Source: Verrucomicrobiota bacterium
GTDB taxonomy: Bacteria; Verrucomicrobiota; Verrucomicrobiia; Limisphaerales; UBA11358
Direction of reading: 5' to 3'
Assembly: GCA_050010675.1 (NCBI GenBank)
Contig: JBEKKN010000001.1
Location: 7,465-71,464 of the forward strand
DNA: 64,000 nucleotides
In this document: piece by piece, positions 1 through 64,000 of the stretch
Position numbering within the stretch: position 1 is the first letter of the stretch
Layout: the number at the start of each line of letters is the position of its first letter
Notes under the pieces: generated by a model
What the model saw: the letters and a program-made list of their open reading frames with translations, nothing else
What the model was told of the DNA's origin: nothing
Database searches by the model: none
Program-made: the position numbers and the translations under genes

Positions 1-3
1 TCA

Positions 4-357
4 TCAAATATCGGATTCCTGGTGGCGCGACTTGGAGCGGGCGGCGACCCTGTGCTTTTTCGCCTTTTGTTTGCCGTGACGCTTCCGAATCTGCTGCTCA
101 ATCTTCCTCGTCACCTGATCAATGGCCGCATACAAATCACTTTCACGGTCTTCGGCAAATAAATCCGGTCCCCGTACGCTCAGCCGCATGGAGCAGGAGA
201 ATTGCTTTTCGGGCGCCCGCGTGTGGTCGTGTTCGAGGGTGACGCGGGTGTCAACGGTGCGTTGGTCAAAATGGTCGAGTTTTTCCAGCCGCTTGAGCAC
301 ATGATCCTCGATGGCCTTGGTCAGCGTCACATTGTGCGTCGAAAGAATCAATTTCAT
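4..357 (-). CDS. hpf: ribosome hibernation promoting factor / sigma-54 modulation protein family (short type with basic C-terminal tail)
   Basis: 117-aa ORF. MKLILSTHNVTLTKAIEDHV...LEKLDHF and DLYAAIDQVTRKIEQQIRK fit the HPF/RaiA (S30AE) family. It lies next to rpoN. Confidence 0.85.
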   Translation of the reverse strand: MKLILSTHNVTLTKAIEDHVLKRLEKLDHFDQRTVDTRVTLEHDHTRAPEKQFSCSMRLSVRGPDLFAEDRESDLYAAIDQVTRKIEQQIRKRHGKQKAKKHRVAARSKSRHQESDI

Positions 358-479
358 GATTCAATGATGGATTTAAACGCCGATAAAATCCAGTATTTAC
401 CAACGGTCCACCGGGCGCAGCGTATAGTGTGCCATTTTCGCTTGTGCTTTAATGAAACTGAGTTAAAATTAAATTGTCG

Positions 480-2000
480 ATGGCGCAAAGCTTACAACTC
501 TCAGCCCGTCTCACCCAATCGCTGGTGCTGGCTCCCCAGCTCCAGCAGTCGTTGGCCTTACTGCAGGCGCCCACCCTCGAATTGAAGGCGTTGATCGAGC
601 AGGAACTCCAGCAAAACCCGGTGCTCGAGGAAGTGTCCTCGCCCGAACCGGATATGGCTGACCGGTTGACCGCGGACGGGGAGGGACCGGATGGGCCGGC
701 GGATAATGCGGAACCGCCGGAGGAGGGCGCCAGCGAGGGCGCCAGTGATGCCCCGATCCTGAAAAATGGCGAGAGTGCCGATGCGCCGACGGATGATTTT
801 CAGCAGGAATTCGACCGCCTGGTACAACTCGACCAGGAGTGGCGCGACCATTTTGCGCAGACCAACATTCCCATCCGCCAGTCCACCGAGGATGAGGAAA
901 AGCGCCAGTTTATGTTCGATTCGCTGGCGGCCGGCACCACGTTGTCGCAGGTGCTCATGGACCAGGTGCGCGAGACGGATTTGGACGAGGAACAGCGCCA
1001 TGTCGCGGAACTGATCATCGGCAACATTGACGATTACGGCTATCTCAAATCAACGGTCCAGGAAATGTCGACCGCCACCAATCTGCCGGTGGAGACAATT
1101 TCCGACGTCCTCAAGGTCATCCAGACGTTTGATCCGCCGGGCGTTGGCGCGCTGGATCTGCGCGAATGCCTCGTGCTGCAACTGCAACGGACCGGTCGGC
1201 AGGATTCCCTCGAATACCGCATTGTACGCGATTTCATGGATGCGCTCGGCAAACGGCGCATCCCGGAAATCGCCCGCGGCACCGGCTACACGGTCGAGGA
1301 GGTCCAGGACGCGCTCGGGCGCATCGGCCGCCTGGAACCAAGGCCAGGCCGGGCCTTTTTGCCGGACACCGACCAATACGTTCTGCCCGAGGTCTTCGTG
1401 CAAAAGGTGGCCAATGATCTTCTGGTGAGCACCAACGACGAGCATATCCCCCATTTGCGCATCAGCAACATCTACAAAGACCTCATGTCAGGGGGCGAGA
1501 ACAACGCCGAGGTGAAAAATTACATCCGCGAAAAAATCCGCGCCGGAAAATTTCTCATCAAAAGCCTGCACCAGCGCCAGCAGACCATCCTGAACATCGC
1601 CAAGGAAATCGTGAAGCGCCAGCGCGAGTTCATGGAAAAGGGCGTCGCCCATTTACGGCCGATGACGATGGCGCAGGTGGCCGAGGTGGTCGGGGTCCAC
1701 GAAACGACGGTAAGTCGTGCCGTATCCGCCAAATACATGCAGACGCCGCAGGGCGTGTTCGAGATGAAATTCTTCTTCACCGCCGGCCTGCAGACCGCCA
1801 GCGGTGACGGCGTGTCCAATACCAGCGTCAAAGACATGATCGCTGACATCTTCAAAAACGAGGAGTCCACCAAGCCGTTGTCCGATCAGGAGGTTGTGAA
1901 AATGCTGGAGGACAAGGGCATCAACATTGCGCGCCGCACCGTTGCCAAATACCGTTCCGAATTGAACATCCTGCCGTCGAACCTCCGTAAGGTTTACTGA
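480..2000 (+). CDS. rpoN: RNA polymerase sigma-54 factor
   Basis: The ORF is 474..2000 and ATG 480 gives MAQSLQLSARLTQSLVLAPQLQQSLALLQ (region I). It has an acidic region II, a C-terminal HTH, and an RpoN-box-like ARRTVAKYR. Confidence 0.95.
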   Translation: MAQSLQLSARLTQSLVLAPQLQQSLALLQAPTLELKALIEQELQQNPVLEEVSSPEPDMADRLTADGEGPDGPADNAEPPEEGASEGASDAPILKNGESADAPTDDFQQEFDRLVQLDQEWRDHFAQTNIPIRQSTEDEEKRQFMFDSLAAGTTLSQVLMDQVRETDLDEEQRHVAELIIGNIDDYGYLKSTVQEMSTATNLPVETISDVLKVIQTFDPPGVGALDLRECLVLQLQRTGRQDSLEYRIVRDFMDALGKRRIPEIARGTGYTVEEVQDALGRIGRLEPRPGRAFLPDTDQYVLPEVFVQKVANDLLVSTNDEHIPHLRISNIYKDLMSGGENNAEVKNYIREKIRAGKFLIKSLHQRQQTILNIAKEIVKRQREFMEKGVAHLRPMTMAQVAEVVGVHETTVSRAVSAKYMQTPQGVFEMKFFFTAGLQTASGDGVSNTSVKDMIADIFKNEESTKPLSDQEVVKMLEDKGINIARRTVAKYRSELNILPSNLRKVY

Positions 2001-2089
2001 GAACTTCGTTGCCGGCTGGACTGTGAAGTGGAAAGGGCTGCGCAGGCCGTTTTGGTTGAAGGTTTTTTAGACTTTTGTGGGTCAGGCTT

Positions 2090-2554
2090 TCATTTCTTTG
2101 CCATTGCCACAGCCGTCACGCGTTTAAAAAACTCGTAAATTCCCTTGTCTCCCATGCTTCGTGCGTTGGCGAGTTCTCCCTCCCGGGTGACATACAGCAC
2201 CTGGTTCCTGGCTGAGATGATCGCCACAGCCGGGATACCTTTTTCCAATGGCACGCCATACGACTTGGCAATATCAAGATTCTTGTCCCAATGACCAACG
2301 TTCACTTTGACGAGCTTGAAGTCCCGTGACAGCAGTGGTGCGCTGGCCCCGTTCTTCATGGCGGAATCCAACATTTTGCAGTCTCCGCACCAATTCGCGC
2401 CAAAGACGATGATAATTGGGGTCTGCGCTGGGGCGGCCTCGGTCAACGCCTTTTGGATATCGAGTTTGGCATCGGCCGTTTCGTTGTAGGGATTGTCCGT
2501 GGCAGTGGCAACCATCGCAAGGAACACAAAGAACAGCGCGTTGAGCAATTTCAT
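2090..2554 (-). CDS. secreted thioredoxin-fold protein
   Basis: Start trimmed to ATG 2554, which gives the signal-like MKLLNALFFVFLAMVATA. It carries the thioredoxin-type motif FGANWCGDCKML. Confidence 0.8.
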   Translation of the reverse strand: MKLLNALFFVFLAMVATATDNPYNETADAKLDIQKALTEAAPAQTPIIIVFGANWCGDCKMLDSAMKNGASAPLLSRDFKLVKVNVGHWDKNLDIAKSYGVPLEKGIPAVAIISARNQVLYVTREGELANARSMGDKGIYEFFKRVTAVAMAKK

Positions 2555-2731
2555 AGATGTTCGATCATGCCGTCTGACACTCCAGTGCCCGACCCCGGCC
2601 TCTGTCTCCGTTCCGAAGACTCGACCGGACGGGCTGACGATCCGCAAAATGGATCACATAGGCAATCTGGATTCTAAAATGTCAAAACTCAACCATTTTG
2701 AATGACGCCAGGGCGGTGTCCGGCTGCCTGG

Positions 2732-3025
2732 TCAAAGATGTAGAAGGTAAACCGGTGCCAGGGCAGCGAGCGCAGCAACGACTTGCAGGGCCAGCATCAA
2801 CAGCGCAGGTCGAGGCGCCTGCGGCAGCCATCGGATGACAAAGAATGCCAGAATCGGCACCTGTCCGGCCATCAGCAACTGCCAGAGATGCGCAGCACCT
2901 CCCTCGTCCGTCTCACGGGCTGCGCCGAATCTGGCAACGTGAACCAGTATGATGGCAAGCGCAGCAAATGACATGGCCACAGGCAGGAGCGCACTCGGCT
3001 TCCCAAACATGGTTAAAAAAGTCAT
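2732..3025 (-). CDS. hypothetical small membrane protein (3 predicted TM segments)
   Basis: 97-aa hydrophobic ORF with no recognisable family. It fits the gap between its neighbours. Confidence 0.5.
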   Translation of the reverse strand: MTFLTMFGKPSALLPVAMSFAALAIILVHVARFGAARETDEGGAAHLWQLLMAGQVPILAFFVIRWLPQAPRPALLMLALQVVAALAALAPVYLLHL

Positions 3026-3118
3026 ACGCCATCAACTTTGTATCACAAAGTGAGTGGTGTCAAGCGCGTTTTATGCGAATGCATGGAGCTGCTTGATGTT
3101 CCTGCTCAGGTACGCGGC

Positions 3119-3796
3119 TTAGCTCGAGATGCCGATCTCTGCCAGCAACGCCTTGATGCCGTTCCAGGTGATCCCCACCCCGATACAAAGCATGATGAAC
3201 GCCGAGAGCCGTACCACCACCATCATGCCCGTATGCCCGATCCATCGGCCGAGCCGCTGGGCATAGCGATACGTCAAAAGAATGGACAAGGCGATGATGC
3301 CCGCTCCGATAACGGCGGCGAGCAGCTGAATGACGGCATGTTTTAACGAGTGTGCGTGATTGGCCCCGACGGTAATCGCGACGGAAATGACCCCGGCATC
3401 AATCGTCATCGGCAAAGTCAGCGGGGAGAAGGCCCGCCCCAGCGCGATGAGCTTGGCGTGGATCGGGTCTGGTGTCACATCGGCCGGTTTGGGGAGGTCG
3501 GCCAGGAGTTTCCAGCCCAGCGCGCACACCACGGCCCCACCCGCCACCTGCACCACCGGTATCGAAAGGCCGAACATCAGCAGGACGAACGACCCCAACA
3601 ACAACGACCCCAGCACCATAAAAAACGAGTAGAATGCGATGCGATTCGCGAGAAAGGCCCGGGTGGGTTCATCGCACCCTGGCGTCATTCTCAGGAAAAG
3701 CGGCGCATCGCCCAGCGGATTAACCACGGGCAGCAGGGCGCCAATAATCAGCAAGATGGCTCCGATCAGTTGGGCGAGGTCGGACCAGAACATCAT
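3119..3796 (-). CDS. MarC family (UPF0056) integral membrane protein
   Basis: 225 aa and multi-TM. The N-terminal LLPVVNPLGDAPLFL motif is typical of MarC/NAAT family proteins. Confidence 0.8.
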   Translation of the reverse strand: MMFWSDLAQLIGAILLIIGALLPVVNPLGDAPLFLRMTPGCDEPTRAFLANRIAFYSFFMVLGSLLLGSFVLLMFGLSIPVVQVAGGAVVCALGWKLLADLPKPADVTPDPIHAKLIALGRAFSPLTLPMTIDAGVISVAITVGANHAHSLKHAVIQLLAAVIGAGIIALSILLTYRYAQRLGRWIGHTGMMVVVRLSAFIMLCIGVGITWNGIKALLAEIGISS

Positions 3797-4066
3797 GGGC
3801 GTATTTCTCAGATTTTTCTAAAGGCCCGCCGAACCCGTCACCGCTTTTGGCAACCGGTCAAAGACCGCACACCCGTGGCCTTCCTTGGTGAATGGGGACA
3901 CCCTGTTGACACCCCCCGGCCAGGCCAACCCTGCCGGGCTGGAGGGTGGATTTATTGTTCATGTCCGGAATTGAAGTTTGTGGCCTGTGATTAAAATGAA
4001 CCGGACTTTCTGGCTTTGGAACGCGGCTGGGTCTTAAAGACCAGCCGCGTTCCGGGTGCTCACAAA

Positions 4067-4612
4067 TCATGCTGACACCGCAGATTTTTCCGTACTGGCG
4101 GGTTGATGGGATTCCAACGCTTCCGGGTTGGTGCGACTGATGATTTCGCGTGCGTGAACCGTTTCCACGTCGGAGCCGTGGGCGATCAGGACGTACTTGC
4201 CGCTCTTCACCGCCGTCTCGTATTGCAGAATGCTGTTCTTGGGAATTCCCATGCCGTAAAGTCCGGCTCCGAGGGCGCTCAATCCACCCACCACCACGGC
4301 GCCTTCCAGGGCCCCAACAATCCAGCCAACCAGCGGTCCGGCCACGAGCAACGGTCCGACGCCGGGAACCAAAAAGAACGCGGAGCCAAAGAGGAGGCCC
4401 CAAAACCCGCCCCAGAAGGCTCCCAGCTTACCCCAGTATTTCATGCGGTCACCGGTATTGTAATAGCCAGTCACGTTTTCATCGGTGTGATAGTCACGGC
4501 CGATGATGGATAGTTTTTTCATGTCAAAGCCCGCCTGCTGGAGTTCCTTCACGCCAGTTTCGGCTTCGATGTGGGATTTATAAATCGCCACCACAGAATT
4601 GTTTTTGGTCAT
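4067..4612 (-). CDS. general stress protein 17M (YflT)-like domain membrane protein
   Basis: Start trimmed to ATG 4612 (MTKNNSVVAIYKSHIEAETGVKELQQAGFDMKKLSIIGRD). YflT-like N- and C-terminal domains flank a glycine-zipper TM core (FWGGFWGLLFGSAFF). Confidence 0.7.
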   Translation of the reverse strand: MTKNNSVVAIYKSHIEAETGVKELQQAGFDMKKLSIIGRDYHTDENVTGYYNTGDRMKYWGKLGAFWGGFWGLLFGSAFFLVPGVGPLLVAGPLVGWIVGALEGAVVVGGLSALGAGLYGMGIPKNSILQYETAVKSGKYVLIAHGSDVETVHAREIISRTNPEALESHQPASTEKSAVSA

Positions 4613-4674
4613 AATAGTTTTGCGTTTTTTAGTTTTTTGCCAAGGACAGGTTAGCCCGTTGCCAGGCTTTCGCC

Positions 4675-4720
4675 ATGGGGTTAACACCCCATTTCATCCG
4701 TCGGTCGCGCGACGTATGGT
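4675..4720 (+). promoter_or_regulatory. candidate promoter, site a: ATGGGGTTAACACCCCAT-N22-TATGGT
   Basis: One of 8 orientation-locked copies of the dyad/ACCCCAT element, with a fixed 22-nt spacer to a -10-like hexamer. ATG 4732 lies 11 nt downstream. The site is a perfect 7+7 dyad. Confidence 0.55.
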
Positions 4721-4731
4721 CGAGGACAATT

Positions 4732-6189
4732 ATGACGACATCGCTTGCCATGCCACCGCCGACTCCAAAAAAAACATCCCTCAAACCCACGAAAACACTG
4801 AAGACCAAATCGTACCAGAGCGTAAACCCTTACAACGGCAAGACCTTCAAGACGTTTGAGGAACTGACCGACCCGCAACTCGAAACCGCCATCCAGACCG
4901 CCGCGACCTGTTTCGCTACCTGGCGGAACAAAACGTTCGCCGAACGCGCGGCCATTGTTGCCAAAGCCGCCGCGCTCATGCGGGCGCACGCGGATGATTT
5001 CGCCAAACCCGTGACGCTCGAAATGGGCAAGCTTATCGGCGAGTCACAGGGTGAAGTCGCTTTGAGCGCGGACATCATTGATTACTACGCCAGGAACGCG
5101 GAACGATTTCTCGCCACGCAAAAGCTCCAACCAGCTTCGGGCGAAGCGGAAATTGTCAGCACTCCGTTCGGTGTGCTCTTTGGCGTGCAACCGTGGAATT
5201 TTCCCTATTACCAGCTGGCGCGTTTTGCCGCGCCCAATCTTATGGCGGGCAACGTCGTGATGGTGAAGCATGCGGGATGCGTGCCGCAATGCGCCATCGC
5301 CTTTGAAAAACTGTGGCGGGATGCGGGTGCGCCGGCCGGGGCCTACACCAATCTGCTGATTTCGTATGAACAGGTGAAGCGCGTGATCGATGATCCGCGC
5401 ATCAAGGGCGTGGCTTTGACTGGCAGCGTCGAAGCCGGAAAAAGGGTCGCCGCGAGAGCCGGACAAAATCTCAAGAAGTCCACCATGGAATTGGGCGGCA
5501 GCGACGCCTTCATCGTGCTCGAGGATGCTGATCTCGACAAAACGGTCAAATGGGCGGTCTGGGCCAAAATGAATAATACCGGCCAGTGCTGTGTCGCGGG
5601 AAAGCGATTCATCGTCGTCGAAAAGCTGGCCGACAAATTTCTGGAGATGTTTCAGGCCGCGCTGGCGGATCTAAAGCCGGGCGATCCGATGGACGAGGCG
5701 ACGTCACTCGGTCCGTTGTCCACCGAAGCGGCCCTGGTGCAGCTGCTGGGTCAAATCAAGGGTGCCGTCGCCAAGGGAGCCAGGTTGTTGATGGGTGGCA
5801 ACCGGATTGATCGGCCTGGTTCATTCATGGAGCCGACGATTCTCACTGATATCAAACCTGCCAATCCCGCGTTCCGGGAGGAATTTTTCGGACCGGTGGC
5901 ACTGTTCTTCCGCGTGAAAAACGAAGATGAAGCCATCGCGCTCGCCAACGATTCGGATTTTGGACTGGGCGGCGCGGTTTTCACCAGGGATGTCGCACGC
6001 GGCAAACGCGTGGCGAATCGCATTGATACCGGCATGGTATTCATCAATCACCCGACCTGGACGACGGCGGATCTGCCGTTCGGTGGCATCAAGAACTCCG
6101 GATATGGACGCGAACTTTCCAGCCTGGGCATTCAGGAATTCGTAAACAAAAAACTGGTGCGCGTGGCTTTGATTGACGACGCCGCCTGA
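4732..6189 (+). CDS. NAD(P)-dependent aldehyde dehydrogenase (succinate-semialdehyde dehydrogenase-like)
   Basis: ALDH family signatures MELGGSDAFIV and NNTGQCCVAGKRF (catalytic Cys). Start set to ATG 4732 (MTTSLAM), downstream of site a. Confidence 0.9.
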   Translation: MTTSLAMPPPTPKKTSLKPTKTLKTKSYQSVNPYNGKTFKTFEELTDPQLETAIQTAATCFATWRNKTFAERAAIVAKAAALMRAHADDFAKPVTLEMGKLIGESQGEVALSADIIDYYARNAERFLATQKLQPASGEAEIVSTPFGVLFGVQPWNFPYYQLARFAAPNLMAGNVVMVKHAGCVPQCAIAFEKLWRDAGAPAGAYTNLLISYEQVKRVIDDPRIKGVALTGSVEAGKRVAARAGQNLKKSTMELGGSDAFIVLEDADLDKTVKWAVWAKMNNTGQCCVAGKRFIVVEKLADKFLEMFQAALADLKPGDPMDEATSLGPLSTEAALVQLLGQIKGAVAKGARLLMGGNRIDRPGSFMEPTILTDIKPANPAFREEFFGPVALFFRVKNEDEAIALANDSDFGLGGAVFTRDVARGKRVANRIDTGMVFINHPTWTTADLPFGGIKNSGYGRELSSLGIQEFVNKKLVRVALIDDAA

Positions 6190-7233
6190 ATGAGTCCCAT
6201 GAAACAGAAAATGAAGGTGGCCGTCGTGGTGCAGTTTGGAAAGCCTTTGGAATTGCAGGAATGGGATATCCCGACTCCGGGACCGGGCCAGATCCTGGTC
6301 AAGACCGAGGCGTGTGGGGTTTGTCACACGGATGTCCATGCTTGGCGCGGCGACTGGCCATTGAAACCGACGCTTCCATTCATTCCCGGTCATGAGGGCA
6401 TTGGACCGGTCGTCGCCGTTGGCGCGGGTGTGACCATCGTGAAAATGGGCGACCGCGTCGGAGTGCCGTGGCTCTACTCGGCGTGCGGTCATTGCGAGTA
6501 TTGTTTGTCCGCTTGGGAGACGGTGTGCGCTGATGCGCAGTTCGGCGGCTACACCCGGAATGGCGGCTTTGCTGAATACATTCTGGCCGACCCAAATTAC
6601 GTTGCCCACATACCGGCCGGGCTAGAATCGACGGAAGCGGCGCCGATCATCTGCGCCGGTCTCACCACGTATAAAGGCATCAAGGAAACCGGAGCGAAAC
6701 CCGGTGAATGGATTGCCATTTCGGGCATAGGCGGCCTCGGGCATCTGGCGATCCAATACGCCAAGGCCATGGGTCTCCACGTTTGTGCCATTGACGTGGA
6801 TGACAGCAAACTCTCCCACGCCAAGTGGCTGGGGGCTGAACTCCTGGTCAATGCCAGGGCGGGCGACCCGGTCGCGGCCGTGAGGAAAGGAACCGGTGGG
6901 GGCGCGCATGGTGTTTTGATCACGGCCCCATCGCTGGGGGCTTTTAAACAGGGCGTGGGCATGACGCGCAAGCGCGGGACATGCGTGCTGAACGGACTGC
7001 CTCCCGGTGAATTTCCCACCCCGCTTTTTGATGTGGTGGCGAACTGCATTACCATCCGCGGTTCATTCGTCGGCACGCGCGCGGATATGGCCGAAGCGCT
7101 CGCCTTCGCGGCCGAGGGCAAGGTCACGGCCGACAACGAACTGCAACCGTTGTCGGCGATCAACCAGGTCTTGGAACGGCTGGAACAGGGCAGGGTGGCA
7201 TCACGCGTGGTCATTAACTTTGCCAAGAGTTGA
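6190..7233 (+). CDS. zinc-dependent alcohol dehydrogenase (AdhP-like)
   Basis: Signatures GVCHTDVHAWRGDW, GHEGIG and the structural-zinc Cys cluster CGHCEYCLSAWETVC. The ATG directly abuts the upstream stop. Confidence 0.9.
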   Translation: MSPMKQKMKVAVVVQFGKPLELQEWDIPTPGPGQILVKTEACGVCHTDVHAWRGDWPLKPTLPFIPGHEGIGPVVAVGAGVTIVKMGDRVGVPWLYSACGHCEYCLSAWETVCADAQFGGYTRNGGFAEYILADPNYVAHIPAGLESTEAAPIICAGLTTYKGIKETGAKPGEWIAISGIGGLGHLAIQYAKAMGLHVCAIDVDDSKLSHAKWLGAELLVNARAGDPVAAVRKGTGGGAHGVLITAPSLGAFKQGVGMTRKRGTCVLNGLPPGEFPTPLFDVVANCITIRGSFVGTRADMAEALAFAAEGKVTADNELQPLSAINQVLERLEQGRVASRVVINFAKS

Positions 7234-7280
7234 ACCGACAAATGATATTTCGTACATGACCTTGAAACTCGCGACGGCGC

Positions 7281-7997
7281 ATGAAACCGAAACCGCTGAT
7301 TAGCATCCAACAGCTGGAAAGGCACCGGAGTGGGCGGGCAGGGTGGTTACGCGCTGCCGTGCTCGGGTCGGACGATGCCATTGTTTCGACCGCGAGCCTG
7401 ATGATTGGGGTCGCGGCGTCCTCCGCTCCCAAGGCTGCCATTTTGGTCGCCGGCGTGGCGGGACTGGTTGCCGGAGCGATGTCCATGGCGGTGGGCGAAT
7501 ATGTTTCGGTCAGCTCGCAACGCGACGCGGAGCAGGCGGACATCGGACTTGAAAGCCGGGAGCTGGCGACGGAACCGCAAGCCGAATTGCAGGAGCTGGC
7601 GATGATTTATGTCAAACGCGGCCTGGAGCAGCAGCTCGCGATGAAAGTTGCAGAGCAACTTAGTGCGCATGACCGGCTCGGCGCCCACATGCGCGATGAG
7701 CTGGGAATTGATCAGGCATCGCTCGCGCGTCCGCTGCAAGCGGCGTGGATATCCGCCGCCAGCTTTGCAGGCTTTGCCGTGGTCCCGATCCTGGGCCTGC
7801 TGATTGCGCCCGCGGCTTTGCGCATTCCACTGATCGCAACGTTCTCGCTGGCGAGTCTCGCGGCGCTGGGTGCGTTTGGCGGTCACCTCGGCGGCGCGCC
7901 GCCCGGTCGTGCCGCGTTACGAGTCACCCTCGGTGGCACCCTGGCCATGGCCGTAACCGCCATCATCGGTCGAATCCTCGGCGTTTCCGTGGGCTGA
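7281..7997 (+). CDS. VIT1/CCC1 family iron/manganese transporter
   Basis: 238 aa. WLRAAVLGSDDAIVSTASLMIGVA, a central soluble helical region, and a C-terminal TM bundle are typical of the VIT family. Confidence 0.8.
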   Translation: MKPKPLISIQQLERHRSGRAGWLRAAVLGSDDAIVSTASLMIGVAASSAPKAAILVAGVAGLVAGAMSMAVGEYVSVSSQRDAEQADIGLESRELATEPQAELQELAMIYVKRGLEQQLAMKVAEQLSAHDRLGAHMRDELGIDQASLARPLQAAWISAASFAGFAVVPILGLLIAPAALRIPLIATFSLASLAALGAFGGHLGGAPPGRAALRVTLGGTLAMAVTAIIGRILGVSVG

Positions 7998-8073
7998 CCG
8001 ATGATGGACTACAAAATGACATCACTTGTGGTCCGCCAATTGGACCAGCCAAGCTCGCAAGAGAATAAAATTT

Positions 8074-8619
8074 ATGAAAACCGAATTTAAAAGGCCGCCG
8101 TCAACCAAACCGGAGCCTGATGTCATCGACGGGACCGCCGCTGCGGAATCGGACGCGCTCCTCAAGGATCTTGCCGAACAAAAGGATTTGCATTTGCGCC
8201 TGGCCGCTGACTTTGAGAATTTCAAGAAGCGCAGCCGGCAGGAAAGCGAGGCCCGGGCGGCCGCACAGAAGGAATCGTTCATCGTTGAGCTGTTGCCAGT
8301 CATTGACAATCTCGAACGGGCGTTGGCCGCCGGGGCGTCGCGAGACCCCGCGCAGTTTCATCAGGGGGTGGAGATGACTTTGAAACAATTGCAGCAATTG
8401 ATCCGTCGGCACGGCGTCGAAAGTGAGGAGATCGTCGGCAAACTGTTCGACCCGCACCGGCATGAGGCCCTTTCACAAGGCCACGACCCGGCCCAACCGG
8501 ACCAAGCCGTCCTCGAAGTGGTTCAGCGTGGTTACCATAAAGGCGCGAAGGTCGTTCGCCCGGCCAAAGTGGTGGTGAATGACCTGACCGCCGCCAAACC
8601 GCACCCTCATGGCCGTTGA
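8074..8619 (+). CDS. grpE: nucleotide exchange factor GrpE
   Basis: LRLAADFENFKKRSRQE and VVQRGYHKGAKVVRPAKVVV are GrpE signatures. Start set to ATG 8074. Confidence 0.9.
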   Translation: MKTEFKRPPSTKPEPDVIDGTAAAESDALLKDLAEQKDLHLRLAADFENFKKRSRQESEARAAAQKESFIVELLPVIDNLERALAAGASRDPAQFHQGVEMTLKQLQQLIRRHGVESEEIVGKLFDPHRHEALSQGHDPAQPDQAVLEVVQRGYHKGAKVVRPAKVVVNDLTAAKPHPHGR

Positions 8620-9607
8620 ATTCAAAGATTATTACCAGGTACTCGGCGTTACGCCCAAGGCGACGGACGACGAAATCAAGAAGGCTTTCCGCACCCTCGC
8701 GCGCAAGTATCATCCCGATGTCGCCAAAGACAAGAAGTCAGCGGAGGCAAAATTCAAAGAAATCAATGAGGCCAATGAGGTCTTGAGCAATCCGGAAAGC
8801 CGCCGGAAGTATGACCAGTTGGGCGCGGATTGGAAGACCGGCGGCCAGTCACGTCCACCGCCGGGTTACCCTGGAGGCCGGTCCGCCGGCCGGGACCATC
8901 ACGACCAGGAAGACGAGTTTCAATTTGAGGGCACCGGTTTCAGTGATTTTTTTGAACAGTTCTTTGGCGGACGCGCCGGCCGATCGCGGGGTGGTTCACC
9001 GTTTGAATCACAAGAATTTTCCAACGGCCATCAGCAACCACGGGCGGCATTGCGAGGACAGGACATTCAAGGCGACATTCTCATCACGCTTGATGAAGTG
9101 CTCAAGGGGGCGATGCGTGCCATTTCGGTGCGGCGCACCAATGCCCGCACCGGTCAGGAAGAAGTGGAAACCTATCAGGTCCGCATCCCGAAAGGGGTTC
9201 AGGCGGGTCAGTCGATCCGGGTTTCAGGCAAAGGTGGCGAGGGGGTGAACGGCGGCAGTGCCGGCGACATTTATTTGCGCGTGCGCTTTGCCCAGCATCC
9301 GGATTGGCAGGTGCGCGGTGCTGATCTGATGGGACATTTGGAGCTGGCCCCGTGGGAAGCGGTGTTGGGAGCGACCGTTCCCATGCGAACCTTGGAAGGC
9401 AGCGTTCTGGTCAAAGTCCCCGCCGGCTTTCAACAGGGACAAAAGCTGCGCGTCCGGGGCAAGGGATTGCCCGCTGGCGGCGTCAAGCGGGGCGATCTGT
9501 ATGTCGAGGCATCCATCCAAGTCCCCTCCCACATAGGCAAGGAGGAAGCTCGTTTGTGGAAGGAGCTGGCGTCCGGATCCGTCTTCGATCCGAGAAAGAC
9601 CACTTGA
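8609..9607 (+). CDS. DnaJ-class co-chaperone lacking the zinc finger (CbpA-like)
   Basis: J domain with HPD (YYQVLGV...ARKYHPDV), a G/F-rich linker and two C-terminal beta domains. There are no CxxCxGxG repeats. It overlaps the grpE end by 11 nt. Confidence 0.85.
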   Translation: MAVEFKDYYQVLGVTPKATDDEIKKAFRTLARKYHPDVAKDKKSAEAKFKEINEANEVLSNPESRRKYDQLGADWKTGGQSRPPPGYPGGRSAGRDHHDQEDEFQFEGTGFSDFFEQFFGGRAGRSRGGSPFESQEFSNGHQQPRAALRGQDIQGDILITLDEVLKGAMRAISVRRTNARTGQEEVETYQVRIPKGVQAGQSIRVSGKGGEGVNGGSAGDIYLRVRFAQHPDWQVRGADLMGHLELAPWEAVLGATVPMRTLEGSVLVKVPAGFQQGQKLRVRGKGLPAGGVKRGDLYVEASIQVPSHIGKEEARLWKELASGSVFDPRKTT

Positions 9608-9622
9608 TTCAAAAGCAGGGTT

Positions 9623-10924
9623 TCAACCGGGGGTCGGAGGATTGCGCCGCACTGTCCACCAGGTGACCAGCCCGGCACCGGCGCAAATTACTGCGCCCAC
9701 CGCAATGGTCCATGGCACGCCCACGGCATGAGCCAGGAATCCAGACTCAATGCCACCCAAAGGCATCATGCCGCCGAACACCAGTGCCCAGATGCCCATC
9801 ACCCGCCCGCGCATGGCGTTGGACACGCTGCCCTGGATGAGCGTGTTGGTGGTCGAGAAATAGAGTATCATCCCCCAACCGCCAACGGCCAGGCACAGGA
9901 GCACCAGCGGATACCAACGCACGATGGCCAACAGCGCCAGCATGGCCGAGAACAACCACAGCCCGCCGAGAATCATCAGCCGCGGCCGCACGCGGCTGCC
10001 GTAGGTTGCCACCGTCAGGGCCCCCAAAAGGGCCCCGAAACCATTGGCGCTGAGCAGGACGCCATAGCCACTTTCGTTCACATGAAGTATGTCGGTTGCA
10101 TAGGCTGGCAGCAGCACCGCATACGACCAGCCAAAGACGCCCACCACGCCAAAGAGCAGCAGCAAAATGCGCACGCGACGATGGCCGACCACATATTTGA
10201 AGCCTTCCAGAATATGCCGCCCCGTTGAATGCGGTTTGGCTTGGGGCACAAACCTGGGCAGACGCATCATCCACAGTCCAATAATGACCGCGATGAAACT
10301 GACGCCGTTCAGGATGAAGCACCAGGTGATGCCGACCGACGCCATAAGGAAACCGGCCACAGCAGGGCCTACGACCCGTGCGCCATTCACGATGGAACTG
10401 TTCAGCGATATGGCGTTCATCAGGTCTTCGTGACTGGTCATCTCAACCATGAACGCTTGCCGTGCCGGCATGTCGAAAGCCATCGCCACACCGCCCACCG
10501 CCGCCAGGACCAGAATATGCCACGTTTGAATGTGGCCACTCCCCACCAGCGCGGCAAATACGAAGGCCGTCAGCATCATCCCAATCTGGGTATAGAAAAT
10601 AACGGTTCGTTTGGGATGTCGGTCGGCGACAGAGCCACCCCACAGGGAAAACACCAGCATGGGCAAAGTTCCGACGGCCGCCACCGTGCCCAGCAACACC
10701 TTCGAGCCGGTCAACTGATAAACCAGCCAGCCTTGAGCGGTGGTCTGCATCCAGGTTCCGATAAGCGATACGAGCTGACCGATGAAGAACAGCCGGAAAT
10801 TTCGATGTTTAAGGGCGGCAAAGGTGTCACGCCACGCCACGTTCCCTGTTGGCCCGGGCCGCACGTTGAATTCTGGCGGAGCCATGGCGGCGGGTGTGGG
10901 TGTGGTAGTTTCTTCAGATGGCAT
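9623..10924 (-). CDS. MFS transporter (EntS/MFS_3-like)
   Basis: 433 aa with about 12 TM segments and a typical MFS layout. It is the only minus-strand gene inside the 4.7-49.5 kb block. Confidence 0.85.
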   Translation of the reverse strand: MPSEETTTPTPAAMAPPEFNVRPGPTGNVAWRDTFAALKHRNFRLFFIGQLVSLIGTWMQTTAQGWLVYQLTGSKVLLGTVAAVGTLPMLVFSLWGGSVADRHPKRTVIFYTQIGMMLTAFVFAALVGSGHIQTWHILVLAAVGGVAMAFDMPARQAFMVEMTSHEDLMNAISLNSSIVNGARVVGPAVAGFLMASVGITWCFILNGVSFIAVIIGLWMMRLPRFVPQAKPHSTGRHILEGFKYVVGHRRVRILLLLFGVVGVFGWSYAVLLPAYATDILHVNESGYGVLLSANGFGALLGALTVATYGSRVRPRLMILGGLWLFSAMLALLAIVRWYPLVLLCLAVGGWGMILYFSTTNTLIQGSVSNAMRGRVMGIWALVFGGMMPLGGIESGFLAHAVGVPWTIAVGAVICAGAGLVTWWTVRRNPPTPG

Positions 10925-11156
10925 CGACGGGGAGATATTAACCGGTTACTTCGTTCCAATCGAGTCTCAGGATGAAAATCCAGACGCCCAGCGACGCATT
11001 TGTAGCTGGATGCGTGTGGCCAGGAAAAGTGGCAATATGCTGGGCATGAAAATGTATTCATTGACCGGGTCCGGACGGCGTATCCGGCATTACTTTGGCA
11101 TATCGCTGACCCGCTTATGCAAACCCATCAGGGAGATGGCTTGAACAAAGTTCACC

Positions 11157-11201
11157 TGGGGGTAACACCCCATGTCACTCGCCTTCGCCGCTGCCTATGA
11201 T
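11157..11201 (+). promoter_or_regulatory. candidate promoter, site b: TGGGGGTAACACCCCAT-N22-TATGAT
   Basis: Same element, same orientation and the same 22-nt spacer. ATG-TGA (11209..11214) lies 7 nt after the hexamer. The SDR gene starts at 11329. Confidence 0.55.
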
Positions 11202-11328
11202 TGTGGCTATGTGAAAATGAGAGATGCGTTTCTCCGCATTCCGAGAGTGACTTATGCGGATTGGCAGCCGAAGGCCAAAACGCAAGAGCAGCTCCGGGAG
11301 GTGCTCCTTGACCATTTAAAAAGCGATT

Positions 11329-12195
11329 ATGACCACAAACAATAAAACATCCGCCAAAATTGGGAAACCCGTTTGGTTTATCACTGGCTGTTCGACCGGC
11401 TTCGGGCGTGAACTGGCCACCCAGACACTGGCACAGGGTTTTCGCACGGTGGTGACGGCCCGCAAGCCGGCGGCGGTGGAAGCGTTGGCAGCCAAGGGCG
11501 AGGCCTTGGTGCTCAAGCTCGACGTCACGGATCAACGTCAGATTGACGCGGCCATCAAAACCGCCGAAGAAAAGTTCGGTGGCATTGATGTGCTCGTGAA
11601 CAACGCGGGCATCGGCTATTTCGCGGCGATCGAAGAGGGCGAAGAAAAAGAGGTGCGCCGCATGTTCGAGATCAATGTCTTCGGCATGAGCCGGATGATT
11701 CAAGCGGCGCTGCCGGGGATGCGCCGGCGGCGCAAGGGATTTATCATCAATATATCTTCACTCGCCGGACTGCGTTCCGCGCCGGCGCTCGGATTTTACA
11801 ACGCGACCAAGTTTGCGGTCGAGGGTTTGTCCGGAGCGCTGTCACAAGAAGTTGAACCGCTTGGGATTCATGTAATGGTCGTTGAACCCAGCGGCTTTCG
11901 CACCGATTGGGCCGGACGTTCGGCGAATGAGAGCAAAAAGCAAATTGCCGACTACGCGAAAACGGCGGGAGCGTGGCGCCGTGAACTGCGCGCCGACTCG
12001 GGCAAGCAACCGGGTGATCCGGTTCGCGCCGCGCAAGCCATCATCCGCGCGGTGGAGTCGCCAAAACCGCCCCGCCATCTTTTGTTGGGCAACGATTCCT
12101 ACGAAGGGGCCATGGCCAAGCTCGAAGAGTTGCGCAAAGATTTTTCGGCGGTGGAAACGATTGCCCGCGGAGCCGATTTTCCGAAGGGAAAGTGA
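11329..12195 (+). CDS. SDR family oxidoreductase
   Basis: Rossmann motif ITGCSTGFG, plus NNAG and the catalytic YNATK. Confidence 0.9.
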   Translation: MTTNNKTSAKIGKPVWFITGCSTGFGRELATQTLAQGFRTVVTARKPAAVEALAAKGEALVLKLDVTDQRQIDAAIKTAEEKFGGIDVLVNNAGIGYFAAIEEGEEKEVRRMFEINVFGMSRMIQAALPGMRRRRKGFIINISSLAGLRSAPALGFYNATKFAVEGLSGALSQEVEPLGIHVMVVEPSGFRTDWAGRSANESKKQIADYAKTAGAWRRELRADSGKQPGDPVRAAQAIIRAVESPKPPRHLLLGNDSYEGAMAKLEELRKDFSAVETIARGADFPKGK

Positions 12196-12231
12196 AAAAA
12201 TCAACCAGCTAATAAACGAAATCCAACCAAA

Positions 12232-12840
12232 ATGAAAACCACCATGAACCGTTCCCTCATCGCCCTGGTCATCGCCGCGCTGGCGCTCGGCTCACTGGTA
12301 TCCGCCAGGGCCGCCGTCGAAACCTATAACATTGACCCCGTGCATACCTGGGTCGGATTCTCCATCAGCCATTTCTTTACCAAGGTGCCAGGCTATTTCA
12401 GCAAGGTGAAGGGAACCATCGTCGTGGATCGTAACCATCTCGAAAATAGCACGGTCGAGGCCGTCATTGAAACGGCCAGCATCACGACGAATACAAAGAT
12501 GCGTGACGACGACTTGCGTTCCACGAATTTCTTCGACGCCGCCCGGTTTCCGTCCATGACCTTCAAGAGTGAGTCGTGGAAAAGCACCGGCGATAATACC
12601 TACGCGGTCACCGGCGTGCTCACGATGAAGAATGTCGCGAAGGAAGTTGTGCTTAAGGTAACGTCGCTGGGCTTCGGACCGGGCATGAAGGGTGCCGCAA
12701 TTTCCGGTTGGGAAGCCACGCTCACGTTGGACCGGCGTGATTTCGACATCACGGCGGACCAGGGCGCGATTGGCAACAATGTGGATGTGCTCATCAATGT
12801 TGAAGCCGACCTGCTAAAGACCGCGCCGGCGAAACCGTGA
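12232..12840 (+). CDS. YceI family periplasmic protein
   Basis: Signal peptide, then YNIDPVHTWVGFSISHFFTKVPGYF and LTMKNVAKEV, as in the YceI-like domain. Confidence 0.85.
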   Translation: MKTTMNRSLIALVIAALALGSLVSARAAVETYNIDPVHTWVGFSISHFFTKVPGYFSKVKGTIVVDRNHLENSTVEAVIETASITTNTKMRDDDLRSTNFFDAARFPSMTFKSESWKSTGDNTYAVTGVLTMKNVAKEVVLKVTSLGFGPGMKGAAISGWEATLTLDRRDFDITADQGAIGNNVDVLINVEADLLKTAPAKP

Positions 12841-12910
12841 GTGTTGGTAGTGGCCAACCACTGATTAATCCGATCGGCACTGATTCCAGGTTAATCAACG
12901 AGGAACAGCA

Positions 12911-14374
12911 ATGAATCCTCAAACCGCATTAGTTAACGTCCGCCAGATGGGCGAAGCCGACCGCTTGACGATCGCCTCTGGCAGGACGGTCGTTGAATTG
13001 ATGGAAAATGCCGGCAGTGCTGCCGCCCGCGAAATCGAGAAACGCTGGTCCGCGCGTCCCGTAATTGTGCTGTGCGGCCCCGGCAATAATGGCGGCGACG
13101 GTTTTGTCGCGGCCCGGCATCTCTCCGCAACGGGCTGGCCGGTTCGCGTCGCCTTGCTCGGTTCACCGGATCATCTGACCGGCGCAGCGCGGCATCACGC
13201 GGAGTTGTGGCGCGGCGATGTTCAGCCAATGGCTCCGGACATGCTCGACGGGGCGGAATTGGTGGTGGATGCGATTTTCGGAGCGGGTCTCAGCCGCGCC
13301 CTGGATGGATCCGCTGCGGAAATTTTGTCTGCCGCCGCATGCCGGCGCCTGCCCATTGTTGCCATTGACGTTCCCAGTGGACTGATGGGCGATACCGGCG
13401 ACGTGTTGGGCGCGGTTGCCGCCGTCCTGACGGTTACTTTCTTTCGCAAGAAGCCGGGGCACCTGCTTTTACCCGGCAGGCTGTTATGCGGCGAGGTTGT
13501 TGTTGCCGACATCGGCATCTCATCTTCCGTGCTTGAGCAGATTTCCCCAAATACTTTCGAGAATGATCCGTGCCTCTGGATTGGGAATCTGCCGCGACCG
13601 CAAGACGGGGGAAATAAATATAGCCGGGGTCACGCGTTAATTTCTGGCGGCTATCCTATGACCGGCGCCGCCCGAATGGCGGCCCGCGCTGCGGCCCGGG
13701 CCGGTTCGGGACTTACGACCATCGCGGTTTCCTCGCTGGCTCTGCCCGTCTATGCGGCGGCGTTGACCAGCATCATGGTTCAACCCTTGGCGGCACCGGA
13801 CGATTTTGATTGCCTGCTGGACGACGCTCATTACAAGGCATTCCTCATCGGTCCCGGTGCCGGTGTCGGCGAGGAAACCCGCGCCCGGGTGCTCGCCATG
13901 CTGGAGACGGGTCGCCCCACAGTGCTCGACTCCGATGCGCTCACGACCTTCGCTGACGATCCGCCTACGCTCGATCAAGCGATCACTGGTCCCTGCGTGC
14001 TGACGCCACATGATGGTGAGTTCAAGCGCCTGTTTGACCCGAGCGGCGACAAGCTGACTCGCACGCGCGCCGCGGCCCGTCGCTCGGGCGCGATTATTAT
14101 TCTCAAAGGCAGTGACACCGTGATCACGGCTCCGGATGGCCGGTCGGTTATCAACAGCAATGCGCCACCGACATTGGCCACCGGAGGTTCAGGCGATGTG
14201 CTGAGTGGAATCGTGCTTGGACTCCTGGCGCAAGGCATGGAGCCGTTCCTCGCCGCCTCCGCTGCGGTGTGGCTGCATGGCGCAGCGGCCACTGAATTTG
14301 GCCCGGGCCTGATTGCCGAGGATCTGCCAGATTTACTGCCGGTTGTTTTTCGTCGCCTTCATGAACAGAAATAA
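12911..14374 (+). CDS. nnr: bifunctional NAD(P)H-hydrate repair enzyme (epimerase/ADP-dependent dehydratase)
   Basis: N-terminal YjeF_N domain (LCGPGNNGGDG) and a C-terminal carbohydrate-kinase domain (GGSGDVLSGIV). Confidence 0.9.
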   Translation: MNPQTALVNVRQMGEADRLTIASGRTVVELMENAGSAAAREIEKRWSARPVIVLCGPGNNGGDGFVAARHLSATGWPVRVALLGSPDHLTGAARHHAELWRGDVQPMAPDMLDGAELVVDAIFGAGLSRALDGSAAEILSAAACRRLPIVAIDVPSGLMGDTGDVLGAVAAVLTVTFFRKKPGHLLLPGRLLCGEVVVADIGISSSVLEQISPNTFENDPCLWIGNLPRPQDGGNKYSRGHALISGGYPMTGAARMAARAAARAGSGLTTIAVSSLALPVYAAALTSIMVQPLAAPDDFDCLLDDAHYKAFLIGPGAGVGEETRARVLAMLETGRPTVLDSDALTTFADDPPTLDQAITGPCVLTPHDGEFKRLFDPSGDKLTRTRAAARRSGAIIILKGSDTVITAPDGRSVINSNAPPTLATGGSGDVLSGIVLGLLAQGMEPFLAASAAVWLHGAAATEFGPGLIAEDLPDLLPVVFRRLHEQK

Positions 14375-14446
14375 GGTCATGAGCCGCGGACGGATTCTCG
14401 CTCGCGGTGCGCGAAACCTCAGACCTGGTCGAAACCGAAGAATGTT

Positions 14447-15430
14447 ATGTATGCGATGGTGCTAAAGAAAATTGGTACTGCCCTTGAATGGACAGAGCTC
14501 ACTGATCCCCAACCGGGACCGGGCGAGATTCGCGTGCAGGTGGCTGCCTGTGGTGTGTGCCGCACCGATCTGCATGTCGTGGATGGCGAATTACCGGACC
14601 CGAAAGTTCCAATCATTCCCGGGCACGAAATTGTTGGCCGGATTGATTTGCTTGGGTCGGGCGTCAAAGAGTTGAAAACGGGTGAGCGGGTCGGCATTCC
14701 CTGGCTTGGTCACACTTGCGGCGTCTGTCCATATTGTATCGGCGGCCAGGAAAATCTGTGCGATCATCCGCTCTTCACCGGTTACACCCGCAACGGCGGC
14801 TTTGCGACCATGGTCATCGCCGATGCCCGTTTTGCCTTTCCCCTCGGCGAAGCCGGCAGGGATGCGGCGCTCGCCCCATTGCTCTGCGCCGGACTGATCG
14901 GCTGGCGTTCCCTGGCCATCGCCGGGAATGGTAAAAACATCGGCCTCTACGGCTTTGGCGCTGCCGCCCACATCCTGGCACAGGTCATTAAATGGCAGGG
15001 CCGATCCACGTTTGCCTTCACGCGACCGGGAGATGTTGCCGCTCAAAACTTCGCTCGAAGCCTCGGCGTAATTTGGGCCGGCGGTTCTGACGAGCTGCCG
15101 CCGGAGCCGTTCGACGCGGCAATTATTTTTGCAACCGTGGGCGATCTCGTGCCGCTGGCATTAAAGGCGGTTCGCAAGGGCGGCCGCGTCGTTTGTGCAG
15201 GCATTCACATGAGCGATATCCCAGGTTTCCCCTATCGGTTGCTTTGGGAAGAGCGGCAGCTTGTATCGGTCGCCAATCTCACGCGTCCGGACGGGATTGA
15301 ATTTCTGCGCCTGGCACCGGAGATGGGAATCGTCACCAACACCACAAGCTATCCACTCAACCAGGCCAACCAGGCACTCGCTGATCTCCGCGCCGGGCGT
15401 TTTGAAGGCGCGGCGGTTCTCGTGCCCTGA
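14447..15430 (+). CDS. zinc-binding alcohol dehydrogenase family protein
   Basis: Signatures [20 protein letters not shown] and the Cys cluster [15 protein letters not shown]. Confidence 0.85.
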
Positions 15431-15460
15431 GTGCGACCGGCATTCGTTTTTTGGCTTACG

Positions 15461-15505
15461 GTCGGGTTTCACCCCATAGCGCCCGCAAGATTCCCAGATG
15501 ATGCT
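15461..15505 (+). promoter_or_regulatory. candidate promoter, site c: GTCGGGTTTCACCCCAT-N22-GATGCT
   Basis: Same element, orientation and spacer. ATG 15513 lies 7 nt after the hexamer and opens a 39-codon ORF. csbD starts at 15697. Confidence 0.55.
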
Positions 15506-15696
15506 TCTGATCATGGATAATAAAAGCTGGCTTGTCGAAGTGGAGGCTGCGGCCCGCATCTGGGCGGGGGCGATCGTCGCGCCCGACTTGATCGTGGGGC
15601 ATACCGTGTGGATGAGCGTGGCCCGCAAATAAAGCAAAGAACACTTTCCCGTCAGGTTGACGGTTAACAAACACAAAACCAAAACGAACGGATTAT

Positions 15697-15903
15697 ATGA
15701 CCACACTCGAAATCAAAGGCGACTGGAACATCACCAAGGGAAAATTGAAACAGAAATGGGCGAAGCTCACGGATAATGATCTCCGTTACACTGAAGGCCA
15801 GCAGGAAGAACTGGTCGGCCGGATTCAAAAGCTCACCGGCGAGACGCGTGAAGTGGTTGAAAACACGATCAAGGAATACTCCTCTGCCTGCGGTTGCAAG
15901 TAA
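15697..15903 (+). CDS. CsbD family stress protein
   Basis: 68 aa. IKGDWNITKGKLKQKWAKLTDNDL...GRIQKLTG is the classic CsbD-like pattern. Confidence 0.85.
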   Translation: MTTLEIKGDWNITKGKLKQKWAKLTDNDLRYTEGQQEELVGRIQKLTGETREVVENTIKEYSSACGCK

Positions 15904-15948
15904 GCGGACATTTTCAGGCTGCTAACACATGAATCCCAAGGCCCTAAC

Positions 15949-16158
15949 ATGAAAGACCCAGTCTATAAACTCATTGAACTGACCGGCACCTCAACCACGT
16001 CCATGGAAGACGCGGTGGAAAAGGCCATTAAACGGGCGCACAAAACCATAAACAACCTGCGCTGGTTTCAGGTGATCGAAACCCGTGGCAACATCGAAAA
16101 GGGAAGAGTGAATCATTGGCAGGTGACCATCAAGGTCGGTTTCGCCGTGAATGAATGA
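15949..16158 (+). CDS. dodecin family flavin-binding protein
   Basis: 69 aa. [23 protein letters not shown]...[10 protein letters not shown]...WQVTIKVGF matches the dodecin (DUF1458) pattern. Confidence 0.8.
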
Positions 16159-16192
16159 ACGGACGGTAAATCGCTAAACGTAAATAGCCACC

Positions 16193-16381
16193 ATGCCCCA
16201 AGACGATAAATCCAGTTACACCGACAAACAGAAACGGCAGGCCGCTCACATCCAAGCCGGTTACGAAAAACGCGGTGTCAGTGTCAAAACTGCGGAAGCA
16301 CGGGCCTGGGCCACCGTGAACAAACTCACCGGTGGCGGAAAACACGGCGGCTCCGGAAGGAAGCGTCACCCATCAACGTAG
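16193..16381 (+). CDS. small basic conserved hypothetical protein
   Basis: 62 aa. YTDKQKRQAAHIQAGYEKRGVS..AEARAWATVNK plus a glycine/basic tail resembles small stress-associated proteins. I do not know the family name with certainty. Confidence 0.5.
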   Translation: MPQDDKSSYTDKQKRQAAHIQAGYEKRGVSVKTAEARAWATVNKLTGGGKHGGSGRKRHPST

Positions 16382-16596
16382 CCGGCGCACCGTTGAACCG
16401 TTATTCGCGCGGCAAGAAAAAGAAATGAATCATCTGGAACCAAAGCCAAAAACCAGGATTGCCCAAGGATTGGCCGCTTCCGCCCATTTGCAATCCGTCG
16501 ATTGAAGTGGCAGCCAAAAACCAGGCAGCCCAATTAAGTAGTCGCATTTGTTTGGTGTCGCCATATGGTTACCAATCTTTTATAAAGCCAACCGGC

Positions 16597-18105
16597 ATGG
16601 CCACAACCGACGCGAGCAACCAACCCAAGCCAGTTCTCCAACGCAACCCCAAGGCCAGCGACCGGGCAACTCTTGCCGCCATTGCGCATCAGGCTATGAT
16701 GGAGCGCGGCTTGGAACCGGATTTTTCGGTGGCGGCGAAACAAGAGCTGGCGGCCATCGGCGGACCGGCCAGGGCGATTGATTCCATGCGGGACCTGCGT
16801 GGCCGCCTCTGGGCGTCCATTGACAACGACGACTCCCGCGACCTCGACCAGCTCACCGTCGCCGAACCGCTCGCGGACGGACAGGTCAGAATTCTCGTGG
16901 CGGTCGCGGATGTGGACGCCCTGGTGCACAAAGGCTCGGCGCTCGACGGCCATGCGGCGCGCAACACCACCTCCGTTTATACGCCCGCCGCGATTTTCCC
17001 CATGCTACCGGTGATGCTGTCCACCAACCTGACCTCGTTGAACGAGGATCAGGACCGCATCGCCGTAGTGGCGGACATGATCTTCAAAGAGGACGGTTCG
17101 CTCGCCACGTCAGAACTTTACCGGGCCCAGGTTCACAACCGCGCAAAACTGGCTTACAACAGCGTCGCCGCGTGGCTGACCGGCACCGGCCCGGCTCCAA
17201 AACGAGTCGCGGAGATTCCTGGACTCGACGAAAACCTTCGTCTTCAGGACCGGGTCGCGCAACGGCTCACAGGGCTGCGCCATCATCACGGGGCGCTCAG
17301 TTTGGAGTCGCTGGAGTCGCAGGCAATTTTCGCCGGCGACGCGCTTTCCACCCTTGAACTGGATCAGACAAACCGGGCGACGCAGTTGATCGAGGAATTC
17401 ATGGTGGCGGCGAACGGGGTGACGGCCATCTACCTCGCCTCGAAAAAGTTTCCATCCCTCCGCCGCGTCCTGCGTGATCCCGAACGTTGGGCGCGTATTG
17501 TTGAACTCGCGGCGGCACTCAAGGAACAACTTCCCGCCGCACCGGATGCCGTCGCGCTCGAAGGTTTTCTGACCCGTCGCCGCACGGCTGCTCCGGAGAA
17601 GTTTGCCGATCTTTCCCTGTCGGTCATCAAGCTCATCGGTCGCGGCGAATACGCGCTCGATCTTTCCGGCGGCGAGGCGCCCGGACACTTCGCGCTGGCG
17701 GTAAAGGATTACACGCATTCCACCGCACCAAACCGTCGCTTCCCTGATCTCATCACGCAACGGCTCTTGAAAGCCGCGCTGGCCGGTGCGCCGCTGCCCT
17801 ATACCATCCCGGAACTGACGGAACTCGCAAAACATTGCACCGATCAGGAAGATGCCGCCACCAAGGTTGAGCGGCAGGTCAACAAGTCCGCCGCCGCACT
17901 GCTGCTATCTGGAAAGATCGGGCAACAGTTCGACGCCATCGTCACCGGCGCGGCGGACAAAGGCACCTGGGTTCGGCTGCTCCAGCCGCCGATCGAAGGC
18001 CGGCTTACGCTCGGTTTTCAGGGACTCAAAGTGGGCGACCGCGTTCGCGTCAAACTCATCCACACCGATGTCCAACGCGGTTTCATAGATTTCGGCCGCG
18101 CCTGA
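16597..18105 (+). CDS. RNB domain ribonuclease (RNase II/R family) with C-terminal S1-like domain
   Basis: The DNDDSRDLDQL motif belongs to the RNB catalytic domain, and the C-terminal KGTWVRL...GDRVRVKLIHTDVQRGFIDF is S1-like. Start set to ATG 16597. Confidence 0.85.
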   Translation: MATTDASNQPKPVLQRNPKASDRATLAAIAHQAMMERGLEPDFSVAAKQELAAIGGPARAIDSMRDLRGRLWASIDNDDSRDLDQLTVAEPLADGQVRILVAVADVDALVHKGSALDGHAARNTTSVYTPAAIFPMLPVMLSTNLTSLNEDQDRIAVVADMIFKEDGSLATSELYRAQVHNRAKLAYNSVAAWLTGTGPAPKRVAEIPGLDENLRLQDRVAQRLTGLRHHHGALSLESLESQAIFAGDALSTLELDQTNRATQLIEEFMVAANGVTAIYLASKKFPSLRRVLRDPERWARIVELAAALKEQLPAAPDAVALEGFLTRRRTAAPEKFADLSLSVIKLIGRGEYALDLSGGEAPGHFALAVKDYTHSTAPNRRFPDLITQRLLKAALAGAPLPYTIPELTELAKHCTDQEDAATKVERQVNKSAAALLLSGKIGQQFDAIVTGAADKGTWVRLLQPPIEGRLTLGFQGLKVGDRVRVKLIHTDVQRGFIDFGRA

Positions 18106-18234
18106 CGTTGCCCGGACCAGATGGCTGCTCGCGCGGTGCCCATTCGCCGCAGTTGTTCAATTCCATCGGCTTGATTCTGCCGGTTGTAAGTGAAATCACA
18201 CCGCCGGTGCTTCACAAAAAGCATCTGATTGCAG

Positions 18235-18279
18235 GTCGGGTTATACCCCATAGCAGGCATTTGGTTGTCCAGCGATGCT
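18235..18279 (+). promoter_or_regulatory. candidate promoter, site d: GTCGGGTTATACCCCAT-N22-GATGCT
   Basis: Same element, orientation and spacer. The gene's ATG 18286 lies only 6 nt after the hexamer, which is leaderless geometry. Confidence 0.6.
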
Positions 18280-18285
18280 TACCGC

Positions 18286-18558
18286 ATGAAACCAAACAAG
18301 TTTTCACCGAACGCAGACCAGAAGCTGGCCCGGGCGCCAAAAAACGCCACCCGTGTGGGTTTAAATAAAAGTAAAACACCTTTGGCACCATTGCCGGGGG
18401 CGGCTGCCCGCCGGGCCTGCAGCGTTTATAAATACCAAGGTTCGCAGCCTGGTCATGAGGTAAAACACTGGCGGGAGGCCGAGGCGCAATTGTTCGATGG
18501 AGTTGAACGCGAAACCCAAATGCATCCGGGTTCGTCACTTTTCATAACCGAACATTAA
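18286..18558 (+). CDS. DUF2934 domain protein
   Basis: ARRACSVYKYQGSQPGHEVKHWREAEAQL fits the DUF2934 pattern (A..AY..Y...G...G....W..AE..L). It is a paralog of the next gene. Confidence 0.7.
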   Translation: MKPNKFSPNADQKLARAPKNATRVGLNKSKTPLAPLPGAAARRACSVYKYQGSQPGHEVKHWREAEAQLFDGVERETQMHPGSSLFITEH

Positions 18559-18572
18559 TAAGTCATTGTTTT

Positions 18573-18824
18573 ATGAAACACCATAAGTTATCCAAAACTG
18601 AATCCGAGATCATTGGCCATGGGCCAACATCGGTCGCCGGCCCGAACAAGAGTGAAATTAATTTCTCGCCCTCGCCAGACGAGGTGGCCAGGAAAGCTTA
18701 CTTTGCTTATGAGAATGAGGGTTCTCAGCCCGGTCACGAGGTGCAGCATTGGCTCAAGGCAGAGGCGGATTTGATCGCGGAACGCAATCTTACCCGGGTT
18801 CACGGTTTTCATAACCGGACATAA
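18573..18824 (+). CDS. DUF2934 domain protein
   Basis: Contains ARKAYFAYENEGSQPGHEVQHWLKAEADL. 83 aa. Confidence 0.75.
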   Translation: MKHHKLSKTESEIIGHGPTSVAGPNKSEINFSPSPDEVARKAYFAYENEGSQPGHEVQHWLKAEADLIAERNLTRVHGFHNRT

Positions 18825-18846
18825 ATTAATTTTCCGGCACAAAAAC

Positions 18847-19302
18847 ATGAACACACCCATCATTGACCGGGACCTGTCCAAGCAGGCGCCGCACAGTCCG
18901 CGGGAACGCATCGGCGGATTCGCCATCGCGTGCCGGGCCGTGGACAAATGCCGCGCCAGTCTGGCGGGTTCGCTCGGCGAATATCACTACGATTGTCCAC
19001 TGGACAACCGGCTCTTCAGTTTCAAGGGCATCACCGGCGACCAGTTCAAAGCCGCCGTCAAGGTCGCGAAAAATTATGACGACGTTGGCGCCTGGCTGCT
19101 GGCCCACGGCACGGCTAAGACGCCACCGGAAATCGAGGATTGGTCGGATGATCAGGAAGCCCGCAGCCCGATGAAAAATCCGGAGAAACGCGCCCGCTTT
19201 ATTGAGAACTGTCATCAACTCGGCCTCGATCCGGACAAGACCACCACGTTTGACTGGTTGGAAGCAGATGATCGTTTCAGTTTCCGCAGTGCGACCGAAT
19301 AA
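18847..19302 (+). CDS. DUF5069 domain protein
   Basis: SPRERIGGFAIACRAVDKCRASLAGSLGEYHYDCPLDNRLFSFKGI matches my memory of DUF5069 family proteins. Confidence 0.65.
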   Translation: MNTPIIDRDLSKQAPHSPRERIGGFAIACRAVDKCRASLAGSLGEYHYDCPLDNRLFSFKGITGDQFKAAVKVAKNYDDVGAWLLAHGTAKTPPEIEDWSDDQEARSPMKNPEKRARFIENCHQLGLDPDKTTTFDWLEADDRFSFRSATE

Positions 19303-19348
19303 CCTTGGTTAACCGGACAACCGACCCTCAACCACGAAGAATTAATTT

Positions 19349-19564
19349 ATGAAAAATCACACCAACAAAGTTGCGGCCCCGCCACAAACTCCGGTTTTTC
19401 CGCAAACCCTGCATGAATTGCGGCCCCCTCACGATAAACCGATGCCCAATCCAAAACCCAAAAAACGGGACAACATATTTTCCAAATCCCGGGACGTGCG
19501 CGAGGATCGCGGCACGCGCGAAATGAAAACGTCGCACAACGACCAAACCTTTCACGCGCGGTAA
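19349..19564 (+). CDS. hypothetical small basic proline-rich protein
   Basis: 71-aa ORF whose start context (TTAATTT-ATGAAA) is shared with the neighbouring small genes. No family recognised. Confidence 0.35.
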   Translation: MKNHTNKVAAPPQTPVFPQTLHELRPPHDKPMPNPKPKKRDNIFSKSRDVREDRGTREMKTSHNDQTFHAR

Positions 19565-19574
19565 TTTTTAATTT

Positions 19575-19976
19575 ATGAAAACAAATCCACTCAAAGAAGG
19601 TGCGCTGACTGAAAAATCCGCCGGTCTCGGCACGGTTACCCCCAAGATGGTACGGGCCCGGGCGGCGGAGTTGGCGGTCATTGACGGTCACTTGTCGAGC
19701 GACGCGACCAAATCTCATTATGCGCGGGCCAAACGGGAGCTGACCGGCGAACCGGATATGGATCCGAAAGATGCGATTCTTGAATCCGCACCCGAGGCTG
19801 AACGCTGGGATCCGGTTCCTGGCTCCACGGGGCAAAAAGTTCCAGCAACTCCGAGCGAAGATGAAGACGATGAAGGGCGAAGTGATAAGGAAAGGCTCGT
19901 CGAAGGCGGAATCGCCGAAGCAGAGATTGAGCAAAGTTTCCAAGCCGCCAAAGCTGCTGCCAAAAAGGATTCATGA
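19575..19976 (+). CDS. hypothetical acidic protein
   Basis: 133 aa. VTPKMVRARAAELAVIDGH...ARAKRELTGE followed by an acidic tail (SEDEDDEGRSDKERLVEGGIAEAE). Its stop overlaps the next start (ATGA). Confidence 0.55.
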   Translation: MKTNPLKEGALTEKSAGLGTVTPKMVRARAAELAVIDGHLSSDATKSHYARAKRELTGEPDMDPKDAILESAPEAERWDPVPGSTGQKVPATPSEDEDDEGRSDKERLVEGGIAEAEIEQSFQAAKAAAKKDS

Positions 19977-20527
19977 GTCCGCCGGCAGTTCACGTTCCGC
20001 AGACGGGACCGGTCGCACCGGTTCCGGATGTGCCGGCTTTAAGCTTCGCCCCGGCTCAATCGCTTTATGCACTCATCGAACAACAGCCGTTTTTTAAGGG
20101 ATTAAACCCCCAGCAGCTTCAACGGCTCGCCGGTTCGGCCTTGAAAATGAAATTTGAAACCGGTGCGAGCATTTTTGAGGAGGGAAGCCCCGCCAACCGG
20201 TTTTATCTGATATTAACCGGCCGGGTGGAGCTGGCATCGGAAATGGAAGACCGGAATGTGATTCCCATTCAAACTCTTGGGCCGGGCGACGACTTGGGTT
20301 GGTCCTGGCTTTTTCCTCCCTATTACACACATTTCAGTGCGCGCGCCTTGGAGCCAACCACCACGATATTTTTCTATGGGACCAGGCTGCGTGAACAGTG
20401 CGAACAAGACCACGAACTGGGCTACCAGGTCATGAAGCGAATCGCCGAGGTGGCGACCCAATCGCTCCGGGCCACCCAGCGACGTTTAATGCAATACATT
20501 GACAAAAATATTCCCGAGCAACCATGA
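19973..20527 (+). CDS. cyclic nucleotide-binding domain protein (stand-alone, no HTH)
   Basis: FFKGLNPQQLQRLAGSALKMKFETGASIFEEGSPANRFYLILTGRVEL is a cNMP-binding beta-roll. At 184 aa it is too short to carry a CRP-type DNA-binding domain. Confidence 0.8.
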   Translation: MSPPAVHVPQTGPVAPVPDVPALSFAPAQSLYALIEQQPFFKGLNPQQLQRLAGSALKMKFETGASIFEEGSPANRFYLILTGRVELASEMEDRNVIPIQTLGPGDDLGWSWLFPPYYTHFSARALEPTTTIFFYGTRLREQCEQDHELGYQVMKRIAEVATQSLRATQRRLMQYIDKNIPEQP

Positions 20528-20572
20528 AACCGCGGTGCCAGACATCGACAACGCCCGGACGCAGTCTTCGGC

Positions 20573-20591
20573 CTTTTTCCCGGGGAAAAAG
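20573..20591 (+). terminator. stem-loop downstream of the cNMP-binding gene
   Basis: CTTTTTCC-CGG-GGAAAAAG forms an 8-bp stem 46 nt after the stop. There is no clear U-tract. Confidence 0.35.
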
Positions 20592-20699
20592 TTGGCAAGA
20601 GGGTGGTCAGGTTCAGTTGAGCCTTTTTGCGTGATGTGCTGGTCGTTCCACTTGTAGAGCTGCTCGGTGCGCGGAAGTGCATGGTATGAAGCGGGAGCG

Positions 20700-21344
20700 A
20701 TGAACATGATTCACTGGTTGCATTCTTTACTGCCTCATATTCCTCATTACGGATATGTGCTGGTGTTCATCGTTGCGTTTTTGAACAACCTCGGCGTTCC
20801 GCTGCCGGGAGAAACGATTCTATTGGGGGCCGGATTTGTTTTGGCGAAAACCGCGGATTCATTGTGGCAACCCGTGGTGGCTGGAACCATGGCCTGTATT
20901 CTGGGCGGCCTCATTGCCTTCGGGCTGGGGCGGCGGTTGGGCCATGCCCGTCTCGAAAAAATCCACTGGCTTCATCTCACACCGGAACGGATGCAGTGGC
21001 CGGAACAATTTTTCAAACGTCATGGCGCCAAGACGGTTTTTATCGCGCGGTTCATCTTCCTTTTTCCTCCCGTCGTGGTGAATTTGCTGGCCGGCATGTC
21101 AAAAATGCGATGGCGTACCTTTCTGTTTTACAATGTCACGGGATCGGCGGCTTATACCACCACTTACATCCTGATCGGATATTTTCTTGGGAAGCAATGG
21201 AAGCTGCTCGAAGCCTGGTTGGGCCCCACGGCGCTTTACCTGATGCTCGGGGGACTGGCCCTTGTGGTTGTCACCGTGATTTTCAGACGTTCTTTGGCCG
21301 GTTATTCGGCGTGCCTTTTTGCCAAAAAGCATCAGCAGAAATAA
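20700..21344 (+). CDS. DedA family membrane protein
   Basis: YGYVLVFIVAFLNNLGVPLPGETILL and RFIFLFPPVVVNLLAGM are typical of DedA/SNARE-associated proteins. Confidence 0.85.
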   Translation: MNMIHWLHSLLPHIPHYGYVLVFIVAFLNNLGVPLPGETILLGAGFVLAKTADSLWQPVVAGTMACILGGLIAFGLGRRLGHARLEKIHWLHLTPERMQWPEQFFKRHGAKTVFIARFIFLFPPVVVNLLAGMSKMRWRTFLFYNVTGSAAYTTTYILIGYFLGKQWKLLEAWLGPTALYLMLGGLALVVVTVIFRRSLAGYSACLFAKKHQQK

Positions 21345-21706
21345 AGGATGGTGGGTGAACACCCGCCGGTGCCCGCCAAGGCCTGTGCCACATGTCTGGT
21401 CCGGCCTCTCCCCGGCAATGAATGAATTTTAGCCACCAAGCCCAGGGTAACCGTAACCCGGAATATTTTTCATAATTACGGTCATCAAGGTGGCGCGAAC
21501 CGTGAGGGTTTCCGTCTCCGCATCCAATAAAAACGGATTGACCGTGACTGAACATTTCTCGGTTAAGAGTCGTTGCGATGAAAAAACCAACATGCGTTGG
21601 GATGGATTTTGTTTGCGTTGATGGAGTGTGCCGGCCGGTTCCCGGGTTCGCGAGAGGTTGCTTTTGCTCATGTTATAACCAGTAAGACGAACGTCCGGCG
21701 AACGCT

Positions 21707-21752
21707 ATGGGGTGTTCACCCCATTGTTTACGGTGGCCAAAAGCGACACTTT
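21707..21752 (+). promoter_or_regulatory. candidate promoter, site e: ATGGGGTGTTCACCCCAT-N22-CACTTT
   Basis: Perfect 7+7 dyad with the same orientation and spacer. The gene's ATG 21759 lies 6 nt after the hexamer. The hexamer is a weak -10; GACACT lies 2 nt upstream. Confidence 0.5.
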
Positions 21753-21758
21753 CGGATT

Positions 21759-22559
21759 ATGGGCGACGTTGTCCTCGAAATCAAAAACCTGACCCGCCGC
21801 TTCGGCGCGTTCACGGCGGTGGATGCGCTGACGCTTTCGGTCAACGCCGGCGAGGTTTTCGGCCTGCTCGGCTCCAATGGGGCGGGCAAGACCACCACAA
21901 TCAAGATGCTCACCACGCTCTTGCCGCCCACGTCGGGCGAGGCGCGCGTGGCCGGCTTCTCCATCACCACCCAGCCGGTCGGTGTCCGCCGCGTCATCGG
22001 TTATGTACCGCAGTCGGTCTCCGTGGACGGTTCACTCACCGGCTACGAAAATCTGCTCATTTTCGCCAAACTTTACGACCTGCCACACCGCGAGCAGCCC
22101 GCACGCATCAAGGAGGCATTGGAGTTCATGAACCTCACGGCCGATGCCGGACGTCTGGTGAGTGAATACTCCGGCGGCATGGTCCGCCGCCTGGAAATCG
22201 CCCAGTCCACGTTGCATCGTCCCAAGGTGCTTTTCCTCGATGAACCGACCGTCGGGCTGGATCCCATTGCGCGCGACGCGGTCTGGAAACATCTCGTGGA
22301 TATGCGGGCCAACTATGGCACGACGTTGTTTTTCACCACTCATTATCTGGAGGAGGCGGAGAGCCATTGTGATCGCATCGCGATCATGCACCTGGGCAAG
22401 GTGGCGGCGCTCGGCACGTGCCGAGAACTCGAAACCTCGCTGGGCACCGGCCATACGTTGAATGACGTCTTCGTCCATTATGCCGGCAGTGCGCTGGATA
22501 GCGGCAACAATTTCCGCGCCGTCTCCGCCGAACGCGCCACGGCGCAGCGCCTGGGTTGA
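21759..22559 (+). CDS. ABC transporter ATP-binding protein (DrrA/ABC-2 type)
   Basis: Walker A GSNGAGKTT, signature SGGMVRRLEIA, Walker B LFLDEPTVGLD. Start set to ATG 21759. Confidence 0.9.
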   Translation: MGDVVLEIKNLTRRFGAFTAVDALTLSVNAGEVFGLLGSNGAGKTTTIKMLTTLLPPTSGEARVAGFSITTQPVGVRRVIGYVPQSVSVDGSLTGYENLLIFAKLYDLPHREQPARIKEALEFMNLTADAGRLVSEYSGGMVRRLEIAQSTLHRPKVLFLDEPTVGLDPIARDAVWKHLVDMRANYGTTLFFTTHYLEEAESHCDRIAIMHLGKVAALGTCRELETSLGTGHTLNDVFVHYAGSALDSGNNFRAVSAERATAQRLG

Positions 22560-22562
22560 CTT

Positions 22563-23360
22563 ATGACCGCCACCACTTTCATCCACCCCTTTAGCGGCTT
22601 CATCGAGAAGACGCTGGTCATCACCGAATTTGAGTTGCGCAAGTTGCGCCACGATTTCACGGAACTCGTCACCCGCGCCCTTCAGCCCGCCCTCTGGCTG
22701 CTCATCTTCGGTCAGGTGTTTTCACGCAGCGGGATGATGCACACGGGTAATATTCCCTATCTGGACTTCATTGCTCCCGGCATCCTGGCGCAAAGCGTTC
22801 TCTTCGTGGCCATTTTTTACGGCATCAACGTCATCTGGGAACGCGATCTCGGCATTGTGCAGAAATTTCTCGCCAGCCCAACTCCGCGCGCCGCGCTGGT
22901 GCTCGGCAAGGGTTTCTCCGCCGGTTTCCGTACGCTCTCGCAGGCGGCCATCGTTTACGGCCTCTCGCTGTTGCTCGGGGTGAAGCTGAATTGGAGCCCG
23001 CTCGCGCTCCTCAACGTGCTGATCATCGTGGTCCTGGCCGCGACGCTGTTCTCGACGTTTTCGCTCATCATTGCGTGCATTGTGAAGACACGCGAACGGT
23101 TCATGGGCGTCGGCCAGGTGCTGACCATGCCGCTCTTTTTTGCGAGCAACGCGATTTATCCCACCGAAATCATGCCCGGATGGCTGAAGACCATTTCTCA
23201 TCTGAATCCGCTGACTTACGTCGTGGATGCCCTGCGCACGTTCATGCTGGCTGGCAGCACGAGCACCTTCGGTCTGGGCTTTGACTATGCGATCATCCTC
23301 CTGACCACGACCATCCTGGTCATCATCGGCGCGCGATTGTATCCCCGTCTGGCCACCTAA
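22563..23360 (+). CDS. ABC-2 type transporter permease
   Basis: 265 aa with 6 TM segments and an ABC-2 membrane domain layout. It starts 3 nt after the ATPase gene. Confidence 0.85.
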   Translation: MTATTFIHPFSGFIEKTLVITEFELRKLRHDFTELVTRALQPALWLLIFGQVFSRSGMMHTGNIPYLDFIAPGILAQSVLFVAIFYGINVIWERDLGIVQKFLASPTPRAALVLGKGFSAGFRTLSQAAIVYGLSLLLGVKLNWSPLALLNVLIIVVLAATLFSTFSLIIACIVKTRERFMGVGQVLTMPLFFASNAIYPTEIMPGWLKTISHLNPLTYVVDALRTFMLAGSTSTFGLGFDYAIILLTTTILVIIGARLYPRLAT

Positions 23361-23378
23361 AATCCACCCAGCCAGTCA

Positions 23379-23873
23379 ATGCTTGTGAATACTCGAACCG
23401 AAACCGCCCTTCCAGGGACGCCGAAACGCGTCGGCATCGCTGCCGACCACGGCGGTTACGAGTTGAAGGAATATCTAGCCGGGCAATTGCGCGAAGCCGG
23501 TCATGAAGTGGTTGACTTCGGCGACGGGCGGCCGAAGGAGGAGGATGATTATCCGGATTTCATCGTGCCGCTGGCGCGCGCGGTGGCCTCCGGGACGGTG
23601 AAACGCGGCATTGGAATCTGCGGAAGTGGTGTCGGGGCCTCCGTTTGCGCGAACAAAGTGGCGGGGGTTCGGGCCTGCCTGATTCACGAAACCTTTTCGG
23701 CGCATCAAGGTGTCGAGGACGACGATTTAAACCTGATCTGTTTTGGCGGCCTCGTGATCGGCCACGCCTTTGCCTGGGAATTGTTGCAGACCTTTCTCGC
23801 CGCGAAATTCACCGGAGCCGATCGTCATTGTCGCCGATTGACCAAAGTGGCCAATTTGGAAAACCAACCATGA
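23379..23873 (+). CDS. rpiB: ribose-5-phosphate isomerase B (RpiB/LacA/LacB family)
   Basis: Contains IAADHGGYELKEYL and GIGICGSGVGASVCANKVAGVRA. Confidence 0.85.
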   Translation: MLVNTRTETALPGTPKRVGIAADHGGYELKEYLAGQLREAGHEVVDFGDGRPKEEDDYPDFIVPLARAVASGTVKRGIGICGSGVGASVCANKVAGVRACLIHETFSAHQGVEDDDLNLICFGGLVIGHAFAWELLQTFLAAKFTGADRHCRRLTKVANLENQP

Positions 23874-26437
23874 GCGCAGCAAATGTTATGACATCCAAAC
23901 CAATACCCGTTAGAAACTCGAAGAATTATTACCTGCCCACAGAAATTGAAGGGTTCGATTCCCTGGCGGAGCTGGCGCTGGATTTACGTTGGTCGTGGAA
24001 TCACGCCACCGATGACGTGTGGCGACAGCTGGATCCCGTGCTGTGGGATTTTACCCAAAACCCCTGGGTGGTTCTGCAGACCGTCTCCCAGGACAAACTT
24101 AAAGGCGTGTTGGCCAATCCCACCTTCCGCAAAAAGATTGATGACCTGCTGCAGGCCAAACGTCGGGCGGCGGAGACGCCCGCATGGTTTCAGAAAAGCC
24201 ATCCGCAGTCGCCCTTGAAGTGTGTCGCGTATTTCAGCATGGAATACATGTTGAGCGAGGCGCTGCCCATTTACTCGGGCGGGCTGGGCAATGTGGCCGG
24301 CGATCAGCTCAAAGCCGCCAGCGACCTGGGCGTGCCGGTGATCGGTGTGGGGCTGCTCTACCAGCAAGGCTATTTTCGCCAGGTGATTGACAAGGACGGG
24401 ACGCAACAGGCCCTTTATCCGTATAACGACCCCGGGCAGTTGCCCATCACGCCGTTGCGCCAGGCGAATGGCGAATGGTTGCGATTGGAGATCACCTTGC
24501 CCGGCTATTCGGTCTGGCTGCGCGCCTGGGAGGTGCAGGTCGGTCGGGTGAAGCTTTACCTGCTGGACAGCAATGACGCGGCAAACTTTCCCGCGCATCG
24601 CGGAATTACCAGCGAATTGTATGGCGGCGGACCGGAGTTACGGCTCGTGCAGGAAATGGTGCTGGGCATCGGCGGCTGGCGGCTGCTCGCCGCGCTGGGC
24701 ATCAAGCCGGATGTCTGTCACTTGAATGAAGGTCATGCCGCGTTTGCCGTATTGGAACGTGCCCGCAGCTTTATGCAGGAAAATGCGCAGTCTTTTGAAA
24801 TCGCGCTGGCCGCCACGCGGGCGGGGAATCTCTTCACCACGCACACGGCCGTGGCCGCCGGGTTTGACCGCTTTACTCCGGCGCTCATCGAACAATACCT
24901 CGGTCATTATGCCACGCAGAAGCTTGGCATCACCCTCCGTGATTTTCTGGCCCTGGGCCGCCAGAATCCGGACGACGCGTCGGAGAGTTTCAACATGGCT
25001 TATCTGGCCGTCCGGGGCAGCGGGTCAGTGAATGGCGTGAGTCGCTTGCATGGGCAAGTCAGCCGGCAATTATTTTCGCCGCTGTTTCCACACTGGCCGG
25101 TGGACGAAGTGCCCGTCGGCTATGTGACCAACGGAGTTCATATGCCGACCTGGGATTCGGCTGCCGCGGATGAGCTTTGGACCAAGGCATGTGGCAAGGA
25201 CCGCTGGCTGGGCAAGCCGGAAAATATGGAGCAGGACATTCGCCGCGTCTCCGACGACACCCTCTGGCAATTTCGGCTCGCCACCAGCAAATCGCTCGTG
25301 GAGTATGCCCGCGACCGTCTGGCCCGGCACTATGCCGCTGCCGGTGCGTCGCCGGAGAGGGTTGAGGAGGCAAAACATTTGTTTGATCCAAACGCCTTGA
25401 CCCTGGGTTTTGCGCGACGCTTTGCGACCTACAAAAGACCCAATCTGCTGCTGCACGACCCGGAGCGGCTGTTGCGGCTGTTATCCAATCACGAGCGCCC
25501 GGTGCAAATCATCATTGCCGGCAAGGCGCATCCGGCCGACCTGGCGGGACAAGCCCTGATTCAGAAATGGATCCAGTTCATTCGCCGACCGGAGGTCCGG
25601 CCGCATGCGATTTTCCTCAGCGATTACGACATGCATCTGACCGGTCGCCTGGTGCAGGGGGTGGATGTCTGGATCAACACACCCCGACGACCGTGGGAGG
25701 CGTGCGGGACGAGCGGCATGAAGGTGCTGGTCAACGGCGGCATCAATCTATCGGAACTGGACGGCTGGTGGGCGGAAGCCTTTACCACCGACCTCGGCTG
25801 GGCGCTGGGCGACGGACAGGAACATGGCAGCGATCAATCCTGGGACGCGGCCGAAGCCGAAGCGCTCTACGATCGGCTCGAACATGAGGTGATTCCGGAA
25901 TTTTATACGCGAAATGACAAAGGTATTCCCACAGCCTGGGTCGCACGAATGCGTGAAAGCATGGCGCAATTGACTCCGCGTTTCTCCGCGACCCGCGCCG
26001 TGTGCGAATACACCGAACAGCATTATCTCCCGGCCGCCGCCGCCTGCCAATCGCGCGTGGCCAACCAGGGCGCAATCGGCAAACACATGGTGGACTGGCG
26101 GAACGATCTGGACAAAAAATGGGCGTCGTTGCATCTTGGCAAAATGAAGCTGGCGACCCGCAATGGGACGCATGTGTTTGAGATTGAACTCGGTCACGAC
26201 GGTCTCGACCCAACAGCAGTGCGGGTGGAGTTATACGCTGACGGAATCAAAGCGGGTGCTCCCGTGCGGCTGGAGATGACCCGCCTGCTTCCGGCCGCCG
26301 ACAAGTCCGGCGGCAATATTTACAGTGCCACCGTGCCGTCGGCCCGTCCGCCGACGGACTACACGGTGCGAGTGATGCCGCGCTGCGACGGAGCAGCCAT
26401 TCCGTTGGAAGCCCCGCGAATCTTATGGCAGCGATGA
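23870..26437 (+). CDS. glgP: alpha-glucan (glycogen) phosphorylase, GT35 with DUF3417-type N-terminus
   Basis: LAELALDLRWSWNH, AYFSMEYMLSEALPIYSGGLGNVAGD and a pyridoxal-Lys region. The ATG overlaps the rpiB stop (ATGA at 23870). Confidence 0.9.
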   Translation: MSAANVMTSKPIPVRNSKNYYLPTEIEGFDSLAELALDLRWSWNHATDDVWRQLDPVLWDFTQNPWVVLQTVSQDKLKGVLANPTFRKKIDDLLQAKRRAAETPAWFQKSHPQSPLKCVAYFSMEYMLSEALPIYSGGLGNVAGDQLKAASDLGVPVIGVGLLYQQGYFRQVIDKDGTQQALYPYNDPGQLPITPLRQANGEWLRLEITLPGYSVWLRAWEVQVGRVKLYLLDSNDAANFPAHRGITSELYGGGPELRLVQEMVLGIGGWRLLAALGIKPDVCHLNEGHAAFAVLERARSFMQENAQSFEIALAATRAGNLFTTHTAVAAGFDRFTPALIEQYLGHYATQKLGITLRDFLALGRQNPDDASESFNMAYLAVRGSGSVNGVSRLHGQVSRQLFSPLFPHWPVDEVPVGYVTNGVHMPTWDSAAADELWTKACGKDRWLGKPENMEQDIRRVSDDTLWQFRLATSKSLVEYARDRLARHYAAAGASPERVEEAKHLFDPNALTLGFARRFATYKRPNLLLHDPERLLRLLSNHERPVQIIIAGKAHPADLAGQALIQKWIQFIRRPEVRPHAIFLSDYDMHLTGRLVQGVDVWINTPRRPWEACGTSGMKVLVNGGINLSELDGWWAEAFTTDLGWALGDGQEHGSDQSWDAAEAEALYDRLEHEVIPEFYTRNDKGIPTAWVARMRESMAQLTPRFSATRAVCEYTEQHYLPAAAACQSRVANQGAIGKHMVDWRNDLDKKWASLHLGKMKLATRNGTHVFEIELGHDGLDPTAVRVELYADGIKAGAPVRLEMTRLLPAADKSGGNIYSATVPSARPPTDYTVRVMPRCDGAAIPLEAPRILWQR

Positions 26438-26456
26438 TTTTAATTGAGCCAATAAC

Positions 26457-26657
26457 ATGAAAACATCGATCGAATACATCATCGTGGCGGTGCCTTTTCA
26501 CGCCGATGCCGCAACCCACGATGAGCTGGCGCAAAAAGTGAATGAGCGGCTGACCGCCGGTTACGAACTGTTGGGTGGACCATTCCTCAGCGAAGCAATG
26601 ATGTATCAGGCCATGATGAAACCCATTTACCAAACTTCCCGGGCATCGACCGCGTGA
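26457..26657 (+). CDS. small conserved protein (DUF1737-like)
   Basis: 66 aa. The pattern ...ELAQKVNERLTAGYELLGGPF...YQAMMK resembles DUF1737. Confidence 0.45.
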   Translation: MKTSIEYIIVAVPFHADAATHDELAQKVNERLTAGYELLGGPFLSEAMMYQAMMKPIYQTSRASTA

Positions 26658-27301
26658 AAAAAAACATCCCGATCACAACCCTTTTCCTGGACATCGGCGG
26701 GGTCCTGCTGAACAACGGCTGGGATCACCTTGCCCGTCGGCGGGCGGCGAAACACTTCAAACTGGACTGGGCCGGGATGGAACAACGGCATGCCTTGAAC
26801 TTTGAAACGCACGAGGTGGATAAACTTACTTTCAGTGAGTATTTGGACCGCGTGGTCTTCTACGAAAAACGTCCGTTCACGCGTGCCGAGTTTCGCCGTT
26901 TTATGTTCGCGCAATCGAAACCGGTCGCCGGGATGATTGAACTGGTCCGCCGCCTGAAAGTTAAATTCGGATTGAGGATTATCGTCGTCAGCAACGAATC
27001 GCGCGAACTAAATGCGTATCGAATTCGGAAGTTCAAGCTGGCCGGATTTGTTGACGCGTTTATTTCTTCCTGTTTCGTTCGTCTCCGAAAACCGGACGCG
27101 GATATTTTCAAACTGGCGTTGGACATCGCCCAGACACCCGCCCGGCAGATCGTCTATATCGAAAATACCCCGATGTTCGTCCAGGTCGCGGAAGGTTTTG
27201 GAATTCGAAGCATTCTGCACACGGATTACAAATCTACGTGCGCAAAACTGGCTTCATTGGGATTGCGGAATCACGTAGGAGACACCCATGAAAGCCGCTG
27301 A
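26654..27301 (+). CDS. HAD superfamily hydrolase (subfamily IA)
   Basis: Motif I LFLDIGGVL and the later motifs IVVSNES and IENT. The GTG start overlaps the previous stop. Confidence 0.75.
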   Translation: MKKNIPITTLFLDIGGVLLNNGWDHLARRRAAKHFKLDWAGMEQRHALNFETHEVDKLTFSEYLDRVVFYEKRPFTRAEFRRFMFAQSKPVAGMIELVRRLKVKFGLRIIVVSNESRELNAYRIRKFKLAGFVDAFISSCFVRLRKPDADIFKLALDIAQTPARQIVYIENTPMFVQVAEGFGIRSILHTDYKSTCAKLASLGLRNHVGDTHESR

Positions 27302-28508
27302 CCCAAGCATCCTCACGATCAACGGCGGCTCGTCCAGCATCAAATTTGCACTCTACCATATCGCAGAACCATTGAAGCGGGGGCTGTACGGAAAGGTTGA
27401 CCGCATCGGCCTGCGCGGAACGAATCTGGCGTTCCATGACCCGACCCAGAAACAGCCGGAGAGCCGCAACCTCATTGCCCCGGATCACAAATCAGCGGCG
27501 AATTCCCTGATCGACTGGCTCGAAAAGCAAATTGATTTCAAATCGGTCAAGGCGGTGGGACATCGGGTGGTGCATGGGATGAAACATACCGAGCCGGAGA
27601 TTGTCACCCAGAAATTGCTGGATGAACTGCATCGCATCAGCCCGAACGACCCGGATCATCTGCCGCGCGAAATTGAACTGATCGAGACGTTCCGTCATCG
27701 CCATCCGAAACTGCCGCAGGTGGCCTGCTTCGACACGGCGTTTCACCAGACGATGCCACGCGTGGCCAAACTCCTGCCGATTCCGCGCCGATTCGATGCC
27801 AAGGGCATTCAACGCTACGGTTTCCACGGCTTGTCTTACGCGTATCTGATGGAAGAACTCGCGCGGCTCGGCGACCCGGCGGCGACGAAGGGCCGCGTGA
27901 TCCTCGCGCATCTCGGCAACGGCGCCAGTCTGGCCGCGGTGCGCGACGGCAAGAGCATGGACACCAGCATGGGCTTTACCCCGACCGCGGGCCTGGTGAT
28001 GAGCACCCGCACGGGCGATTTGGATCCCGGCCTCGCGCCGTATCTTGCGCGCACCGAGCAGATGACCACCAGCCAGTTTTACAAAATGGTCAATCACGAA
28101 TCCGGGCTGCTTGGCGTCTCGGAGACCAGCTCCGACATGCGGGATTTGCTCGACCATGAAAAGCAGGATGTACGGGCGGGGGAAGCCGTGGCGCTGTTTT
28201 GTTACCAGGCAAAAAAATGGATCGGCTCCTTCGCCGCTGCACTCGGTGGCTTGGACACGCTCGTTTTCGCCGGCGGCATCGGTGAAAATGCGCCCGTTGT
28301 CCGCGCCCGGATCTGCGAAGGACTGGGCGTCTTCGGCATTGAATTGGATAAGTCGCGTAATGCGGAAACCGCGCCCGTGATTTCCATGCAAACCCATCGC
28401 GTCACCGTGAGGGTCATTCGCACGGACGAAGAACTGATGATTGCCCGCTCGGTTCTGCGTTCCTGTCCGGTGATCAGAGCGGGGAAAGGGAAACCAAATC
28501 AGCATTGA
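27288..28508 (+). CDS. ackA: acetate kinase
   Basis: ILTINGGSSSIKFALY, VGHRVVHG and FAGGIGEN are AckA signatures. Confidence 0.95.
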   Translation: MKAADPSILTINGGSSSIKFALYHIAEPLKRGLYGKVDRIGLRGTNLAFHDPTQKQPESRNLIAPDHKSAANSLIDWLEKQIDFKSVKAVGHRVVHGMKHTEPEIVTQKLLDELHRISPNDPDHLPREIELIETFRHRHPKLPQVACFDTAFHQTMPRVAKLLPIPRRFDAKGIQRYGFHGLSYAYLMEELARLGDPAATKGRVILAHLGNGASLAAVRDGKSMDTSMGFTPTAGLVMSTRTGDLDPGLAPYLARTEQMTTSQFYKMVNHESGLLGVSETSSDMRDLLDHEKQDVRAGEAVALFCYQAKKWIGSFAAALGGLDTLVFAGGIGENAPVVRARICEGLGVFGIELDKSRNAETAPVISMQTHRVTVRVIRTDEELMIARSVLRSCPVIRAGKGKPNQH

Positions 28509-28548
28509 TCCCCTCCGCAATCACCATTTGGAACATCATCCGAACATT

Positions 28549-28680
28549 ATGAAAGCCACCCAAATCCTGCGCGACCTGGGCCAGAGCCTCTGGCTCGACA
28601 ACATCACGCGCGACTTGTTGAACAGCGGCACCCTCAAACGCTACCTTGGCGAGCCGTCGGTGAGCGGGCTGACATCAAAA
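28549..28680 (+). pseudogene. tal: transaldolase N-terminal remnant
   Basis: MKATQILRDLGQSLWLDNITRDLLNSGTLKRYLGEPSVSGLTS matches the first ~44 residues of transaldolases. The similarity stops there and the reading frame runs into unrelated sequence. Confidence 0.6.
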
Positions 28681-28893
28681 GATTGGAACCATGGTGCGGT
28701 GTCCTTCGGTTACCCCGCACGGCTCGGTCACACCCGGCCGCCGGGCGGGCGACAACGATTATGCCTTTCCCGGTGGGTTTCGCTTGTAGCCGCAGGCCGG
28801 CACCCGCCAAAGTACCACCCGTGCAACGCCTGATCCGGATAAGCGCAAAGAAACGCGGCTTGGTACCAGGAATAAAATGAAAAGCTGACAAGC

Positions 28894-30537
28894 ATGAATG
28901 CAACAATCAAACCACTCACCCAACGCCCGGCTTGGAAAGCCCTCGCCGTGCATCACAAGCAAATCCAAAAACTGCCCCTGCGAAAACTGTTCGCTGAAGA
29001 CGCCAAACGCGGCCAAAGATTCACGGCCGAGGCCGGCGGATTGTTTCTGGACTTCTCCAAAAATTGCATCACCGACCAGACGCTCAAGCTGCTCCGGCAA
29101 CTGGCCGGGGAATCCGGTCTGCGCGGCAAAATGGACGCGATGTTTGGCGGCGAAAAAATCAACGTCACGGAAAACCGCGCCGTCCTGCACGTGGCGCTGC
29201 GCGCACCGAACGGAGCAAGTATCTTCGCGGATGGCAAGAACGTCGTGCCGGAAGTCCGCGCCGTGCTCGACAAGATGGCGAAGTTTTCCAATCGCGTCCG
29301 GAGCGGCGAATGGAAAGGGCATACCGGCAAACGCATCAAGAATGTCATCAACATCGGCATTGGTGGCTCCGATCTGGGTCCGGTCATGGCTTACGAGGCG
29401 CTGAAACATTACAGCGAGCGCCGCCTCAACTTCCACTTCATCTCGAATGTGGACGGGATGGATTTTGTGGAAGCCGTCCGCGATCTCGACCCGGCGGAAA
29501 CGCTGTTCATTATTTCGTCAAAAACCTTCACGACACTGGAAACCATGACGAATGCGCAAAGCGCGTGCGACTGGCTGCTGGCCGGACTCGGCGGCGAGGT
29601 CAAAGCCGTGGCGAAACATTTCGTGGCGGTCTCGACCAATGCCGAAAAAGTTTCCGCGTTCGGCATCGATACGGCGAACATGTTCGGCTTCTGGGACTGG
29701 GTGGGCGGACGTTATTCAATGGACTCGGCCATCGGCCTTTCGACGATGCTCGCGGTTGGCCCGGACAATTTCCGCGCGCTGCTCGCCGGCTTTCACGAAA
29801 TGGACGAACATTTCCGCACCGCGCCGTTTGAAAGGAACCTGCCGGTGCTGATGGGACTTCTGTCGGTTTGGAACAACGATTTTCTCGGCGCGCAAACCGT
29901 GGCCGTGCTGCCCTACGAACAATATCTGAAACGCTTTCCCGCGTATCTTCAGCAGTTGACGATGGAGAGCAACGGCAAACACGTCACGCTCGACGGTAAA
30001 AAAGTGAATTACCAGACCGGGCCGGTTTACTGGGGCGAACCCGGCACGAACGGCCAACACTCGTTTTATCAATTGATTCATCAGGGCACGCGGCTGATCC
30101 CATGCGACTTCATCGCGTTTGGCCACGCCCTTGCTCCGTTGGGCCGGCACCACGACATTCTGCTGGCGAACGTTTTTGCCCAGGCCGAGGCTCTCGCTTT
30201 TGGCAAAACCGCTGAAGAAGTCAAAGCTGAAGGCACGCCGGCCTGGCTGGTGCCGCATCGGGTTTTTGAGGGTAATCGTCCGTCCAACGTCATTCTCGCC
30301 GACCGGCTCACGCCGGAGATTCTCGGCCAGCTCGTCGCGCTTTACGAACACAGCGTCTTCACGCAGGGCGCGATTTGGAACATTGATTCATTTGATCAAT
30401 GGGGCGTCGAGTTGGGCAAGGTGCTCGCCCAGCGGATCGTTCCTGAATTGGAAAGCAAAACCCCGCCCAGACTCAATCACGACAGTTCAACGAACAACTT
30501 GATCAGCCGTTATCGGAAATTGAAGGGGACGGAATAA
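28894..30537 (+). CDS. pgi: glucose-6-phosphate isomerase
   Basis: 547 aa. [24 protein letters not shown] and ESNGK are PGI signatures. Confidence 0.95.
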
Positions 30538-30588
30538 AACCCTCTGCTGGATTCATTTTCGGCGGCCGCTGTTCTTCGATTTTCCGCG

Positions 30589-30633
30589 GTAGGGTTTTAC
30601 CCCATGGCGAAGCCGCCCCCGTCGGCACAAATT
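30589..30633 (+). promoter_or_regulatory. candidate promoter, site f: GTAGGGTTTTACCCCAT-N22-CAAATT
   Basis: Same element, orientation and spacer. The hexamer is weaker. A 103-nt leader with a GAAGGAG RBS precedes ATG 30737. Confidence 0.45.
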
Positions 30634-30736
30634 GAGTAGGCACTGGCAACCGCAACGATCGCGGTGCAACTGATTTCTTAAGCAGCCGCCTGCCGACAAA
30701 GAACAAAAGCGAAACGCAAAAAACGAAGGAGCTATT

Positions 30737-31495
30737 ATGTTAATTAAAGCCAAAACACTGGAAGGTTACAAATTGGACAGCCTCAACGGGGAAATCGGGA
30801 AGGTCAAAGAATTCTACTTCGATGACCGGCACTGGACCATCCGTTATCTGGTTGCGGAAACCGGAACCTGGCTGGCGGACCGGCAGGTGCTGATTTCTCC
30901 GTATGCGCTGGCCACCGTGAACAAAACTGAACGTAACATCGGCGTTGATTTAACTAAAAAGCAGATTGAGGACAGTCCCTCCCTGGACACCCACAAGCCA
31001 GTCTCCCACCAATTCGAGCAGGCCTATTACGGGCATTACGGCTACCCGGAGTATTGGAGTGGCCCCTTCAGCTGGGGATATAATCCTTACCTGATGCGTG
31101 ATCCCGAGCAATGGAAAACACCCCCCCAGGACAAGAAGGGGTGGGATCGCCATTTGCGCAGCACTTACGGTGTCAGCGGCCATCATATTCAAGCCTTGGA
31201 TGGCGAGATTGGCCACGTCCAGGATTTTATCATCGATGACGAGACATGGGCGATCCGCTATCTCATCGTGGACACCCATAACTGGTGGCCGGGCAAAAAG
31301 GTCCTGGTCTCACCACTATGGATCGAGCGCGTCAGTTGGGGCGAGCGGATGGTCTTCGTCAACCTGGATCGCGAAACCATCAAGCAGTCACCGCCATACA
31401 CGGAGGCATCTCTGCTGACCCGGGATTATGAGATTGGCCTGCATCGTCATTACCATCGCAAGGGTTACTGGGTGGACGAACTGGTGGCCATATAG
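30737..31495 (+). CDS. PRC-barrel domain protein (two PRC barrels)
   Basis: The pattern GYKLDSLNGEIGKVKEFYFDDRHWTIRYLV recurs as GHHIQALDGEIGHVQDFIIDDETWAIRYLIV. Confidence 0.8.
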   Translation: MLIKAKTLEGYKLDSLNGEIGKVKEFYFDDRHWTIRYLVAETGTWLADRQVLISPYALATVNKTERNIGVDLTKKQIEDSPSLDTHKPVSHQFEQAYYGHYGYPEYWSGPFSWGYNPYLMRDPEQWKTPPQDKKGWDRHLRSTYGVSGHHIQALDGEIGHVQDFIIDDETWAIRYLIVDTHNWWPGKKVLVSPLWIERVSWGERMVFVNLDRETIKQSPPYTEASLLTRDYEIGLHRHYHRKGYWVDELVAI

Positions 31496-31594
31496 CAGGC
31501 CAATTGACCGACGGCCTCCGCTCAACGTCTGGATCGCCCGGGGTGAGCTGGCCCGGCGCGATGAAAAGAATCTTATGATGAACCAAACCAACGG

Positions 31595-31699
31595 ATGGAT
31601 GGGGGATGGGCCGGCGGAGGAATCTGGATTTGGACGGTGATCGGTGCGGCGGTGGTGGTACTGCTGGTCGTTGTGATTGGCAAGCTGTCCAAGAAATAA
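31595..31699 (+). CDS. possible 34-aa single-TM peptide (below the ORF-track cutoff)
   Basis: My own translation gives MDGGWAGGGIWIWTVIGAAVVVLLVVVIGKLSKK, a clean hydrophobic helix with a KLSKK anchor. It sits between the PRC-barrel gene and xfp. Confidence 0.3.
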   Translation: MDGGWAGGGIWIWTVIGAAVVVLLVVVIGKLSKK

Positions 31700-31789
31700 T
31701 CAAGCGTTCACGACCCGCCGGTGAAGTGAACCGGTATGGCGGATCTCATCAGCAACGCCTTGCGGCTGAGGAAAGTGAACCTGTAATTT

Positions 31790-34288
31790 ATGCGAAACAA
31801 GAAAACCAAAACTCTCATTCCGGAACTGCTCCACCAGATGGACGCCTACTGGCGTGCCGCGAACTATCTGTCGGTCGGGCAGATCTATCTCTACGACAAT
31901 CCGTTGCTCAAGCGGCCGCTGAAGCTCTCTGACGTAAAGCCGCTGGTGGTCGGACACTGGGGTACGACGCCCGGCCAGAATTTCATCTATGTCCACCTGA
32001 ACCGGGTCATTAAAAAGTATGACCTGGATATGTTCTACATTGCCGGACCCGGTCACGGCGGCCCGGCCATAGTGGGCAATGTCTATCTCGAAGGCACCTG
32101 GAGCGAGGTTTATCCGAACGTCACCCAGGACGAAGCTGGGCTCAAAAAACTGTTCACGCAATTCTCCTTTCCCGGCGGGATTTCCAGCCACGTCGCGCCG
32201 ACGACTCCGGGTTCGATTCACGAGGGCGGCGAGCTGGGCTATTCGCTGTCACACGCTTTCGGTGCGGCATTCGATAATCCCGGTCTGATCGTCGCCTGCG
32301 TGGTCGGCGACGGTGAAGCGGAAACCGGCCCGCTGGCGACCGCCTGGCAATCCAACAAGTTTCTCGACCCGATCACCGACGGGGCCGTGCTGCCAATCCT
32401 GCATCTTAATGGTTACAAGATCAGCAACCCGACTCTGCTGGCGCGCATTGAACATGAGGAATTGGAGCAATTTATCCGCGGCTGCGGCTGGACGCCTTAC
32501 TTTGTGGAAGGTGACGAGCCGGATAAAATGCACGAACTCATGGCGGCGACCTTGGATAAAGCCATCGAAGACATCCGGCATATTCAAAAGAAAGCGCGGG
32601 ACAATCGGGACACCACCCGGCCGCGGTGGCCGATGATCGTTCTCAAGTCGCCGAAGGGTTGGACCGGACCGAAAGAAGTGGATGGTTTGAAAGTGGAAGG
32701 CACCTTCCGCGCACACCAGGTGCCACTTCTGGTGGATGCCGAACATCCCCAGCACGTCAAACAACTTGAAAGGTGGATGAAAAGTTACAAGGCCGAAGAA
32801 TTGTTCGATAAAAATGGCCGGCTCAATCCGGACCTGGCAGAACTCGCGCCGAAAGGCAACCGGCGGATGGGGGCTAATCCCCACGCCAACGGCGGCATTC
32901 TGCTGCGCGACTTGCGGATGCCCGACTTCCACGACCATGCGGTGACTGTGCCTTCGCCCGGGGCGGTGGATGGACAGGATACCATGGTGCTGGGCAAATT
33001 CCTGCGCGACGTGGTCAAACTCAATGCGGGTAATTTTCGCGTCTTCGGCCCGGATGAAACCCTTTCCAATCTGTTGGGCGCGGTCTTCGAAACCACCAAC
33101 CGTCAATGGGATGCACAGGAAGTAAAGACGGACGAATTCCTCGCGCCGGCCGGACGCGTGGTGGACTCGATGTTGAGTGAACACCAGTGCGAAGGGTGGT
33201 TGGAAGGTTATTTGCTGACCGGACGGCACGGGCTGTTCAACAGCTATGAGGCGTTCATTCGCATCGTGGACTCGATGTTCAGCCAGCACGCCAAATGGCT
33301 GAAGGTCACTTCGGAACTGCCCTGGCGCCGAAAGATTGCGTCGCTGAACTATCTGCTCGCGTCGCACGTCTGGCAGCAGGATCATAATGGCTTCACCCAT
33401 CAGGATCCCGGCTTCCTCGACCATGTCATCAACAAGAAGGCCGACATTGTGCGCGTTTATTTGCCGCCGGATGCGAACTGTCTGCTGTCCGTTTTTGATC
33501 ATTGCCTGCGCAGCCGGCACTACGTCAACGTGGTGGTGGCCGGCAAACACCCGTTGCCCCAGTGGCTGACCATGGACGCCGCCGTGGTGCATTGCACCGA
33601 GGGCATTGGCATCTGGCAATGGGCGAGCAACGACCAGGGCTCCGAGCCGGACGTGGTGATGGCCTGTTGCGGCGACACGCCCACGCTGGAGATTCTGGCC
33701 GCCGTTTCCATTCTGCGCGAACACCTGCCCGATCTAAAAATCCGGGTGATCAATGTCGTTGACCTGATGAAGCTCCAGCCCAAAACCGAACATCCGCACG
33801 GGTTGAGCGAAACGGATTACGATTCGCTGTTCACCAAAGACAAGCACATCATCTTTGGCTTTCATGGCTACCCGTGGCTGGTTCACCGGCTGACCTATCG
33901 TCGCACCAATCGCAACCTCCACGTCCGTGGCTACAAGGAAGAAGGCACCATCACCACCGCCTTCGACATGCGGGTGCAGAACGACCTGGATCGCTTTCAT
34001 CTGGTGCAAGACGTGGTGGACCGCGTGCCGAATCTGGGTTCCAAAGGCGCCTACCTGAAGCAGCAGATGCAGGACAAGCTCATCGAGCACAAGCGCTACA
34101 TTGACAAGCACGGCCAGGACCTGCCGGAGATTCGGAATTGGAAGTGGGGTCAGGGTGAAACGCAAAACGGGAAACCGCTGGCGGAAAAAATTTGTGTGCC
34201 GGAATTAAAGTCACGGCGAATCAGCGCGATCAAAAATGGAAAGCATAACAACGTGAAACGAACCAAAGGAGTCCAACATGCCCATTAA
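31790..34288 (+). CDS. xfp: xylulose-5-phosphate/fructose-6-phosphate phosphoketolase
   Basis: 832 aa. [27 protein letters not shown] and [12 protein letters not shown] are phosphoketolase signatures. Confidence 0.95.
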
Positions 34289-34640
34289 TCTCACGGAAGA
34301 AAACAGCGGAAAGATGCTCACCGTCCACGTCAGCGGAAAGCTGGTGAAAGCAGATTACGAGCGCTTCGTGCCCGAGTTCGAGCGACTCGTCCGGCAGCAC
34401 GGAAAGTTGCGCGTGCTGTTCGACATGACCGGCTTTCACGGCTGGACAGCCGGCGCTTTGTGGGCGGACACGAAGTTTGCGGTGCATCATTTCAGCGACA
34501 TTGAGCGCTTGGCGGTGGTCGGAGAGAAGAAATGGCAGGAAGGCATGGCGACGTTTTGCAAACCGTTCACGAAAGCGACGATTCGTTACTTCGATCACGC
34601 CGATGCCGCTGAGGCGCTGAAGTGGTTGGCGGAAGCATAG
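34278..34640 (+). CDS. STAS/SpoIIAA-like domain protein (DUF3478 type)
   Basis: 120 aa. The pattern [36 protein letters not shown]...AVVGEKKWQ matches. It overlaps the xfp end by 11 nt. Confidence 0.7.
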
Positions 34641-34646
34641 CAGCTT

Positions 34647-34865
34647 ATGAATGAATTAAAGGATGAACACAAGTCGCACGGAGATCCGAATGGTGGCCCG
34701 ATTAACCACGGGCAACCGCCTTATTGGCGACGGGCGCATCGGGACTGGCGCATCTGGTTCTGCGTGATTTTGATGCTGGTGGCCATGGTGGTTTATTTGA
34801 TGACCGGTGATTTGCGCTGGCCGTTTCATGGCCATCCGCAGCCGATGGTACCAATCGCCGGCTGA
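34647..34865 (+). CDS. hypothetical small membrane protein
   Basis: 72 aa with one TM segment (WFCVILMLVAMVVYLM). It starts 6 nt after the STAS gene. Confidence 0.45.
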   Translation: MNELKDEHKSHGDPNGGPINHGQPPYWRRAHRDWRIWFCVILMLVAMVVYLMTGDLRWPFHGHPQPMVPIAG

Positions 34866-35170
34866 AAAATCGCCGTCGAGTCATATCCAGCCTTGGGTGA
34901 ACAGGAATTCGTCCGCGACGGCTTGCCAAGGATTTAGCAGGCAGCAACTTCGCAGCGCGAAATGAATTTGTCCTATTGCGTCAGGGTTAATGGCAGCATC
35001 AACGACGAGACCGGTGCCGACCATGCCCGCGCCGGCGCAGATCCCTTTGTAGTGGGCACGAGCTTGTCTGGTACTCGCGACCTAAAATCTCAGCGTCACC
35101 CAATTGCGCCGGAGGGTGAGCGAGGGATCCCAAGCTGATGGGATTGAATCATTAAGTCCGAATCGTTGCG

Positions 35171-35216
35171 ATGGGGTGAATACCCCATAGTGCCGGCCGA
35201 GGGTTCGATTTATAGT
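35171..35216 (+). promoter_or_regulatory. candidate promoter, site g: ATGGGGTGAATACCCCAT-N22-TATAGT
   Basis: Perfect 7+7 dyad with the same orientation and spacer, and the best -10 of the set. ATG 35225 lies 8 nt after the hexamer and opens only 9 codons. The DUF3300 gene starts at 35262. Confidence 0.6.
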
Positions 35217-35261
35217 GACGCGTGATGGGAAACATTGGCCGGTTCAATTCCTGATATCGCG

Positions 35262-36386
35262 ATGAATTTATTGATTAAAATCCCTCTTCTGCTGTGCCTG
35301 CTCGCTGGCACGACCTTGTCGGTGCGGGCACAAGCAGCGGTTCCGCCCCCAATGCCTGCTTATGAAGCGCTTACCGCCGCGCAATTGGACCAGTTGCTGG
35401 GGCCCATTGCACTTTATCCCGACCCGTTGATTGCCGAAATTCTGCCGGCGTCCACCTTGCCCACGCAAATCGTACTGGCCGACCGTTATATCACGGGTGG
35501 TGGCGATCCCAACCAGGTTGGCCAGCAGCCCTGGGACGCCAGCGTCCAGGCACTGGCCCGTTATCCCAGTGTGTTGAAATGGATGGATGACAACTTGAAT
35601 TGGACGACACAGGCGGGACAGGCTTTTCTCAATCAACAGTCGGACGTGATGAACTCCATCCAACGGCTGCGGGTCACGGCTTCCAAACTGGGCAACTTGC
35701 AATCGTCTCCGCAGCAACAGGTGATTGCTGACGGCGGTGACATTGAAATAGTTCCAGCGGATCCACAGGTGATTTATGTGCCGGTTTATCAGCCAGACCA
35801 GGTTTATTATGACGCCGCGTATGGGCCGCCTTTCATCACCTTTGGCATCGGCTGGCCGATTGGCGCGTGGCTGGATTACGATTGTAATTGGGAAGGAGGC
35901 AACCTCATTTTTTGGGGCAACGGTTATTCGCGTCCGTCCAATTGGTGGCGTGAGACATCACGTCAGCGGGACATGGGCCATACGGGCGTCTGGCGGTCGG
36001 ATAATCATCCCGGCGCCGTCGCGGCCAACCGCGGCGACCGGGGTTATGGCGGGAACGCGATTTCACGTTCGACCTCTCCGGCGGTCATACGCCAGGAACT
36101 GGCCCACCCGGTTCCGCAAAAGGTTGAACACTCAACCAGCATTTCCCGACCCGCGTCCGCTCCCGATGAACGTGCCACACCCATCCGCCGGCCAGAATCA
36201 AACGGGGCCTTCATTGGCATACAAAGTTCAAGTGATACGAGAGCTTATAGCAACCGTGGACAGCAAAGCATGCAGCCCATCACCCATTCGGCGCCGGTTT
36301 CACGGCCGCAACAATCCGGTGGTGGCGGCGGTCATGTTAGCCCTGGAGGCTCCGGTGGTGGGGGCCATGGTGGTGGCAAGCACTGA
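35262..36386 (+). CDS. DUF3300 domain protein, secreted, with Gly-rich C-terminus
   Basis: Signal peptide MNLLIKIPLLLCLLAGTTLSVRAQA. QLDQLLGPIALYPDPLIAEILPASTLPTQIV is the DUF3300 hallmark. Confidence 0.8.
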   Translation: MNLLIKIPLLLCLLAGTTLSVRAQAAVPPPMPAYEALTAAQLDQLLGPIALYPDPLIAEILPASTLPTQIVLADRYITGGGDPNQVGQQPWDASVQALARYPSVLKWMDDNLNWTTQAGQAFLNQQSDVMNSIQRLRVTASKLGNLQSSPQQQVIADGGDIEIVPADPQVIYVPVYQPDQVYYDAAYGPPFITFGIGWPIGAWLDYDCNWEGGNLIFWGNGYSRPSNWWRETSRQRDMGHTGVWRSDNHPGAVAANRGDRGYGGNAISRSTSPAVIRQELAHPVPQKVEHSTSISRPASAPDERATPIRRPESNGAFIGIQSSSDTRAYSNRGQQSMQPITHSAPVSRPQQSGGGGGHVSPGGSGGGGHGGGKH

Positions 36387-36397
36387 TTTTAATCCCC

Positions 36398-37363
36398 ATG
36401 ATTTTCAAAACAATTTCGCCGATGAAAATAAAATTAATCACATGGTGGCGCCCAGCTCCAATGCTGGCAATTGGACTAGGTCTGGCGTTGCCAATTTTTG
36501 TCTCTGCACAGGAGGAGCAGGCTTTTACTTCACCCAACGACGCCGTCAATGCATTGGTGGCGGCAGCCACCAATCATGATACGAATGCCCTGCATTCGAT
36601 TTTCGGGTTGGCCGGACAATCCTTGATTTCACCCGATGTGGTCCAAGCCACTGAAGAATATAAAATGTTCGTGCAGCAACTGGTGGAAAAGACCGGGTTG
36701 ACCGCCAATTCAGATTCAAACATCACCTTGGAAGTTGGGACGAATGGCTGGCCGTTTCCCATCCCGCTGGTGAAACAAAATGGCCGGTGGTTCTTCGATA
36801 CTGCTGCCGGCAGTGAAGAAATACTCGCCCGGCGCATCGGCCGGGACGAAATTGGCGCGATCAATGTTTGCCATGCGTATGTGGATGCCCAGCGCGAATA
36901 CGCCGGTCAGGATCGTCTGGGGGACGGCGTGCTGGCCTATGCACAGTTCCTGCGCAGCTCACCCGGCACGCATGACGGACTGTTCTGGCCGACGAATCAG
37001 CCGGGCGAAATCTTGAGTCCCTTGGGTCCGCTGATCGCGCAGGCCCGGGTGGACGGTTATCAACGCCCAGCCAAAATGCTCAATGATGAACTGGCGCCGT
37101 ATCACGGTTATTATTTCAAAATCCTGACGCGTCAGGGCAGGCACACACCGGGTGGGAAATATGATTATATCATCAACGGCCACATGATTGCCGGATTTGC
37201 CTTGGTCGCCTGGCCAGCCGAATGGGGTAATACGGGCGTGATGACCTTCATCGTCAATCAACAAGGCAACGTCTTTCAAAAAAACCTCGGATCCAAGACC
37301 GAAAAGATCGCCAGCGCCATGACCACTTATGACGCTGATGACACCTGGACTTCGACCCGGTGA
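36398..37363 (+). CDS. DUF2950 domain protein, secreted
   Basis: YAQFLRSSPGTHDGLFWP and YHGYYFKILTRQG...GFALVAWPAEWGNTGVMTFIVNQQG are typical of DUF2950, the usual partner of DUF3300. An alternative start is ATG 36422. Confidence 0.8.
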   Translation: MIFKTISPMKIKLITWWRPAPMLAIGLGLALPIFVSAQEEQAFTSPNDAVNALVAAATNHDTNALHSIFGLAGQSLISPDVVQATEEYKMFVQQLVEKTGLTANSDSNITLEVGTNGWPFPIPLVKQNGRWFFDTAAGSEEILARRIGRDEIGAINVCHAYVDAQREYAGQDRLGDGVLAYAQFLRSSPGTHDGLFWPTNQPGEILSPLGPLIAQARVDGYQRPAKMLNDELAPYHGYYFKILTRQGRHTPGGKYDYIINGHMIAGFALVAWPAEWGNTGVMTFIVNQQGNVFQKNLGSKTEKIASAMTTYDADDTWTSTR

Positions 37364-38070
37364 AACTTGAAACAAACGAGAATGAGGCAATTGTTGCAAC
37401 CGGTCTGACCAAATGGTTTGGCGAGGGTGAAGCCAGGGTCACGGCCGTAAATAATGTCGGGTTGGTCGCTCATTTCGGGGAAATGCTGTTTATCGTCGGC
37501 CCTTCCGGCAGCGGCAAGACCACCATGCTGAGCATGATTTCCGGCATCCTGCGTCCCAACGCCGGCGACGTCAAAGTCAAGGGTGCCGATATCTGGACGC
37601 TGAATAATGACCAGTTGGCCGACTTTCGTCTGAACACCGTTGGCTTTGTTTTTCAAGACTACCATTTGTTTCCAAGATTGACCACGGCCGAGAATGTCGC
37701 AATCCCGCTGATTCTGAAGCAACGCAACTGGGACGAATCCATCACCGAGGCCAGGCAATACCTCGAAATCGTCGGCCTGAAAGACCGGGGCGAAATACTG
37801 CCCGTCAAGCTCTCGGGCGGCGAGCAGCAGCGCGTCGCGATTGCCCGGGCGATCATCAGCCAGCCGGAGATTCTGATTCTCGACGAACCGACGGCCTCCC
37901 TGGATGGCGACACGGGCCGGATGATCATCGCCTTCGTCAAAGAGAAGATTCTTAATGAAAAGCGCTGCATTCTGATCGTCACCCACGATGCGCGCATCAA
38001 CGAATATGCGGATCGGATCCTCCACATGGAAGATGGACATCTCACCGCCGAAGACAAGGGAACCGAATGA
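37360..38070 (+). CDS. ABC transporter ATP-binding protein (MacB/LolD/DevA-like)
   Basis: Walker A GPSGSGKTT, signature LSGGEQQRVAIARA, Walker B LILDEPTASLD. The GTG start overlaps the previous stop. Confidence 0.9.
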   Translation: MKLETNENEAIVATGLTKWFGEGEARVTAVNNVGLVAHFGEMLFIVGPSGSGKTTMLSMISGILRPNAGDVKVKGADIWTLNNDQLADFRLNTVGFVFQDYHLFPRLTTAENVAIPLILKQRNWDESITEARQYLEIVGLKDRGEILPVKLSGGEQQRVAIARAIISQPEILILDEPTASLDGDTGRMIIAFVKEKILNEKRCILIVTHDARINEYADRILHMEDGHLTAEDKGTE

Positions 38071-39200
38071 ATACCGACGACCCCAAACCAGAGGCAAAAG
38101 CGACCGCGCCCAAGCCGGAAACAGCCGCGCCGAAGCCCGATCCCAAAGCCATCGAGCTTACCCACGATAAAAAAGCGGCTGAATCCCCGCCTGAAATCAA
38201 AGCTCAAACCAAACCTGAAGTTAAGCCCGAGGCCAAAGTTGGGACCAAACCGAACACTGAAGTCAAAGCCGGCGAGACCAGGACTGAAACCAAATCCGCC
38301 GCGCCCAGGATGGCAGTCGGAAACAAGATCATTTTTACCATCGCCATCATCGGTATTCTGGCCGGACTGGTTGCCGCTTACATTTTTGGCCTGGAGCGGA
38401 AAGCCCAGCCACCGGTATTCAAACCGGTCAGCAATCCATTTGAGTCGGCCATCTATGCCAATGGCATGATTGAGAGCGACCTGCCGAGCGGAGAAAATAT
38501 CAATATTTTTCCGGAGGTTTTCGGCCCAATCACCCGGGTGTTCGTGCGCGAGGGTCAGCCGGTATCGGCCGGCACACCGCTGTTCACCATTGAGGATTCC
38601 GTGCCGAGAGCAAATATGGAACTGGCCGAAGCCAACCTGAAAGCAGCCCGCGACCAATACGACAAGCGCCGCGCCGCCTACGACGTTGACCCGAAATCGG
38701 TCAGCAAGGATGTGCTGGATACGGCGGAAGACACCTTCATCCAAGCGACCGCCGCACTGAAGGCAGCCAACGCGCTGCTGCAATATTATTCGGTCAGAGC
38801 ACCGGTAGCTGGAGTCGTGCTGGCCGTCAATGCAACGGTCGGGGGCTATGTGTCGTCACAGGGTGATTATGACACCTACACGGAATTGTTCGATCCGCTC
38901 GTCGTCATGAGCGGGCCGCAGGATTATATGGACGTGCGTTGTTATGTGGACGAGATACTGGTCTCACGATTGCCGTCTCACTGGCACATCCAGGCGCAGA
39001 TGCAAATTACCGGGACGGATGTCAAGGTGCCGCTGGAGTTTGTCCGGGTGCAACCTTATATCTCGCCCAAAATCGAACTGTCGAACGAGAAACAAGAACA
39101 AGTGGACCTGCGGGTGCTGCCGGTGATTTTCCGATTCGAAAAAAAGGACTTCCCGGTCTATCCCGGCCAGATGGTGGATGTCTTTATCGGACAAAAATAG
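38067..39200 (+). CDS. HlyD/DevB-type membrane fusion protein with K/P/E-rich N-terminal segment
   Basis: About 80 aa of low complexity (KPEAKATAPKPETAAPKPDPK...), then one TM segment, then biotinyl-lipoyl, coiled-coil and beta-barrel adaptor regions. Confidence 0.8.
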   Translation: MNTDDPKPEAKATAPKPETAAPKPDPKAIELTHDKKAAESPPEIKAQTKPEVKPEAKVGTKPNTEVKAGETRTETKSAAPRMAVGNKIIFTIAIIGILAGLVAAYIFGLERKAQPPVFKPVSNPFESAIYANGMIESDLPSGENINIFPEVFGPITRVFVREGQPVSAGTPLFTIEDSVPRANMELAEANLKAARDQYDKRRAAYDVDPKSVSKDVLDTAEDTFIQATAALKAANALLQYYSVRAPVAGVVLAVNATVGGYVSSQGDYDTYTELFDPLVVMSGPQDYMDVRCYVDEILVSRLPSHWHIQAQMQITGTDVKVPLEFVRVQPYISPKIELSNEKQEQVDLRVLPVIFRFEKKDFPVYPGQMVDVFIGQK

Positions 39201-39231
39201 CGGCAGCAAATACCATGAACCATCTCCGAAT

Positions 39232-40374
39232 ATGAAATACAGCGGCATCCTGCGGATCGGCTTCAAGCTGCTGGTCAACGATCGGGGCAAGTTCTTTGCC
39301 CTGTTGATCGGGATCACCTTTGCCGTGTTCCTGATGATGGAAATGACCGCCATGTTCGCCGGCATCCTCAACCGGGCCTTTTCGCCGGTCACCAATATCG
39401 GTGCCGCGATGTGGATCATGGATCCGGCGGTCAATACGGCCACCAGTCCCATCCCCCTGCCGGGATATGTGCTCGACGCGGCGCGCAGCATGGACGGCGT
39501 CAGTTACGCCGTGCCGCTCTTCATGGGCGGTGCGCTGGTCAAGCTGGCCAGCGGCACCTATCAGGGGGTCAATGTAGTCGGTCTGGACGACAGCAGTCTG
39601 TTTGGCCGGCCCGAACTGGAACAGGGCAATATTCAGGACATCTATGCCGACAACACCTTCTTCGTGGTGGATGACGCTGAATTCTCCAAGCTGGGGAACC
39701 CGAAGATCGGCACGACCTTCGAACTCAATGATCACCGTGGCCGGATCGTAGGCATCGCCCGGGTCGCCGCCAACGGACTGAATGGCGTTCCCACGCTGTA
39801 CACCACTTACAACCGTGCGATTGAATACCTGCCGTCGACGCGCTTCACCATGTCCTATGTTCTGGTGCAGCCGAAAAATGACGCGGCGGTGCCCGGCATC
39901 AAGCAACAAGTCGCCAGGCTTGGCTATGTCGCCTTCACCAAGGATGAATTCAACAACCGGATCACCCACTATTACACCTACCAGACCGGGATTGGCACCA
40001 ACATCCTGTTGATGACCATCATCGCGTTTATTGTCGGACTGTCCATCTCCGGCCAGACTTTCTATACCTTCATCCTCGAAAACCTCGAAAAATTTGGCGC
40101 GCTGAAAGCCATCGGGGCCAAGGGGCGCGAGCTGGTTTACATGATCCTCTTCATGGCGTTCTTCACGGCCATGATCGGCTATGGGCTGGGCATCGGTCTG
40201 GTGACGTTGATGATTTCGATCGCCCGCTACCGGCTGCCCAACTACGCGGCGATGATCACCTTTGGAAACCTGGGACTCGCCTTCGGCATGGTCCTGCTCA
40301 TTGCCGGCATCTCAAGCTATATTGGCATACGCAAGGTTCTCAAGATCGAGCCATTCGACATCTTTCGGGGGTAG
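39232..40374 (+). CDS. FtsX-like ABC permease (DevC type)
   Basis: An N-terminal TM segment, a large periplasmic domain and a C-terminal FtsX-type 3-TM bundle. Start set to ATG 39232 (MKYSGILRIGFKLLVND). Confidence 0.8.
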   Translation: MKYSGILRIGFKLLVNDRGKFFALLIGITFAVFLMMEMTAMFAGILNRAFSPVTNIGAAMWIMDPAVNTATSPIPLPGYVLDAARSMDGVSYAVPLFMGGALVKLASGTYQGVNVVGLDDSSLFGRPELEQGNIQDIYADNTFFVVDDAEFSKLGNPKIGTTFELNDHRGRIVGIARVAANGLNGVPTLYTTYNRAIEYLPSTRFTMSYVLVQPKNDAAVPGIKQQVARLGYVAFTKDEFNNRITHYYTYQTGIGTNILLMTIIAFIVGLSISGQTFYTFILENLEKFGALKAIGAKGRELVYMILFMAFFTAMIGYGLGIGLVTLMISIARYRLPNYAAMITFGNLGLAFGMVLLIAGISSYIGIRKVLKIEPFDIFRG

Positions 40375-40376
40375 CC

Positions 40377-41870
40377 ATGAACCATTCCATGAGAACTTTA
40401 ATGTTTCAGCTCCAAAGCGTAACCGGACCTACCATCGTATCACTGGCATGCGTGGTTCTGTTTGCCGGCTGCAGCTTCGCGCCAAAATATTCGGAACCAT
40501 CGGTTCAAACGCCGGCCGCTTTCAAGGAATTGACGCCGGCGCAATCATCGGAAACGGATGGCTGGAAAGCCGCCAGGCGAGACGACGACCGGCTTCGCGG
40601 CCAGTGGTGGAAAATGTTTAACGAGCCGGAGTTGAACGCCTTTGAAAGTCAGGTGAACGTTTCCAACCAGACGGTCGCCGTTGCACTGGCCAATTTTCTC
40701 GCCGCCCGGGCGGTGGTGAAACAAGCCCGATCGCAGTATTTCCCATCCGTGACCGCCAACCCCTCCGTCACGGAATCACGGCAACAGGTAACTTCATCAA
40801 GTTCTTCGCCGGCCTCTTCCACGTTCACCGAATACTCGCTGCCCTTTGATGCCTCCTGGGAGCCGGATTTTTGGGGACGCATCCGCAACACCGTGAAGGC
40901 TAATTCGCTGGAAGCCCAAGCCACGCTGGCTGATTTGGAAAACGTGCGCCTGACCATTCAGGCGGAATTGGCGGTGGACTATTTTCAGCTGCGCGTGCTG
41001 GACGCGCAGAAACAGCTGTTGGCTGCGACGGTGACCGCTTTTCAGGAATCACTCAAGCTGACCCAGGATCAGTCTGACACGGGCCTGGCATCCGATCAGG
41101 ACGTCGCGCTGGCCGAAACGCAACTTAACACCGCGCTCGCGCAGGCCACCGACCTCGGCATCCAGCGCGCGCAACTCGAACACGCCATCGCGACGCTGCT
41201 CGGCCAGCCGGCTTCAACCTTTGCCATCGCACCCCGTTCGCTGACCACACAACCCATCGCCATTCCCTTCGGCGTTCCGTCGCAATTGCTCGAACGCCGT
41301 CCGGACATCGCCGCCGCCGAACGCCGCGTCGCGGAGGCCAACGCGCAAATTGGCGTGGCGCGCGCGGCTTATTTTCCGACCATCACGTTGAGCGGTGCGG
41401 TGGGCTACCAAAGCACCTCCATACAAAATCTGTTTTCCGCGCCGGGTCTGGTCTGGTCCGTCGGCGCGACGCTGGCGCAAACCCTGTTTGATGGCGGCTT
41501 GCGCAAAGCCGTCACCGAGCAGTCCCGGGCAATCTACCAGGGGACGGTCGCGAATTACCGTCAGACCGTGCTCACCGCCTTTCAGGAAGTCGAAGACAAT
41601 TTATCAGCACTGCGAATCCTGTCGCAGGAACGGGAACAACAGGATGCCGCTGTCGCCTCGTCGCAACGCTACTTGAGGCTCGCCGACGTCCGCTACCAAT
41701 CCGGCATTGATATTTATCTCAATGTGATCATCGCGCAAACCGCGCTGTTGAACAATCAACGAATGGCGCTGAACCTCCAGATGGAACAACTGACGGCAAG
41801 CGTCCAGTTGATCAAGGCATTGGGCGGCGGCTGGGAGGTTTCGTCGGGAGCGACCGCGTCCATTCCTTGA
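40377..41870 (+). CDS. outer membrane efflux lipoprotein (NodT/TolC family)
   Basis: Lipobox LFAGCSF and two OEP repeats (LNVSNQTVAVALANFLAARA..., QLLERRPDIAAAERRVAEANAQIGVARAAYFP). Confidence 0.9.
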   Translation: MNHSMRTLMFQLQSVTGPTIVSLACVVLFAGCSFAPKYSEPSVQTPAAFKELTPAQSSETDGWKAARRDDDRLRGQWWKMFNEPELNAFESQVNVSNQTVAVALANFLAARAVVKQARSQYFPSVTANPSVTESRQQVTSSSSSPASSTFTEYSLPFDASWEPDFWGRIRNTVKANSLEAQATLADLENVRLTIQAELAVDYFQLRVLDAQKQLLAATVTAFQESLKLTQDQSDTGLASDQDVALAETQLNTALAQATDLGIQRAQLEHAIATLLGQPASTFAIAPRSLTTQPIAIPFGVPSQLLERRPDIAAAERRVAEANAQIGVARAAYFPTITLSGAVGYQSTSIQNLFSAPGLVWSVGATLAQTLFDGGLRKAVTEQSRAIYQGTVANYRQTVLTAFQEVEDNLSALRILSQEREQQDAAVASSQRYLRLADVRYQSGIDIYLNVIIAQTALLNNQRMALNLQMEQLTASVQLIKALGGGWEVSSGATASIP

Positions 41871-41883
41871 TCCAAAACCAATT

Positions 41884-42978
41884 ATGAATACGAACCTGAT
41901 CCCTATCGCAAAGAAACTGGTCGCCGACAACAAAGGTTTGCTGGCGATGGATGAAAGCAATCCCACCTGCAACCGACGATTCGCGAAGCTCAACATTCCG
42001 CAGACGCTGGAAGCCCGGCGTGCCTATCGTGAACTCATCTTAACCACGCCCGGTCTCGGCGAAAGCATCAGCGGCGTGATTCTCTACGACGAGACCATTC
42101 GCCAGTCGAAAAAAGATGGCACCACCTTTCTTAAAGTCCTTGGTGACGCGGGCATCATCCCCGGCATCAAGGTGGATACCGGGGCCAAGGACCTGGCCGC
42201 GCATCCCGGGGAAAAAATCACCGAAGGTCTGGATGGCCTGCGCGATCGGCTTAAGGAATACTTTCAAATGGGCGCGCGGTTTGCCAAGTGGCGCGCGGTG
42301 ATTGCCATCGGCAATGGCATTCCCAGTCAAAGTTGCATCGAGGCCAACGCGCACGCGTTGGCGCGTTACGCCGCGTTGTGCCAGGAAGCCGGACTGGTCC
42401 CCGTCGTCGAGCCGGAAGTGCTCATGGACGGAGACCATACCCTGGAGCGGTGCGGCGAGGTGACGGAGCAGGTCTTGCGAACCGTTTTCAACCAGCTGAA
42501 TTCCCAGCGCGTGGGGCTGGAGGGCATGATCCTCAAACCCAACATGGTGCTGCCGGGATTCACCTGCCCCCCGCACCAGGAAGTCAAAGAAGTGGGCGTC
42601 GGCGAACAGCAATATCAAGTGAGGCTGACCGACCGTCAGCCGGACGAGGGCCAAGATATCGACGAGGTCGCCAACATCACGGTGAAGAGTCTGTGGCGAA
42701 CCGTTCCCGCGGCGGTTCCGGGGATTGCCTTTTTGTCCGGCGGACAATCCGCCGAACTGGCCTCGGCCCGTTTGAATACCATGAATCTTCGATTCAAGTC
42801 GCAACTGCCATGGGCACTGTCATTTTCCTTTGCCCGTGCCATCCAGCAGCCGGCTTTGGAAATCTGGCAGGGCAAAGAGGCCAACGTGCTTGCGGCTCAG
42901 CAAGCTTTGCTTCATCGTGCCCGATGCAACCGTGCCGCGCGCCGGGGTGAATACACTGTTGCGATGGAAAGGACATGA
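41884..42978 (+). CDS. fba: class I fructose-bisphosphate aldolase
   Basis: NKGLLAMDESNPTCNRRF, IPGIKVDTG, the Schiff-base region ILKPNMV, and FLSGGQS. Confidence 0.9.
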   Translation: MNTNLIPIAKKLVADNKGLLAMDESNPTCNRRFAKLNIPQTLEARRAYRELILTTPGLGESISGVILYDETIRQSKKDGTTFLKVLGDAGIIPGIKVDTGAKDLAAHPGEKITEGLDGLRDRLKEYFQMGARFAKWRAVIAIGNGIPSQSCIEANAHALARYAALCQEAGLVPVVEPEVLMDGDHTLERCGEVTEQVLRTVFNQLNSQRVGLEGMILKPNMVLPGFTCPPHQEVKEVGVGEQQYQVRLTDRQPDEGQDIDEVANITVKSLWRTVPAAVPGIAFLSGGQSAELASARLNTMNLRFKSQLPWALSFSFARAIQQPALEIWQGKEANVLAAQQALLHRARCNRAARRGEYTVAMERT

Positions 42979-43997
42979 GCATGACAACAAAGAGACAGCT
43001 CGTGGATGAATCGCCTTTGTATCCACTGCGATTCGAACCGATCTATCAATATCGGCTCTGGGGTGGCCGACGTTTGGCCAATTTCCTCTCCGCTCCGCTG
43101 CCCGGTGATGGTCCCATCGGCGAAGCCTGGCTGTTGAGCGACCGCGAGGACCATCCGAGCCGTGTCGCCGATGGACCACTTAAGGGACGAAGCATCGGAC
43201 AATTGCTTCATCAGTGGCCCGAACAGATGCTGGGAAAACTGGCCGGGCAGTTCCGTCGGTTCCCGCTGCTGCTGAAATTTCTCGACGTGCGAGAAACGCT
43301 CTCGGTCCAGGTGCATCCATCGGATCAGCAGACCCAATATATCCCCGCGGGCGAGACCGGGAAGACCGAAGCCTGGGTGGTGCTGGAGGCGGGGACAAAA
43401 AGCCGCATCTACGCGGGCCTCAAGCCTGCCACCACAACCGACACCCTACGGCAGACGCTCGCGAACGGAACGGTGGCTGACCACCTCGCAGGCTTCACTC
43501 CGAAGCCCGGCGACGGAATTTTCATACCGGCTGGAACCGTTCATTCGTTGGGCGACGTGGTGGTTTTTGAAGTGCAGGAAAACAGCGACGTGACATTCCG
43601 GCTTTTCGACTGGAACCACGTTGACGCCAGGACCGGCCAGCCCCGGCCTCTGCAAGTTGATCAGGCGATGGCCTGCATTAATTTTGCGCAAGGTGCAATT
43701 GGTCCGGTGGTGCCCATGTTGGATGAAGTAAAGCCGGTGTCGCGCGAGCGGCTCTTTGATTGTGAACAGTTCGGTTTGTGGCGGTTCGGCGCAGAATCGC
43801 CATTTGGAGTTGGTGCCGAAAGAACCCCGCGGGTGCTGGTGTGTCTCACCGGTGACGGTCAGGTGGAACACGATGGCGCCAATTACGCCATCGGAAAGGG
43901 GGATGTGCTGCTCTTGCCGGCCATGGTTGGAGCATGTTTGTGCCGGCCGCGCGGTGCCATCAGCTTGTTGGAGATTTCATTGCCGGAAGGAAAATAA
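42975..43997 (+). CDS. manA: type I phosphomannose isomerase
   Basis: WGGRRL, LLKFLDVRETLSVQVHPSD and ETGKTEAWVVLEA. The start overlaps the fba stop. Confidence 0.85.
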   Translation: MSMTTKRQLVDESPLYPLRFEPIYQYRLWGGRRLANFLSAPLPGDGPIGEAWLLSDREDHPSRVADGPLKGRSIGQLLHQWPEQMLGKLAGQFRRFPLLLKFLDVRETLSVQVHPSDQQTQYIPAGETGKTEAWVVLEAGTKSRIYAGLKPATTTDTLRQTLANGTVADHLAGFTPKPGDGIFIPAGTVHSLGDVVVFEVQENSDVTFRLFDWNHVDARTGQPRPLQVDQAMACINFAQGAIGPVVPMLDEVKPVSRERLFDCEQFGLWRFGAESPFGVGAERTPRVLVCLTGDGQVEHDGANYAIGKGDVLLLPAMVGACLCRPRGAISLLEISLPEGK

Positions 43998-44001
43998 CCA
44001 C

Positions 44002-44784
44002 ATGAAAAGACTCATCGTTTTCGATCTGGATGGCACGCTGGCCGAAAGCAAAGCTTCGCTCGATGCCGAGATGGCCAGACTGCTCACCGCTCTGCTGGGA
44101 ATTGTGAAGGTGGCGGTGATTTCCGGCGGCGATTGGCCACAATTTGAGAAACAAGTGCTCTCCAATCTGCCCCACGATGAACACCTGAAGAACCTGTCCC
44201 TGCTCCCCACCTGTGGAACAAAGTTCTACCAATACGCCGGAGATTGGAAAAAAATCTATTCAGAAGATTTCACTACGGATCAAAAAGGGAAAATCATCAA
44301 CTCTCTAAAAAAAGCGCTCGAAGCAGCGGGCTTCAAGGTCGAAAAGGTCTGGGGAGAAACCATTGAGGATCGGGGAAGCCAGATTACGTTTTCGGCTTTG
44401 GGTCAGCAGGCGCCCATCGCAGAAAAGAAAAAATGGGACCCCGATTTCAGCAAGCGCAGGAAGATCAAGGCACTCCTTGATAAACTGATCCCTGAGTTTT
44501 CCGTGCGCCTGGGAGGCACGACCTCCGTTGACGTCACCAAGCCGGGCATTGATAAAGCCTACGGGATTCGGAAACTCCGTGACATCCTTGGCATTGCCAT
44601 TGATGAGATGATTTTTATCGGCGATGCGTTGTTTCCCGGCGGAAACGACTATCCGGCCAAAGAAGCAGGAGTTGTGTCCATCCGGGTCCGGGATCCCAAT
44701 GAATCGAAACGAGTGATTGAAGCCATTGTCGCTTGTCTGGGTGGCGTTCAACCCACAAAACCTCGTGCGGAGAAGACCGGATGA
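44002..44784 (+). CDS. HAD-IIB hydrolase, phosphomannomutase-like
   Basis: IVFDLDGTLAESKASLD, VAVISGGDW and FIGDALFPGGNDYPA resemble the eukaryotic-type PMM / HAD-IIB fold. Start set to ATG 44002. Confidence 0.7.
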   Translation: MKRLIVFDLDGTLAESKASLDAEMARLLTALLGIVKVAVISGGDWPQFEKQVLSNLPHDEHLKNLSLLPTCGTKFYQYAGDWKKIYSEDFTTDQKGKIINSLKKALEAAGFKVEKVWGETIEDRGSQITFSALGQQAPIAEKKKWDPDFSKRRKIKALLDKLIPEFSVRLGGTTSVDVTKPGIDKAYGIRKLRDILGIAIDEMIFIGDALFPGGNDYPAKEAGVVSIRVRDPNESKRVIEAIVACLGGVQPTKPRAEKTG

Positions 44785-45905
44785 GCGGCTTTCAATTACA
44801 GCGCCTGGGAATGTTGATGGAGCCGGAGCCGGGCAACCCGCAGGAGATTGAAGGCGTCCTGAATTCCGCGGCTGCTCGCGGTCAGGACGGCAGGCTTTAC
44901 CTGTTTCCGAGACTAGTTGCCAAGGGCAACTATTCGCGCATCGGCATCGCCCGCGTAAAATTCAACGAAGCCGGCGACCCGTCCGGAGTCGAGCGACTCG
45001 GCATCGCGCTTGAGCCGGAAGCGGATTACGAGCGGCGTTCTGACGGCCGTGGCGGATGCGAGGATGCCCGGGTTACCTTTGTCGAGCCGCTTCAGCATTA
45101 CGTCATGACTTATACGGCGCTTTCGCCGGGAGGACCCCGGATCGCCCTGGCCATGTCGGAGGATTTGTTCCACTGGGAGCGGATCGGGCTGGCAATCTTT
45201 GAACCCTTTCAAGGCATTGATTTCGTCCACGTGGACAACAAGGATGCCAGCATCTTCCCCGTCGCCATTCCCAATCACGCCGGAAAAATGCAGCTGGCCA
45301 TGCTCCATCGTCCGCTTTTTCCCGGCACCCGCCCCGAGGAAACCGCCTGCCTGGACGAGTCCCGGATGGTGGATCGCGAGCATGAAAGCATCTGGATTTC
45401 CTACTGTCCAATGCCGCCTGAGGGCCTGGCGCCGCATCGGCCCGGCTTGTTCAACTCGCATCATCGGCTGGCCAGTCCGGTCTCAGCCTGGGAAAAGCTG
45501 AAAATCGGCGGCGGCACTCCACCCATTCTAACCAAGCATGGCTGGCTGATTCTTTACCACGGCGTGAGCAAAATGGCGGAACCAGACAGCAACGGACACC
45601 CGCTCCGCTACTCGGCCGGGGTGATGGTTCTGTCAAAAGAGCATCCGCAGGAAATCCGCTATCGTTCCACGGACCCGGTGTTGACGCCGGAGTTGCCACA
45701 GGAACGCCACGGGACCATCGCCAACGTCGTGTTCCCCACCGGCATCGACCGGCGCGACGATCTCGGCACGCCCGACCGCTTTGACATTTATTACGGGATG
45801 GCCGACAACCGGATTGGTGTGGCGCGTCTCGACCTGCCGGAACATCTGCCACCAGGAGCAGCCGCCGACGGGCCGTCGCCAAAATCAAGAGAGACTATGT
45901 GGTGA
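44781..45905 (+). CDS. GH130 family glycosidase/beta-mannoside phosphorylase-like protein
   Basis: LNSAAARGQDGRLYLFPR, CEDARVTF, NKDASIFP, YYGMADNRIGVARL and a five-bladed beta-propeller pattern. The ATG overlaps the previous stop. Confidence 0.75.
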   Translation: MSGFQLQRLGMLMEPEPGNPQEIEGVLNSAAARGQDGRLYLFPRLVAKGNYSRIGIARVKFNEAGDPSGVERLGIALEPEADYERRSDGRGGCEDARVTFVEPLQHYVMTYTALSPGGPRIALAMSEDLFHWERIGLAIFEPFQGIDFVHVDNKDASIFPVAIPNHAGKMQLAMLHRPLFPGTRPEETACLDESRMVDREHESIWISYCPMPPEGLAPHRPGLFNSHHRLASPVSAWEKLKIGGGTPPILTKHGWLILYHGVSKMAEPDSNGHPLRYSAGVMVLSKEHPQEIRYRSTDPVLTPELPQERHGTIANVVFPTGIDRRDDLGTPDRFDIYYGMADNRIGVARLDLPEHLPPGAAADGPSPKSRETMW

Positions 45906-45993
45906 AGACCTCATAAGCGGTTTCGGCATGTCCTCTTTATATCTGTCGCACGCGGTTACGTAAATGTTGTTTCCATTTTTGCAGCCATCCATA

Positions 45994-46038
45994 GTCGGGT
46001 TACACCCCATAGGACATGGCCAGCCTTGGGCGTAGGCT
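45994..46038 (+). promoter_or_regulatory. candidate promoter, site h: GTCGGGTTACACCCCAT-N22-TAGGCT
   Basis: Same element, orientation and spacer. The in-frame ATG 46047 lies 8 nt after the hexamer. Confidence 0.55.
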
Positions 46039-46046
46039 TGATCCGA

Positions 46047-49000
46047 ATGAATGCGCCACCTGCCGCCGCCCAGCCAAAGCCTCCCGAACCAAAACCGGGG
46101 GCATCCGCGGATTTGAAGCCCGATCCAAAGGACGATTTGAAAACGCTGCCGATGGCGGAGGTGGAGAAAAAATTAGAATCGTCGCCGGATGGTCTTACCG
46201 ATGCTGAAGCCAAGAAACGGCTCACGCAATATGGGCCGAATGAACTGGTCGAGAAGAAGACAAATCTTCTCCTGAAATTCCTCTTGTATTTTTGGGGGCC
46301 AATTCCGTGGATGATCGAGATCGCGGTGATTCTGTCGGGCGTGGTCCGGCACTGGCCGGATTTTTTCATCATCCTCCTGTTGCTGGTGACCAACGCGGTG
46401 GTTGCCTTCTGGGAGGAACGCCAGGCCGGCAATGAAATCGCCGCCTTGAAAGCCAAACTGGCCATCAAGGCCCGCGTTATCCGCGACGGCAAATGGATCA
46501 ATCCGGCGGCACGCGAACTGGTGCCGGGCGATGTCGTCCGGCTGCGGCTGGGCGACGTGGTGCCGGCCGACGCGCGTTTGCTGGCAGGCGACGAGGTGTC
46601 GGTGGATCAATCCGCGCTGACCGGCGAATCGTTGCCGGTGACACGCAAGTCCGGGGACGCCGTGTTTTCCGGTTCGATCATCCGGCGCGGCGAAATCGGC
46701 GCGCTGGTTTATGCGACGGGCGGGAATACCTATTTTGGCAAAACGGCACAATTGGTGCAGGAGGCATTAACCGTCAGTCATTTTCAAAAAGCGGTTTTGA
46801 AGATTGGTAATTATCTCATCATCCTCGCGGTGGCGCTGGTGGCGGTCATCATTGGTTTCGCCATCTATCGCGGCGACGCGATTCTCACCACGTTGCAGTT
46901 CGCCCTGGTGCTGACCGTGGCGGCGATTCCGGTCGCCATGCCCACGGTTTTGTCGGTGACGATGGCAGTCGGCGCACGGCTGCTCGCCAAGAAACAGGCA
47001 ATTGTCAGCCGGTTGGTGGCGATTGAGGAACTGGCGGGCGTGGACGTGTTGTGTGCCGACAAGACCGGCACGTTGACTCAAAACAAACTGACGCTGGGCG
47101 ACCCGTTCAGCGTCAACAATATCCCCGCCGGGCAAATCATCCTGACGGCGGCGCTGGCGTCGCGCGAGGAAAACAACGATACGATTGATCTGGCGGTTTT
47201 GGGCGGCCTGAAAAATAAAGACGCACTGAAAGAATATCAGGTCGTCCATTTCCTGCCATTTGATCCGGTGCATAAACGCACCGAGGCGACGGTCAAGGGC
47301 AAGGACGGAAAGACGTTCAAGGTGACAAAGGGCGCACCGCAAGTGGTTCTAGCTTTGTCGGCCAATGCTGGTGAAGTCAAAGCGGCAGCTGAAAAAGCGG
47401 TTAATGATTTCGCCGCCCGCGGTTTTCGTTCGTTAGGCGTGGCGCGGACCGAGGGCGACGGACCATGGCAATTTCTCGGCGTGTTGCCCATGTTCGATCC
47501 GCCGCGCGAGGATGCCAAGGCCACGATTGCGACTGCCCTGACCATGGGCGTGAAGATCAAAATGGTGACGGGCGATCAACTGGCGATTGCCAGGGAGACG
47601 GCGAAGACCTTGGACATGGGCACGAATATTCTTGATGCCAAAATGCTGGGCGACTCAAAAAAACACGAGTCAGCGGAGGTGATTGAGTCCATCGAGCAAG
47701 CGGACGGTTTTGCCGAGGTGTTTCCCGAACATAAATTTCACATCGTGGATGTCCTGCAAAAGCGCAACCACATCGTCGGCATGACGGGCGACGGCGTGAA
47801 TGACGCGCCGGCACTGAAGAAAGCGGACTGTGGTATCGCCGTTTCCAGCGCGACGGACGCGGCACGCGCGGCGGCCGCGATCGTGCTGCTCACGCCCGGC
47901 CTGTCGGTGATCATTGATGCCATCAAGGAAAGCCGGCGGATTTTCCAGCGAATGAACAGTTACGCGATTTATCGCATCGCCGAGACGCTGCGCGTGTTGT
48001 TGTTCATGACCCTGGCGATTCTGGTTTTTAATTTTTATCCCCTGACGGCGGTGATGATTGTGATGCTGGCGTTGCTTAACGATGGCGCGATTCTGTCCAT
48101 CGCCTATGACAATGTTCACTACAAAAACAAGCCTGAGTCGTGGAATATGCGCATGGTGCTGGGCGTCTCCACGGCGCTGGGAATCATCGGGGTCGTGTCC
48201 GCCTTTGGACTATTTTATCTCGGCGAGCGGGTCTTTCATCTCGACCGCGCACATATTCAGACGCTGATGTATTTGAAACTGTCCGTGGCGGGACATCTGA
48301 CCATTTTCCTCACCCGCACCCGTGGACCGTTCTGGTCCATCCGTCCGGCGAGGATTTTGATGATCGCGGTGTTTGGCACCCAGACCGTGGCGACCTTGAT
48401 CGCGGTTTACGGGCTTTTTATGACGCCGTTGGGCTGGGGTTGGGCGGGGTTTGTGTGGGGTTATGCCTTGCTGTGGTTCCTTGTGAACGATCGCATCAAA
48501 CTGCTCGCGTATCGGATTTTTGATCCGGTCAAAAAAACCGGGACGATTCCTGAAATCAAAGTTGCAACTCGGCCCGATGCCAAAAGTGACGCGAAAACTT
48601 CGGCCCAACCCGAAGATAAAACCGAACCGCAATCCGGCGCTAAAGAAGCGCAAAAGCCCGAGGTTAAGACGGACGCCAAGGCTGGGGCCGACCCAGATGC
48701 CAAAGTTGAACCCAAGTCGGAGGCGAAGGCCGAGCCGCAGCCTGATACCAAGCCCGACGCCAAAGCTGAGGTTGAAGCCAACCCCGTAGTCGAGCCGAAT
48801 CCGGAACCCAAAGCCAGGACAACTGCCGATTTGACGGCGCAGATCGCCACACGGGCGTATGAACTTTACGAGCAGCAGGACCATCGGGACGGTCAATCAG
48901 CACAGAACTGGGACAAGGCCGAACAGGAAATTCGCGCAACTCAAGCCAAAGCTGAAGCCAAACCAGCGGTCAAAGGTGATTTACAGCCGGGCACTAAAGC

Positions 49001-49448
49001 TCAATCGAATCCTGATGGTAATCCAAAACCTGCGGCCAAGGTTGAGCTGAAGCCGGCAGCAAAGTTTGAGCCAAAACCAGAAACCAAACCCGACGTTAAA
49101 TCTGAGACTCCCACCGAACCTAAACCTGCTGCCAAGACCGAGCCGGCGGCTGATGTCAAAGGTCCAGCCAAATCGGAAGCCACAGCCGTGCCGCCGCCAG
49201 CCGGCAACGCAGAGCCGAAACCGGACCCCAAAACCGACACCAAACCTACTGACAAAGTTGAGCCGAAGCCTGATGGCAAAGCGGAGACCAAACCTGACAC
49301 GAATGGGAAACCTGCGGCTGAGGTGTCACCGCAGCTTGTCATAAAAGTACATAAATTTTACGAGCAATTGGGGCGCGAGGATGTTCGTGCCGTTGAGGAA
49401 GCGGATCAGGCGAAGCAAAAGATTGCCGAAGCGGATACCACAAAATAA
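46047..49448 (+). CDS. plasma-membrane-type H+ P-type ATPase (type IIIA) fused to a long K/P/E-rich C-terminal tail with DUF2934-like units
   Basis: The core carries CADKTGTLTQNKLT, MVTGDQLAIA and GMTGDGVNDAPALKKADCGIAV. After about residue 830 comes a roughly 300-aa low-complexity tail that includes ATRAYELYEQQDHRDGQSAQNWDKAEQEI. Confidence 0.9.
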   Translation: MNAPPAAAQPKPPEPKPGASADLKPDPKDDLKTLPMAEVEKKLESSPDGLTDAEAKKRLTQYGPNELVEKKTNLLLKFLLYFWGPIPWMIEIAVILSGVVRHWPDFFIILLLLVTNAVVAFWEERQAGNEIAALKAKLAIKARVIRDGKWINPAARELVPGDVVRLRLGDVVPADARLLAGDEVSVDQSALTGESLPVTRKSGDAVFSGSIIRRGEIGALVYATGGNTYFGKTAQLVQEALTVSHFQKAVLKIGNYLIILAVALVAVIIGFAIYRGDAILTTLQFALVLTVAAIPVAMPTVLSVTMAVGARLLAKKQAIVSRLVAIEELAGVDVLCADKTGTLTQNKLTLGDPFSVNNIPAGQIILTAALASREENNDTIDLAVLGGLKNKDALKEYQVVHFLPFDPVHKRTEATVKGKDGKTFKVTKGAPQVVLALSANAGEVKAAAEKAVNDFAARGFRSLGVARTEGDGPWQFLGVLPMFDPPREDAKATIATALTMGVKIKMVTGDQLAIARETAKTLDMGTNILDAKMLGDSKKHESAEVIESIEQADGFAEVFPEHKFHIVDVLQKRNHIVGMTGDGVNDAPALKKADCGIAVSSATDAARAAAAIVLLTPGLSVIIDAIKESRRIFQRMNSYAIYRIAETLRVLLFMTLAILVFNFYPLTAVMIVMLALLNDGAILSIAYDNVHYKNKPESWNMRMVLGVSTALGIIGVVSAFGLFYLGERVFHLDRAHIQTLMYLKLSVAGHLTIFLTRTRGPFWSIRPARILMIAVFGTQTVATLIAVYGLFMTPLGWGWAGFVWGYALLWFLVNDRIKLLAYRIFDPVKKTGTIPEIKVATRPDAKSDAKTSAQPEDKTEPQSGAKEAQKPEVKTDAKAGADPDAKVEPKSEAKAEPQPDTKPDAKAEVEANPVVEPNPEPKARTTADLTAQIATRAYELYEQQDHRDGQSAQNWDKAEQEIRATQAKAEAKPAVKGDLQPGTKAQSNPDGNPKPAAKVELKPAAKFEPKPETKPDVKSETPTEPKPAAKTEPAADVKGPAKSEATAVPPPAGNAEPKPDPKTDTKPTDKVEPKPDGKAETKPDTNGKPAAEVSPQLVIKVHKFYEQLGREDVRAVEEADQAKQKIAEADTTK
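48530..49330 (+). repeat. degenerate coding tandem repeats (KP[DE]xKxE-type) within the ATPase tail
   Basis: Reiterated AAACC(T/C)GA and GCCAAAG(C/T)TGA-type DNA units encode PDAK, PEVK and KPAAK peptide repeats. Confidence 0.7.
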
Positions 49449-49463
49449 ACCGGGGCAAACCAT

Positions 49464-49780
49464 GTGGCTGACACGGCTGAACAAATAAAGATGAAAATCA
49501 AATCAAAGGATTTCCGGGTGCGTCCCGGAGCTATGGTGAAACTCAAACAGTGGCCGACGCGCGTGAAACCTGTTTGCAAGTCGAAGAAACACTATAAAAA
49601 GCTCCTGGAAGAACACGTTGAAGCATTGAGCGCGTTGCAACAACTGCACTACGCCTCCCACCGCTATGCGTTGCTGCTGATTTTTCAGGGGATGGACGCA
49701 GCCGGCAAGGACGGTGCCATCCGGCACGTCATGTCCGGGGTCAATCCGCAAGGCTGCGAGGTTTTCAGTTTCAAACATCA
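49464..49780 (+). pseudogene. ppk2: polyphosphate kinase 2 (PPK2) N-terminal remnant
   Basis: [36 protein letters not shown] matches the PPK2 P-loop region. Similarity ends at about 49778 and the remaining roughly 160 residues of a PPK2 are absent. Confidence 0.65.
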
Positions 49781-49840
49781 GAAGTCTTCCCGCATTGTCG
49801 TGCGGCATCCCGGAACGAAAGCGGTGTCGCCGCCACCGCA

Positions 49841-49910
49841 GTCCAAAACCTCGCGGAATGTTCCAATCCAGCTTCTGAGCCAGGCCACAGCTTTATTTAA
49901 AACGCTCTAA
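49841..49910 (-). repeat. ~70-nt repeat, copy A (inverted relative to copy B at 58315..58385)
   Basis: The reverse complement TTAGAGCGTTTTAAATAAAGCTGTGGCCTGGCT...CATTCCGCGAGGTTTTGG aligns at roughly 80% identity with copy B. It sits immediately 3' of the queG stop. Confidence 0.75.
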
Positions 49911-50962
49911 CCGGTATTTGGTGTTTGGCTTTTTGGCGGTCGCGATTTGATCCGGGCGATGGCCCAATGGGCGTGTTCGGCAATCAAGGGTTCGGGATCG
50001 TGGGCGGCTTTTTGCAGGTGGGGCAGGGCGGAGGGGTCGCCGACATTGCCGACTGCGACACAGACGTTCCGCAGCAGGCCGCGGCGTTTGGTTCGCAAAA
50101 CGGGCGTGCCGGCGAACCGGGATTTGAAACCGGCCTCGTCCAGTTGAAGTAATTCGAGCAAATCGAGTTCGGCCAACACCCGTCGCGCATGGGTTTTCAT
50201 CAAGCCGCCTTCATGGGCAAAGCGGTTCCAGGGGCACACGGCCAGGCAATCGTCGCAGCCAAAAATGCGGTTGCCGATGGCCGGGCGCAATTCGACCGGA
50301 ATGGAGCCTTTCAATTCGATGGTGAGGTAGGAAATGCAACGGCGCGCGTCAAGCTGGAAGGGCGCGGTGATGGCATGGGTGGGACAGGCCGAGAGACAGC
50401 GGGTGCATTTGCCGCAGTGATTTTGTTCCGGTGTGTCGGGCTCCAATTCCAGGGTGGTGATGATTTCGGCGAGCAGCAGCCAGTTGCCGAATTTCCGGCT
50501 GATGAGGTTGGTGTGTTTACCGACAAAACCGAGCCCGGCGCGTTGGGCCAGGTCGCGTTCCAGCAGCGGTCCGGTGTCCACGTACCACAGTGACCGTGTT
50601 TCCGCGCCGCCGAGCTGGTCCACAAAGGCGGTCAATTGTTTCAGACGCGCGCCGAGCACATCGTGGTAGTCGTTAAAGCGGGCATAGCGGGCGATGAGGC
50701 CGGAGTTCGGAATTCGGAATTCGGAGTTCGGAGTTGGAATGTCGTAACTCGTTGCCAGGCAAATGATGCTTTTTGCCGCCGGGAGCACGTGTTGTGGTTC
50801 AATGCGTTTCGGCGCGGTGCGCTCGAGCCACGCCATTTCGCCATGGCGTTTTTCCGCCAGCCATTCCTGAAACCGGTTTGCGCTCGCGGGCGCTTGGGCA
50901 TGGGTGAAACGGCAGTCGTCAAAGCCCAGCTCACGCGCCCGTTTTCGGATGGCGGTCTTCAT
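49907..50962 (-). CDS. queG: epoxyqueuosine reductase
   Basis: 4Fe-4S motifs [16 protein letters not shown] and [11 protein letters not shown], a cobalamin-domain N-terminus and a HEAT-like C-terminus. Confidence 0.9.
50702..50736. repeat. heptanucleotide tandem repeat, 5 units GGA(G/A)TT(C/G), inside queG
   Basis: GGAGTTC GGAATTC GGAATTC GGAGTTC GGAGTTG. It encodes [11 protein letters not shown] on the minus strand. Confidence 0.85.
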
Positions 50963-50974
50963 TCGCGACGGCAG

Positions 50975-51275
50975 TTTCGGCGGGGCGAGGCTGCGGACGA
51001 GCCGGAATTTGTATCATCATGCCGGTCCGGCTTGAAACCATCGGCTCGCGAGTATCGCCGCAGGGCGGGACAAGCTGCTCGCCCCACCAAAAAGTGCCAC
51101 CACCGGTAGTTCTTCCTTCCGTTTCTGGAAATCGTAGCAGCCGATATGAATCGGATCTGATCAGATGGAGCGGACTCACGTCCGCGGCTACGAGGAGATT
51201 GGCCCACCAGGAGAATCAAGTTTGCAACGGCTCGCCGGCAGCCTCGCCCCACCAACGACCGTCCCACCAACGTCC
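50975..51275. repeat. mosaic intergenic repeat cluster 1 (queG-aroK spacer)
   Basis: It shares these modules with clusters 2 and 3: GTATCGCCGCAGGGCGGGACAAGCTGC, CTCGCCCCACCAA, TTCTGGAAATC plus the 58-nt hairpin module, and GTTTGCAACGGCTCGCCGGCAGCCTCGCCCCACC. Confidence 0.85.
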
Positions 51276-51296
51276 CGGAGTGTGCCGCTGCGATTA

Positions 51297-51833
51297 TCAT
51301 TGCCCGGATTGCGCGAATTTGAAGTGATGCACGATTTGCTGCGCGACTTCGCGGGCGGAACGCAGGTCGGTGTTGATCAACACGTCGGCCTGGCGATAGA
51401 ACGGTTCGCGGGCGGCGAGGAGTTCGCGGATCTTCGATTGGGGGTTCGGGTCGCGCAACAGGGGCCGGTGGGTCTGGTTGCGGACCCGATCCCAGATTTT
51501 TTCCGGCGACGCCCAAAGGCAGACGACGAGGGCGTGGGTTTTGAGGCTGGTCAGGTTGTCGGGATTCGCGGGCAAACCGCCGCCGGTGGAAATGACCGTG
51601 CGTTTGCGGGCGGCCAGTTCATGGACCAACTGGTGTTCCAGTTTTCGGAACGCCGCCTCGCCATCGGCATCAAAAATGTCGGTGATGGTGCGGTTCGCGC
51701 GCGATTGGATCAATTCATCGGTGTCGAGGTAATCGAAGTGCAATTGTTCGGCCACGAGCCGTCCGACGGAGGACTTGCCGGTGCCCATGAAACCGATGAG
51801 CGCGAGGTTGACGGGAAGGCGCGAATTGTTCAC
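51297..51833 (-). CDS. aroK: shikimate kinase
   Basis: P-loop GFMGTGKSSVG, DTDELI and ISTGGG. The first in-frame ATG lies inside repeat DNA, so I propose the GTG at 51833 (VNNSRLPVNLALIGFMGTGKS), giving 178 aa. Confidence 0.8.
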   Translation of the reverse strand: MNNSRLPVNLALIGFMGTGKSSVGRLVAEQLHFDYLDTDELIQSRANRTITDIFDADGEAAFRKLEHQLVHELAARKRTVISTGGGLPANPDNLTSLKTHALVVCLWASPEKIWDRVRNQTHRPLLRDPNPQSKIRELLAAREPFYRQADVLINTDLRSAREVAQQIVHHFKFAQSGQ

Positions 51834-51867
51834 GGCGATGGGGTAACGGATTTTCGGGCGCGGCGCA

Positions 51868-52170
51868 CGCCGATAATTGGCGGGGCGGGCAGCTTGTCCC
51901 GCCCTGCGGCGATACCGGCGAGTGATCGTTGCGAAATTTTGACGCGCCAAGGCCGGCTCGCGAGGACGCTCGCCCCACCGGCAGAAACACGTTTGCAACG
52001 GCTCGTCGGCAGCCTTTCCCCACCAAAAGCATCACTACCGGCAGTTCTGCCTTCCATTTCTGGAAATCGTAGCAGCGGACGTGAGTCCGCTCCATCTCAT
52101 CGGAGCCGACTCACATCGGCTGCTACGAGGAGAGGCATGGTAGATTGCCCCACCAGGACAGCCGCTGCTC
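51868..52170. repeat. mosaic intergenic repeat cluster 2 (aroK-maf spacer)
   Basis: The same modules as cluster 1, some inverted. It contains a 44-nt segment (51937..51980) that is near-identical to 52818..52861. Confidence 0.85.
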
Positions 52171-52203
52171 GACAGCCTGGGCGGTTGGGCTTAGATTTTT
52201 CGC

Positions 52204-52770
52204 ATGAGTTTGCCGCCGCTGATTCTGGCTTCCGCGTCACCGCGGCGCGCGGAATTGTTGCGGCAGTTGAATCTGGATTTTCAGGTGGTTCCCAGCGACG
52301 CCACGGAAATGTTCGACGATCAATTGTCACCGCAGGAACTTTGCCAGCTGAACGCGCATCGCAAGGCGCGGGTTGTCGCCAAAAGGATTCCCGATGCCCT
52401 GGTGCTGGGCGCGGACACGCTGGTTTTTTCCGGTGGTGAAATCATGGGCAAACCCGCGGATTTGGCCGAGGCGCGGCGGATGCTGGCGCGCTTGCAGGGC
52501 CGGACACACCAGGTGGTCACCGGCGTCAGCCTGATTTGCCTGCGCGCGTATCGCGAGCGCACCTTTGCCGTGAGCACGGACGTGACGTTTCGCCCTCTGA
52601 CGGCCGAACAAATTGACGGTTACCTTTCCAAGATGAATCCGCTGGACAAGGCGGGCGCCTATGCGATCCAGGAGCACGGCGACACCATTGTCGCGGAAAC
52701 AGCCGGTTCATTCAGCAATGTGGTGGGATTGCCGATGGAGCAGTTGAAGGTGGAGTTAGCAGCGTGGTAG
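52204..52770 (+). CDS. maf: Maf-like nucleoside triphosphate pyrophosphatase
   Basis: LILASASPRRAELL, GADTLV and KAGAYAIQ. Confidence 0.9.
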   Translation: MSLPPLILASASPRRAELLRQLNLDFQVVPSDATEMFDDQLSPQELCQLNAHRKARVVAKRIPDALVLGADTLVFSGGEIMGKPADLAEARRMLARLQGRTHQVVTGVSLICLRAYRERTFAVSTDVTFRPLTAEQIDGYLSKMNPLDKAGAYAIQEHGDTIVAETAGSFSNVVGLPMEQLKVELAAW

Positions 52771-52774
52771 TGGT

Positions 52775-52862
52775 TCGGATTGGTGGGGCGAGGCTGCTGA
52801 CGAGTCGGCTCGCTACGTTTTGAGGCGCCAAGGCCGGCTCGCGAGGACGCTCGCCCCACCGA
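52775..52862. repeat. mosaic intergenic repeat cluster 3 (maf / anti-sigma convergent spacer)
   Basis: An inverted copy of the CAGCCTCGCCCCACC module, plus the 44-nt TTTTGAGGCGCCAAGGCCGGCTCGCGAGGACGCTCGCCCCACCG segment. Confidence 0.85.
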
Positions 52863-52867
52863 AAGTT

Positions 52868-53437
52868 TCAAAACGCTCCATTCGCCAGGATAAGTGTTGA
52901 GGCGGTATAGATTGGCATGGGCGGCAGCGCCCGACTGCCCTGTTGGGTCAGCAACGCGTCCAATTTGGCCAAAGACTGATTGGCGACCCTTTGGTAGTTG
53001 GCAAGGGTCGGTGCGAGATCATCGTCCGCGTCCGACGCGGATGCGGTTTGAACGGCGGGCTGTGGGGACGGAGAAGTCGCCGGTGGTTGCCGCCAAGTGG
53101 CGACGGTGACGCCAATCACCACCAACGCCGCGATGGCGGGCAACGCCACATGCCAGTTCAATCGGGCGAAATACGCGGCCAGCACTTCCGTGAGCGAATC
53201 CGGCTTCGTGGCCCGCAATCTGCCGGCCAGTCTTTGGTGGAAGGATTCGGAAGCCTGGATGCCGGGAATTGCCTCCGCCTCCGCCAGTCTTCCCGTCACT
53301 TTTGAAATATCGGCCAGATAACGGCGACAGACCTCGCAGGTGGCGAGATGTTCGCGGAGAGCCAGCGCCTGTCGGGCGTCCAACGCGTTCAGGGCCAGCC
53401 CGGCAATGAGTTTTTCGTTTTGGGCACAAGATTTCAT
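52868..53437 (-). CDS. anti-sigma factor (zf-HC2, single TM)
   Basis: N-terminal HLATCEVCRRYLADI zinc-finger-like motif, one TM segment (WHVALPAIAALVVIGVTVA), and a 4-nt overlap with the ECF sigma gene. Confidence 0.75.
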   Translation of the reverse strand: MKSCAQNEKLIAGLALNALDARQALALREHLATCEVCRRYLADISKVTGRLAEAEAIPGIQASESFHQRLAGRLRATKPDSLTEVLAAYFARLNWHVALPAIAALVVIGVTVATWRQPPATSPSPQPAVQTASASDADDDLAPTLANYQRVANQSLAKLDALLTQQGSRALPPMPIYTASTLILANGAF

Positions 53438-54072
53438 AACGGCCTGTCTTTCATCCCGGGATCCGAGAATTGGCTGTTGAGGGCGTTCATTCCGCGCAGC
53501 TTGTCCAAGGCGTGGAACAACCGGGATTTGACGGTTCCCACGGAACAGCCCAGGGCCACGGCAATTCCTTCCAATGAATCGTCCGCAAAAAAACGCAGAT
53601 AAACGACCTGCTGCTGTTTGGCCGGCAACAGCTGGATGCAGGCCCGCACTTGCGCGGCCCGTTCGTGGCGCTGGGTTGTTTCGTCTGGCAGTGAGTCATG
53701 GTCAGACAGGCTGGCGAGGTTTTCTTGAAATTCATCACGGTCGTGCCGGGCGCAGGCTGAAAAGGGCAGCGGACGTTTTTGGCGGAGCAGGTTACGGTGG
53801 CGATTTAACAGGATGGCGTAAAGCCAGGTGAAAAACCGGCACTGCCCGTTGTATCGGCGCAGACATTTCCAGGCTTCGACCAGGGCATCCTGCGCCAGGT
53901 CTTCGGCCAGGGTGGCGTCGCCACAGAGTGTCATGGCCTGTCGCAGGAGGCGGGTTTCGTAAACGCGGCAAATCGCGCCGAACGCCTCGGCATCACCTCC
54001 CTGAGCCAGATCCAGCAGGTTCCGCGTGTCTGGGGCTTCGATTTCCACGAACGTTGGATTCAGGCTGAACAC
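53434..54072 (-). CDS. ECF-type RNA polymerase sigma factor
   Basis: Region 2 (LAQDALVEAWKCLRRY) and region 4 HTH (IAVALGCSVGTVKSRLFHALDKLR). GTG start. Confidence 0.85.
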   Translation of the reverse strand: MFSLNPTFVEIEAPDTRNLLDLAQGGDAEAFGAICRVYETRLLRQAMTLCGDATLAEDLAQDALVEAWKCLRRYNGQCRFFTWLYAILLNRHRNLLRQKRPLPFSACARHDRDEFQENLASLSDHDSLPDETTQRHERAAQVRACIQLLPAKQQQVVYLRFFADDSLEGIAVALGCSVGTVKSRLFHALDKLRGMNALNSQFSDPGMKDRPL

Positions 54073-54148
54073 ATCTCAGTTATAATTCAAAAACCCGGAC
54101 AATTCCACCAAGGAACTGTCCGGCTCCATTGGTTTGTAGCGTGGTGAA

Positions 54149-55399
54149 TCACGGGGACATGGCCTGGCCGGCGTATTTTCCGTTCACGTGAAAAGGCGGG
54201 CCGTCCTTTTCGACGAAAATCATCGCCTCCGGAAATCCACGCCCGGCGTAGGCTGATTTGAGTTCAAACCCGCGATCCACGCCTTCGAAAACAAAGCGTT
54301 GGAATTGAAACGGGCCATGCCCGTAAGGATCGTTGACGCTTTGCAATCCGGCTTCGCCATGCAGTTTATATTCCACCGCCGCACGTACCATGGCCGAGTC
54401 CGTCAGGCTTGCGAATTCCTTAACCCGGGCTTTTTCAAAATCGGGAAAGATGGCGGCAATGAGCGGGTTGGACGATTTTCGTATGTCCGCGTAGAACAGT
54501 TTAATCTGCACTTCAAATTCCGGCTGGGGCAACGCGGCGATGGCGTCGAGGCGCGTGTACATTGGTTGCATTTCGCGCACCAGCTTTAGAAAGCCCTCAC
54601 TCGTTCCTCCCGTGGCCGCCACAATTCTTGACCAGGTGTTGGTGTCCAGCTGCCCGGCATCTCCGAAATCCTCAAAAATACTGCGGAAGCTGTCCAACAC
54701 CTTCGCATCATCTCCGGGATACTCCTTGCGCAATTCCGAGACTCTGGCCTCCGCCCAATCGGAGAAGCAATGCGATTCCGTGGTGGCGATGGCATTGGCC
54801 ATCGTGCCACGGGGCGGGGCGGCATCGAATCCCTCCATCAATTCCTTCAAGGTTTCCGGGGAGAAACGTCCGAAATTCGCTGCAACGGTGGAATTGACGA
54901 TGGCTTCGCCGGCGATTTGGACCAGCACCGCGATCAGGCTGTTGTCGCGTGAACCATTCCGGGCGAGCGTGAACGCCGCGATCAAATCATCGCCTGCACC
55001 GGCTTGAAGGCCATTCTGCAGGTTCCAGATGGCCCGCAACTGCGCCATTTGGATGGTCGCCTTGACGCGAGCCAGATGAGGAAGAAAGGTGTACGGACCC
55101 GCGCTCCAATCGATGCCCCAATCGCAGGGCACGGTGGCGTGCGCCGCCTGGCGCACCAGTTTAAACTCATTGTCAGACTGGCTAACGAGTTCGCCGAACC
55201 TTGCCGGGAGCTGCTGACCCTGCCACTGATTAGTAAACAGATAATCGTGGTCGGCTTGGGGCAACTGCGCGCCCATGATAAATGACTGATAGTAGAGCAG
55301 GGCCGGGTTGATGTCCGTGCGATACGGCTCGGCACGTGAACCAAGCACGGTTCCCGTCAGAATCAGCGTTAAAAGGCAGATGGTTTTCGGGTTTTTCAT
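54149..55399 (-). CDS. hypothetical secreted protein, first gene of the ECF sigma operon
   Basis: 416 aa with signal peptide MKNPKTICLLTLILTGTVLGSRA, and mostly helical by composition. No family recognised. Confidence 0.7.
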   Translation of the reverse strand: MKNPKTICLLTLILTGTVLGSRAEPYRTDINPALLYYQSFIMGAQLPQADHDYLFTNQWQGQQLPARFGELVSQSDNEFKLVRQAAHATVPCDWGIDWSAGPYTFLPHLARVKATIQMAQLRAIWNLQNGLQAGAGDDLIAAFTLARNGSRDNSLIAVLVQIAGEAIVNSTVAANFGRFSPETLKELMEGFDAAPPRGTMANAIATTESHCFSDWAEARVSELRKEYPGDDAKVLDSFRSIFEDFGDAGQLDTNTWSRIVAATGGTSEGFLKLVREMQPMYTRLDAIAALPQPEFEVQIKLFYADIRKSSNPLIAAIFPDFEKARVKEFASLTDSAMVRAAVEYKLHGEAGLQSVNDPYGHGPFQFQRFVFEGVDRGFELKSAYAGRGFPEAMIFVEKDGPPFHVNGKYAGQAMSP

Positions 55400-55430
55400 G
55401 GTAATGGTTGTAATTCCGTCTACCCGTTAA

Positions 55431-55455
55431 TAACGCCAGGTGACCAAAAGGTTCA
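55431..55455 (-). promoter_or_regulatory. possible ECF-type promoter (TGAACC-N14-CGTTA) upstream of the secreted-protein/sigma/anti-sigma operon
   Basis: The minus strand reads TGAACCttttggtcacctggCGTTA and ends 31 nt before ATG 55399. It resembles the GGAAC-N16/17-CGTT class, but the spacer is 1-2 nt short. Confidence 0.25.
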
Positions 55456-55546
55456 TTCTTTTTTGGTGATTATGGGTTCGGCAGCAGATGCCGGTCTGAC
55501 TGAAAACTTTTTTCTTCGCGGGAGCCGAGGTGACGAAGCCCTGTCT

Positions 55547-55624
55547 GATTTACGATATTGGATTTACGATTTACGAGCTCTATCCACAATCCACGAGAAC
55601 CGCGTAAATCGTGTATCGTAAATC
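55547..55624. repeat. AT-rich inverted repeat built from TTTACGAT units
   Basis: GATTTACGATATTGGATTTACG...(~34 nt)...CGTAAATCGTGTATCGTAAATC. There are five copies of (G)ATTTACG(A) in the two orientations. It lies 46 nt 3' of the M20 gene and upstream of the ECF operon. Confidence 0.8.
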
Positions 55625-55669
55625 GAACATAATGAGCCTCCTCACGTTGGCTGCTACTTCAACTGGCCG

Positions 55670-57073
55670 TCAGCTGCTTTTCGCCAACTCCTGCCAGAGC
55701 AAAGCGCTCATGCGTTGGCCGCCTTCAAAACAATCCAGATTGAATTTTTCGTTTGGTGAATGGGCATTATCGTCAGGCAAACCCAAACCGAGCAACAAGG
55801 AATCCGCGCCGAGGATGGTTTTGAATTCATTCACAATGGGGATGGAGCCGCCTTCGCGCATGAGGACCGGCTCCCGGTGAAATGCCTGGCGTAACGCGCG
55901 CAATGCCGCCTGGGCTTGGGGGCCGTCGGGTGAAACGAGATAGGCTTCCGCGCCGTGACCGGCTGCGATTTCCATTCGCACCGTCGGGGGACAGATTTGC
56001 CTGAGGTAACCGCAAACCACCCTGCGGACGTGGGCTGGTCGCTGGTTGGGCACGAGGCGGCAGGTGATTTTGGCGCGCGCCCACGCGGGCACGATGGTTT
56101 TGCTGCCCGCGCCCTGATATCCGCTGGTGAGGCCGTTGATTTCAAACGTCGGGCGTGCGGTGCGCTGTTCGAGGGGCGTAAAGCCGTGTTCGCCGAACAA
56201 TTTTTTCACGCCCAGCAGTTTCTGGAGTTGACGGTCGGAAGTGGGCAGGCGTTTGAATTGTTTGCGCTCATAAGCCGAGAGGGGCGCGATGTGGTCGTAA
56301 AACCCGGGAATGGTGACGCGGCCGTTCCGGTCGCGGAGCCGGGCGAGCAACTGGCTCAAAGCCATCGCCGGATTGTCCACGGCGCCGCCAAAAATACCGG
56401 AGTGCAAATCGCGCGCCGGGCCACGCAGGGTGATTTCAAATGCAATGATGCCGCGCAAGGCATAGGTCAAGGCCGGATGATTGGCATCGGGCATGCCGGT
56501 GTCGGAAACGACGACGGCGTCGCATTTCAGTTCGTTGCGGTGGGACCTGAGAAATTTCGACAGGTTGGCGCTGCCAACCTCCTCCTCGCCTTCGATGACG
56601 AACGTAAGGTCACAGGGCAGGGGGGTACCGGTTTTCAAATAGGCTTCGACGGCCTTGAGATGGGCAAAATGCTGGCCCTTGTTGTCGGTGGAACCGCGGG
56701 CAAAAATTGAGCGGCCGGCGATGCGGGGCTCGAATGGCCGCGACTTCCATAAATCCAGCGGTTCCGGCGGCTGCACGTCGTAATGGCCATAGACCATGAA
56801 ATGTGGGCGCCCGCCTTCGCCGTGCTTCGGCGCGGCAAGGCGCGAGGATTTGGCGCGGGGCGTTTTGGCAACAACGATGGGATGTCCCCGGGTCGGGCAG
56901 ACGCGGGCATCGAGGCCGATCTGGCGGCAATGGCTGGCGAGCCAGGCGGCGCAGGCCTGTAAATCTTTTTTATGCTGTGGCTGGGCGGAGATGCTGGGGA
57001 GGCGGAGAAATTCGCACAACTCGGCCACGAAGCGGGCCTGGTGGCGTTTCAAATAATCGAGCACCAATTGCAT
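55670..57073 (-). CDS. M20 family dipeptidase/metallohydrolase
   Basis: 467 aa. HFMVYGHYDVQP, RGSTDNKG and the EGEEEVGS metal-binding signatures. Confidence 0.85.
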   Translation of the reverse strand: MQLVLDYLKRHQARFVAELCEFLRLPSISAQPQHKKDLQACAAWLASHCRQIGLDARVCPTRGHPIVVAKTPRAKSSRLAAPKHGEGGRPHFMVYGHYDVQPPEPLDLWKSRPFEPRIAGRSIFARGSTDNKGQHFAHLKAVEAYLKTGTPLPCDLTFVIEGEEEVGSANLSKFLRSHRNELKCDAVVVSDTGMPDANHPALTYALRGIIAFEITLRGPARDLHSGIFGGAVDNPAMALSQLLARLRDRNGRVTIPGFYDHIAPLSAYERKQFKRLPTSDRQLQKLLGVKKLFGEHGFTPLEQRTARPTFEINGLTSGYQGAGSKTIVPAWARAKITCRLVPNQRPAHVRRVVCGYLRQICPPTVRMEIAAGHGAEAYLVSPDGPQAQAALRALRQAFHREPVLMREGGSIPIVNEFKTILGADSLLLGLGLPDDNAHSPNEKFNLDCFEGGQRMSALLWQELAKSS

Positions 57074-57192
57074 GGCGCCTAGCTAAGCGATGAAACGCGC
57101 CGTTGCCAAGCAGAACCGGTTGAAAAATCAGCCGAAAACCTGCTTGCGAAGAACGGATTATTGCCGGTTGCAGGCGCACGGCTTGCCGCCAT

Positions 57193-57351
57193 TCAACTGC
57201 CGGCCGAATTTGCCAGAACGAACATGGCGGTGACGATGCCGGCGACAAAGAAGCCCACGGCCAAGGCCGCCATAAGCGTTTTGATTTCGCGCTTTTGACG
57301 GTCTGGCGGCAACCGCGGAAACAGCCATTTTCCCAACCGATCTGTGGTCAT
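57193..57351 (-). CDS. possible 52-aa single-TM protein (below the ORF-track cutoff)
   Basis: My own translation gives MTTDRLGKWLFPRLPPDRQKREIKTLMAALAVGFFVAGIVTAMFVLANSAGS. An AAAGG lies 9 nt upstream of the ATG. Confidence 0.3.
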   Translation of the reverse strand: MTTDRLGKWLFPRLPPDRQKREIKTLMAALAVGFFVAGIVTAMFVLANSAGS

Positions 57352-57566
57352 AACCGGCCTTTACTTTCAGTTGAGTTCCGGCATTTCTGACTTCAAATCC
57401 CGGACCAAATCAAGCGAATCCGTTCAATTGGCAATTTTGGCAAAGATATCACCAAAATAGGGCAAGCTCTTTCCAAATCTATTGGACGACGGTGCATCAT
57501 GAGAAGCATTTCCGTTGAAATACGGCCGGGTTTGTTTCCGGTCGTCACGACGGAGTCAAACTGCCT

Positions 57567-58040
57567 ATGACAGAACCGACGCCCAATGCCCGGCTGAAAA
57601 GGATTTTGGTGGCGGACGACAACAAGGTCATTCTGAAGGCGGTGACCTTGGTGCTGCAGGCCCATGGCTACGAAGTGGTGACGGCCACGGATGGTTCCGC
57701 GGTGGTGAAGGTGGTGGACCAGGAAAAGCCGGATTTGATTTTGCTCGATATCCTGTTCCCGCCTAACGTCGGTGGAATTTCCTGGGACGGCTTTGCGATC
57801 ATGCGCTGGCTGCGCAACATGAGCGGCGCCAAGGATGTTCCGGTTATCATCATCTCCGGCACCGATCCGGAGAAATACCAGGAACGTTGTCTGGCGGCGG
57901 GGGCGGCGGCCTTCCTTCACAAACCCCTGGACGCGGACAAACTCATAGCGGCCATCCGCGCGGTTCTCGGGGAAAATTGCGCCCAGGCGACGGAGCTGGC
58001 GCGGAATGAGGAGTACGATGATTTTGGCGGCGGGCTTTGA
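57567..58040 (+). CDS. stand-alone response regulator receiver protein
   Basis: ILVADDNKVILKAV and the phospho-acceptor context PDLILLDILFP, then VPVIIISG. There is no output domain. Confidence 0.85.
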   Translation: MTEPTPNARLKRILVADDNKVILKAVTLVLQAHGYEVVTATDGSAVVKVVDQEKPDLILLDILFPPNVGGISWDGFAIMRWLRNMSGAKDVPVIIISGTDPEKYQERCLAAGAAAFLHKPLDADKLIAAIRAVLGENCAQATELARNEEYDDFGGGL

Positions 58041-58091
58041 ACGTGTCCGGCTGGTTTCACGAACAAATGGCTTCAAGATTTTCAGCCGCTG

Positions 58092-58289
58092 GTGGATAAA
58101 ATATTGGACGGCGAGTCCAGCCAAAGTCCGATGCTGCCGGTGATTGTGTTTTTGAATCCGGACGCCACGCAAGTCCTCGCCAAGGTTTTTTTCGAACCCG
58201 ATTTTGTGAAGCGTGCGCATGCGCTGGCCGACTCCCTGGGCGAGGCTGAGGCAAAAGTGGACGCCGCGTCAAACCCGGTAAACCAATAG
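58092..58289 (+). CDS. hypothetical small protein
   Basis: 65-aa ORF with a GTG start, in frame with and 51 nt after the receiver stop. No family recognised. Confidence 0.3.
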   Translation: MDKILDGESSQSPMLPVIVFLNPDATQVLAKVFFEPDFVKRAHALADSLGEAEAKVDAASNPVNQ

Positions 58290-58314
58290 AACGGCCGGCG
58301 GCAGGCGGCTTATT

Positions 58315-58385
58315 TTAGAGCGTGTTAAATAGAGCTGTGACCTGGCTGGGAAGTCCGACCCGAAAATTCCGCGAGGTTTTTGGCT
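58315..58385 (+). repeat. ~70-nt repeat, copy B
   Basis: TTAGAGCGTGTTAAATAGAGCTGTGACCTGGCT...AATTCCGCGAGGTTTTTGG. It begins 25 nt after the preceding stop and is inverted relative to copy A. Confidence 0.75.
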
Positions 58386-58717
58386 GGCGATGCCCAAGAC
58401 GCTGACGCGCAATCCGCTTAACCCAGGCCAGCTTGCCGGCTACAGTATTTTTGAAACCGCTCCGTGACGCCATTGGCTACTCACCAACTCAGTTCCAGTA
58501 CACCCAGGCTCCGTGGGTGAAACGCCGGGCAGGGAGTCCGCCGGTCATACCTGTCACGGCAGGAGGGATTTCCAGTGGCAGAAGGTTGCGAAGCCGGATC
58601 CCGTTTGGACTTCAGACCACGAGGAAATGGGCCATTCTCAAGCCTTTTTTGGCATAAGAACCGCTTCGTTGCTTAAAAGGAAATTGTTTCAACATTCGAT
58701 TTGTGCCAGAGCGATAT

Positions 58718-60952
58718 ATGATTCATCCGCGCAAACTGTTGGAGGCCAGCTTCCGCGCCAAGGTGCTGGTTCCCGTGGTTGCCTGCATAATCGGGGCCAT
58801 GTTCAGCGTCTTCCTCATCGTCGATTACCGGGTGTCTGAACAATCGGAAATGGAGGCCCGCACCACGTTGACGACCGCCAACGCGGTCATCGGTTACTCG
58901 CAGGAACTCCAACGCAAGAATCTGTTGTTACGCTTTCACAATCTGCCCAACGAACCGCTCTGGCGGCATGTGTTCCTGCTGGGGGTTGGCAGTGCCCTGC
59001 ATGACACGCTGCGCCAGCTCATGGAAATGCAGAACGTGGACATCGTCTGTTTCGCCTCCAACAGCGGCAAGCTCCAGGACAGCGTGCAGAATGATCCCCT
59101 GATTCCAGTGCCTGAGTTTGTCACGGCGGCGGCCCCAGCCATGGGGCTGGCGTTGCGCGGCAGTGAAAGGGCCGACACGGTGCGGGTGGGCGACAAGCTT
59201 TACGATGTTGTGGTTATACCGGCCTACGACACGGATCAAAAACAAATCGGGGTGTTGATGGTGGGGTCGGAGCTGGGCGTCGCGGCGGCGCACGAATTCA
59301 GCCAGCTGGCCCAAAGCCAGATCATTCTGATTGCGGGCGGACACGTCATCGCCTCGACCCTGCCGGGACAGGATGGAAATCAAAAGTTTATCAATTATTT
59401 TAACGCGACGGCCGGGACATCCATCAGCGGCGACGCGACGGCGACCGTGAAATCCATGGTGCTGAACGGCGTGCATTATTATTGCGCCGCGAGCCAGTTC
59501 CCATCGTTGAGCGGCGACCGCAGCCTTGGCTATATACTGCTGAGTTCGGGTGAGCAGTCATTGATGGTGAAACATGCGACGCAACGCGTGCTGCTGGCCG
59601 TGAGCGTGCTCGCGATACTCGCCAGCGCCGCGGCGGTGTGGTTTTTCGTCAACCGGATCACGGAACCGCTGCGCGAGTTGCGCGACAGCGCCGAAGCGGT
59701 CGGGCGCGGCGATTTCACCCGGCGGGTGTCGGCGCACAGCCAGGACGAATGCGGCGAGCTGGCCGGCGTTTTCAACCAGATGACGGAAAACCTGCAATTA
59801 TCGCGGTCGCAACTGGAAGCCGCCCAGACCCAGTTATTGCAGAGTGAAAAATTGTCGGCCTTGGGCGAGTTTGTGGCGGGAGTGGCGCATGAGTTGAACA
59901 ACCCATTGACGTCGGTGGTTGGCTTTTCAGAAATCCTCAGGGGCGAGAATTTGGATGCCAAGAGCCAGCACTATTCGGACATGATTTTCAAGGCGGCGCA
60001 ACGCTGCCAGCGAATCGTCAGCCTGCTGCTGAGTTTCGCGCGCCCGCAGAAGCCCGAACGCAAGCCCGTGTCCGTGAATACCCTGGTTGAGTCGGTGCTG
60101 GAGATTGTCGGCTACCCACTGCGCACCAACAACATCGAGGTGGTGACGCGGCTGGATCCGGCACTGCCGCTGATCATGGCAGATGGAAATCAAGTTCAGC
60201 AGGTCGTGCTTAACATCCTCAACAACGCCAGCCAGGCCATCGAAGCAAACCAGGCGGAAGGGCGGATCGTCATCACGACCACAACGCAACGGGCCAGTGT
60301 GCGCATCATCATTCAGGACAATGGCCCGGGCATTCCGCAGGAGATTCTGCCCCGCATTTTTAATCCCTTCTTCACCACCAAGGGGGTGGGCAAGGGTACC
60401 GGTCTGGGCTTGAGCCTGTGCTACGGCATCATCAAGGAACACGGCGGCACCTTGACTCCGACGAGCCGCGCTGGTGAAGGCGCAACGTTTACCATCGATC
60501 TCCCCGCCCTGGAGTCAAACGGGAGCAAAGCCGAGGCGTCCGGATTGCCTTCACCCGAAAAGATTGACCGGCGCGAGGGGGCCGGCAAACGCGTGCTGAT
60601 CATTGATGACGAGGAACCCATTCTGAGTCTGGTCCGGGAAAACCTTGGGAACCACGGCTACGAGGTGATGGTGGCCCGGCACGGGGAGGCCGGGCTGAAC
60701 GAACTGAAGGAGAGTCGTTTTGATGTGACTTTTTGCGACTGGAAGATGCCCGGGTTGAACGGTCGCCAGGTTTACGAACGTCTGCGCACCACCAATCCGC
60801 AGCTTTGCCAGCGCATGGTTTTTATCACGGGCGACGTCATCAACGAACAAATGCGCCAGTTTCTTGAATCGGAAAAAGTTCCGTGTGTGACCAAGCCATT
60901 TGCGTTGCCGGAACTGCGTGCCGCCATCCGGACCGTGCTCAAGCGGGCCTGA
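58718..60952 (+). CDS. hybrid sensor histidine kinase/response regulator
   Basis: Two TM segments flank a roughly 270-aa periplasmic domain. It has HAMP, HisKA ([16 protein letters not shown]), HATPase ([18 protein letters not shown]) and a C-terminal REC (RVLIIDDEE...DWKMPGLNG). An alternative GTG start lies at 58703. Confidence 0.9.
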
Positions 60953-61013
60953 CCCCCTGGAAAACAGGTGCGAATTAGCTGGTTTAACCGTTTGATCCGG
61001 TGCAAGCTCTGAC

Positions 61014-61262
61014 ATGAGCAAAACGAAGCCCGCGGGACGGAAGCCTTTGCAACCCTTGGAAACAGGTCAGGTTTGGCGCGTGACGGGATTGAATTTCACG
61101 GTGGGACTCATTGGCAAATGGCTGGTGCATTACAAACTGGCCAAGCCCAATGCCGTCCGAATATCCAATTCCGTTGGCGGCCGGACCACCATTGAGAAAT
61201 ATTTGAAGAAGAACAAGGCGGTCCTGGTAAAAAAGGTAAAACAAAAGCCGGTCATGGCGTAG
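61014..61262 (+). CDS. hypothetical small basic protein
   Basis: 82-aa ORF with no family recognised. The competing antisense ORF is equally unsupported. Confidence 0.35.
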   Translation: MSKTKPAGRKPLQPLETGQVWRVTGLNFTVGLIGKWLVHYKLAKPNAVRISNSVGGRTTIEKYLKKNKAVLVKKVKQKPVMA

Positions 61263-61481
61263 AATAATCGGTTCGGGAAAGTGGACTTTGTGAGCCGGGC
61301 CAACAAGGTGGTTCGGCTTTTTTGGTTTTCAAACCCCTCCTTCAGGCCTCATCGTTCGAGCCGGAATTCATGAACCGGAGAACAGCACGTTTGAGTTGCC
61401 CGGCAATCCCCTTTTTCCAGGTTTGTGCCGGCTGGAAGAGTATGCTAATCTGCCCGAGAAGTTTAAATCATTGTTGATCGC

Positions 61482-62462
61482 TTGAAAGATCCAAACAAAA
61501 TATCTGCCCGCGACGTCACCGACCCGGTGGTTTACTTTAATCGGCGGAGATTCATCCAGGCGGGGATCCTCGCGGCCAGTGCCGTGGCCACCGGCATGGT
61601 TTATCGGCGCCTTAATCCCGTGGCTGCGGGCAAGGTGAACACGCCGGTCATTGAAGGGGTCATCAAGTCCACTCCGACCACCGCCGATGCCATGGGCTTC
61701 CGTGTGGATGAACCGGAGACTTCGCTCGAGGACATCACGCATTACAACAATTTCTACGAATTTTCGACCGACAAGGAAGGCGTGGCGCCGGCCGCGGCCG
61801 GATTTGACGCCACAGGCTGGCAGGTATCGGTTGAAGGGTTGGTGAAAAAGCCCAGGGTCTTCGGCCTCGACGATTTGTTAAAAATCAGCCCGCCAGAGGA
61901 ACGCATCTATCGCATGCGTTGTGTCGAGGCGTGGTCCATGGTGATTCCATGGGTCGGTTTTTCGCTGTCCAAACTGCTCGACGCGGTCGAGCCCTTGAGC
62001 GGCGCGAACTATGTTGCTTTCGAGACCTTGCTGGATCCCAAACGGATGCCGGGGCAGCGGAGTGATGTGCTCGACTGGCCGTATGTCGAAGGTTTGCGGA
62101 TGGACGAGGCGATGCATCCGTTGACGATTCTGGCGAGCGGGATTTATGGACGGGCCCTGCCGCCGCAGGATGGCGCGCCTCTCCGGCTGGTCGTGCCCTG
62201 GAAATACGGGTTCAAGGGCATCAAATCCATTGTCAAAATCAAGTTGGTGGCCGCGCAACCGCGCACGACGTGGAGCGCCGCTGCGCCAGACGAATACGGT
62301 TTCTATGCCAACGTGAATCCGCACGTGGATCATCCGCGCTGGAGCCAGGCCACCGAACAGCGCATCGGCGAATCGGGCCGCCGCCCGACCCTGATGTTTA
62401 ATGGCTACGAGGCGGAAGTCGGCCATTTATACGCCGGCATGGATTTGCGCGCGAATTTCTAG
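61482..62462 (+). CDS. msrP: protein-methionine-sulfoxide reductase catalytic subunit (molybdopterin, Tat-exported)
   Basis: Tat motif [21 protein letters not shown] and [14 protein letters not shown] resemble YedY/MsrP. TTG start at 61482. Confidence 0.9.
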
Positions 62463-62467
62463 CTGGC

Positions 62468-63106
62468 ATGAAAGAAAACGACATCCGTTTCGCCAAACTC
62501 CTGATTTTGATCAACGGCGCGGTGCCGCTGGCGTTGCTGGTGTGGGACCAGTCGCATCACCGGCTCGGCGCGAACCCGCAAAATTTCCTCATCCTGACGA
62601 CGGGCATGATGACGTTGATTTTCCTGGTGCTGACGATGGCGGTGACGCCCCTGCGCAAAGTGACCGGTTGGAACTGGCTGATTCAATTTCGACGGATGCT
62701 CGGGCTTTATGCCTTCTTTTATGGCTGCCTGCATTTCCTGTGTTTCTTCAGCCTGGACCGCGGTTTCAGCGTTTCCAGCACGCTGACGGAAATGGTAAAG
62801 CGCAAATACCTGATTGTTGGCAGCACCGCGCTGTTGGTGATGCTGCCCCTGGCCATCACTTCGACCAACGCGATGATCAAGCGGCTCGGCGGCAAACGCT
62901 GGCGGGCGCTGCATCGGCTGGCCTACGTGGCTGCCATCGCCGGCGTGATTCACTTTTACATGCAGGTGAAAGCCGACGTGCGGCTGCCGCTGGTGTTTGC
63001 GACGGTCTTGGCCGTCCTGCTTGGATACCGATTGATGGAATATTGGCGGCGTCCCAAACCCATGACTCCGGCACCGGCCGCTGCCAAATCAAAACCGGGG
63101 ATGTAA
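62468..63106 (+). CDS. msrQ: protein-methionine-sulfoxide reductase heme-binding membrane subunit
   Basis: 212 aa with a 6-TM ferric-reductase-like domain and conserved His (YGCLHFL, AGVIHFY). It lies directly after msrP. Confidence 0.9.
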   Translation: MKENDIRFAKLLILINGAVPLALLVWDQSHHRLGANPQNFLILTTGMMTLIFLVLTMAVTPLRKVTGWNWLIQFRRMLGLYAFFYGCLHFLCFFSLDRGFSVSSTLTEMVKRKYLIVGSTALLVMLPLAITSTNAMIKRLGGKRWRALHRLAYVAAIAGVIHFYMQVKADVRLPLVFATVLAVLLGYRLMEYWRRPKPMTPAPAAAKSKPGM

Positions 63107-63218
63107 AGTGAGCGGAATGCCACTACGCCGGCAAATTTCCTTTTCTTCAACCGTTTTCCGGCTATCTTGCTTTTTCGTTTTGGGAGGGTTGCCGTGCCGG
63201 CGACCCTGAATTATTTTT

Positions 63219-63239
63219 GGGACGGCGACACGCCGTCCC
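63219..63239 (+). other. strong stem-loop in the msrQ-lepA spacer
   Basis: GGGACGGCG-ACA-CGCCGTCCC, a perfect 9-bp GC-rich stem preceded by a T-run and ending 19 nt before the lepA ATG. Confidence 0.5.
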
Positions 63240-63257
63240 TCCCGGCAACGTTTGCAA

Positions 63258-64000
63258 ATGGACTCAGCACACATAAGAAATTTCAGCATCATTGCCCATA
63301 TTGATCACGGCAAGACCACGCTCTCGGACCGGCTGCTCCACCGCACGGGCACGATTGCCACGCGCGATATGGAGGCGCAGTTGCTCGATTCGATGGATTT
63401 GGAGCGCGAGCGCGGCATCACCATCAAGGCGCACCCGGTGACGATGCTATACAAGGCCAAAAACGGCGAGACCTATGAGCTGAACCTGATTGATACACCC
63501 GGCCACGTGGATTTCGCGTATGAAGTGTCGCGGAGCTTGAGTGCCTGCGAAGGGGCGTTGCTTGTGGTGGACGCGGCGCAAGGCGTCGAGGCACAGACGG
63601 TGGCGAATTATCATCTGGCGTCGAAGCAAAACCTGGAAATCATCCCGGTCATCAACAAGATTGATCTGCCGCATGCCAATATCGCACAGGCCAAGCAGCA
63701 GCTGGAGGAGGTTTTGGCGGTGCCGAGCGAACTGGCGATTCTCTGCAGCGCCAAGGAAGGCATTGGCATCGAGGACATCCTGGAAGCCATCGTCGCGCGG
63801 GTGCCGCCGCCCAAGCCGACAGGGCAGGGGAGTTTGCAGGCACTGGCGTTCGATTCGTTTTTCGACACCTACAAGGGCGTCGTTACGCATGTCCGCGTGT
63901 TCAACGGCGAGCTGAAGGCCGGCCAGCAGGTGAAACTGTTGCATTCGGGAAAAAATGTCGAGGTGAAGGAGGTCGGCAGCTTCAATCCCAAACCTTACAC
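63258..64000 (+). CDS. lepA: elongation factor 4 (partial; runs off the window)
   Basis: My own translation from ATG 63258 gives [27 protein letters not shown]...[10 protein letters not shown]...VINKIDLP. Confidence 0.95.

Follow-up and report, generated by a model that had tools for sequence, protein, structure and literature searches.

Eight intergenic copies of an inverted repeat with the consensus TRGGGT-N3/4-ACCCCA lie on the + strand of the window (the whole 64-kb stretch of DNA analyzed here), and each is followed, exactly 22 nt downstream, by a hexamer of the form nAnnnT, in which the second base is A and the sixth is T. We put at roughly 65% the probability that these dyads are class-II activator operators, centered near -43, through which an autoregulated NarL-type candidate regulator acts with a logic like that of DevR/DosR. 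The dyad motif was undescribed in the literature that we searched.

The window comes from a soil or freshwater Verrucomicrobium of Verrucomicrobiota subdivision 3 (Limisphaerales-like). By chance, 0.09 matches to GGGT-N3/4-ACCCCAT would be expected, against the eight found on the + strand (Table 1). Sites a, e, and g are perfect palindromes and hence readable on the - strand too, and a total of 11 matches was reached in 0 of 100 shuffles of the window. The pattern scan returned the same eight intergenic positions as the first-pass annotation, with the same 22-nt spacer and the same hexamers throughout. The claim that no further full copy exists also held: ACCCCAT occurs without the dyad only twice more (37222 and 51838, both on the - strand), and scanning the window with one or two mismatches allowed gave no convincing additional dyad site. 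Five hexamers had been said to fit TAnnnT, but only four do (a, b, g, and h). All eight fit nAnnnT, which, judging also from the sites of relatives, is the conserved hexamer signature.

Table 1. Dyad sites of the window and the short ORF that opens unit c. N22 is the spacer between dyad and hexamer; gaps run from the hexamer to the start codon.
Feature	Position	Strand	Dyad or conserved sequence	T of ACCCCAT	Hexamer after N22	First gene (start; gap)
Site a	4675-4720	+	palindromic N4, ATGGGGTTAACACCCCAT, 4675-4692	4692	TATGGT, 4715-4720	ALDH (4732; 11 nt)
Site b	11157-11201	+	TGGGGGTAACACCCCAT, 11157-11173	11173	TATGAT, 11196-11201	SDR (11329)
Site c	15461-15505	+	N3, GTCGGGTTTCACCCCAT, 15461-15477	15477	GATGCT, 15500-15505	39-aa ORF (15513, ATG; 7 nt)
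39-aa hydrophobic ORF	15513-15632	+	MDNKSWLVEVEAAARIWAGAIVAPDLIVGHTVWMSVARK (conserved)
Site d	18235-18279	+	N3, GTCGGGTTATACCCCAT, 18235-18251	18251	GATGCT, 18274-18279	DUF2934 protein (18286, ATG; 6 nt)
Site e	21707-21752	+	palindromic N4, ATGGGGTGTTCACCCCAT, 21707-21724	21724	CACTTT, 21747-21752	ABC ATPase (21759, ATG; 6 nt)
Site f	30589-30633	+	N3, GTAGGGTTTTACCCCAT, 30589-30605	30605	CAAATT, 30628-30633	PRC-barrel protein (30737)
Site g	35171-35216	+	palindromic N4, ATGGGGTGAATACCCCAT, 35171-35188	35188	TATAGT, 35211-35216	DUF3300
Site h	45994-46038	+	N3, GTCGGGTTACACCCCAT, 45994-46010	46010	TAGGCT, 46033-46038	P-type ATPase (46047, ATG; 8 nt)

Pfam analysis bore out the gene content first assigned to the eight units, except that the 39-aa ORF opening unit c had gone unlisted. 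The block is not fully co-directional as had been thought, since units a and b are separated by an MFS transporter gene (9623-10924) of the - strand; site b is in the intergenic DNA separating this gene from the divergent SDR gene, which would give the SDR transcript a leader of ~120 nt. Unit a reads ALDH-ADH-VIT-GrpE-DnaJ-like and unit b SDR-YceI-Nnr-ADH. Unit c, with a terminator-like hairpin and T-run (15428-15446) immediately 5' of its site, comprises the 39-aa ORF, CsbD, dodecin, a small ORF, and an RNB RNase. The "cNMP-binding protein" of unit d (19973-20527) showed no DNA-binding domain in the Pfam analysis. Unit e encodes an ABC-2 exporter, RpiB, GlgP, HAD, AckA, and Pgi; unit f the PRC-barrel protein, phosphoketolase, and a SpoIIAA-like STAS protein; and unit g DUF3300, DUF2950, an ABC/MFP/FtsX/OMF exporter, Fba, ManA, a PMM-like HAD, and GH130. 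Orthologous promoters recur in other loci, with the 39-aa ORF behind site c in L001 and L094, its conserved opening codons there in L126 and L162, and copies of site f in L091 and L123.

To characterize the architecture more widely, 220 dyad sites were gathered from related genomes and metagenomes, and spacing statistics were taken from 160 independent N3-type sites outside the window with the hexamer left out of the search pattern. The nAnnnT hexamer stood at spacer 22 in 69% of these and at spacer 23 in 15%; other spacings account for ~5%, and the mirror side scored 4%. These figures strongly support the proposal of a regulon promoter whose dyad (~-52..-35) keeps a fixed distance, 22 nt in related genomes too, from a putative -10. 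Among 165 aligned N3 sites, 78% carry A at +24 and 77% carry T at +28 (~0.9-1.0 bit each) over a background that is flat elsewhere; base percentages at -17..-9 are inflated, as the pattern used to search the metagenomes included those bases. Repeated counting of a single orthologous promoter does not account for this, since the 127 first genes belong to 75 clusters unrelated to one another. Where promoters are orthologous, the dyad and hexamer position are kept while the flanks have diverged. Dyad site reads numbered 17 in 140 kb of Verrucomicrobia-like loci, whereas loci of other phyla, 1.07 Mb in all, had none.

Start codons are most often found 6-7 nt past the hexamer, a sharp peak in the distribution of gaps (17/128). 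This clustering suggests that the hexamer is the -10 element and that many of the mRNAs are leaderless. In the window, the 39-aa ORF, with its ATG 7 nt after the hexamer, is predicted to be the leaderless first gene of unit c, as are the first genes of units d and e, and the P-type ATPase is predicted to be leaderless or nearly so. Site a counts against the proposed start position, as its good Shine-Dalgarno sequence, GAGGA, would be found 5' of the predicted start.

The dyad occurs in two forms, GGTMGGGTTnnACCCCAT and the palindrome ATGGGGTG-WW-CACCCCAT. The N4 class is an 8-2-8 palindrome, perfect palindromes of this kind account for about one-quarter of all site reads, and N3 forms make up three-quarters. 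Palindromes read both ways show ~50% A24/T28, indicating that the palindromic sites are unidirectional. The two forms can replace each other at orthologous promoters, as at site d (N3) versus L001 and L004 (N4) and at L120 versus L111 and L200. In the dominant N3 form, GGTAGGGTT takes the place of ATGGGGTG in the distal half, a marked asymmetry left unexplained by a simple model of a symmetric homodimer. No second tandem box is conserved; information at -39..-18 of the N3 sites is <0.2 bit.

The genes that accompany the motif point to an autoregulated two-component response regulator of the NarL type as the protein most likely to bind the dyad. The candidate is a conserved NarL/FixJ-family protein of 225-227 aa (REC plus GerE HTH) co-encoded with a HisKA_3 histidine kinase, whose sensor domain is RsbU_N-like or PAS; these genes often follow one for a kinase-like paralogue that lacks an ATPase domain and, in some lineages, KaiC-KaiB. 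With tblastn, orthologues of the regulator (>50% identity) were found in 14 motif-carrying loci, namely 13 of 120 motif-selected metagenome contigs and L009, which came from an RNB-protein search. When contigs were picked by the regulator protein only, the motif lay directly 5' of the regulator operon in each of the 3 independent cases (L201; L202, of which L203 is a duplicate; and L204), and all 11 motif sites on these contigs were intergenic and co-oriented with the next gene. The presence of the same promoter before the regulator operon of relatives makes this two-component operon a member of the regulon and implies positive autoregulation. HisKA_3 kinases are the second commonest first gene behind the motif (8/119), and REC (10), GerE (8), and HisKA_3 (8) head the family list for genes 2-4. 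The regulator and kinase genes are absent from the 64-kb window. Other families 3' of the motif in other genomes include BON, OsmC, CsbD, PRC, YflT, DUF883, dodecin, and ALDH, consistent with the general-stress and carbon-reserve regulon suggested by the first-pass annotation.

We propose that each site is an activator-dependent promoter in which nAnnnT would serve as the -10 element of a sigma-70-type holoenzyme. We infer that transcription starts ~7 nt past the hexamer, often on the A of the ATG to give a leaderless mRNA; this would place ACCCCAT at ~-41..-35 and the dyad center at -43 (N3) or -43.5 (N4). A proper -35 element is missing, with just T-n-G abutting the dyad, and the dyad would instead serve as operator for a homodimeric transcription factor, which would recruit RNA polymerase in the class-II manner. 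The 225-227-aa regulator is the best candidate for this factor and, when phosphorylated, may turn on a regulon for general stress, dormancy, and carbon reserves whose genes are dispersed or grouped in islands.

The same promoter architecture might be read by another transcription factor, either one that activates or one that represses by covering the -35 region, with the NarL-type operon just one of its targets; we consider this unlikely, though it is the strongest of the alternatives. It would fit the lack of the regulator gene in the window, and the asymmetric N3 form would also suit a MarA/SoxS-type two-HTH monomer or a heterodimer, although the palindromic N4 sites oppose a tandem monomer. 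Downstream of the motif there are at least two types of regulator (L117 and L189 carry paralogues ~40% identical to the 225-227-aa protein), so this position fails to identify the binder. Against this, the motif is present on all regulator-selected contigs, and REC-GerE is the only DNA-binding family recurring among those listed for 254 downstream proteins, a tally of the 25 most frequent families per set from which a rarer DNA-binding family could escape. A repressor would not need spacing to the -10 that is exact to 1 bp, and there is no good -35 to repress.

A class-II dimeric activator and an unusual sigma factor had both been offered at first; our results favor the former, and we regard as improbable that ACCCCAT and the upstream GGGT form an unusually long -35-type element for an alternative sigma (ECF, RpoH- or SigB-like). 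In favor of the sigma reading, the promoter-proximal ACCCCAT hardly varies and is orientation-locked, CCCCAT is similar to the sigma-32 -10 element and GGGTAT-like words to those of SigB/SigF, and general stress regulons elsewhere are driven by sigma factors. The window does encode an ECF sigma/anti-sigma pair (ECF sigma at 53434-54072), but no motif precedes that operon. The 22-nt gap from ACCCCAT to nAnnnT exceeds the 16-18 nt usual for sigma-70-family promoters, and neither the spacer nor the region 13-17 nt 5' of the dyad is conserved, so that the sigma-32 and SigB arrangements are both unfit. A dimeric activator is favored because of the perfect 18-bp palindromes, the N3/N4 interchange, and the sigma-70-like -10, and because no sigma gene is enriched behind the motif whereas the NarL-type operon is enriched and itself bears the motif; neither Sigma70_r2 nor other transcription-factor families appeared among the 25 most frequent downstream families per set. 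An element that is structural or repetitive and plays no part in promoter function (REP-like repeat, RNA hairpin, or terminator of the upstream unit) would suit an inverted repeat in intergenic DNA whose N4 forms fold at ~-11 kcal/mol, but it is effectively refuted by the fixed -10 spacing with start codons 6-7 nt later, dyads and hexamer positions conserved between diverged flanks at orthologous promoters, the weak folding of the N3 forms that make up three-quarters of reads, the absence of a T-run after any of the sites, and an Rfam search without a match.

Among known systems, the activator reading most resembles DevR of Mycobacterium tuberculosis, an autoregulated NarL-family regulator with a HisKA_3 kinase whose 18-bp G-rich palindromic boxes always number at least two in tandem, the proximal one ending 33-34 bp from the start and centered at -42.5 (PMC3177182). 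DevR/DosR, like OsdR of Streptomyces, shares with the system described here the REC-GerE regulator and HisKA_3 kinase, the box in front of the regulator operon, a G-rich palindrome of 18-20 bp (GGGACT..AGTCCC, with GGG-N8-CCC likewise in the N4 form found here), a stress/dormancy gene set, and common leaderless mRNAs, and the conserved block here similarly ends at ~-33/-35 with its center at -43/-43.5. However, the regulators are not orthologues (the candidate is closest to VraR, E = 3e-43, with DevR at merely 6e-24), the half-site is GGGGT rather than GGGAC, and single high-information sites in two spacing classes (N3 and N4) replace two to four cooperative tandem boxes. The kinase sensor is RsbU_N-like or PAS rather than GAF, and the regulon, in another phylum, comprises BON, OsmC, CsbD, PRC, phosphoketolase, and glycogen genes.

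More generally, LuxR/TraR-type proteins, NarL (7-2-7), EvgA, RcsB, and GerE bind as GerE-HTH dimers to an inverted repeat of 18-20 bp that, lying at ~-42, takes the place of the -35 or overlaps it, and class-II promoters of LuxR/TraR-type and other NarL-family activators have a sigma-70 -10. The proposed promoter shares this layout, but its operator sequence is unrelated, its half-sites tolerate a 1-bp change in their spacing, and the signal would be HisKA_3 phosphorylation, not acyl-homoserine-lactone binding. The class-II marbox of MarA/SoxS/Rob is likewise an asymmetric element (~20 bp) that overlaps the -35 and functions in a single orientation at a fixed distance from the -10. Those proteins are AraC-family two-HTH monomers acting on degenerate boxes, whereas here the motif has no associated AraC-family gene and a quarter of the site reads form perfect palindromes. 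VraR/LiaR are the closest solved structures to the candidate (~45% identity over REC plus HTH) and are encoded in autoregulated three-gene operons with a HisKA_3 kinase, but they belong to Firmicutes, control small envelope-stress regulons through other operators, and work with membrane-embedded, intramembrane-sensing kinases. The SigB (Firmicutes), RpoS (Gammaproteobacteria), and EcfG (Alphaproteobacteria) regulons differ in mechanism, as an operator and a housekeeping-type -10 stand here in place of a sigma-specific -35/-10 pair, and neither GGAAC-N16/17-CGTT nor GTTT-N14-GGGTAT was found in the site alignment. Their target repertoire nevertheless overlaps with this one in CsbD, YflT/GsiB-like, OsmC, BON/OsmY, DUF883/ElaB, PRC-barrel, and dodecin proteins and in glycogen and overflow-metabolism enzymes.

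A pattern search of the window for GGGT-N3/4-ACCCCAT, where N3 and N4 denote the nucleotides between the half-sites, returned the eight + strand sites claimed by the first-pass annotation (a to h, each heading a gene unit) and no others. Sites a, e, and g are perfect palindromes and hence also match on the - strand, and the 11 matches observed compare with 0.09 expected by chance, a count reached by 0 of 100 shuffles. ACCCCAT alone has two extra copies in the window, both without the dyad, and allowing 1-2 mismatches yielded no convincing further site there. Reading the sites with their flanks bore out the invariant 22-nt spacer and the hexamers assigned to it in 8/8 cases. Four of these hexamers (a, b, g, and h) rather than the five reported fit TAnnnT, and all eight have an A at position 2 and a T at position 6 (nAnnnT).

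The gene list proposed for the eight units matches the Pfam annotation, except that unit c opens with a 39-aa ORF that had been overlooked. The block had also been described as co-directional, but it is broken by an MFS gene on the opposite strand (see the table), and the intergenic region that separates this gene from a divergently oriented SDR gene holds site b. The cNMP-binding protein of unit d has the expected cNMP-binding domain, PF00027, but no HTH; a CRP/FNR operator read by this protein was rejected because PF00027 stands alone, with no helix-turn-helix at the C terminus.

Coordinates of features in the window and in related loci (L-numbers, loci or contigs from related genomes and metagenomes)
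Feature	Sequence	Coordinates	Strand	Remark
MFS_3/MFS_1 transporter gene	window	9623-10924	-	interrupts the otherwise co-directional block
Site with half-sites 3 bp apart	window	15460-15477		example of N3 class
39-aa hydrophobic ORF MDNKSWLVEVEAAARIWAGAIVAPDLIVGHTVWMSVARK	window	15513-15632	+	ATG 7 nt past site-c hexamer, before CsbD
cNMP-binding protein	window	19973-20527		unit d
Site with half-sites 3 bp apart	window	30588-30605		example of N3 class
9-codon mini-ORF MGNIGRFNS*	window	35225-35254	+	8 nt past site-g hexamer, before DUF3300 gene
P-type (E1-E2) cation ATPase, 1133 aa	window	46047-49448	+	unit h
148-aa ORF	window	49464-49910	+	end of block; matches first 67/229 PPK2 profile positions only
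ECF sigma operon	window	52868-54072	-	no GGGT..ACCCCAT upstream
zf-HC2 anti-sigma	window	52868-53437	-	ECF sigma operon
ECF sigma	window	53434-54072	-	ECF sigma operon
Kinase paralogue	L200	7853-8548	-	
Kinase paralogue	L202	8135-8833		
Kinase paralogue	L204	7550-8308		
RNB gene, kinase-regulator pair, and motif	L009 (JANMVW010000180.1)	3131-4789		labelled Acidobacteriota
KaiC-KaiB genes	L201	6302-8382		directly behind motif
KaiC-KaiB genes	L006	16591-18722		directly behind motif
KaiC-KaiB genes	L163	3-373		directly behind motif

The closest relatives of the unit c RNB RNase (73-89% identity) come from MAGs of Verrucomicrobia subdivision 3 / Limisphaerales, and these Verrucomicrobia-like loci contain 17 motif site reads in 140 kb. 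The motif was absent from 1.07 Mb of other-phyla loci retrieved with the same RNB protein. At orthologous promoters the dyad and the hexamer position are retained while the upstream flanks diverge, and the two spacings can be exchanged, as seen at window site d, which is N3 here versus N4 in the related loci L001 and L004. A single metagenome scan with GGTNGGGTTNNACCCCAT, a pattern without the hexamer, returned 120 contigs, and metagenome contigs and other loci together gave 220 non-redundant site reads. Information downstream of the dyad is flat save for +2 (G 78%), +24 (A 78%), and +28 (T 77%). The fixed spacing described for the window recurs in related genomes: of the 160 N3 sites found elsewhere, 69% have nAnnnT at spacer 22 and 15% at spacer 23, against about 5% at any other spacer and 4% on the mirror side. 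Clustering sorted the 127 genes that come first downstream of a site into 75 unrelated groups, so repeated counting of a single promoter family does not explain the pattern. The metagenome search pattern itself covered -17..-9, which inflates the base frequencies there; the left arm GGT(A/C)GGGTT is also present in the window, in the RNB loci, and in loci selected for the regulator discussed below.

The dyad fits the two-fold symmetric inverted repeat of 16-20 bp expected of a NarL/FixJ-family operator, and it occurs in two classes. About a quarter of the site reads belong to the N4 class, an 8-2-8 palindrome of the form ATGGGGTG-WW-CACCCCAT, and in the N3 class, TRGGGT-N3-ACCCCA, the distal half is imperfect. 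At this 3-bp distance the sites retain (C)ACCCCAT as the half nearer the promoter, and in the distal half they strongly prefer GGT(A/C)GGGTT, which almost always takes the place of the symmetric ATGGGGT. The perfect half-site is always promoter-proximal. Palindromes read both ways have A24/T28 in about 50% of reads, which implies unidirectional firing. Upstream of the dyad, no second box shows conservation (information <0.2 bit at -39..-18 in N3 sites), and the 22-nt spacer between ACCCCAT and the hexamer has no internal conservation.

The first long-ORF ATG most often lies 6-7 nt past the hexamer, a sharp peak in the distance distribution (17/128, with 0-2 in neighbouring bins). Within the window, the start codon follows the hexamer at 6 nt at sites d and e, at 7 nt at site c (the 39-aa ORF), at 8 nt at site h, and at 11 nt at site a, and leaders are longer at sites b, f, and g. 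From sequence, we infer that the hexamer is the -10 element and that many of the transcripts are leaderless, with predicted start sites about 7 nt past the hexamer. Such a start would place ACCCCAT at -41..-35, the conserved G at -33, and the dyad centre at -43 (N3) or -43.5 (N4). This agrees with the fixed placement, next to or over the -35 and upstream of a sigma-70-type -10, that a class-II activator site requires. A '-35' at 17-bp spacing would read T-(A/G)-G-C-n-A, which is a vestigial TTGACA at best. We are highly confident of this promoter architecture as such. Canonical sigma-70 promoters were rejected as an explanation, since consensus matches are not enriched over shuffles in the block and site b alone was detected. 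The 39-aa ORF probably encodes an unannotated leaderless small membrane protein; it also lies behind the orthologous promoter in the related loci L001 and L094, and its conserved opening codons appear in L126 and L162. The mini-ORF behind site g may be due to chance or may be a leaderless upstream ORF.

Proteins encoded behind good sites were clustered, and their families were counted. BON/OsmY-like proteins account for 9 first genes and HisKA_3 histidine kinases for 8 (16 cluster members in all), and OsmC (6), PRC and CsbD (4 each), and YflT (3) are also found downstream of the motif, as are DUF883, dodecin, ALDH, PLD/cardiolipin synthase, ferritin-like, and YceI families. In genes 2-4, the top families are Response_reg (10), GerE (8), and HisKA_3 (8), and hits to Sigma70_r4_2 and HTH_23 are weak cross-matches to the same GerE helix-turn-helix. 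Orthologues of a 225-227-aa REC-GerE regulator (>50% identity, tblastn) are encoded in 14 motif-carrying loci, namely 13 of the 120 motif-selected contigs and L009 from the RNB search. This regulator occurs abundantly in metagenomes, where it is highly conserved and where its sources call it a NarL/FixJ response regulator of Verrucomicrobiota, and its closest solved structures are VraR, NarL, DesR, and DevR. As a reciprocal test, contigs were picked solely for encoding the regulator (L201, L202 with its duplicate L203, and L204). The motif lies directly upstream of the kinase-regulator operon in each of them, extra copies precede BON, DUF883, HBM-like, and receiver genes, and 11/11 sites on these contigs are intergenic and co-oriented with the next gene. 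These associations make the NarL-type regulator the candidate binder of the dyad, with a probability of about 0.65. Binding of the dyad by some other transcription factor is less likely; neither another transcription-factor family nor sigma region 2 is among the downstream families listed. The REC-GerE regulator and HisKA_3 kinase with the motif at their operon are seen in related genomes; no such regulator gene lies within the 64-kb window, and its presence elsewhere in this genome is a prediction.

Several arrangements around the regulator deserve separate mention. The kinase-regulator operon usually opens with a 232-252-aa kinase paralogue that has an RsbU_N-like N terminus and a HisKA_3 (DHp) region and lacks the ATPase domain; it may be a pathway modulator or a phosphatase. 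L009, which may be a mis-binned contig, combines a Verrucomicrobia-like RNB gene (73% identity) with the kinase-regulator pair and a motif that lies ~150 bp upstream of the kinase gene and is directed away from it in a divergent arrangement. KaiC-KaiB genes follow the motif in three loci. They share one operon with a PAS-HisKA_3 kinase and the NarL-type regulator in L201, and kaiC of L006 is preceded, at a distance of ~240 nt, by the variant site ATGGGTGTAACACCCCAT-N22-CATCCT. This gene order suggests that a Kai module is wired to the stress switch in some lineages.

According to the mechanism we propose, the phosphorylated NarL-type dimer would bind the dyad at about -43 and activate a sigma-70-type holoenzyme at promoters with a -10 but no real -35. 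The regulator would activate its own operon too, and a general-stress, dormancy, and carbon-reserve regulon would come under a switch with positive feedback. We infer both activation (as opposed to repression) and the regulator as the actual binder. The regulatory logic would be that of Mycobacterium tuberculosis DevR/DosR, which is autoregulated, works with a HisKA_3 kinase, and uses an 18-bp G-rich palindrome. There the proximal box is centred at -42.5, 33-34 bp from the start site, and each promoter carries at least two Dev boxes in tandem and in helical phase (PMC3177182). Unlike DevR boxes, however, the sites here are single, their half-site sequence is different, and they come in two spacing classes; the kinase sensor differs too, being RsbU_N-like or PAS. 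The regulator is not an orthologue of DevR: in a PDB search, VraR scored 3e-43, NarL 3e-29, and DevR 6e-24. Full-text literature searches on the motif words, and on stress regulons or promoters of Verrucomicrobia, returned nothing relevant, with unrelated primer hits alone. When two distant NarL-type systems from other phyla (L041 and L032) were searched for a related dyad, the inspected regions read as coding sequence.

It is quite improbable that ACCCCAT is instead the '-35' of an alternative sigma factor: the gap is 22 nt, there are palindromic sites, the -10 resembles that of sigma-70, and no sigma gene is associated among the downstream families listed. Specific sigma factors were rejected individually. 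For sigma-32 (RpoH), with CCCCAT(nT) as its -10, there is no conserved CTTGAA-like -35 13-15 nt upstream; GGGT is found 3-4 nt upstream instead, and the conserved nAnnnT lies 22 nt downstream with start codons behind it. For SigB/SigF, with a GGGTAT-like word as the -10, a GTTT-type -35 is not conserved upstream. ECF/SigB-type promoters usually go with an autoregulated sigma gene and have their sigma-specific -35 and -10 14-17 nt apart, which does not fit the unconserved 22-nt spacer. The ECF sigma encoded in the window was rejected as the reader because its operon lacks the motif and the promoters have the wrong geometry; that operon is probably unrelated to the regulon. A hairpin, terminator, or REP-like repeat can be dismissed, as no T-run stands behind any site, N3 folding is weak, and the sites with called genes are all intergenic and co-oriented with the next gene, which a repeat without positional relation to genes would not be; Rfam and tRNA scans of the window gave no match.

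Peat, soil, and freshwater are rich in Verrucomicrobiota subdivision 3 (Limisphaerales/Pedosphaera-like), which is almost uncultured, and to our knowledge essentially no transcriptional regulation has been described for it. We tentatively propose that its general stress/dormancy response is run by one autoregulated NarL-type two-component regulator, with a near-invariant 18-20-bp operator placed base-pair-precisely at -43, largely leaderless mRNAs, and transcriptional fusion to a KaiC-KaiB module in some lineages, and not by an alternative sigma factor. If this is true, the KaiC-KaiB link would give a non-photosynthetic soil phylum a stress regulon gated by a timer or by energy. The data suggest that a phylum can base its 'general stress response' on a two-component activator instead of an alternative sigma factor. 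Because a class-II NarL-family activator is a textbook mechanism, the value lies in the regulon, operator, and phylum, which are new, and not in a new principle. With about 25-30 bits, the motif is a high-information handle through which the whole stress, dormancy, and carbon-reserve regulon could be read from MAGs. It predicts start sites and leaderless genes, unannotated small ORFs included, and nominates the sensor kinase and regulator controlling the regulon, so that regulation in a soil and freshwater lineage that is abundant but barely cultured can be read straight from sequence and tested by experiment.

At the end of the block, the unit h ATPase is extended at its C terminus, where it has a DUF2934 motif (residues 930-964), a short domain that it shares with the two small unit d proteins. 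The 148-aa ORF behind it resembles a polyphosphate kinase 2 gene that has been truncated or degraded.

Follow-up and report, generated by a model that had tools for sequence, protein, structure and literature searches.

Results

Eight related promoter sites in the window

The window (the whole 64,000-nt stretch of DNA analysed here, in whose coordinates all positions are given) comes from an uncultured soil member of the Verrucomicrobiota, order Limisphaerales. On its + strand we found eight sites, a to h, at which a sequence GGkkWACACCCCAT is followed, after exactly 22 nt, by a hexamer with A at position 2 and T at position 6 (both in 8/8 sites). These sites and the features around them, with the number of nucleotides between hexamer and ATG given as the gap, are:

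Element a, 4675..4692, + strand: perfect palindrome ATGGGGTTAACACCCCAT; its - strand reading faces the YflT gene
Unit a, + strand: hexamer TATGGT 4715-4720, gap 11, ATG 4732; aldehyde dehydrogenase, 485 aa
Unit b, + strand: element 11156-11173, hexamer TATGAT 11196-11201, gap 7, start-stop ATG-TGA 11209-11214
42-codon ORF of b, 11217..11345, + strand: begins 2 nt past the start-stop; 17-nt overlap with the SDR start (11329)
Unit c, + strand: element 15460-15477, hexamer GATGCT 15500-15505, gap 7, ATG 15513
Small ORF of c, 15513..15632, + strand: hydrophobic, 39 aa; csbD lies downstream at 15697-15903
Unit d, + strand: element 18234-18251, hexamer GATGCT 18274-18279, gap 6, ATG 18286, end 18558; DUF2934 protein, 90 aa
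Unit e, + strand: palindromic element 21707-21724, hexamer CACTTT 21747-21752, gap 6, ATG 21759, end 22559; ABC ATPase, 266 aa
Reading of e on the - strand, 21429..21684: hexamer TACTGG 21684-21679 (without T at position 6), gap 7, ATG 21671; 80-codon ORF
Unit f, + strand: element 30588-30605, hexamer CAAATT 30628-30633, 103-nt leader with GAAGGAG, ATG 30737; PRC-barrel protein
Unit g, + strand: palindromic element 35171-35188, hexamer TATAGT 35211-35216, gap 8, ATG 35225
9-codon ORF of g, 35225-35254, + strand: MGNIGRFNS; the DUF3300 start (35262) follows its stop by 7 nt
Unit h, + strand: element 45993-46010, hexamer TAGGCT 46033-46038, gap 8, ATG 46047, end 49448; P-type H+-ATPase with a DUF2934 tail, 1133 aa

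The sequences and coordinates that an earlier note had quoted for the eight sites proved exact, and the short features it had pointed out (the 39-codon ORF at c, the 9-codon ORF at g, and the start-stop and the 42-codon ORF 11217-11345 at b) are all present. It had missed that the palindromic elements of a, e and g also have a - strand reading. Both hexamers of e, CACTTT on the + strand and TACTGG on the - strand, are weak, and four of the eight + strand hexamers themselves contain an ATG.

The hexamer is a -10 element

We compared the window with about 200 related sites taken from Limisphaerales metagenome contigs outside it (lineage sites below). The element, of 14-18 bp, has the consensus GGkkWACACCCCAT(rGc) and lies 22 nt from the hexamer, spacings of 21 or 23 nt being rare. 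Most copies of the element are asymmetric, with strong conservation limited to the promoter-proximal part, and upstream of it the information content is flat beyond -18. In the 85 related sites that had not been selected on the hexamer, position 23 was T in 38, position 24 was A in 54 and position 28 was T in 52. The 22-nt distance also applies to those promoters, about 75% of the total, that have no ATG nearby, indicating that the hexamer belongs with the element rather than with a start codon; since the 22-nt rule fixes its position, the hexamer was not picked site by site. We conclude that the hexamer is a genuine TAnnnT -10 element at a set distance from the regulon motif. No canonical -35 hexamer was found in these promoters, of which a generic sigma-70 scan detected b only; the element would occupy about -48 to -35 relative to the transcription start.

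ATGs are concentrated just past the hexamer

The ATG lies 6 nt (d and e), 7 nt (b and c), 8 nt (g and h) or 11 nt (a) past the hexamer, that is, 12, 13, 14 or 17 nt from its first base. As the earlier note had stated, f is the sole exception, with its 103-nt leader and GAAGGAG upstream of the ATG. By a rough estimate, an ATG 6-11 nt past the hexamer at 7/8 sites had looked non-random to the note. Indeed, with the chance of an ATG in this 6-position slot measured in the window as 0.097, P(at least 7/8) is ~6e-7; gaps 6-8 alone, where 6/8 sites fall, have a window probability of 0.049. The lineage agrees: among 198 sites, ATGs at gaps of 6, 7 and 8 nt numbered 15, 26 and 8 where the background is 3.9 at each position, a total of 49 versus 11.7 expected (P ~4e-16), with the peak at gaps 6-7. 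The subset unselected on the hexamer had 18 such ATGs versus 4.2 expected (P=5e-7), and grouping of the sites at 60% identity gave 162 clusters, of which 42 had an ATG at gap 6-8, versus 8.3 expected (P ~8e-17).

Such clusters make up ~26% of the clusters in the lineage, and the share in the window (6/8) is higher. Present in about a quarter of lineage promoters, the arrangement does not define the regulon; leaders are consistently present in the PRC-barrel and YflT families, in one of the DnaK genes and in the majority of sigma-factor gene copies. The signature is confined to one regulon: TAnnnT stood at gap 6-8 before 11 of 57 ORFs with an upstream element, versus 10 of 731 other long ORFs (~12 expected, the background rate) drawn from ~800 kb of lineage DNA, the contig pieces of which had themselves been picked for motif presence.

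The start codon is AUG at 7/7 window sites, and 41 of 198 lineage sites have an ATG at gaps 6-7. In 126 scan-selected sites, ATG, GTG and TTG at gaps 6-7 numbered 21, 12 and 5, respectively. Non-AUG start codons function poorly at the 5' end of an RNA.

Predicted transcription start

A gene counts as leaderless when its transcript starts on the first base of the start codon or at most about 5 nt before it. In leadered sites (n=131), 46% have C as the 6th nucleotide past the hexamer and 66% have a purine as the 7th. A further set of 50 sites, for which ACCCCAT-N22-TAnnnT was the sole anchor, has C at nucleotide 34 in 34 cases and A at nucleotide 35 in 22. From the -10 spacing together with this signature of leadered promoters of the same regulon, we infer that RNA polymerase would initiate at the 7th or 8th nucleotide past the -10 hexamer. 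The C-then-purine of the leadered promoters thus places the A of the ATG on the predicted transcription start, and in 6/8 + strand promoters of the window this A would be the initiating nucleotide. On such an AUG-initial transcript, ribosomes would have to bind the AUG at the very 5' end, with no leader before it. The earlier note had proposed an AUG at, or directly beside, the 5' end of the regulon's transcripts. Leaderless heads do explain c, d, e and h best, but the proposal does not hold for the regulon in general, given the ~26% of lineage clusters.

Start codons of the main proteins

Judged from the N-termini of orthologues (d and h) or from the lack of an alternative start (e), the ATGs of d, e and h are true starts. 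In L011 and L012, orthologues of d retain MKPN.. and the gap of 6 nt although the intervening 6 nt differ. The N-terminus M..QPKxPEPKP of h is common to the 38 orthologue sequences compared; in L211-L214 the gene is operon-internal, with GAAAGGA upstream and without the regulon element, and the window copy has the element and no longer has the GAAAGGA Shine-Dalgarno sequence. In e, the ABC_tran domain extends from residue 22, and use of the next in-frame start would remove the first beta strand. At all three units the 5' AUG would start the main protein.

The earlier note had counted a among these starts. Here the start is ambiguous, with a second in-frame ATG at 4750 in addition to that at 4732. 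GAGGA lies 5 nt before the ATG, inside the 11-nt gap, and a transcription start at the usual distance would cut it off. The aldehyde dehydrogenase orthologues of L100 and L130 start with MSYQSVNP at gap 7, and the protein of the window is 26 aa longer at its N-terminus. ATG 4732 is the likely start, with a predicted leader of only 3-5 nt; site a would be near-leaderless at best. The leader and Shine-Dalgarno sequence of f are conserved in its orthologues, and the 80-codon ORF on the - strand of e is weakly conserved in L011 and L012.

The note had also argued from the absence of Shine-Dalgarno sequences at these ATGs. A Shine-Dalgarno-like core was found in only 5 of 51 window genes, so its lack carries no weight for a leaderless reading, and a does have GAGGA before its ATG.

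Small ORFs at b, c and g

The ATG of c, by its pattern of conservation, opens a conserved 39-aa small protein. The 39 codons and the gap of 7 nt are kept in the window, L011, L012, L100 and L201; substitutions by codon position number 65/54/97, a third-position excess, and the other two frames contain stops. The constancy of the ATG-to-hexamer distance, which the earlier note had suggested looking for in orthologues, was thus found for d (gap 6) and c (gap 7), but not in L130 and L120, where the small ORF of c is truncated or displaced.

At b, the start-stop is retained in L010 despite flanking substitutions. The 42-codon ORF has a frameshift in L004, from a deletion of 1 nt, and lacks its ATG in L010; no homologue of it was found in the other loci searched. 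None of the related genomes found has the promoters of b and g, the SDR and DUF3300 genes being operon-internal there. In the lineage, 24 short ORFs start at gap 6-8, 21 of them with a long ORF downstream; 5 of these 21 overlap the next ORF through ATGA, and the ends of 11 fall between -13 and +7 nt relative to it. The distance from stop to next AUG is 2 nt for the start-stop of b (to the 42-codon ORF) and 7 nt for g (to DUF3300), as in coupled upstream ORFs. The mini-ORFs of b and g probably hand ribosomes, by termination-reinitiation, to downstream cistrons that have no Shine-Dalgarno sequence, a function as coupling devices being plausible.

Discussion

The genes of the regulon code for CsbD, YflT, BON, OsmC, PRC-barrel, dodecin, short-chain dehydrogenase, DnaK/GrpE/DnaJ and an RsbU_N-domain kinase. 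A sigma-factor gene lies under the regulon's own promoter in 6/6 orthologues, and the element may be read by a sigma-70-family factor under its own control or by an activator that binds beside the -35 region. Taken together, the sequences suggest, with a probability that we put at roughly 0.7, promoters of a lineage-specific general-stress regulon, some of which would give leaderless heads and some mini-ORFs coupled to the gene behind them. What we infer from the DNA sequence is that translation is leaderless and that the mini-ORFs serve in coupling.

It is a real possibility that the promoters are as described and that the ATGs of b and g, and perhaps of a, are there by accident. In that case the start-stop and the 9- and 42-codon ORFs would be untranslated or meaningless, and the genes behind them would use short leaders without a Shine-Dalgarno sequence, as do most genes of the genome. 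Initiation of that kind is indeed the norm here (5/51 genes with a Shine-Dalgarno-like core), relatives do not share the promoters of b and g, the 42-codon ORF decays in L004 and L010, and a has both a gap of 11 nt and its alternative ATG 4750. Yet at the four sites with no long ORF at this position (b, c, f and g), a gap 6-8 ATG is found in 3, and for at least 3 of 4 by chance we estimate P ~5e-4 from the window rate; short ORFs at this gap are common in the lineage (24, with the ATGA overlap in 5/21), and the start-stop of b survives the substitutions around it in L010. That the whole pattern is due to chance or to biased selection, with hexamers and slot (6-11 nt) chosen after the ATGs were seen, is scarcely credible. 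The slot was indeed set post hoc, four hexamers contain an ATG, and the window (6/8) exceeds the lineage (26%), but the 22-nt rule sets the position of the hexamer and the enrichment recurs in independent, unselected and clustered sites, with its peak at gap 7.

We also considered whether an alternative sigma factor may use the element itself as its promoter, with, for example, a sigma-32-like CCCCAT as the -10, transcription beginning directly past CCCCAT, leaders of ~35-40 nt, and TAnnnT serving as an A/U-rich substitute for the Shine-Dalgarno sequence in the 5' UTR, 6-8 nt before the AUG. The CCCCAT of the element matches the sigma-32 -10 core, the regulon includes dnaK and grpE-dnaJ, and the hexamer has the position of a Shine-Dalgarno sequence in a genome poor in them. 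Against this, the hexamer keeps its 22 nt to the element in the ~75% of promoters without a nearby ATG, and a pyrimidine-purine signature follows 6-7 nt past it; furthermore, no CTTGAA-like -35 was found at a constant distance upstream, and the GG of the element, at -14/-13, is too near CCCCAT for a -35 role. We regard this arrangement as improbable, and keep to TAnnnT as the -10 element.

Known stress promoters were also searched for. The EcfG-type GGAAC-N16/17-CGTT had 0 matches in the window. Sigma-B-type promoters have the form GTTTaa-N12-15-GGGTAt; GTTT-N14-17-GGGTA had 0 matches in the window, and upstream GTTT sequences lie at varying distances from the element. A sigma-32 (RpoH) promoter has a CTTGAA -35 located 13-17 nt upstream of CCCCATnT and starts transcription just downstream; here no conserved -35-like block was found upstream of the element, which has instead the conserved TAnnnT 22 nt downstream.

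In gene content, the regulon resembles the general stress regulons of sigma-B (Bacillus), EcfG (Alphaproteobacteria) and RpoS, whereas its promoter, GGkkWACACCCCAT-N22-TAnnnT, is different. To our knowledge, none of these regulons is known for leaderless transcripts. In promoter layout, there is a likeness to class II activator-dependent promoters (for example those with FNR or CRP centred at -41.5), in which a fixed conserved element also abuts the -35 region and a canonical -35 hexamer is missing. As there, the element is palindromic in some promoters, and palindromic copies serve divergent promoters; unlike there, its centre would be near -43/-44 and most copies are asymmetric.

For leaderless mRNAs of Actinobacteria and Deinococcus-Thermus, the in silico criterion (PMC3160421) is a TANNNT -10 about 6-7 nt before the start codon, to which the window gaps of 6-8 nt, or 11 nt for a, compare. 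The likeness extends to the constant use of AUG and the occurrence of the arrangement at both full-length genes and small ORFs, and would include the lack of a leader or Shine-Dalgarno sequence. However, in those phyla at least 20% of all genes are leaderless, genome-wide and from housekeeping promoters, while here the arrangement belongs to one regulon only. A full-text literature search for leaderless transcripts or mapped promoters in Verrucomicrobiota found no report. Leaderless upstream ORFs and small proteins were reportedly described in mycobacteria by Shell et al. in 2015, and Canestrari et al., in 2020, are said to have found cysteine-responsive leaderless upstream ORFs there. The mini-ORFs described here would be similar in that a 5'-terminal AUG opens a short ORF before the main gene, with start/stop overlaps that suggest coupling or attenuation. 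They differ in that no amino-acid-sensing codon runs were seen in them, one being a bare start-stop and one a conserved 39-aa membrane-type peptide.

The idea of a stress gene set translated leaderless is shared with the MazF system of E. coli, in which the endoribonuclease is reported to generate leaderless stress mRNAs by removing leaders after transcription (PMC5001579). The leaderless state here would instead be inherent in promoter geometry. Leaderless initiation is a known mode of translation; the sequences here suggest its concentration in one stress regulon, in a phylum for which the literature search found no earlier description of it.

A shared element at a fixed distance from the hexamer

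All eight '+' strand promoters of the window (57.6% G+C), here called a to h, carry the sequence GGGT-N3/4-ACCCCAT. The distance from the T of CCCCAT to the downstream hexamer is exactly 22 nt in 8 of 8 sites, and A2 and T6 of the hexamer are present in every one of them. The element is also found in the related loci L011-L015 and L091-L219.

Shared elements of the window, all on the '+' strand, with hexamer and what follows it (gap, number of nt between hexamer and ATG)
4675-4692, site a: TATGGT, gap 11, ATG at 4732, aldehyde dehydrogenase
11156-11173, site b: TATGAT, gap 7, start-stop 11209-11214, then 42-codon ORF 11217-11345, SDR
15460-15477, site c: GATGCT, gap 7, 39-codon ORF 15513-15632, csbD
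18234-18251, site d: GATGCT, gap 6, ATG at 18286, DUF2934 protein
21707-21724, site e: CACTTT, gap 6, ATG at 21759, ABC ATPase
30588-30605, site f: CAAATT, 103-nt leader with GAAGGAG, PRC-barrel
35171-35188, site g: TATAGT, gap 8, 9-codon ORF 35225-35254, DUF3300
45993-46010, site h: TAGGCT, gap 8, ATG at 46047, P-type H+-ATPase

A metagenome scan with the motif and A2/T6 returned 120 loci which, with flanks and MAG loci, made up 214 distinct sites. Among 85 sites unselected for the hexamer, position 23 after CCCCAT was T in 38, position 24 was A in 54 and position 28 was T in 52. Of the 85, 69 had a hexamer of TAnnnT type with A2 and T6, at a spacing of 22 (46 sites), 21 (9) or 23 (14). Sites anchored on ACCCCAT-N22-TAnnnT alone gave one asymmetric upstream motif, GG-k-k-W-A-C-ACCCCAT-r-G-c, of which the palindromic element is a special case serving both strands. 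An apparent division into two motif classes, with a 3- or 4-nt centre, vanished after right-alignment, leaving the single asymmetric motif with GG at -14/-13.

A generic sigma-70 scan matched promoter b only, indicating that these promoters lack a canonical -35 element; it found no enrichment and thus lends no independent support. A sigma-32 reading of CCCCAT was rejected, since no -35 element occurs at a fixed distance and a conserved -10 element is found 22 nt further downstream. Sigma-B and EcfG consensus promoters are both absent from the window, and the GG-N10-GC of sigma-54 is, by inspection, incompatible with the element. The gene for sigma-54 itself, rpoN, lies at the left end of the window (480-2000), with TAAAAT 10 nt before its ATG; the regulon element is unrelated to it. 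Literature searches with the motif strings returned no relevant paper, and the promoter element appears undescribed.

Start codons at the predicted start of transcription

The earlier note had reported an ATG 6-11 nt after the hexamer at seven of the eight sites, with site f as the exception. These codons, the exception and the four small ORFs at b, c and g are all as it described. Given a chance of 0.097 for the 6-position slot in the window, the probability of at least 7 of 8 is ~6e-7, so the pattern is indeed non-random. For gaps of 6-8, which we call leaderless-type, the chance is 0.049 and six of the eight sites have an ATG there. Across 198 sites, ATGs at gaps 6, 7 and 8 numbered 15, 26 and 8; the background at other positions was 3.9 each (P=4e-16). 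The excess was also seen in the subset unselected for the hexamer (18 versus 4.2 expected). It persisted when sites were grouped by single linkage at 60% identity, with an ATG at gap 6-8 in 42 of the 162 clusters versus 8.3 expected. The cluster proportion, ~26%, makes the arrangement frequent but not universal, and the wider claim that transcripts of the regulon generally begin at or next to an AUG has to be given up.

At 131 sites without a nearby ATG, the sixth nucleotide after the hexamer was C in 46% and the seventh a purine in 66%; at sites anchored on ACCCCAT-N22-TAnnnT, nucleotide 34 was C in 34 of 50 and nucleotide 35 was A in 22 of 50. Such a pyrimidine(-1)/purine(+1) signature is usual at this distance from a -10 element and would place the predicted start of transcription at the leaderless-type ATGs. 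The accepted signature by which leaderless genes are recognised in sequence is a TANNNT whose first T lies ~12 nt from the start codon (PMC3160421), and the spacing seen here agrees with it. In csbD-type units, the predicted 5' end repeatedly carries a hairpin (tgACGGCAAatgaaTTGCCGTca, followed by an A-rich leader), and the copy in L160 has a compensatory C-G to U-A change. This hairpin holds an ATG at gap 11, which accounts for a secondary peak of the ATG histogram.

Loci with the csbD-type 5' hairpin
First 40 nt past the hexamer: L136, L179, L015:5687+, L118, L094, L154, L160

Evidence from orthologues for individual start codons

At d, two orthologues (L011 and L012) keep the MKPN.. start and the 6-nt gap though the six nucleotides themselves differ, and a paralogue in L012 and another in L165 also have a gap of 6. 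At e, a protein made from the next in-frame start would lack the first strand; the ABC_tran domain begins at residue 22. A homologue search with the H+-ATPase of h listed 120 orthologues of the same architecture; in the 38 sequences read, the N-terminus is M-x5-7-QPKxPEPKP.., in agreement with MNAPPAAAQPKPPEPKP. In four orthologous loci the H+-ATPase gene is operon-internal, with GAAAGGA upstream and the element absent. In the window the element is inserted, and this Shine-Dalgarno sequence is gone. The family (window 46047-49448; P0002-P0120) has a K/P/D/A-rich, low-complexity and very variable N-terminal stretch of ~20-90 aa and a long repetitive C-terminal tail with DUF2934 modules; its members are 992-1271 aa long and 73-89% identical. 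The proposed starts at d, e and h thus stand.

The ATG of a at 4732 is near-leaderless at best: its gap of 11 contains a GAGGA that the earlier note had missed. Aldehyde dehydrogenase orthologues in L100 and L130 have a gap of 7 and begin with MSYQSVNP. In the window this ATG is lost: the protein starts at gap 11, with a further ATG at 4750, and its 26-aa A/C-rich N-terminal extension (MTTSLAMPPPTPKKTSLKPTKTLKTK, 4732-4809) is missing from the orthologues. The ancestral ATG became AAA-TCG, which suggests that the extension was once a 5' leader and has since become coding.

The palindromic sites can also be read on the '-' strand, which had likewise been overlooked. The element of e is thus bidirectional: on the '-' strand it is followed by TACTGG, 7 nt and an ATG at 21671.

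ORF on the opposite strand at site e
21429-21684, '-' strand: TACTGG, gap 7, 80-codon ORF from ATG 21671; C-terminal ~50 residues recur in L011 and L012

Identity is ~40% over the aligned 51-55 residues, with no indels, and the L011 and L012 copies lie downstream of a response-regulator gene.

Small ORFs at c, b and g

The ORF at c keeps its 39 codons and its gap of 7 in five lineages. Its substitutions by codon position number 65/54/97, the other two frames contain stops, and the ORF is degenerate in L130 and L120. A protein-database search with a 44-aa version of the peptide found only its own cluster, from the same species and labelled 'hypothetical protein', so its conservation rests on six-frame searches. 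A small hairpin, CCGTCA-ggt-TGACGG, lies between this ORF and csbD (15649-15663) and is kept in L011 and partly in L100.

We found no orthologous promoters of b and g; in L012, L130 and L201 the SDR and DUF3300 genes are operon-internal. Lineage-wide, the 58 ATGs at gap 6-8 comprise 34 that begin an ORF of 50 aa or more and 24 whose ORF is short. For 21 of the short ORFs a long ORF follows downstream: five overlap it by ATGA, and for 11 the distance from their end to it is between -13 and +7 nt. The mini-ORF at g (+7) fits this pattern, as does b, where the start-stop (+2) is followed by the 42-codon ORF overlapping the start of SDR. In the strain locus L004 (5476-6498) a 1-nt deletion joins that 42-codon ORF in frame to SDR, called as 340 aa. 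The strains L001-L010 are near-identical to the window and too close to inform on conservation.

Specificity of leaderless-type starts for the regulon

In ~800 kb of lineage DNA, TAnnnT at gap 6-8 preceded 10 of 731 other long ORFs, versus ~12 expected; two or three of these ten represent motif variants. Where CCCCAT lay upstream, 11 of 57 ORFs had it. We found no leaderless signature among non-regulon genes; the candidates in the window, at 57073 and 10924, lack a proper TAnnnT.

The leaderless-type or leadered state is a property of the gene family. DUF2934 proteins, the 39-aa ORF and aldehyde dehydrogenase are leaderless-type families; every copy seen of PRC-barrel, which has a conserved leader and a Shine-Dalgarno sequence, and of YflT is leadered, as is the single dnaK promoter seen (L011). 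The long PRC-barrel leader (window 30634-30736; ..gatcgcggtgcaac.gattt.., 3' end ACGAAAGGA/GAAGGAG-ctatt-ATG) is conserved in sequence in L129, L158, L190, L211 and L214. It has no Rfam match, and Rfam and tRNA scans of the window found nothing; this 5' UTR may have a regulatory role.

In the window only 5 of 51 genes have a Shine-Dalgarno core (GGAG, GAGG or AGGA) between -18 and -4 of their start, the leaders being A/C-rich, and initiation in this organism seems to proceed mostly without a Shine-Dalgarno sequence. The argument that the ATGs leave no room for one therefore carries no weight.

A general-stress-type regulon and candidate readers of its element

The element is confined to Limisphaerales-like contigs. 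The best relatives of the RNase II-family gene between c and d (78-89% amino-acid identity) are in Verrucomicrobiae, Verrucomicrobia subdivision 3 and Limisphaerales MAGs. The element is present at these loci and absent at more than 70 loci of other phyla that carry the same gene.

The genes behind the eight window promoters are typical general-stress genes.

Stress genes of the window
Aldehyde dehydrogenase, ADH, VIT1, GrpE, DnaJ
SDR, YceI, NAD(P)HX repair
CsbD, dodecin, RNase II; DUF2934 proteins
ABC-2 exporter with RpiB, glycogen phosphorylase, acetate kinase, PGI
PRC-barrel, phosphoketolase; DUF3300, DUF2950, MacB-type pump
P-type H+-ATPase with PPK2

Lineage-wide, the first genes behind the element encode BON (16), CsbD, PRC-barrel, YflT, OsmC, dodecin, DUF883, RsbU_N/HisKA_3 kinases, response regulators and DnaK; GrpE-DnaJ also belong to the gene set. 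A further target is a sigma-70-family factor of 340-400 aa.

Sigma-70-family factor gene (regions 1.2, 2, 3 and 4; 66-100% identity)
L176:1200-2348, '-' strand
L215-L219:2001-3170, '+' strand

The element and hexamer precede this gene in 6 of 6 orthologues, two of which are leaderless-type, so the protein looks like a candidate autoregulated alternative stress sigma factor. Genes for an ECF sigma, an RsbU_N/HisKA_3 kinase, GerE and YtxH lie near it in some loci. An activator reading the element would also fit: its position next to the -35 region is fixed, and the palindromic copies are bidirectional. The predicted start of transcription is the same whether the sigma factor or an activator reads the element.

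Discussion

From promoter spacing to leaderless translation we infer each step from sequence. On this basis the support for a leaderless interpretation is good at c, d, e and h and weaker at a, with its gap of 11 and GAGGA; for the mini-ORFs at b and g the interpretation is plausible. The spacing also fixes start codons where gene callers err or skip, in the window those of the ABC ATPase, the DUF2934 protein, the H+-ATPase and the 39-aa peptide, which is unannotated except for 'hypothetical protein' calls in near-identical strains. For annotating Limisphaerales MAGs it yields a compact rule, GGkkWACACCCCAT-N22-TAnnnT-N6/7-ATG.

We tentatively propose, at a probability of about 0.3, that general stress in Limisphaerales is wired at two levels. 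The dedicated element, perhaps read by the autoregulated sigma-70-family factor, would act as the switch, and promoter geometry would make at least a quarter of the transcripts leaderless. During a shutdown of normal initiation, as in starvation or dormancy, 70S ribosomes that are undissociated or reactivated could then translate such mRNAs, together with the cistrons that are coupled to leaderless mini-ORFs. If so, a genome that makes little other use of leaderless initiation would employ it as a stress device specific to this regulon.

Literature searches for leaderless transcripts or promoter mapping in Verrucomicrobia returned nothing specific. If our interpretation is right, leaderless translation would be concentrated in one stress regulon of abundant uncultured peat and soil bacteria, and the long-debated idea that leaderless mRNAs are favoured under stress would become testable in a natural system. 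Leaderless translation is usually described either as a genome-wide habit of some phyla, such as Actinobacteria, Deinococcus and archaea, or as a single-gene oddity. The mechanism considered here belongs to a known kind; the novelty lies in its concentration in one Verrucomicrobiota stress regulon, together with the apparently undescribed element of that regulon.

Follow-up and report, generated by a model that had tools for sequence, protein, structure and literature searches.

A P3A-type proton-pump ATPase from acid peat carries a long disordered C-terminal tail with two DUF2934-type helical modules

The window analyzed in the current work, i.e. the whole 64,000 nt stretch of verrucomicrobial DNA, contains on its + strand a pump gene consisting of one open frame without interruption, which extends from either TTG 46026 or ATG 46047 to position 49448 and specifies a protein of 1140 or 1133 aa, respectively, ATG 46047 being the start in the database protein (P0001). 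Following a short P/A/K/D-rich N-terminal extension, the P3A plasma-membrane-type H+-ATPase core (46047 to 48527) is matched by the Pfam families Cation_ATPase_N, E1-E2_ATPase and Hydrolase, and by NCBIfam TIGR01647 (“plasma-membrane proton-efflux P-type ATPase”) with 1060 bits across aa 56-795, covering model positions 1-755 of 755, the curated equivalog cut-off being 615.5 bits; the runner-up family (IIIB Mg) reached 337 bits, under its own cut-off. The translation contains both DKTGT with the phosphorylated Asp (...LCADKTGTLT...) and TGDGVNDAPALKKA (...GMTGDGVNDAPALKKADCGIAV...), while ...MLALLNDGAILSIAYD..., which includes an LNDG motif, and ...YRIAETLRVLLF..., with an Arg in the TM5 region, were read by eye. 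The LNDG motif resembles that in TM6 of AHA2, the reference residues of AHA2 being D684 (the TM6 Asp proton acceptor) and R655 (the TM5 Arg). On the Pfam and TIGR01647 matches the gene product is identified as a P3A proton-efflux ATPase. The transport function of prokaryotic P3A pumps is, according to a 2023 review, still to be determined (PMC10654040); the present pump probably expels protons, thereby holding cytoplasmic pH under acid or energy stress.

Past ...KLLAYRIFDPVKK the reading frame runs on for 306 aa (nt 48528-49445), forming a K/P/E/A-rich tail, in agreement with an earlier note on this DNA which had described the pump as fused to such a tail of about 300 aa. Considering that an A7 run (48533-48539) sits exactly at the junction between core and tail, an assembly or frameshift artefact might have fused the pump gene to an unrelated low-complexity ORF; the assembly graph also branches at this junction (48533/48534), and several MAG loci (L032, L062, L066, L075 and L079) contain frameshifts inside the tail. 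However, contigs of four independent peat metagenome runs span the A7 run without gaps or indels, and the loose ends of the graph represent the tails of other strains, which translate to a similar linker. Moreover, the frame after the run is preserved in homologues (FDPVKK[AT]G[AT].PEIKVA), the same pump-tail fusion being present in more than 120 database proteins and in 363 species-genome stretches, and transcript fragments also count in favour of a genuine fusion. The spanning contigs and the conserved downstream frame rule out an artefact at the A7 run for practical purposes.

The tail is composed of 16% A, 15% K, 13% P, 11% E, 8% T and 8% D and has a net charge of -5. The combined share of K, P, E, A, D and T (≈69%) is maintained across phyla, whereas the sequence itself is not, and the net charge ranges from -18 to +25 with a median of -6 (74 tails); low-complexity sequence of a similar kind is present at both pump termini. 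Linker 1 (48528 to 48821, + strand; aa 835-932), which holds the A7 run, is a disordered K/A/P/E/D/T polyampholyte with a net charge of -2, aligns poorly and measures 51 to 209 aa in close homologues. Linker 2 (48957 to 49328, + strand; aa 978-1101) is a disordered P/K/A/E-rich polyampholyte with a net charge of ≈+3, has no secondary structure in the AlphaFold2 (AF2) model (pLDDT ≈50) and measures 113-169 aa in close homologues, being much shorter in other phyla. Linker lengths across the family extend from ≈5 to ≈210 aa, and the linkers are barely alignable. An origin of the linkers as simple tandem repeats was rejected, as TRF gives just two weak arrays (12- and 24-nt) of 2.2-2.5 copies, and Trypan_PARP matches in the tails (15-28 bits versus a cut-off of 100) were set aside as low-complexity noise. 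The sole family detected in the tail by Pfam is DUF2934.

Two islands interrupt the low-complexity sequence. Unit 1 (48822 to 48956, + strand; TADLTAQIATRAYELYEQQDHRDGQSAQNWDKAEQEIRATQ) is a canonical DUF2934: Pfam model PF11154 matches aa 937-971 (nt 48834-48938) across model positions 3-37 of 37, with 35.2 bits for the whole protein and 38.2 bits for the tail alone, the gathering score being 22 bits, and the HMM search proposed in the note consequently bears out its recognition of a DUF2934 pattern at ≈48820. Residues D935, L936, I940, A941, R943, W962, A965 and E968 are invariant across phyla, and AF2 predicts a helix-break-helix arrangement (helices at aa 933-954 and 956-977, pLDDT up to 89).

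Unit 2 (49329 to 49439, + strand; PQLVIKVHKFYEQLGREDVRAVEEADQAKQKIAEADT), whose island extends across aa ≈1099-1138 (nt ≈49320-49439), is not matched by PF11154 at E<=1 in the window protein. Its cross-phyla alignment nevertheless matches that of unit 1 over all 45 columns with 99.6% probability and an E value of 7.5e-24 (hhalign), the orthologous unit in other phyla reads ...DLTPQLVKRVHELYEELGREDVRAVQDWEKAEREIRK and retains the DW..AE motif, and Pfam calls it as a second DUF2934 stretch in L037, L060 and L070, and gives it 13.4 bits in L054, where it is the sole unit. By profile comparison, unit 2 is a true DUF2934 paralogue, so that the “degenerate second unit” placed at ≈49320..49430 in the note is indeed of DUF2934 type. 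It diverges from canonical DUF2934 by a Tyr to His exchange, an altered loop and loss of the Trp in the window lineage, its invariant residues are V1108, H1109, Y1112, L1115 and G1116, and AF2 predicts one long amphipathic helix (aa 1102-1138, pLDDT 82-86). It is always located ≈33 aa from the C-terminus, and it is kept where unit 1 is absent (L054, L058, L064, L065, L067, L071 and L076-L078).

Per-column identity amounts to 70-72% for the two islands over at least eight phyla. Since the islands are conserved to this degree and contain invariant residues, while the linkers vary from ≈5 to ≈210 aa, selection appears to act on the two islands and to leave the linkers free to vary. In the AF2 models the helical islands (pLDDT 82-89) lie within disordered linkers and do not themselves form a compact fold (pTM 0.18-0.26). 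The cytoplasmic C-terminus is an intrinsically disordered, proline-rich and nearly charge-neutral polyampholyte tether with two short, conserved DUF2934-type helical modules, one mid-tail and one at the extreme C-terminus.

Upstream of the pump gene, a 19-nt motif (GTCGGGTTACACCCCATAG; 45994 to 46012, + strand) is located 35 nt before ATG 46047 and represents a candidate promoter/operator of a regulon. The motif recurs without mismatches at 18235-18253 ahead of two tandem free DUF2934 genes (18235 to 18824 in total, + strand), GTCGGGTTAYACCCCATAG at 18235 and 45994 being positioned 33 and 35 nt ahead of the respective ATGs; pump and free genes therefore do stand behind the same candidate element, as the note had stated. 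The first free gene (18286-18558; 90 aa) scores 21.2 bits with PF11154, slightly below the gathering score, and the second (18573-18824; 83 aa), which begins 15 nt past the stop of the first, scores 38.5 bits. Four matches to the motif occur in the window (15461, 18235, 30589 and 45994) against 0.03 expected, each being on the + strand ahead of a + gene, and the motif is also found before the stress-type CsbD, dodecin and PRC-barrel genes; in related Verrucomicrobiota loci it likewise precedes stress-type genes. Inspection of the four sites by eye gave no consistent second element that would allow the motif to be read as a sigma-B-like or ECF-like -35/-10 promoter. That the pump gene and the operon of free DUF2934 genes have this motif in common is in keeping with both belonging to one regulon, and with the tail serving in regulation or interaction.

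Downstream of the pump, at 49464 to 49910 (+ strand), lies a remnant of a PPK2 (ADP-polyphosphate phosphotransferase) gene, of which only the first ≈100 codons are PPK2-like (NF042973, model positions 1-97 of 285 only). A full PPK2 gene directly follows the pump on the same strand in 51 of the 81 loci, from at least eight phyla, and the gene that normally follows the pump is thus truncated in the window.

The survey suggested in the note, of how widespread the fusion is, returned the database proteins and species-genome stretches mentioned above from at least eight phyla, the host habitat of the window being acid peat and the build of pump plus DUF2934 tail being common to hundreds of acid-soil bacteria. 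Because the pump core is 77-95% identical across these phyla, horizontal transfer appears to have carried the pump family through the bacteria of acid peat and soil. Two or three DUF2934 units occur in pump tails, and a paralogous pump (L040:11729-14389) has a single DUF2934 ≈5 residues past TM10, which suggests that the module can work right at the cytoplasmic face of the pump. DUF2934 occurs in ≈10,000 representative proteins, among them a Cu(I) P1B-ATPase with the domain at its N-terminus (L036), a GlgX/MalQ glycogen enzyme with the domain at its C-terminus, located within the conserved neighbourhood of the pump (L019), a DUF697 membrane protein, another cation-ATPase family, and a protein of 1144 aa with six units in tandem (P0133). 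A sequence search for solved-structure relatives of DUF2934 found none (best E 0.64, chance level), a fold search with the low-confidence two-unit model gave 0 matches, and mentions in the literature are confined to gene or protein lists.

Judged from sequence and structure models, we hold with moderate confidence that the tail is a tethered regulatory or interaction module, whose two helical units would bind protein and thereby control or organise the pump. Most likely, we infer, the amphipathic helix of unit 2, with or without unit 1, would dock on the cytoplasmic domains of the pump or on a neighbouring protomer, and docking would set the activity state of the pump, as unrelated R domains do in plant and fungal H+-ATPases. 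The flexible linkers would supply reach only, the free DUF2934 proteins, being co-regulated, could act at the same surface either as competitors or as partners, and ATP for the pump may be provided by the neighbouring glycogen/phosphoketolase genes and, in relatives, also by PPK2. Helical islands which lack a compact fold of their own and are embedded in disordered linkers are, in these models, as expected for docking elements; docking is also favoured by the fixed C-terminal distance of unit 2 and its presence even without unit 1, and by the DUF2934 of the Cu-ATPase, which sits where related pumps have a regulatory metal-binding domain. Counted against docking in cis are the long disordered tethers, which dilute an intramolecular ligand, and the promiscuity of DUF2934, which implies that the partner may be something generic rather than the pump. 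The suggestion in the note that DUF2934 is a regulatory or interaction module for this pump fits the fusion, the conserved architecture and the shared motif, but DUF2934 is not dedicated to the pump, given its other fusions and its abundance. Packing of units 1 and 2 into a four-helix bundle within one molecule was left without support, as AF2 predicted no confident contact between them in a natural short-linker homologue (L069; pTM 0.26).

Unlikely, although not far-fetched, is a recruitment or scaffold function, in which DUF2934 would serve as a homotypic or heterotypic association module that catches other proteins with the domain (the two free ones of 90 and 83 aa, glycogen enzymes tagged with DUF2934 or other pumps), possibly clusters pump molecules, and localises ATP-generating or stress proteins at the pump with its activity not being gated. 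Long tethers are better suited to such capture in trans than to autoinhibition in cis, and the occurrence of DUF2934 on many unrelated proteins, in tandem arrays and as small free proteins, the GlgX/MalQ fusion near the pump and the upstream motif of the free genes all agree with it; against this, AF2 did not pair the two units, few neighbouring genes carry DUF2934 among 80 loci, and single-unit variants directly past TM10 have no reach. It is improbable that the functional part is instead the K/E/D-rich tail itself, together with the similar N-terminal extension, acting as a pH- or charge-responsive polyampholyte (an entropic brush, a local proton buffer or antenna, or a pH-sensitive spring) with the islands as minor structural punctuation. 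The similar low complexity at both termini, the composition kept across phyla and the acid peat habitat would suit such a function, which is however at odds with the unconserved linker length (some members being nearly without linker), with the wide range of net charge and with the constraint falling on the islands.

A further explanation, in which the lysine-rich tail binds a polyanion (polyphosphate or nucleic acid) and couples the pump to the downstream PPK2, could draw on the frequent pump-PPK2 adjacency and the lysine content, but must be regarded as very improbable: K and E/D are interspersed in the tail, whose net charge is acidic, the PPK2 gene of the window is truncated yet the tail is intact, and Pfam found no known polyP-binding domain. 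The polycation reading (polyP or DNA binding) is contradicted by this net acidic charge.

In plant and fungal P3A pumps, autoinhibition is exerted by terminal extensions that are not homologous, and the extended regulatory N- and C-termini of these pumps have been set in contrast to prokaryotic P3A pumps in a 2023 review (PMC10654040). According to current reviews, prokaryotic P3A pumps lack such termini, and the tails of plants and fungi arose independently twice. By analogy, the bacterial tail looks like a counterpart of these regulatory tails, and the comparison with autoinhibitory tails made in the note stands as to position, but not as to homology, only DUF2934 having been found in the tail and units 1 and 2 lying ≈100 and ≈270 disordered residues from TM10, respectively. 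The AHA2-type plant R domain likewise belongs to a P3A pump extended at both termini, the cytoplasmic C-terminal extension containing conserved helical segments, and both tails may be expected to couple pump activity to physiological state. It comprises ≈100 aa directly after TM10, ends in a phospho-Thr/14-3-3 site and has no sequence homology to the bacterial tail, in which DUF2934 units are borne on disordered linkers of 98 and 124 aa. Homology, a compact domain right after TM10 and a terminal phospho-site, as found in eukaryotic R domains, are absent from the bacterial tail, because only DUF2934 was detected, the disordered 98-aa linker precedes unit 1 and the C-terminus reads ...AEADTTK without a plant YTV-type end; eukaryotic R domains are compact, whereas the bacterial modules are on long tethers. 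To our knowledge, bacteria have no 14-3-3 proteins. Fungal Pma1 is regulated by a short C-terminal helix that docks on cytoplasmic domains within the oligomer, reminiscent of the terminal amphipathic helix of unit 2, but its tail is ≈40 aa, unrelated in sequence and controlled by phosphorylation.

The prokaryotic P3A pumps of the literature (mainly of methanogens, e.g. M. jannaschii MJ1226) share the catalytic core of the same family (TIGR01647), whereas the present clade has both extensions with conserved modules and occurs widely among soil bacteria instead of being limited to archaea. Compared with stand-alone DUF2934, of which the window has two free members, unit 1 matches the model over its full length and exceeds the gathering score, but is placed inside a 1140-aa membrane pump and duplicated, the second copy having diverged into one predicted continuous helix. 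The N-terminal metal-binding domains of P1B-ATPases, whose position is occupied by DUF2934 in the Cu-ATPase L036, are similarly small and flexibly tethered, and dock on the A/N domains of a P-type ATPase to regulate it, yet they bind metal via CxxC or His motifs, which DUF2934 lacks. The linkers resemble the TonB EP/KP region and titin PEVK as Pro/Lys/Glu-rich, low-complexity, variable-length and predicted non-globular spacers; this is a compositional analogy only, with no homology, and the pump linkers are cytoplasmic, not periplasmic or sarcomeric.

A bacterial clade with long N- and C-terminal extensions and conserved modules revises the textbook contrast between prokaryotic and plant/fungal P3A pumps and, being present in hundreds of soil and peat species from at least eight phyla, offers a candidate third, experimentally tractable case of tail-based proton-pump control. 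DUF2934, a very common domain without described function, gains a testable context as a tethered module on P-type ATPases and in a stress-type regulon. A more speculative proposal, which we consider doubtful, is that a stress-survival system uses DUF2934 as its general docking helix in the cytoplasm, a horizontally mobile island being physically wired via DUF2934-DUF2934 or DUF2934-ATPase contacts. Such an island would unite ATP generation from fermentation and polyphosphate (glycogen enzymes, phosphoketolase, acetate kinase and PPK2) with a proton pump driven by ATP and with free DUF2934 proteins, the long tail would be an assembly line or regulatory switch, and dormant or acid-stressed peat bacteria would spend stored polymers on pH homeostasis. 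If true, terminal regulation would have been invented independently for a third time in P3A pumps, and the DUF2934 family, with its ≈10,000 representative members, would gain its first function.

Genes for glycogen and phosphoketolase functions surround the pump and, taken with the conserved pump-PPK2 pair, suggest an acid-soil trait in which proton extrusion is paid for with stored polymers.

The pump is encoded on the + strand by an uninterrupted ORF of 1140 aa, extending from a TTG codon at 46026 to the stop codon at 49446-49448. The first ATG of this ORF (46047) corresponds to the start of P0001 (a database protein of 1133 aa with an identical tail), so that two candidate starts exist, TTG 46026 and ATG 46047; a 63-aa ORF in a frame different from that of the pump is located at 46016-46207, its ATG being placed 4 nt past a 19-nt upstream motif (see below). 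Pfam assigns Cation_ATPase_N to aa 40-104, E1-E2_ATPase to aa 146-323 and the HAD hydrolase domain to aa 340-601 of the pump. The core is assigned to the P3A class on sequence grounds, because the NCBIfam equivalog model TIGR01647 ("plasma-membrane proton-efflux P-type ATPase") is matched over its whole length (aa 56-795) with 1060 bits against a cut-off of 615.5, the NCBIfam models of other P-type classes each score under their own cut-off, and the P-type catalytic motifs DKTGT and TGDGVNDAPALKKA are present in the translation, in agreement with the proton-pump core described in an earlier note made from the sequence alone.

Past ...WGWAGFVWGYALLWFLVNDRIKLLAYRIFDPVKK, the pump frame stays open for 306 residues (nt 48528-49445), a tail composed of A (16%), K (15%), P (13%), E (11%), T (8%) and D (8%) among others, with 52 basic versus 57 acidic residues (net charge -5). 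The first of two islands in this tail, which the earlier note had attributed to DUF2934, is indeed matched by PF11154 at aa 937-971 (unit 1, nt 48834-48938), scoring 35.2 bits when the whole protein is searched and 38.2 bits with the tail by itself, the Pfam gathering score being 22. Both genes that had been read as stand-alone DUF2934 genes are also recovered by Pfam, the one at 18573-18824 with 38.5 bits and the one at 18286-18558 with 21.2 bits, slightly below the gathering score. As regards the degenerate second unit proposed in the same note (unit 2, ...EVSPQLVIKVHKFYEQLGREDVRAVEEADQAKQKIAEADTTK), DUF2934 was not matched by the Pfam search of the window's pump, and its homology emerged from a comparison of a unit-1 profile with a unit-2 profile (23 sequences each), which match at 99.6% probability (E 7.5e-24) over all 45 columns. 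In pumps of other phyla, the C-terminal unit (for example TPSDLTPQLVKRVHELYEELGREDVRAVQDWEKAEREIRKDE) is equal in length and pattern to their unit 1 (TPSDLTPQIAKRAYELYEERGRKDG.AVQDWEKAEREIRKDE), and among the related genomic loci with a pump homologue (L001-L080) two DUF2934 stretches per tail are found by Pfam in L037, L060 and L070; the tail of L053 contains three units by motif and two stretches by Pfam, and that of L054, possessing the C-terminal unit only, gives a weak Pfam match of 13.4 bits. Based on the profile match, and on the Pfam matches and common pattern of the relatives' C-terminal units, unit 2 is a diverged DUF2934 paralogue, which in the window's lineage has lost its Trp and has EADQAK in place of DWEKAE, while retaining the invariant residues V1108, H1109, Y1112, L1115 and G1116.

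The A7 run at about 48530 had been singled out as a position at which pump and tail might have been joined artefactually. Contigs from four public peat metagenome runs, belonging to different studies and independently assembled, span this run (48533-48539) without any gap or indel, and the residues past it (KKTGTIPEIKVATRPDAK) are in frame with those of homologues (KKAGAKPEIKVASQPDAK) by alignment, by which an artefact is ruled out and the fusion is established as genuine. The assembly graph forks at 48533/48534, with loose ends that translate to linker of like kind; these forks represent tails of other strains and are to be expected where a highly conserved core joins a fast-evolving tail. 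The study that supplied the best DNA runs also provides metatranscriptome contigs, which are identical to 48619-48842, 48980-49110 and 49335-49600 and which, being of low depth and possibly derived from DNA carry-over, constitute weak evidence of in situ transcription of the tail. In several MAGs (L032, L062, L066, L075 and L079) frameshifts split the tail and the units go on in another frame, reflecting either assembly errors in low-complexity DNA or true decay. In draft genomes, annotation will frequently mistake such tails for small "DUF2934 proteins" in their own right.

No relative of the DUF2934 units was found by sequence among solved structures, and a Foldseek search against the PDB returned zero matches. 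An AlphaFold2 model of aa 920-1140 of the window's pump, built from a 54-sequence alignment (mean pLDDT 62, pTM 0.18), presents a pair of helices for unit 1 (aa 933-954 and 956-977, pLDDT up to 89) with the break at the conserved Gly-containing loop, no secondary structure for the linker between the units (linker 2; pLDDT around 50), and a single unbroken helix for unit 2 (aa 1102-1138, pLDDT 82-86). Like elements were obtained for L069, a natural short-linker homologue of which 101 aa cover both units; at a pTM of 0.26 for this model, packing of unit 1 on unit 2 is unsupported. From these models, the most fitting description of the tail is a predicted disordered polyampholyte tether bearing two helical modules, which are probably partner-dependent.

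With the tail only as query, 1018 of the candidate proteins that were scored reached E<=1e-3; PF11154 is precomputed for the best 120 of these, and almost all of them have P-type ATPase domains as well. The architecture is therefore already implicit in database annotation, and the literature search found no paper describing it, the mentions of DUF2934 checked being gene or protein lists only. In those homologues among the best 120 whose landmarks were located by pattern search, linker 1 (from TM10 to unit 1) measures 51-209 aa and linker 2 measures 113-169 aa, and unit 2 starts 33 residues before the C-terminus in almost all. The arrangement of units varies: unit 2 is present without unit 1 in L054, L058, L064, L065, L067, L071 and L076-L078, unit 1 is duplicated ahead of unit 2 in L053, and in L057 TM10 is directly followed by unit 1, a long linker and unit 2. 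A paralogous, second P3A pump (L040:11729-14389) has a single DUF2934 about 5 residues past TM10 and nothing more.

A scan restricted to one genome for each species yielded 363 stretches. The best 80, nearly all of them originating in peat bogs, fens, palsa and soils, carry the MAG labels Verrucomicrobiota (the closest, Limisphaerales included), Acidobacteriota, Bacteroidota, Ignavibacteriota, Thermodesulfobacteriota, Pseudomonadota, Planctomycetota, Chloroflexota and Nitrospirota, some taxon labels, such as "Bifidobacteriaceae", being plainly unreliable. Many of the pump loci are located on contigs of 1-7 Mb, and the cross-phylum distribution is therefore not a binning error. In all of these 80 loci the pump core shares 77-95% identity with that of the window, and in a tree of 57 cores branch lengths do not exceed 0.2 substitutions per site and phyla are interleaved, the window's pump falling within a Verrucomicrobiota clade. 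This combination of high identity, short branches and interleaved phyla argues for horizontal spread of the pump followed by local diversification, and the pump would thus represent a horizontally spread trait of acid habitats. A 2023 review of P-type ATPases (PMC10654040) places prokaryotic P3A pumps chiefly in methanogenic archaea, describes their transport function as undetermined, and sets them apart from fungal and plant P3A pumps, whose extended regulatory termini arose independently in the two groups. The present clade differs from the prokaryotic pumps of that review in being bacterial, widespread in acid soils and apparently horizontally mobile, and in that its extended termini contain conserved modules.

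When 1.84 billion representative proteins were searched with a DUF2934 profile, 10,124 were matched at E<=1e-3. The top matches include numerous pump-tail fragments, short free proteins bearing the TPSDLTPQIAKRAYELYE signature, a DUF697 membrane protein with the unit at its C-terminus, and members of a different cation-ATPase family whose C-terminus contains the same two-unit tail; P0133, a database protein of 1144 aa, contains six tandem DUF2934 units in the region of aa ~740-960 and no other Pfam domain. Near the related pumps, a Cu(I) P1B-ATPase (L036:960-3122) has an N-terminal DUF2934 immediately ahead of a His-rich stretch, at the position taken by the HMBD metal-binding domain in neighbouring Cu-ATPase homologues, and a bifunctional GlgX/MalQ glycogen enzyme (L019:3-2051) has a C-terminal DUF2934. 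DUF2934 therefore behaves, as judged from its distribution, as a small and promiscuous module, found repeatedly on P-type ATPases, be it N- or C-terminally. The earlier suggestion of a module for this pump is too narrow, since the module is also fused to several unrelated proteins (Cu-ATPase, GlgX/MalQ, DUF697) and occurs free.

In plants and fungi, control of P3A pumps is exerted by non-homologous terminal extensions docking on the cytoplasmic domains, and in P1B pumps control is exerted by small tethered N-terminal domains. We class the present protein as a P3A pump with a terminal extension for which a regulatory or interaction role is inferred. Constraint is strong on the DUF2934-type helices of the tail and almost absent from linker length and sequence, and the helices may act as tethered binding elements that set the activity of the pump or its associations. 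Docking of these helices on the pump itself, as an analogue of the R domain, would be the single most likely mode; it is favoured by the recurrence of DUF2934 on P-type ATPases at either terminus, by its ability to stand directly past TM10 and by the fixed position of unit 2 at the very end of the protein.

The main rival to such docking is recruitment or clustering through DUF2934-DUF2934 contacts, with which the long tethers and the promiscuity of the module would fit well. A purely physico-chemical role of the tail as a polyampholyte appears less likely, given that linker length is unconstrained, and the same may be said of polyphosphate binding by the tail, considering its net acidic charge.

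The promoter element which had been proposed to be common to the pump and the free DUF2934 genes corresponds to the 19-mer GTCGGGTTAYACCCCATAG, which includes a short inverted repeat (GGGT..ACCC). The window has four copies of this 19-mer (<=3 mismatches) versus 0.03 expected, in all cases on the + strand and 5' of + genes. The copy at 45994-46012 precedes the pump, with ATG 46047 at a distance of 35 nt, and that at 18235-18253 precedes the two free DUF2934 genes, the first ATG being 33 nt away; those at 15461-15479 and 30589-30607 are followed, respectively, by genes for a CsbD-like, a dodecin-like and a small basic protein, and by a gene for a PRC-barrel protein (names read from translations). 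The motif is also found in L001, L011, L014, L020, L022, L024, L029, L050 and L071. As read from translations, related Verrucomicrobiota loci have behind it genes for PRC-barrel, dodecin, OsmC/Ohr-like, DUF892/YciE-like and SPFH proteins, phosphoketolase, class-I aldolase, another P-type ATPase and small membrane proteins, and on account of this gene make-up the motif probably marks a regulon of the general-stress type in these Verrucomicrobiota. Comparison with known sigma-factor consensuses gave no assignment.

Genes for sugar-phosphate metabolism and fermentative ATP formation accompany the pump across phyla, both in the window (28894-45905) and in the matching flanks of the other loci. The window's set comprises pgi and a PRC-barrel gene (by reading), phosphoketolase, aldolase, PMI, a HAD/PMM-like protein and GH130, to which the neighbourhoods of relatives add acetate kinase, glucoamylase, a ClC channel and a SpoIIAA-like protein, as well as G6PDH, 6PGDH and RpiB (read by eye from translations). 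Of the 81 loci, 46 have class-I aldolase, 39 phosphoketolase, 24 the HAD/PMM-like protein, 24 the SpoIIAA-like protein, 23 GH130, 11 the ClC channel and 10 acetate kinase. A PPK2 gene (ADP-polyphosphate phosphotransferase) lies directly 3' of the pump on the same strand in 51/81 loci from at least eight phyla, and its stop codon is typically found about 906 nt past that of the pump, the two genes therefore forming a tight unit. This pairing suggests that polyphosphate may fuel the ATP used for proton extrusion. In the window, PPK2 is represented by a remnant (49464-49910) that matches model positions 1-97 of 285 only, and which ends at the start of a convergent gene at 49907-50962 (queG, epoxyqueuosine reductase, read by eye).
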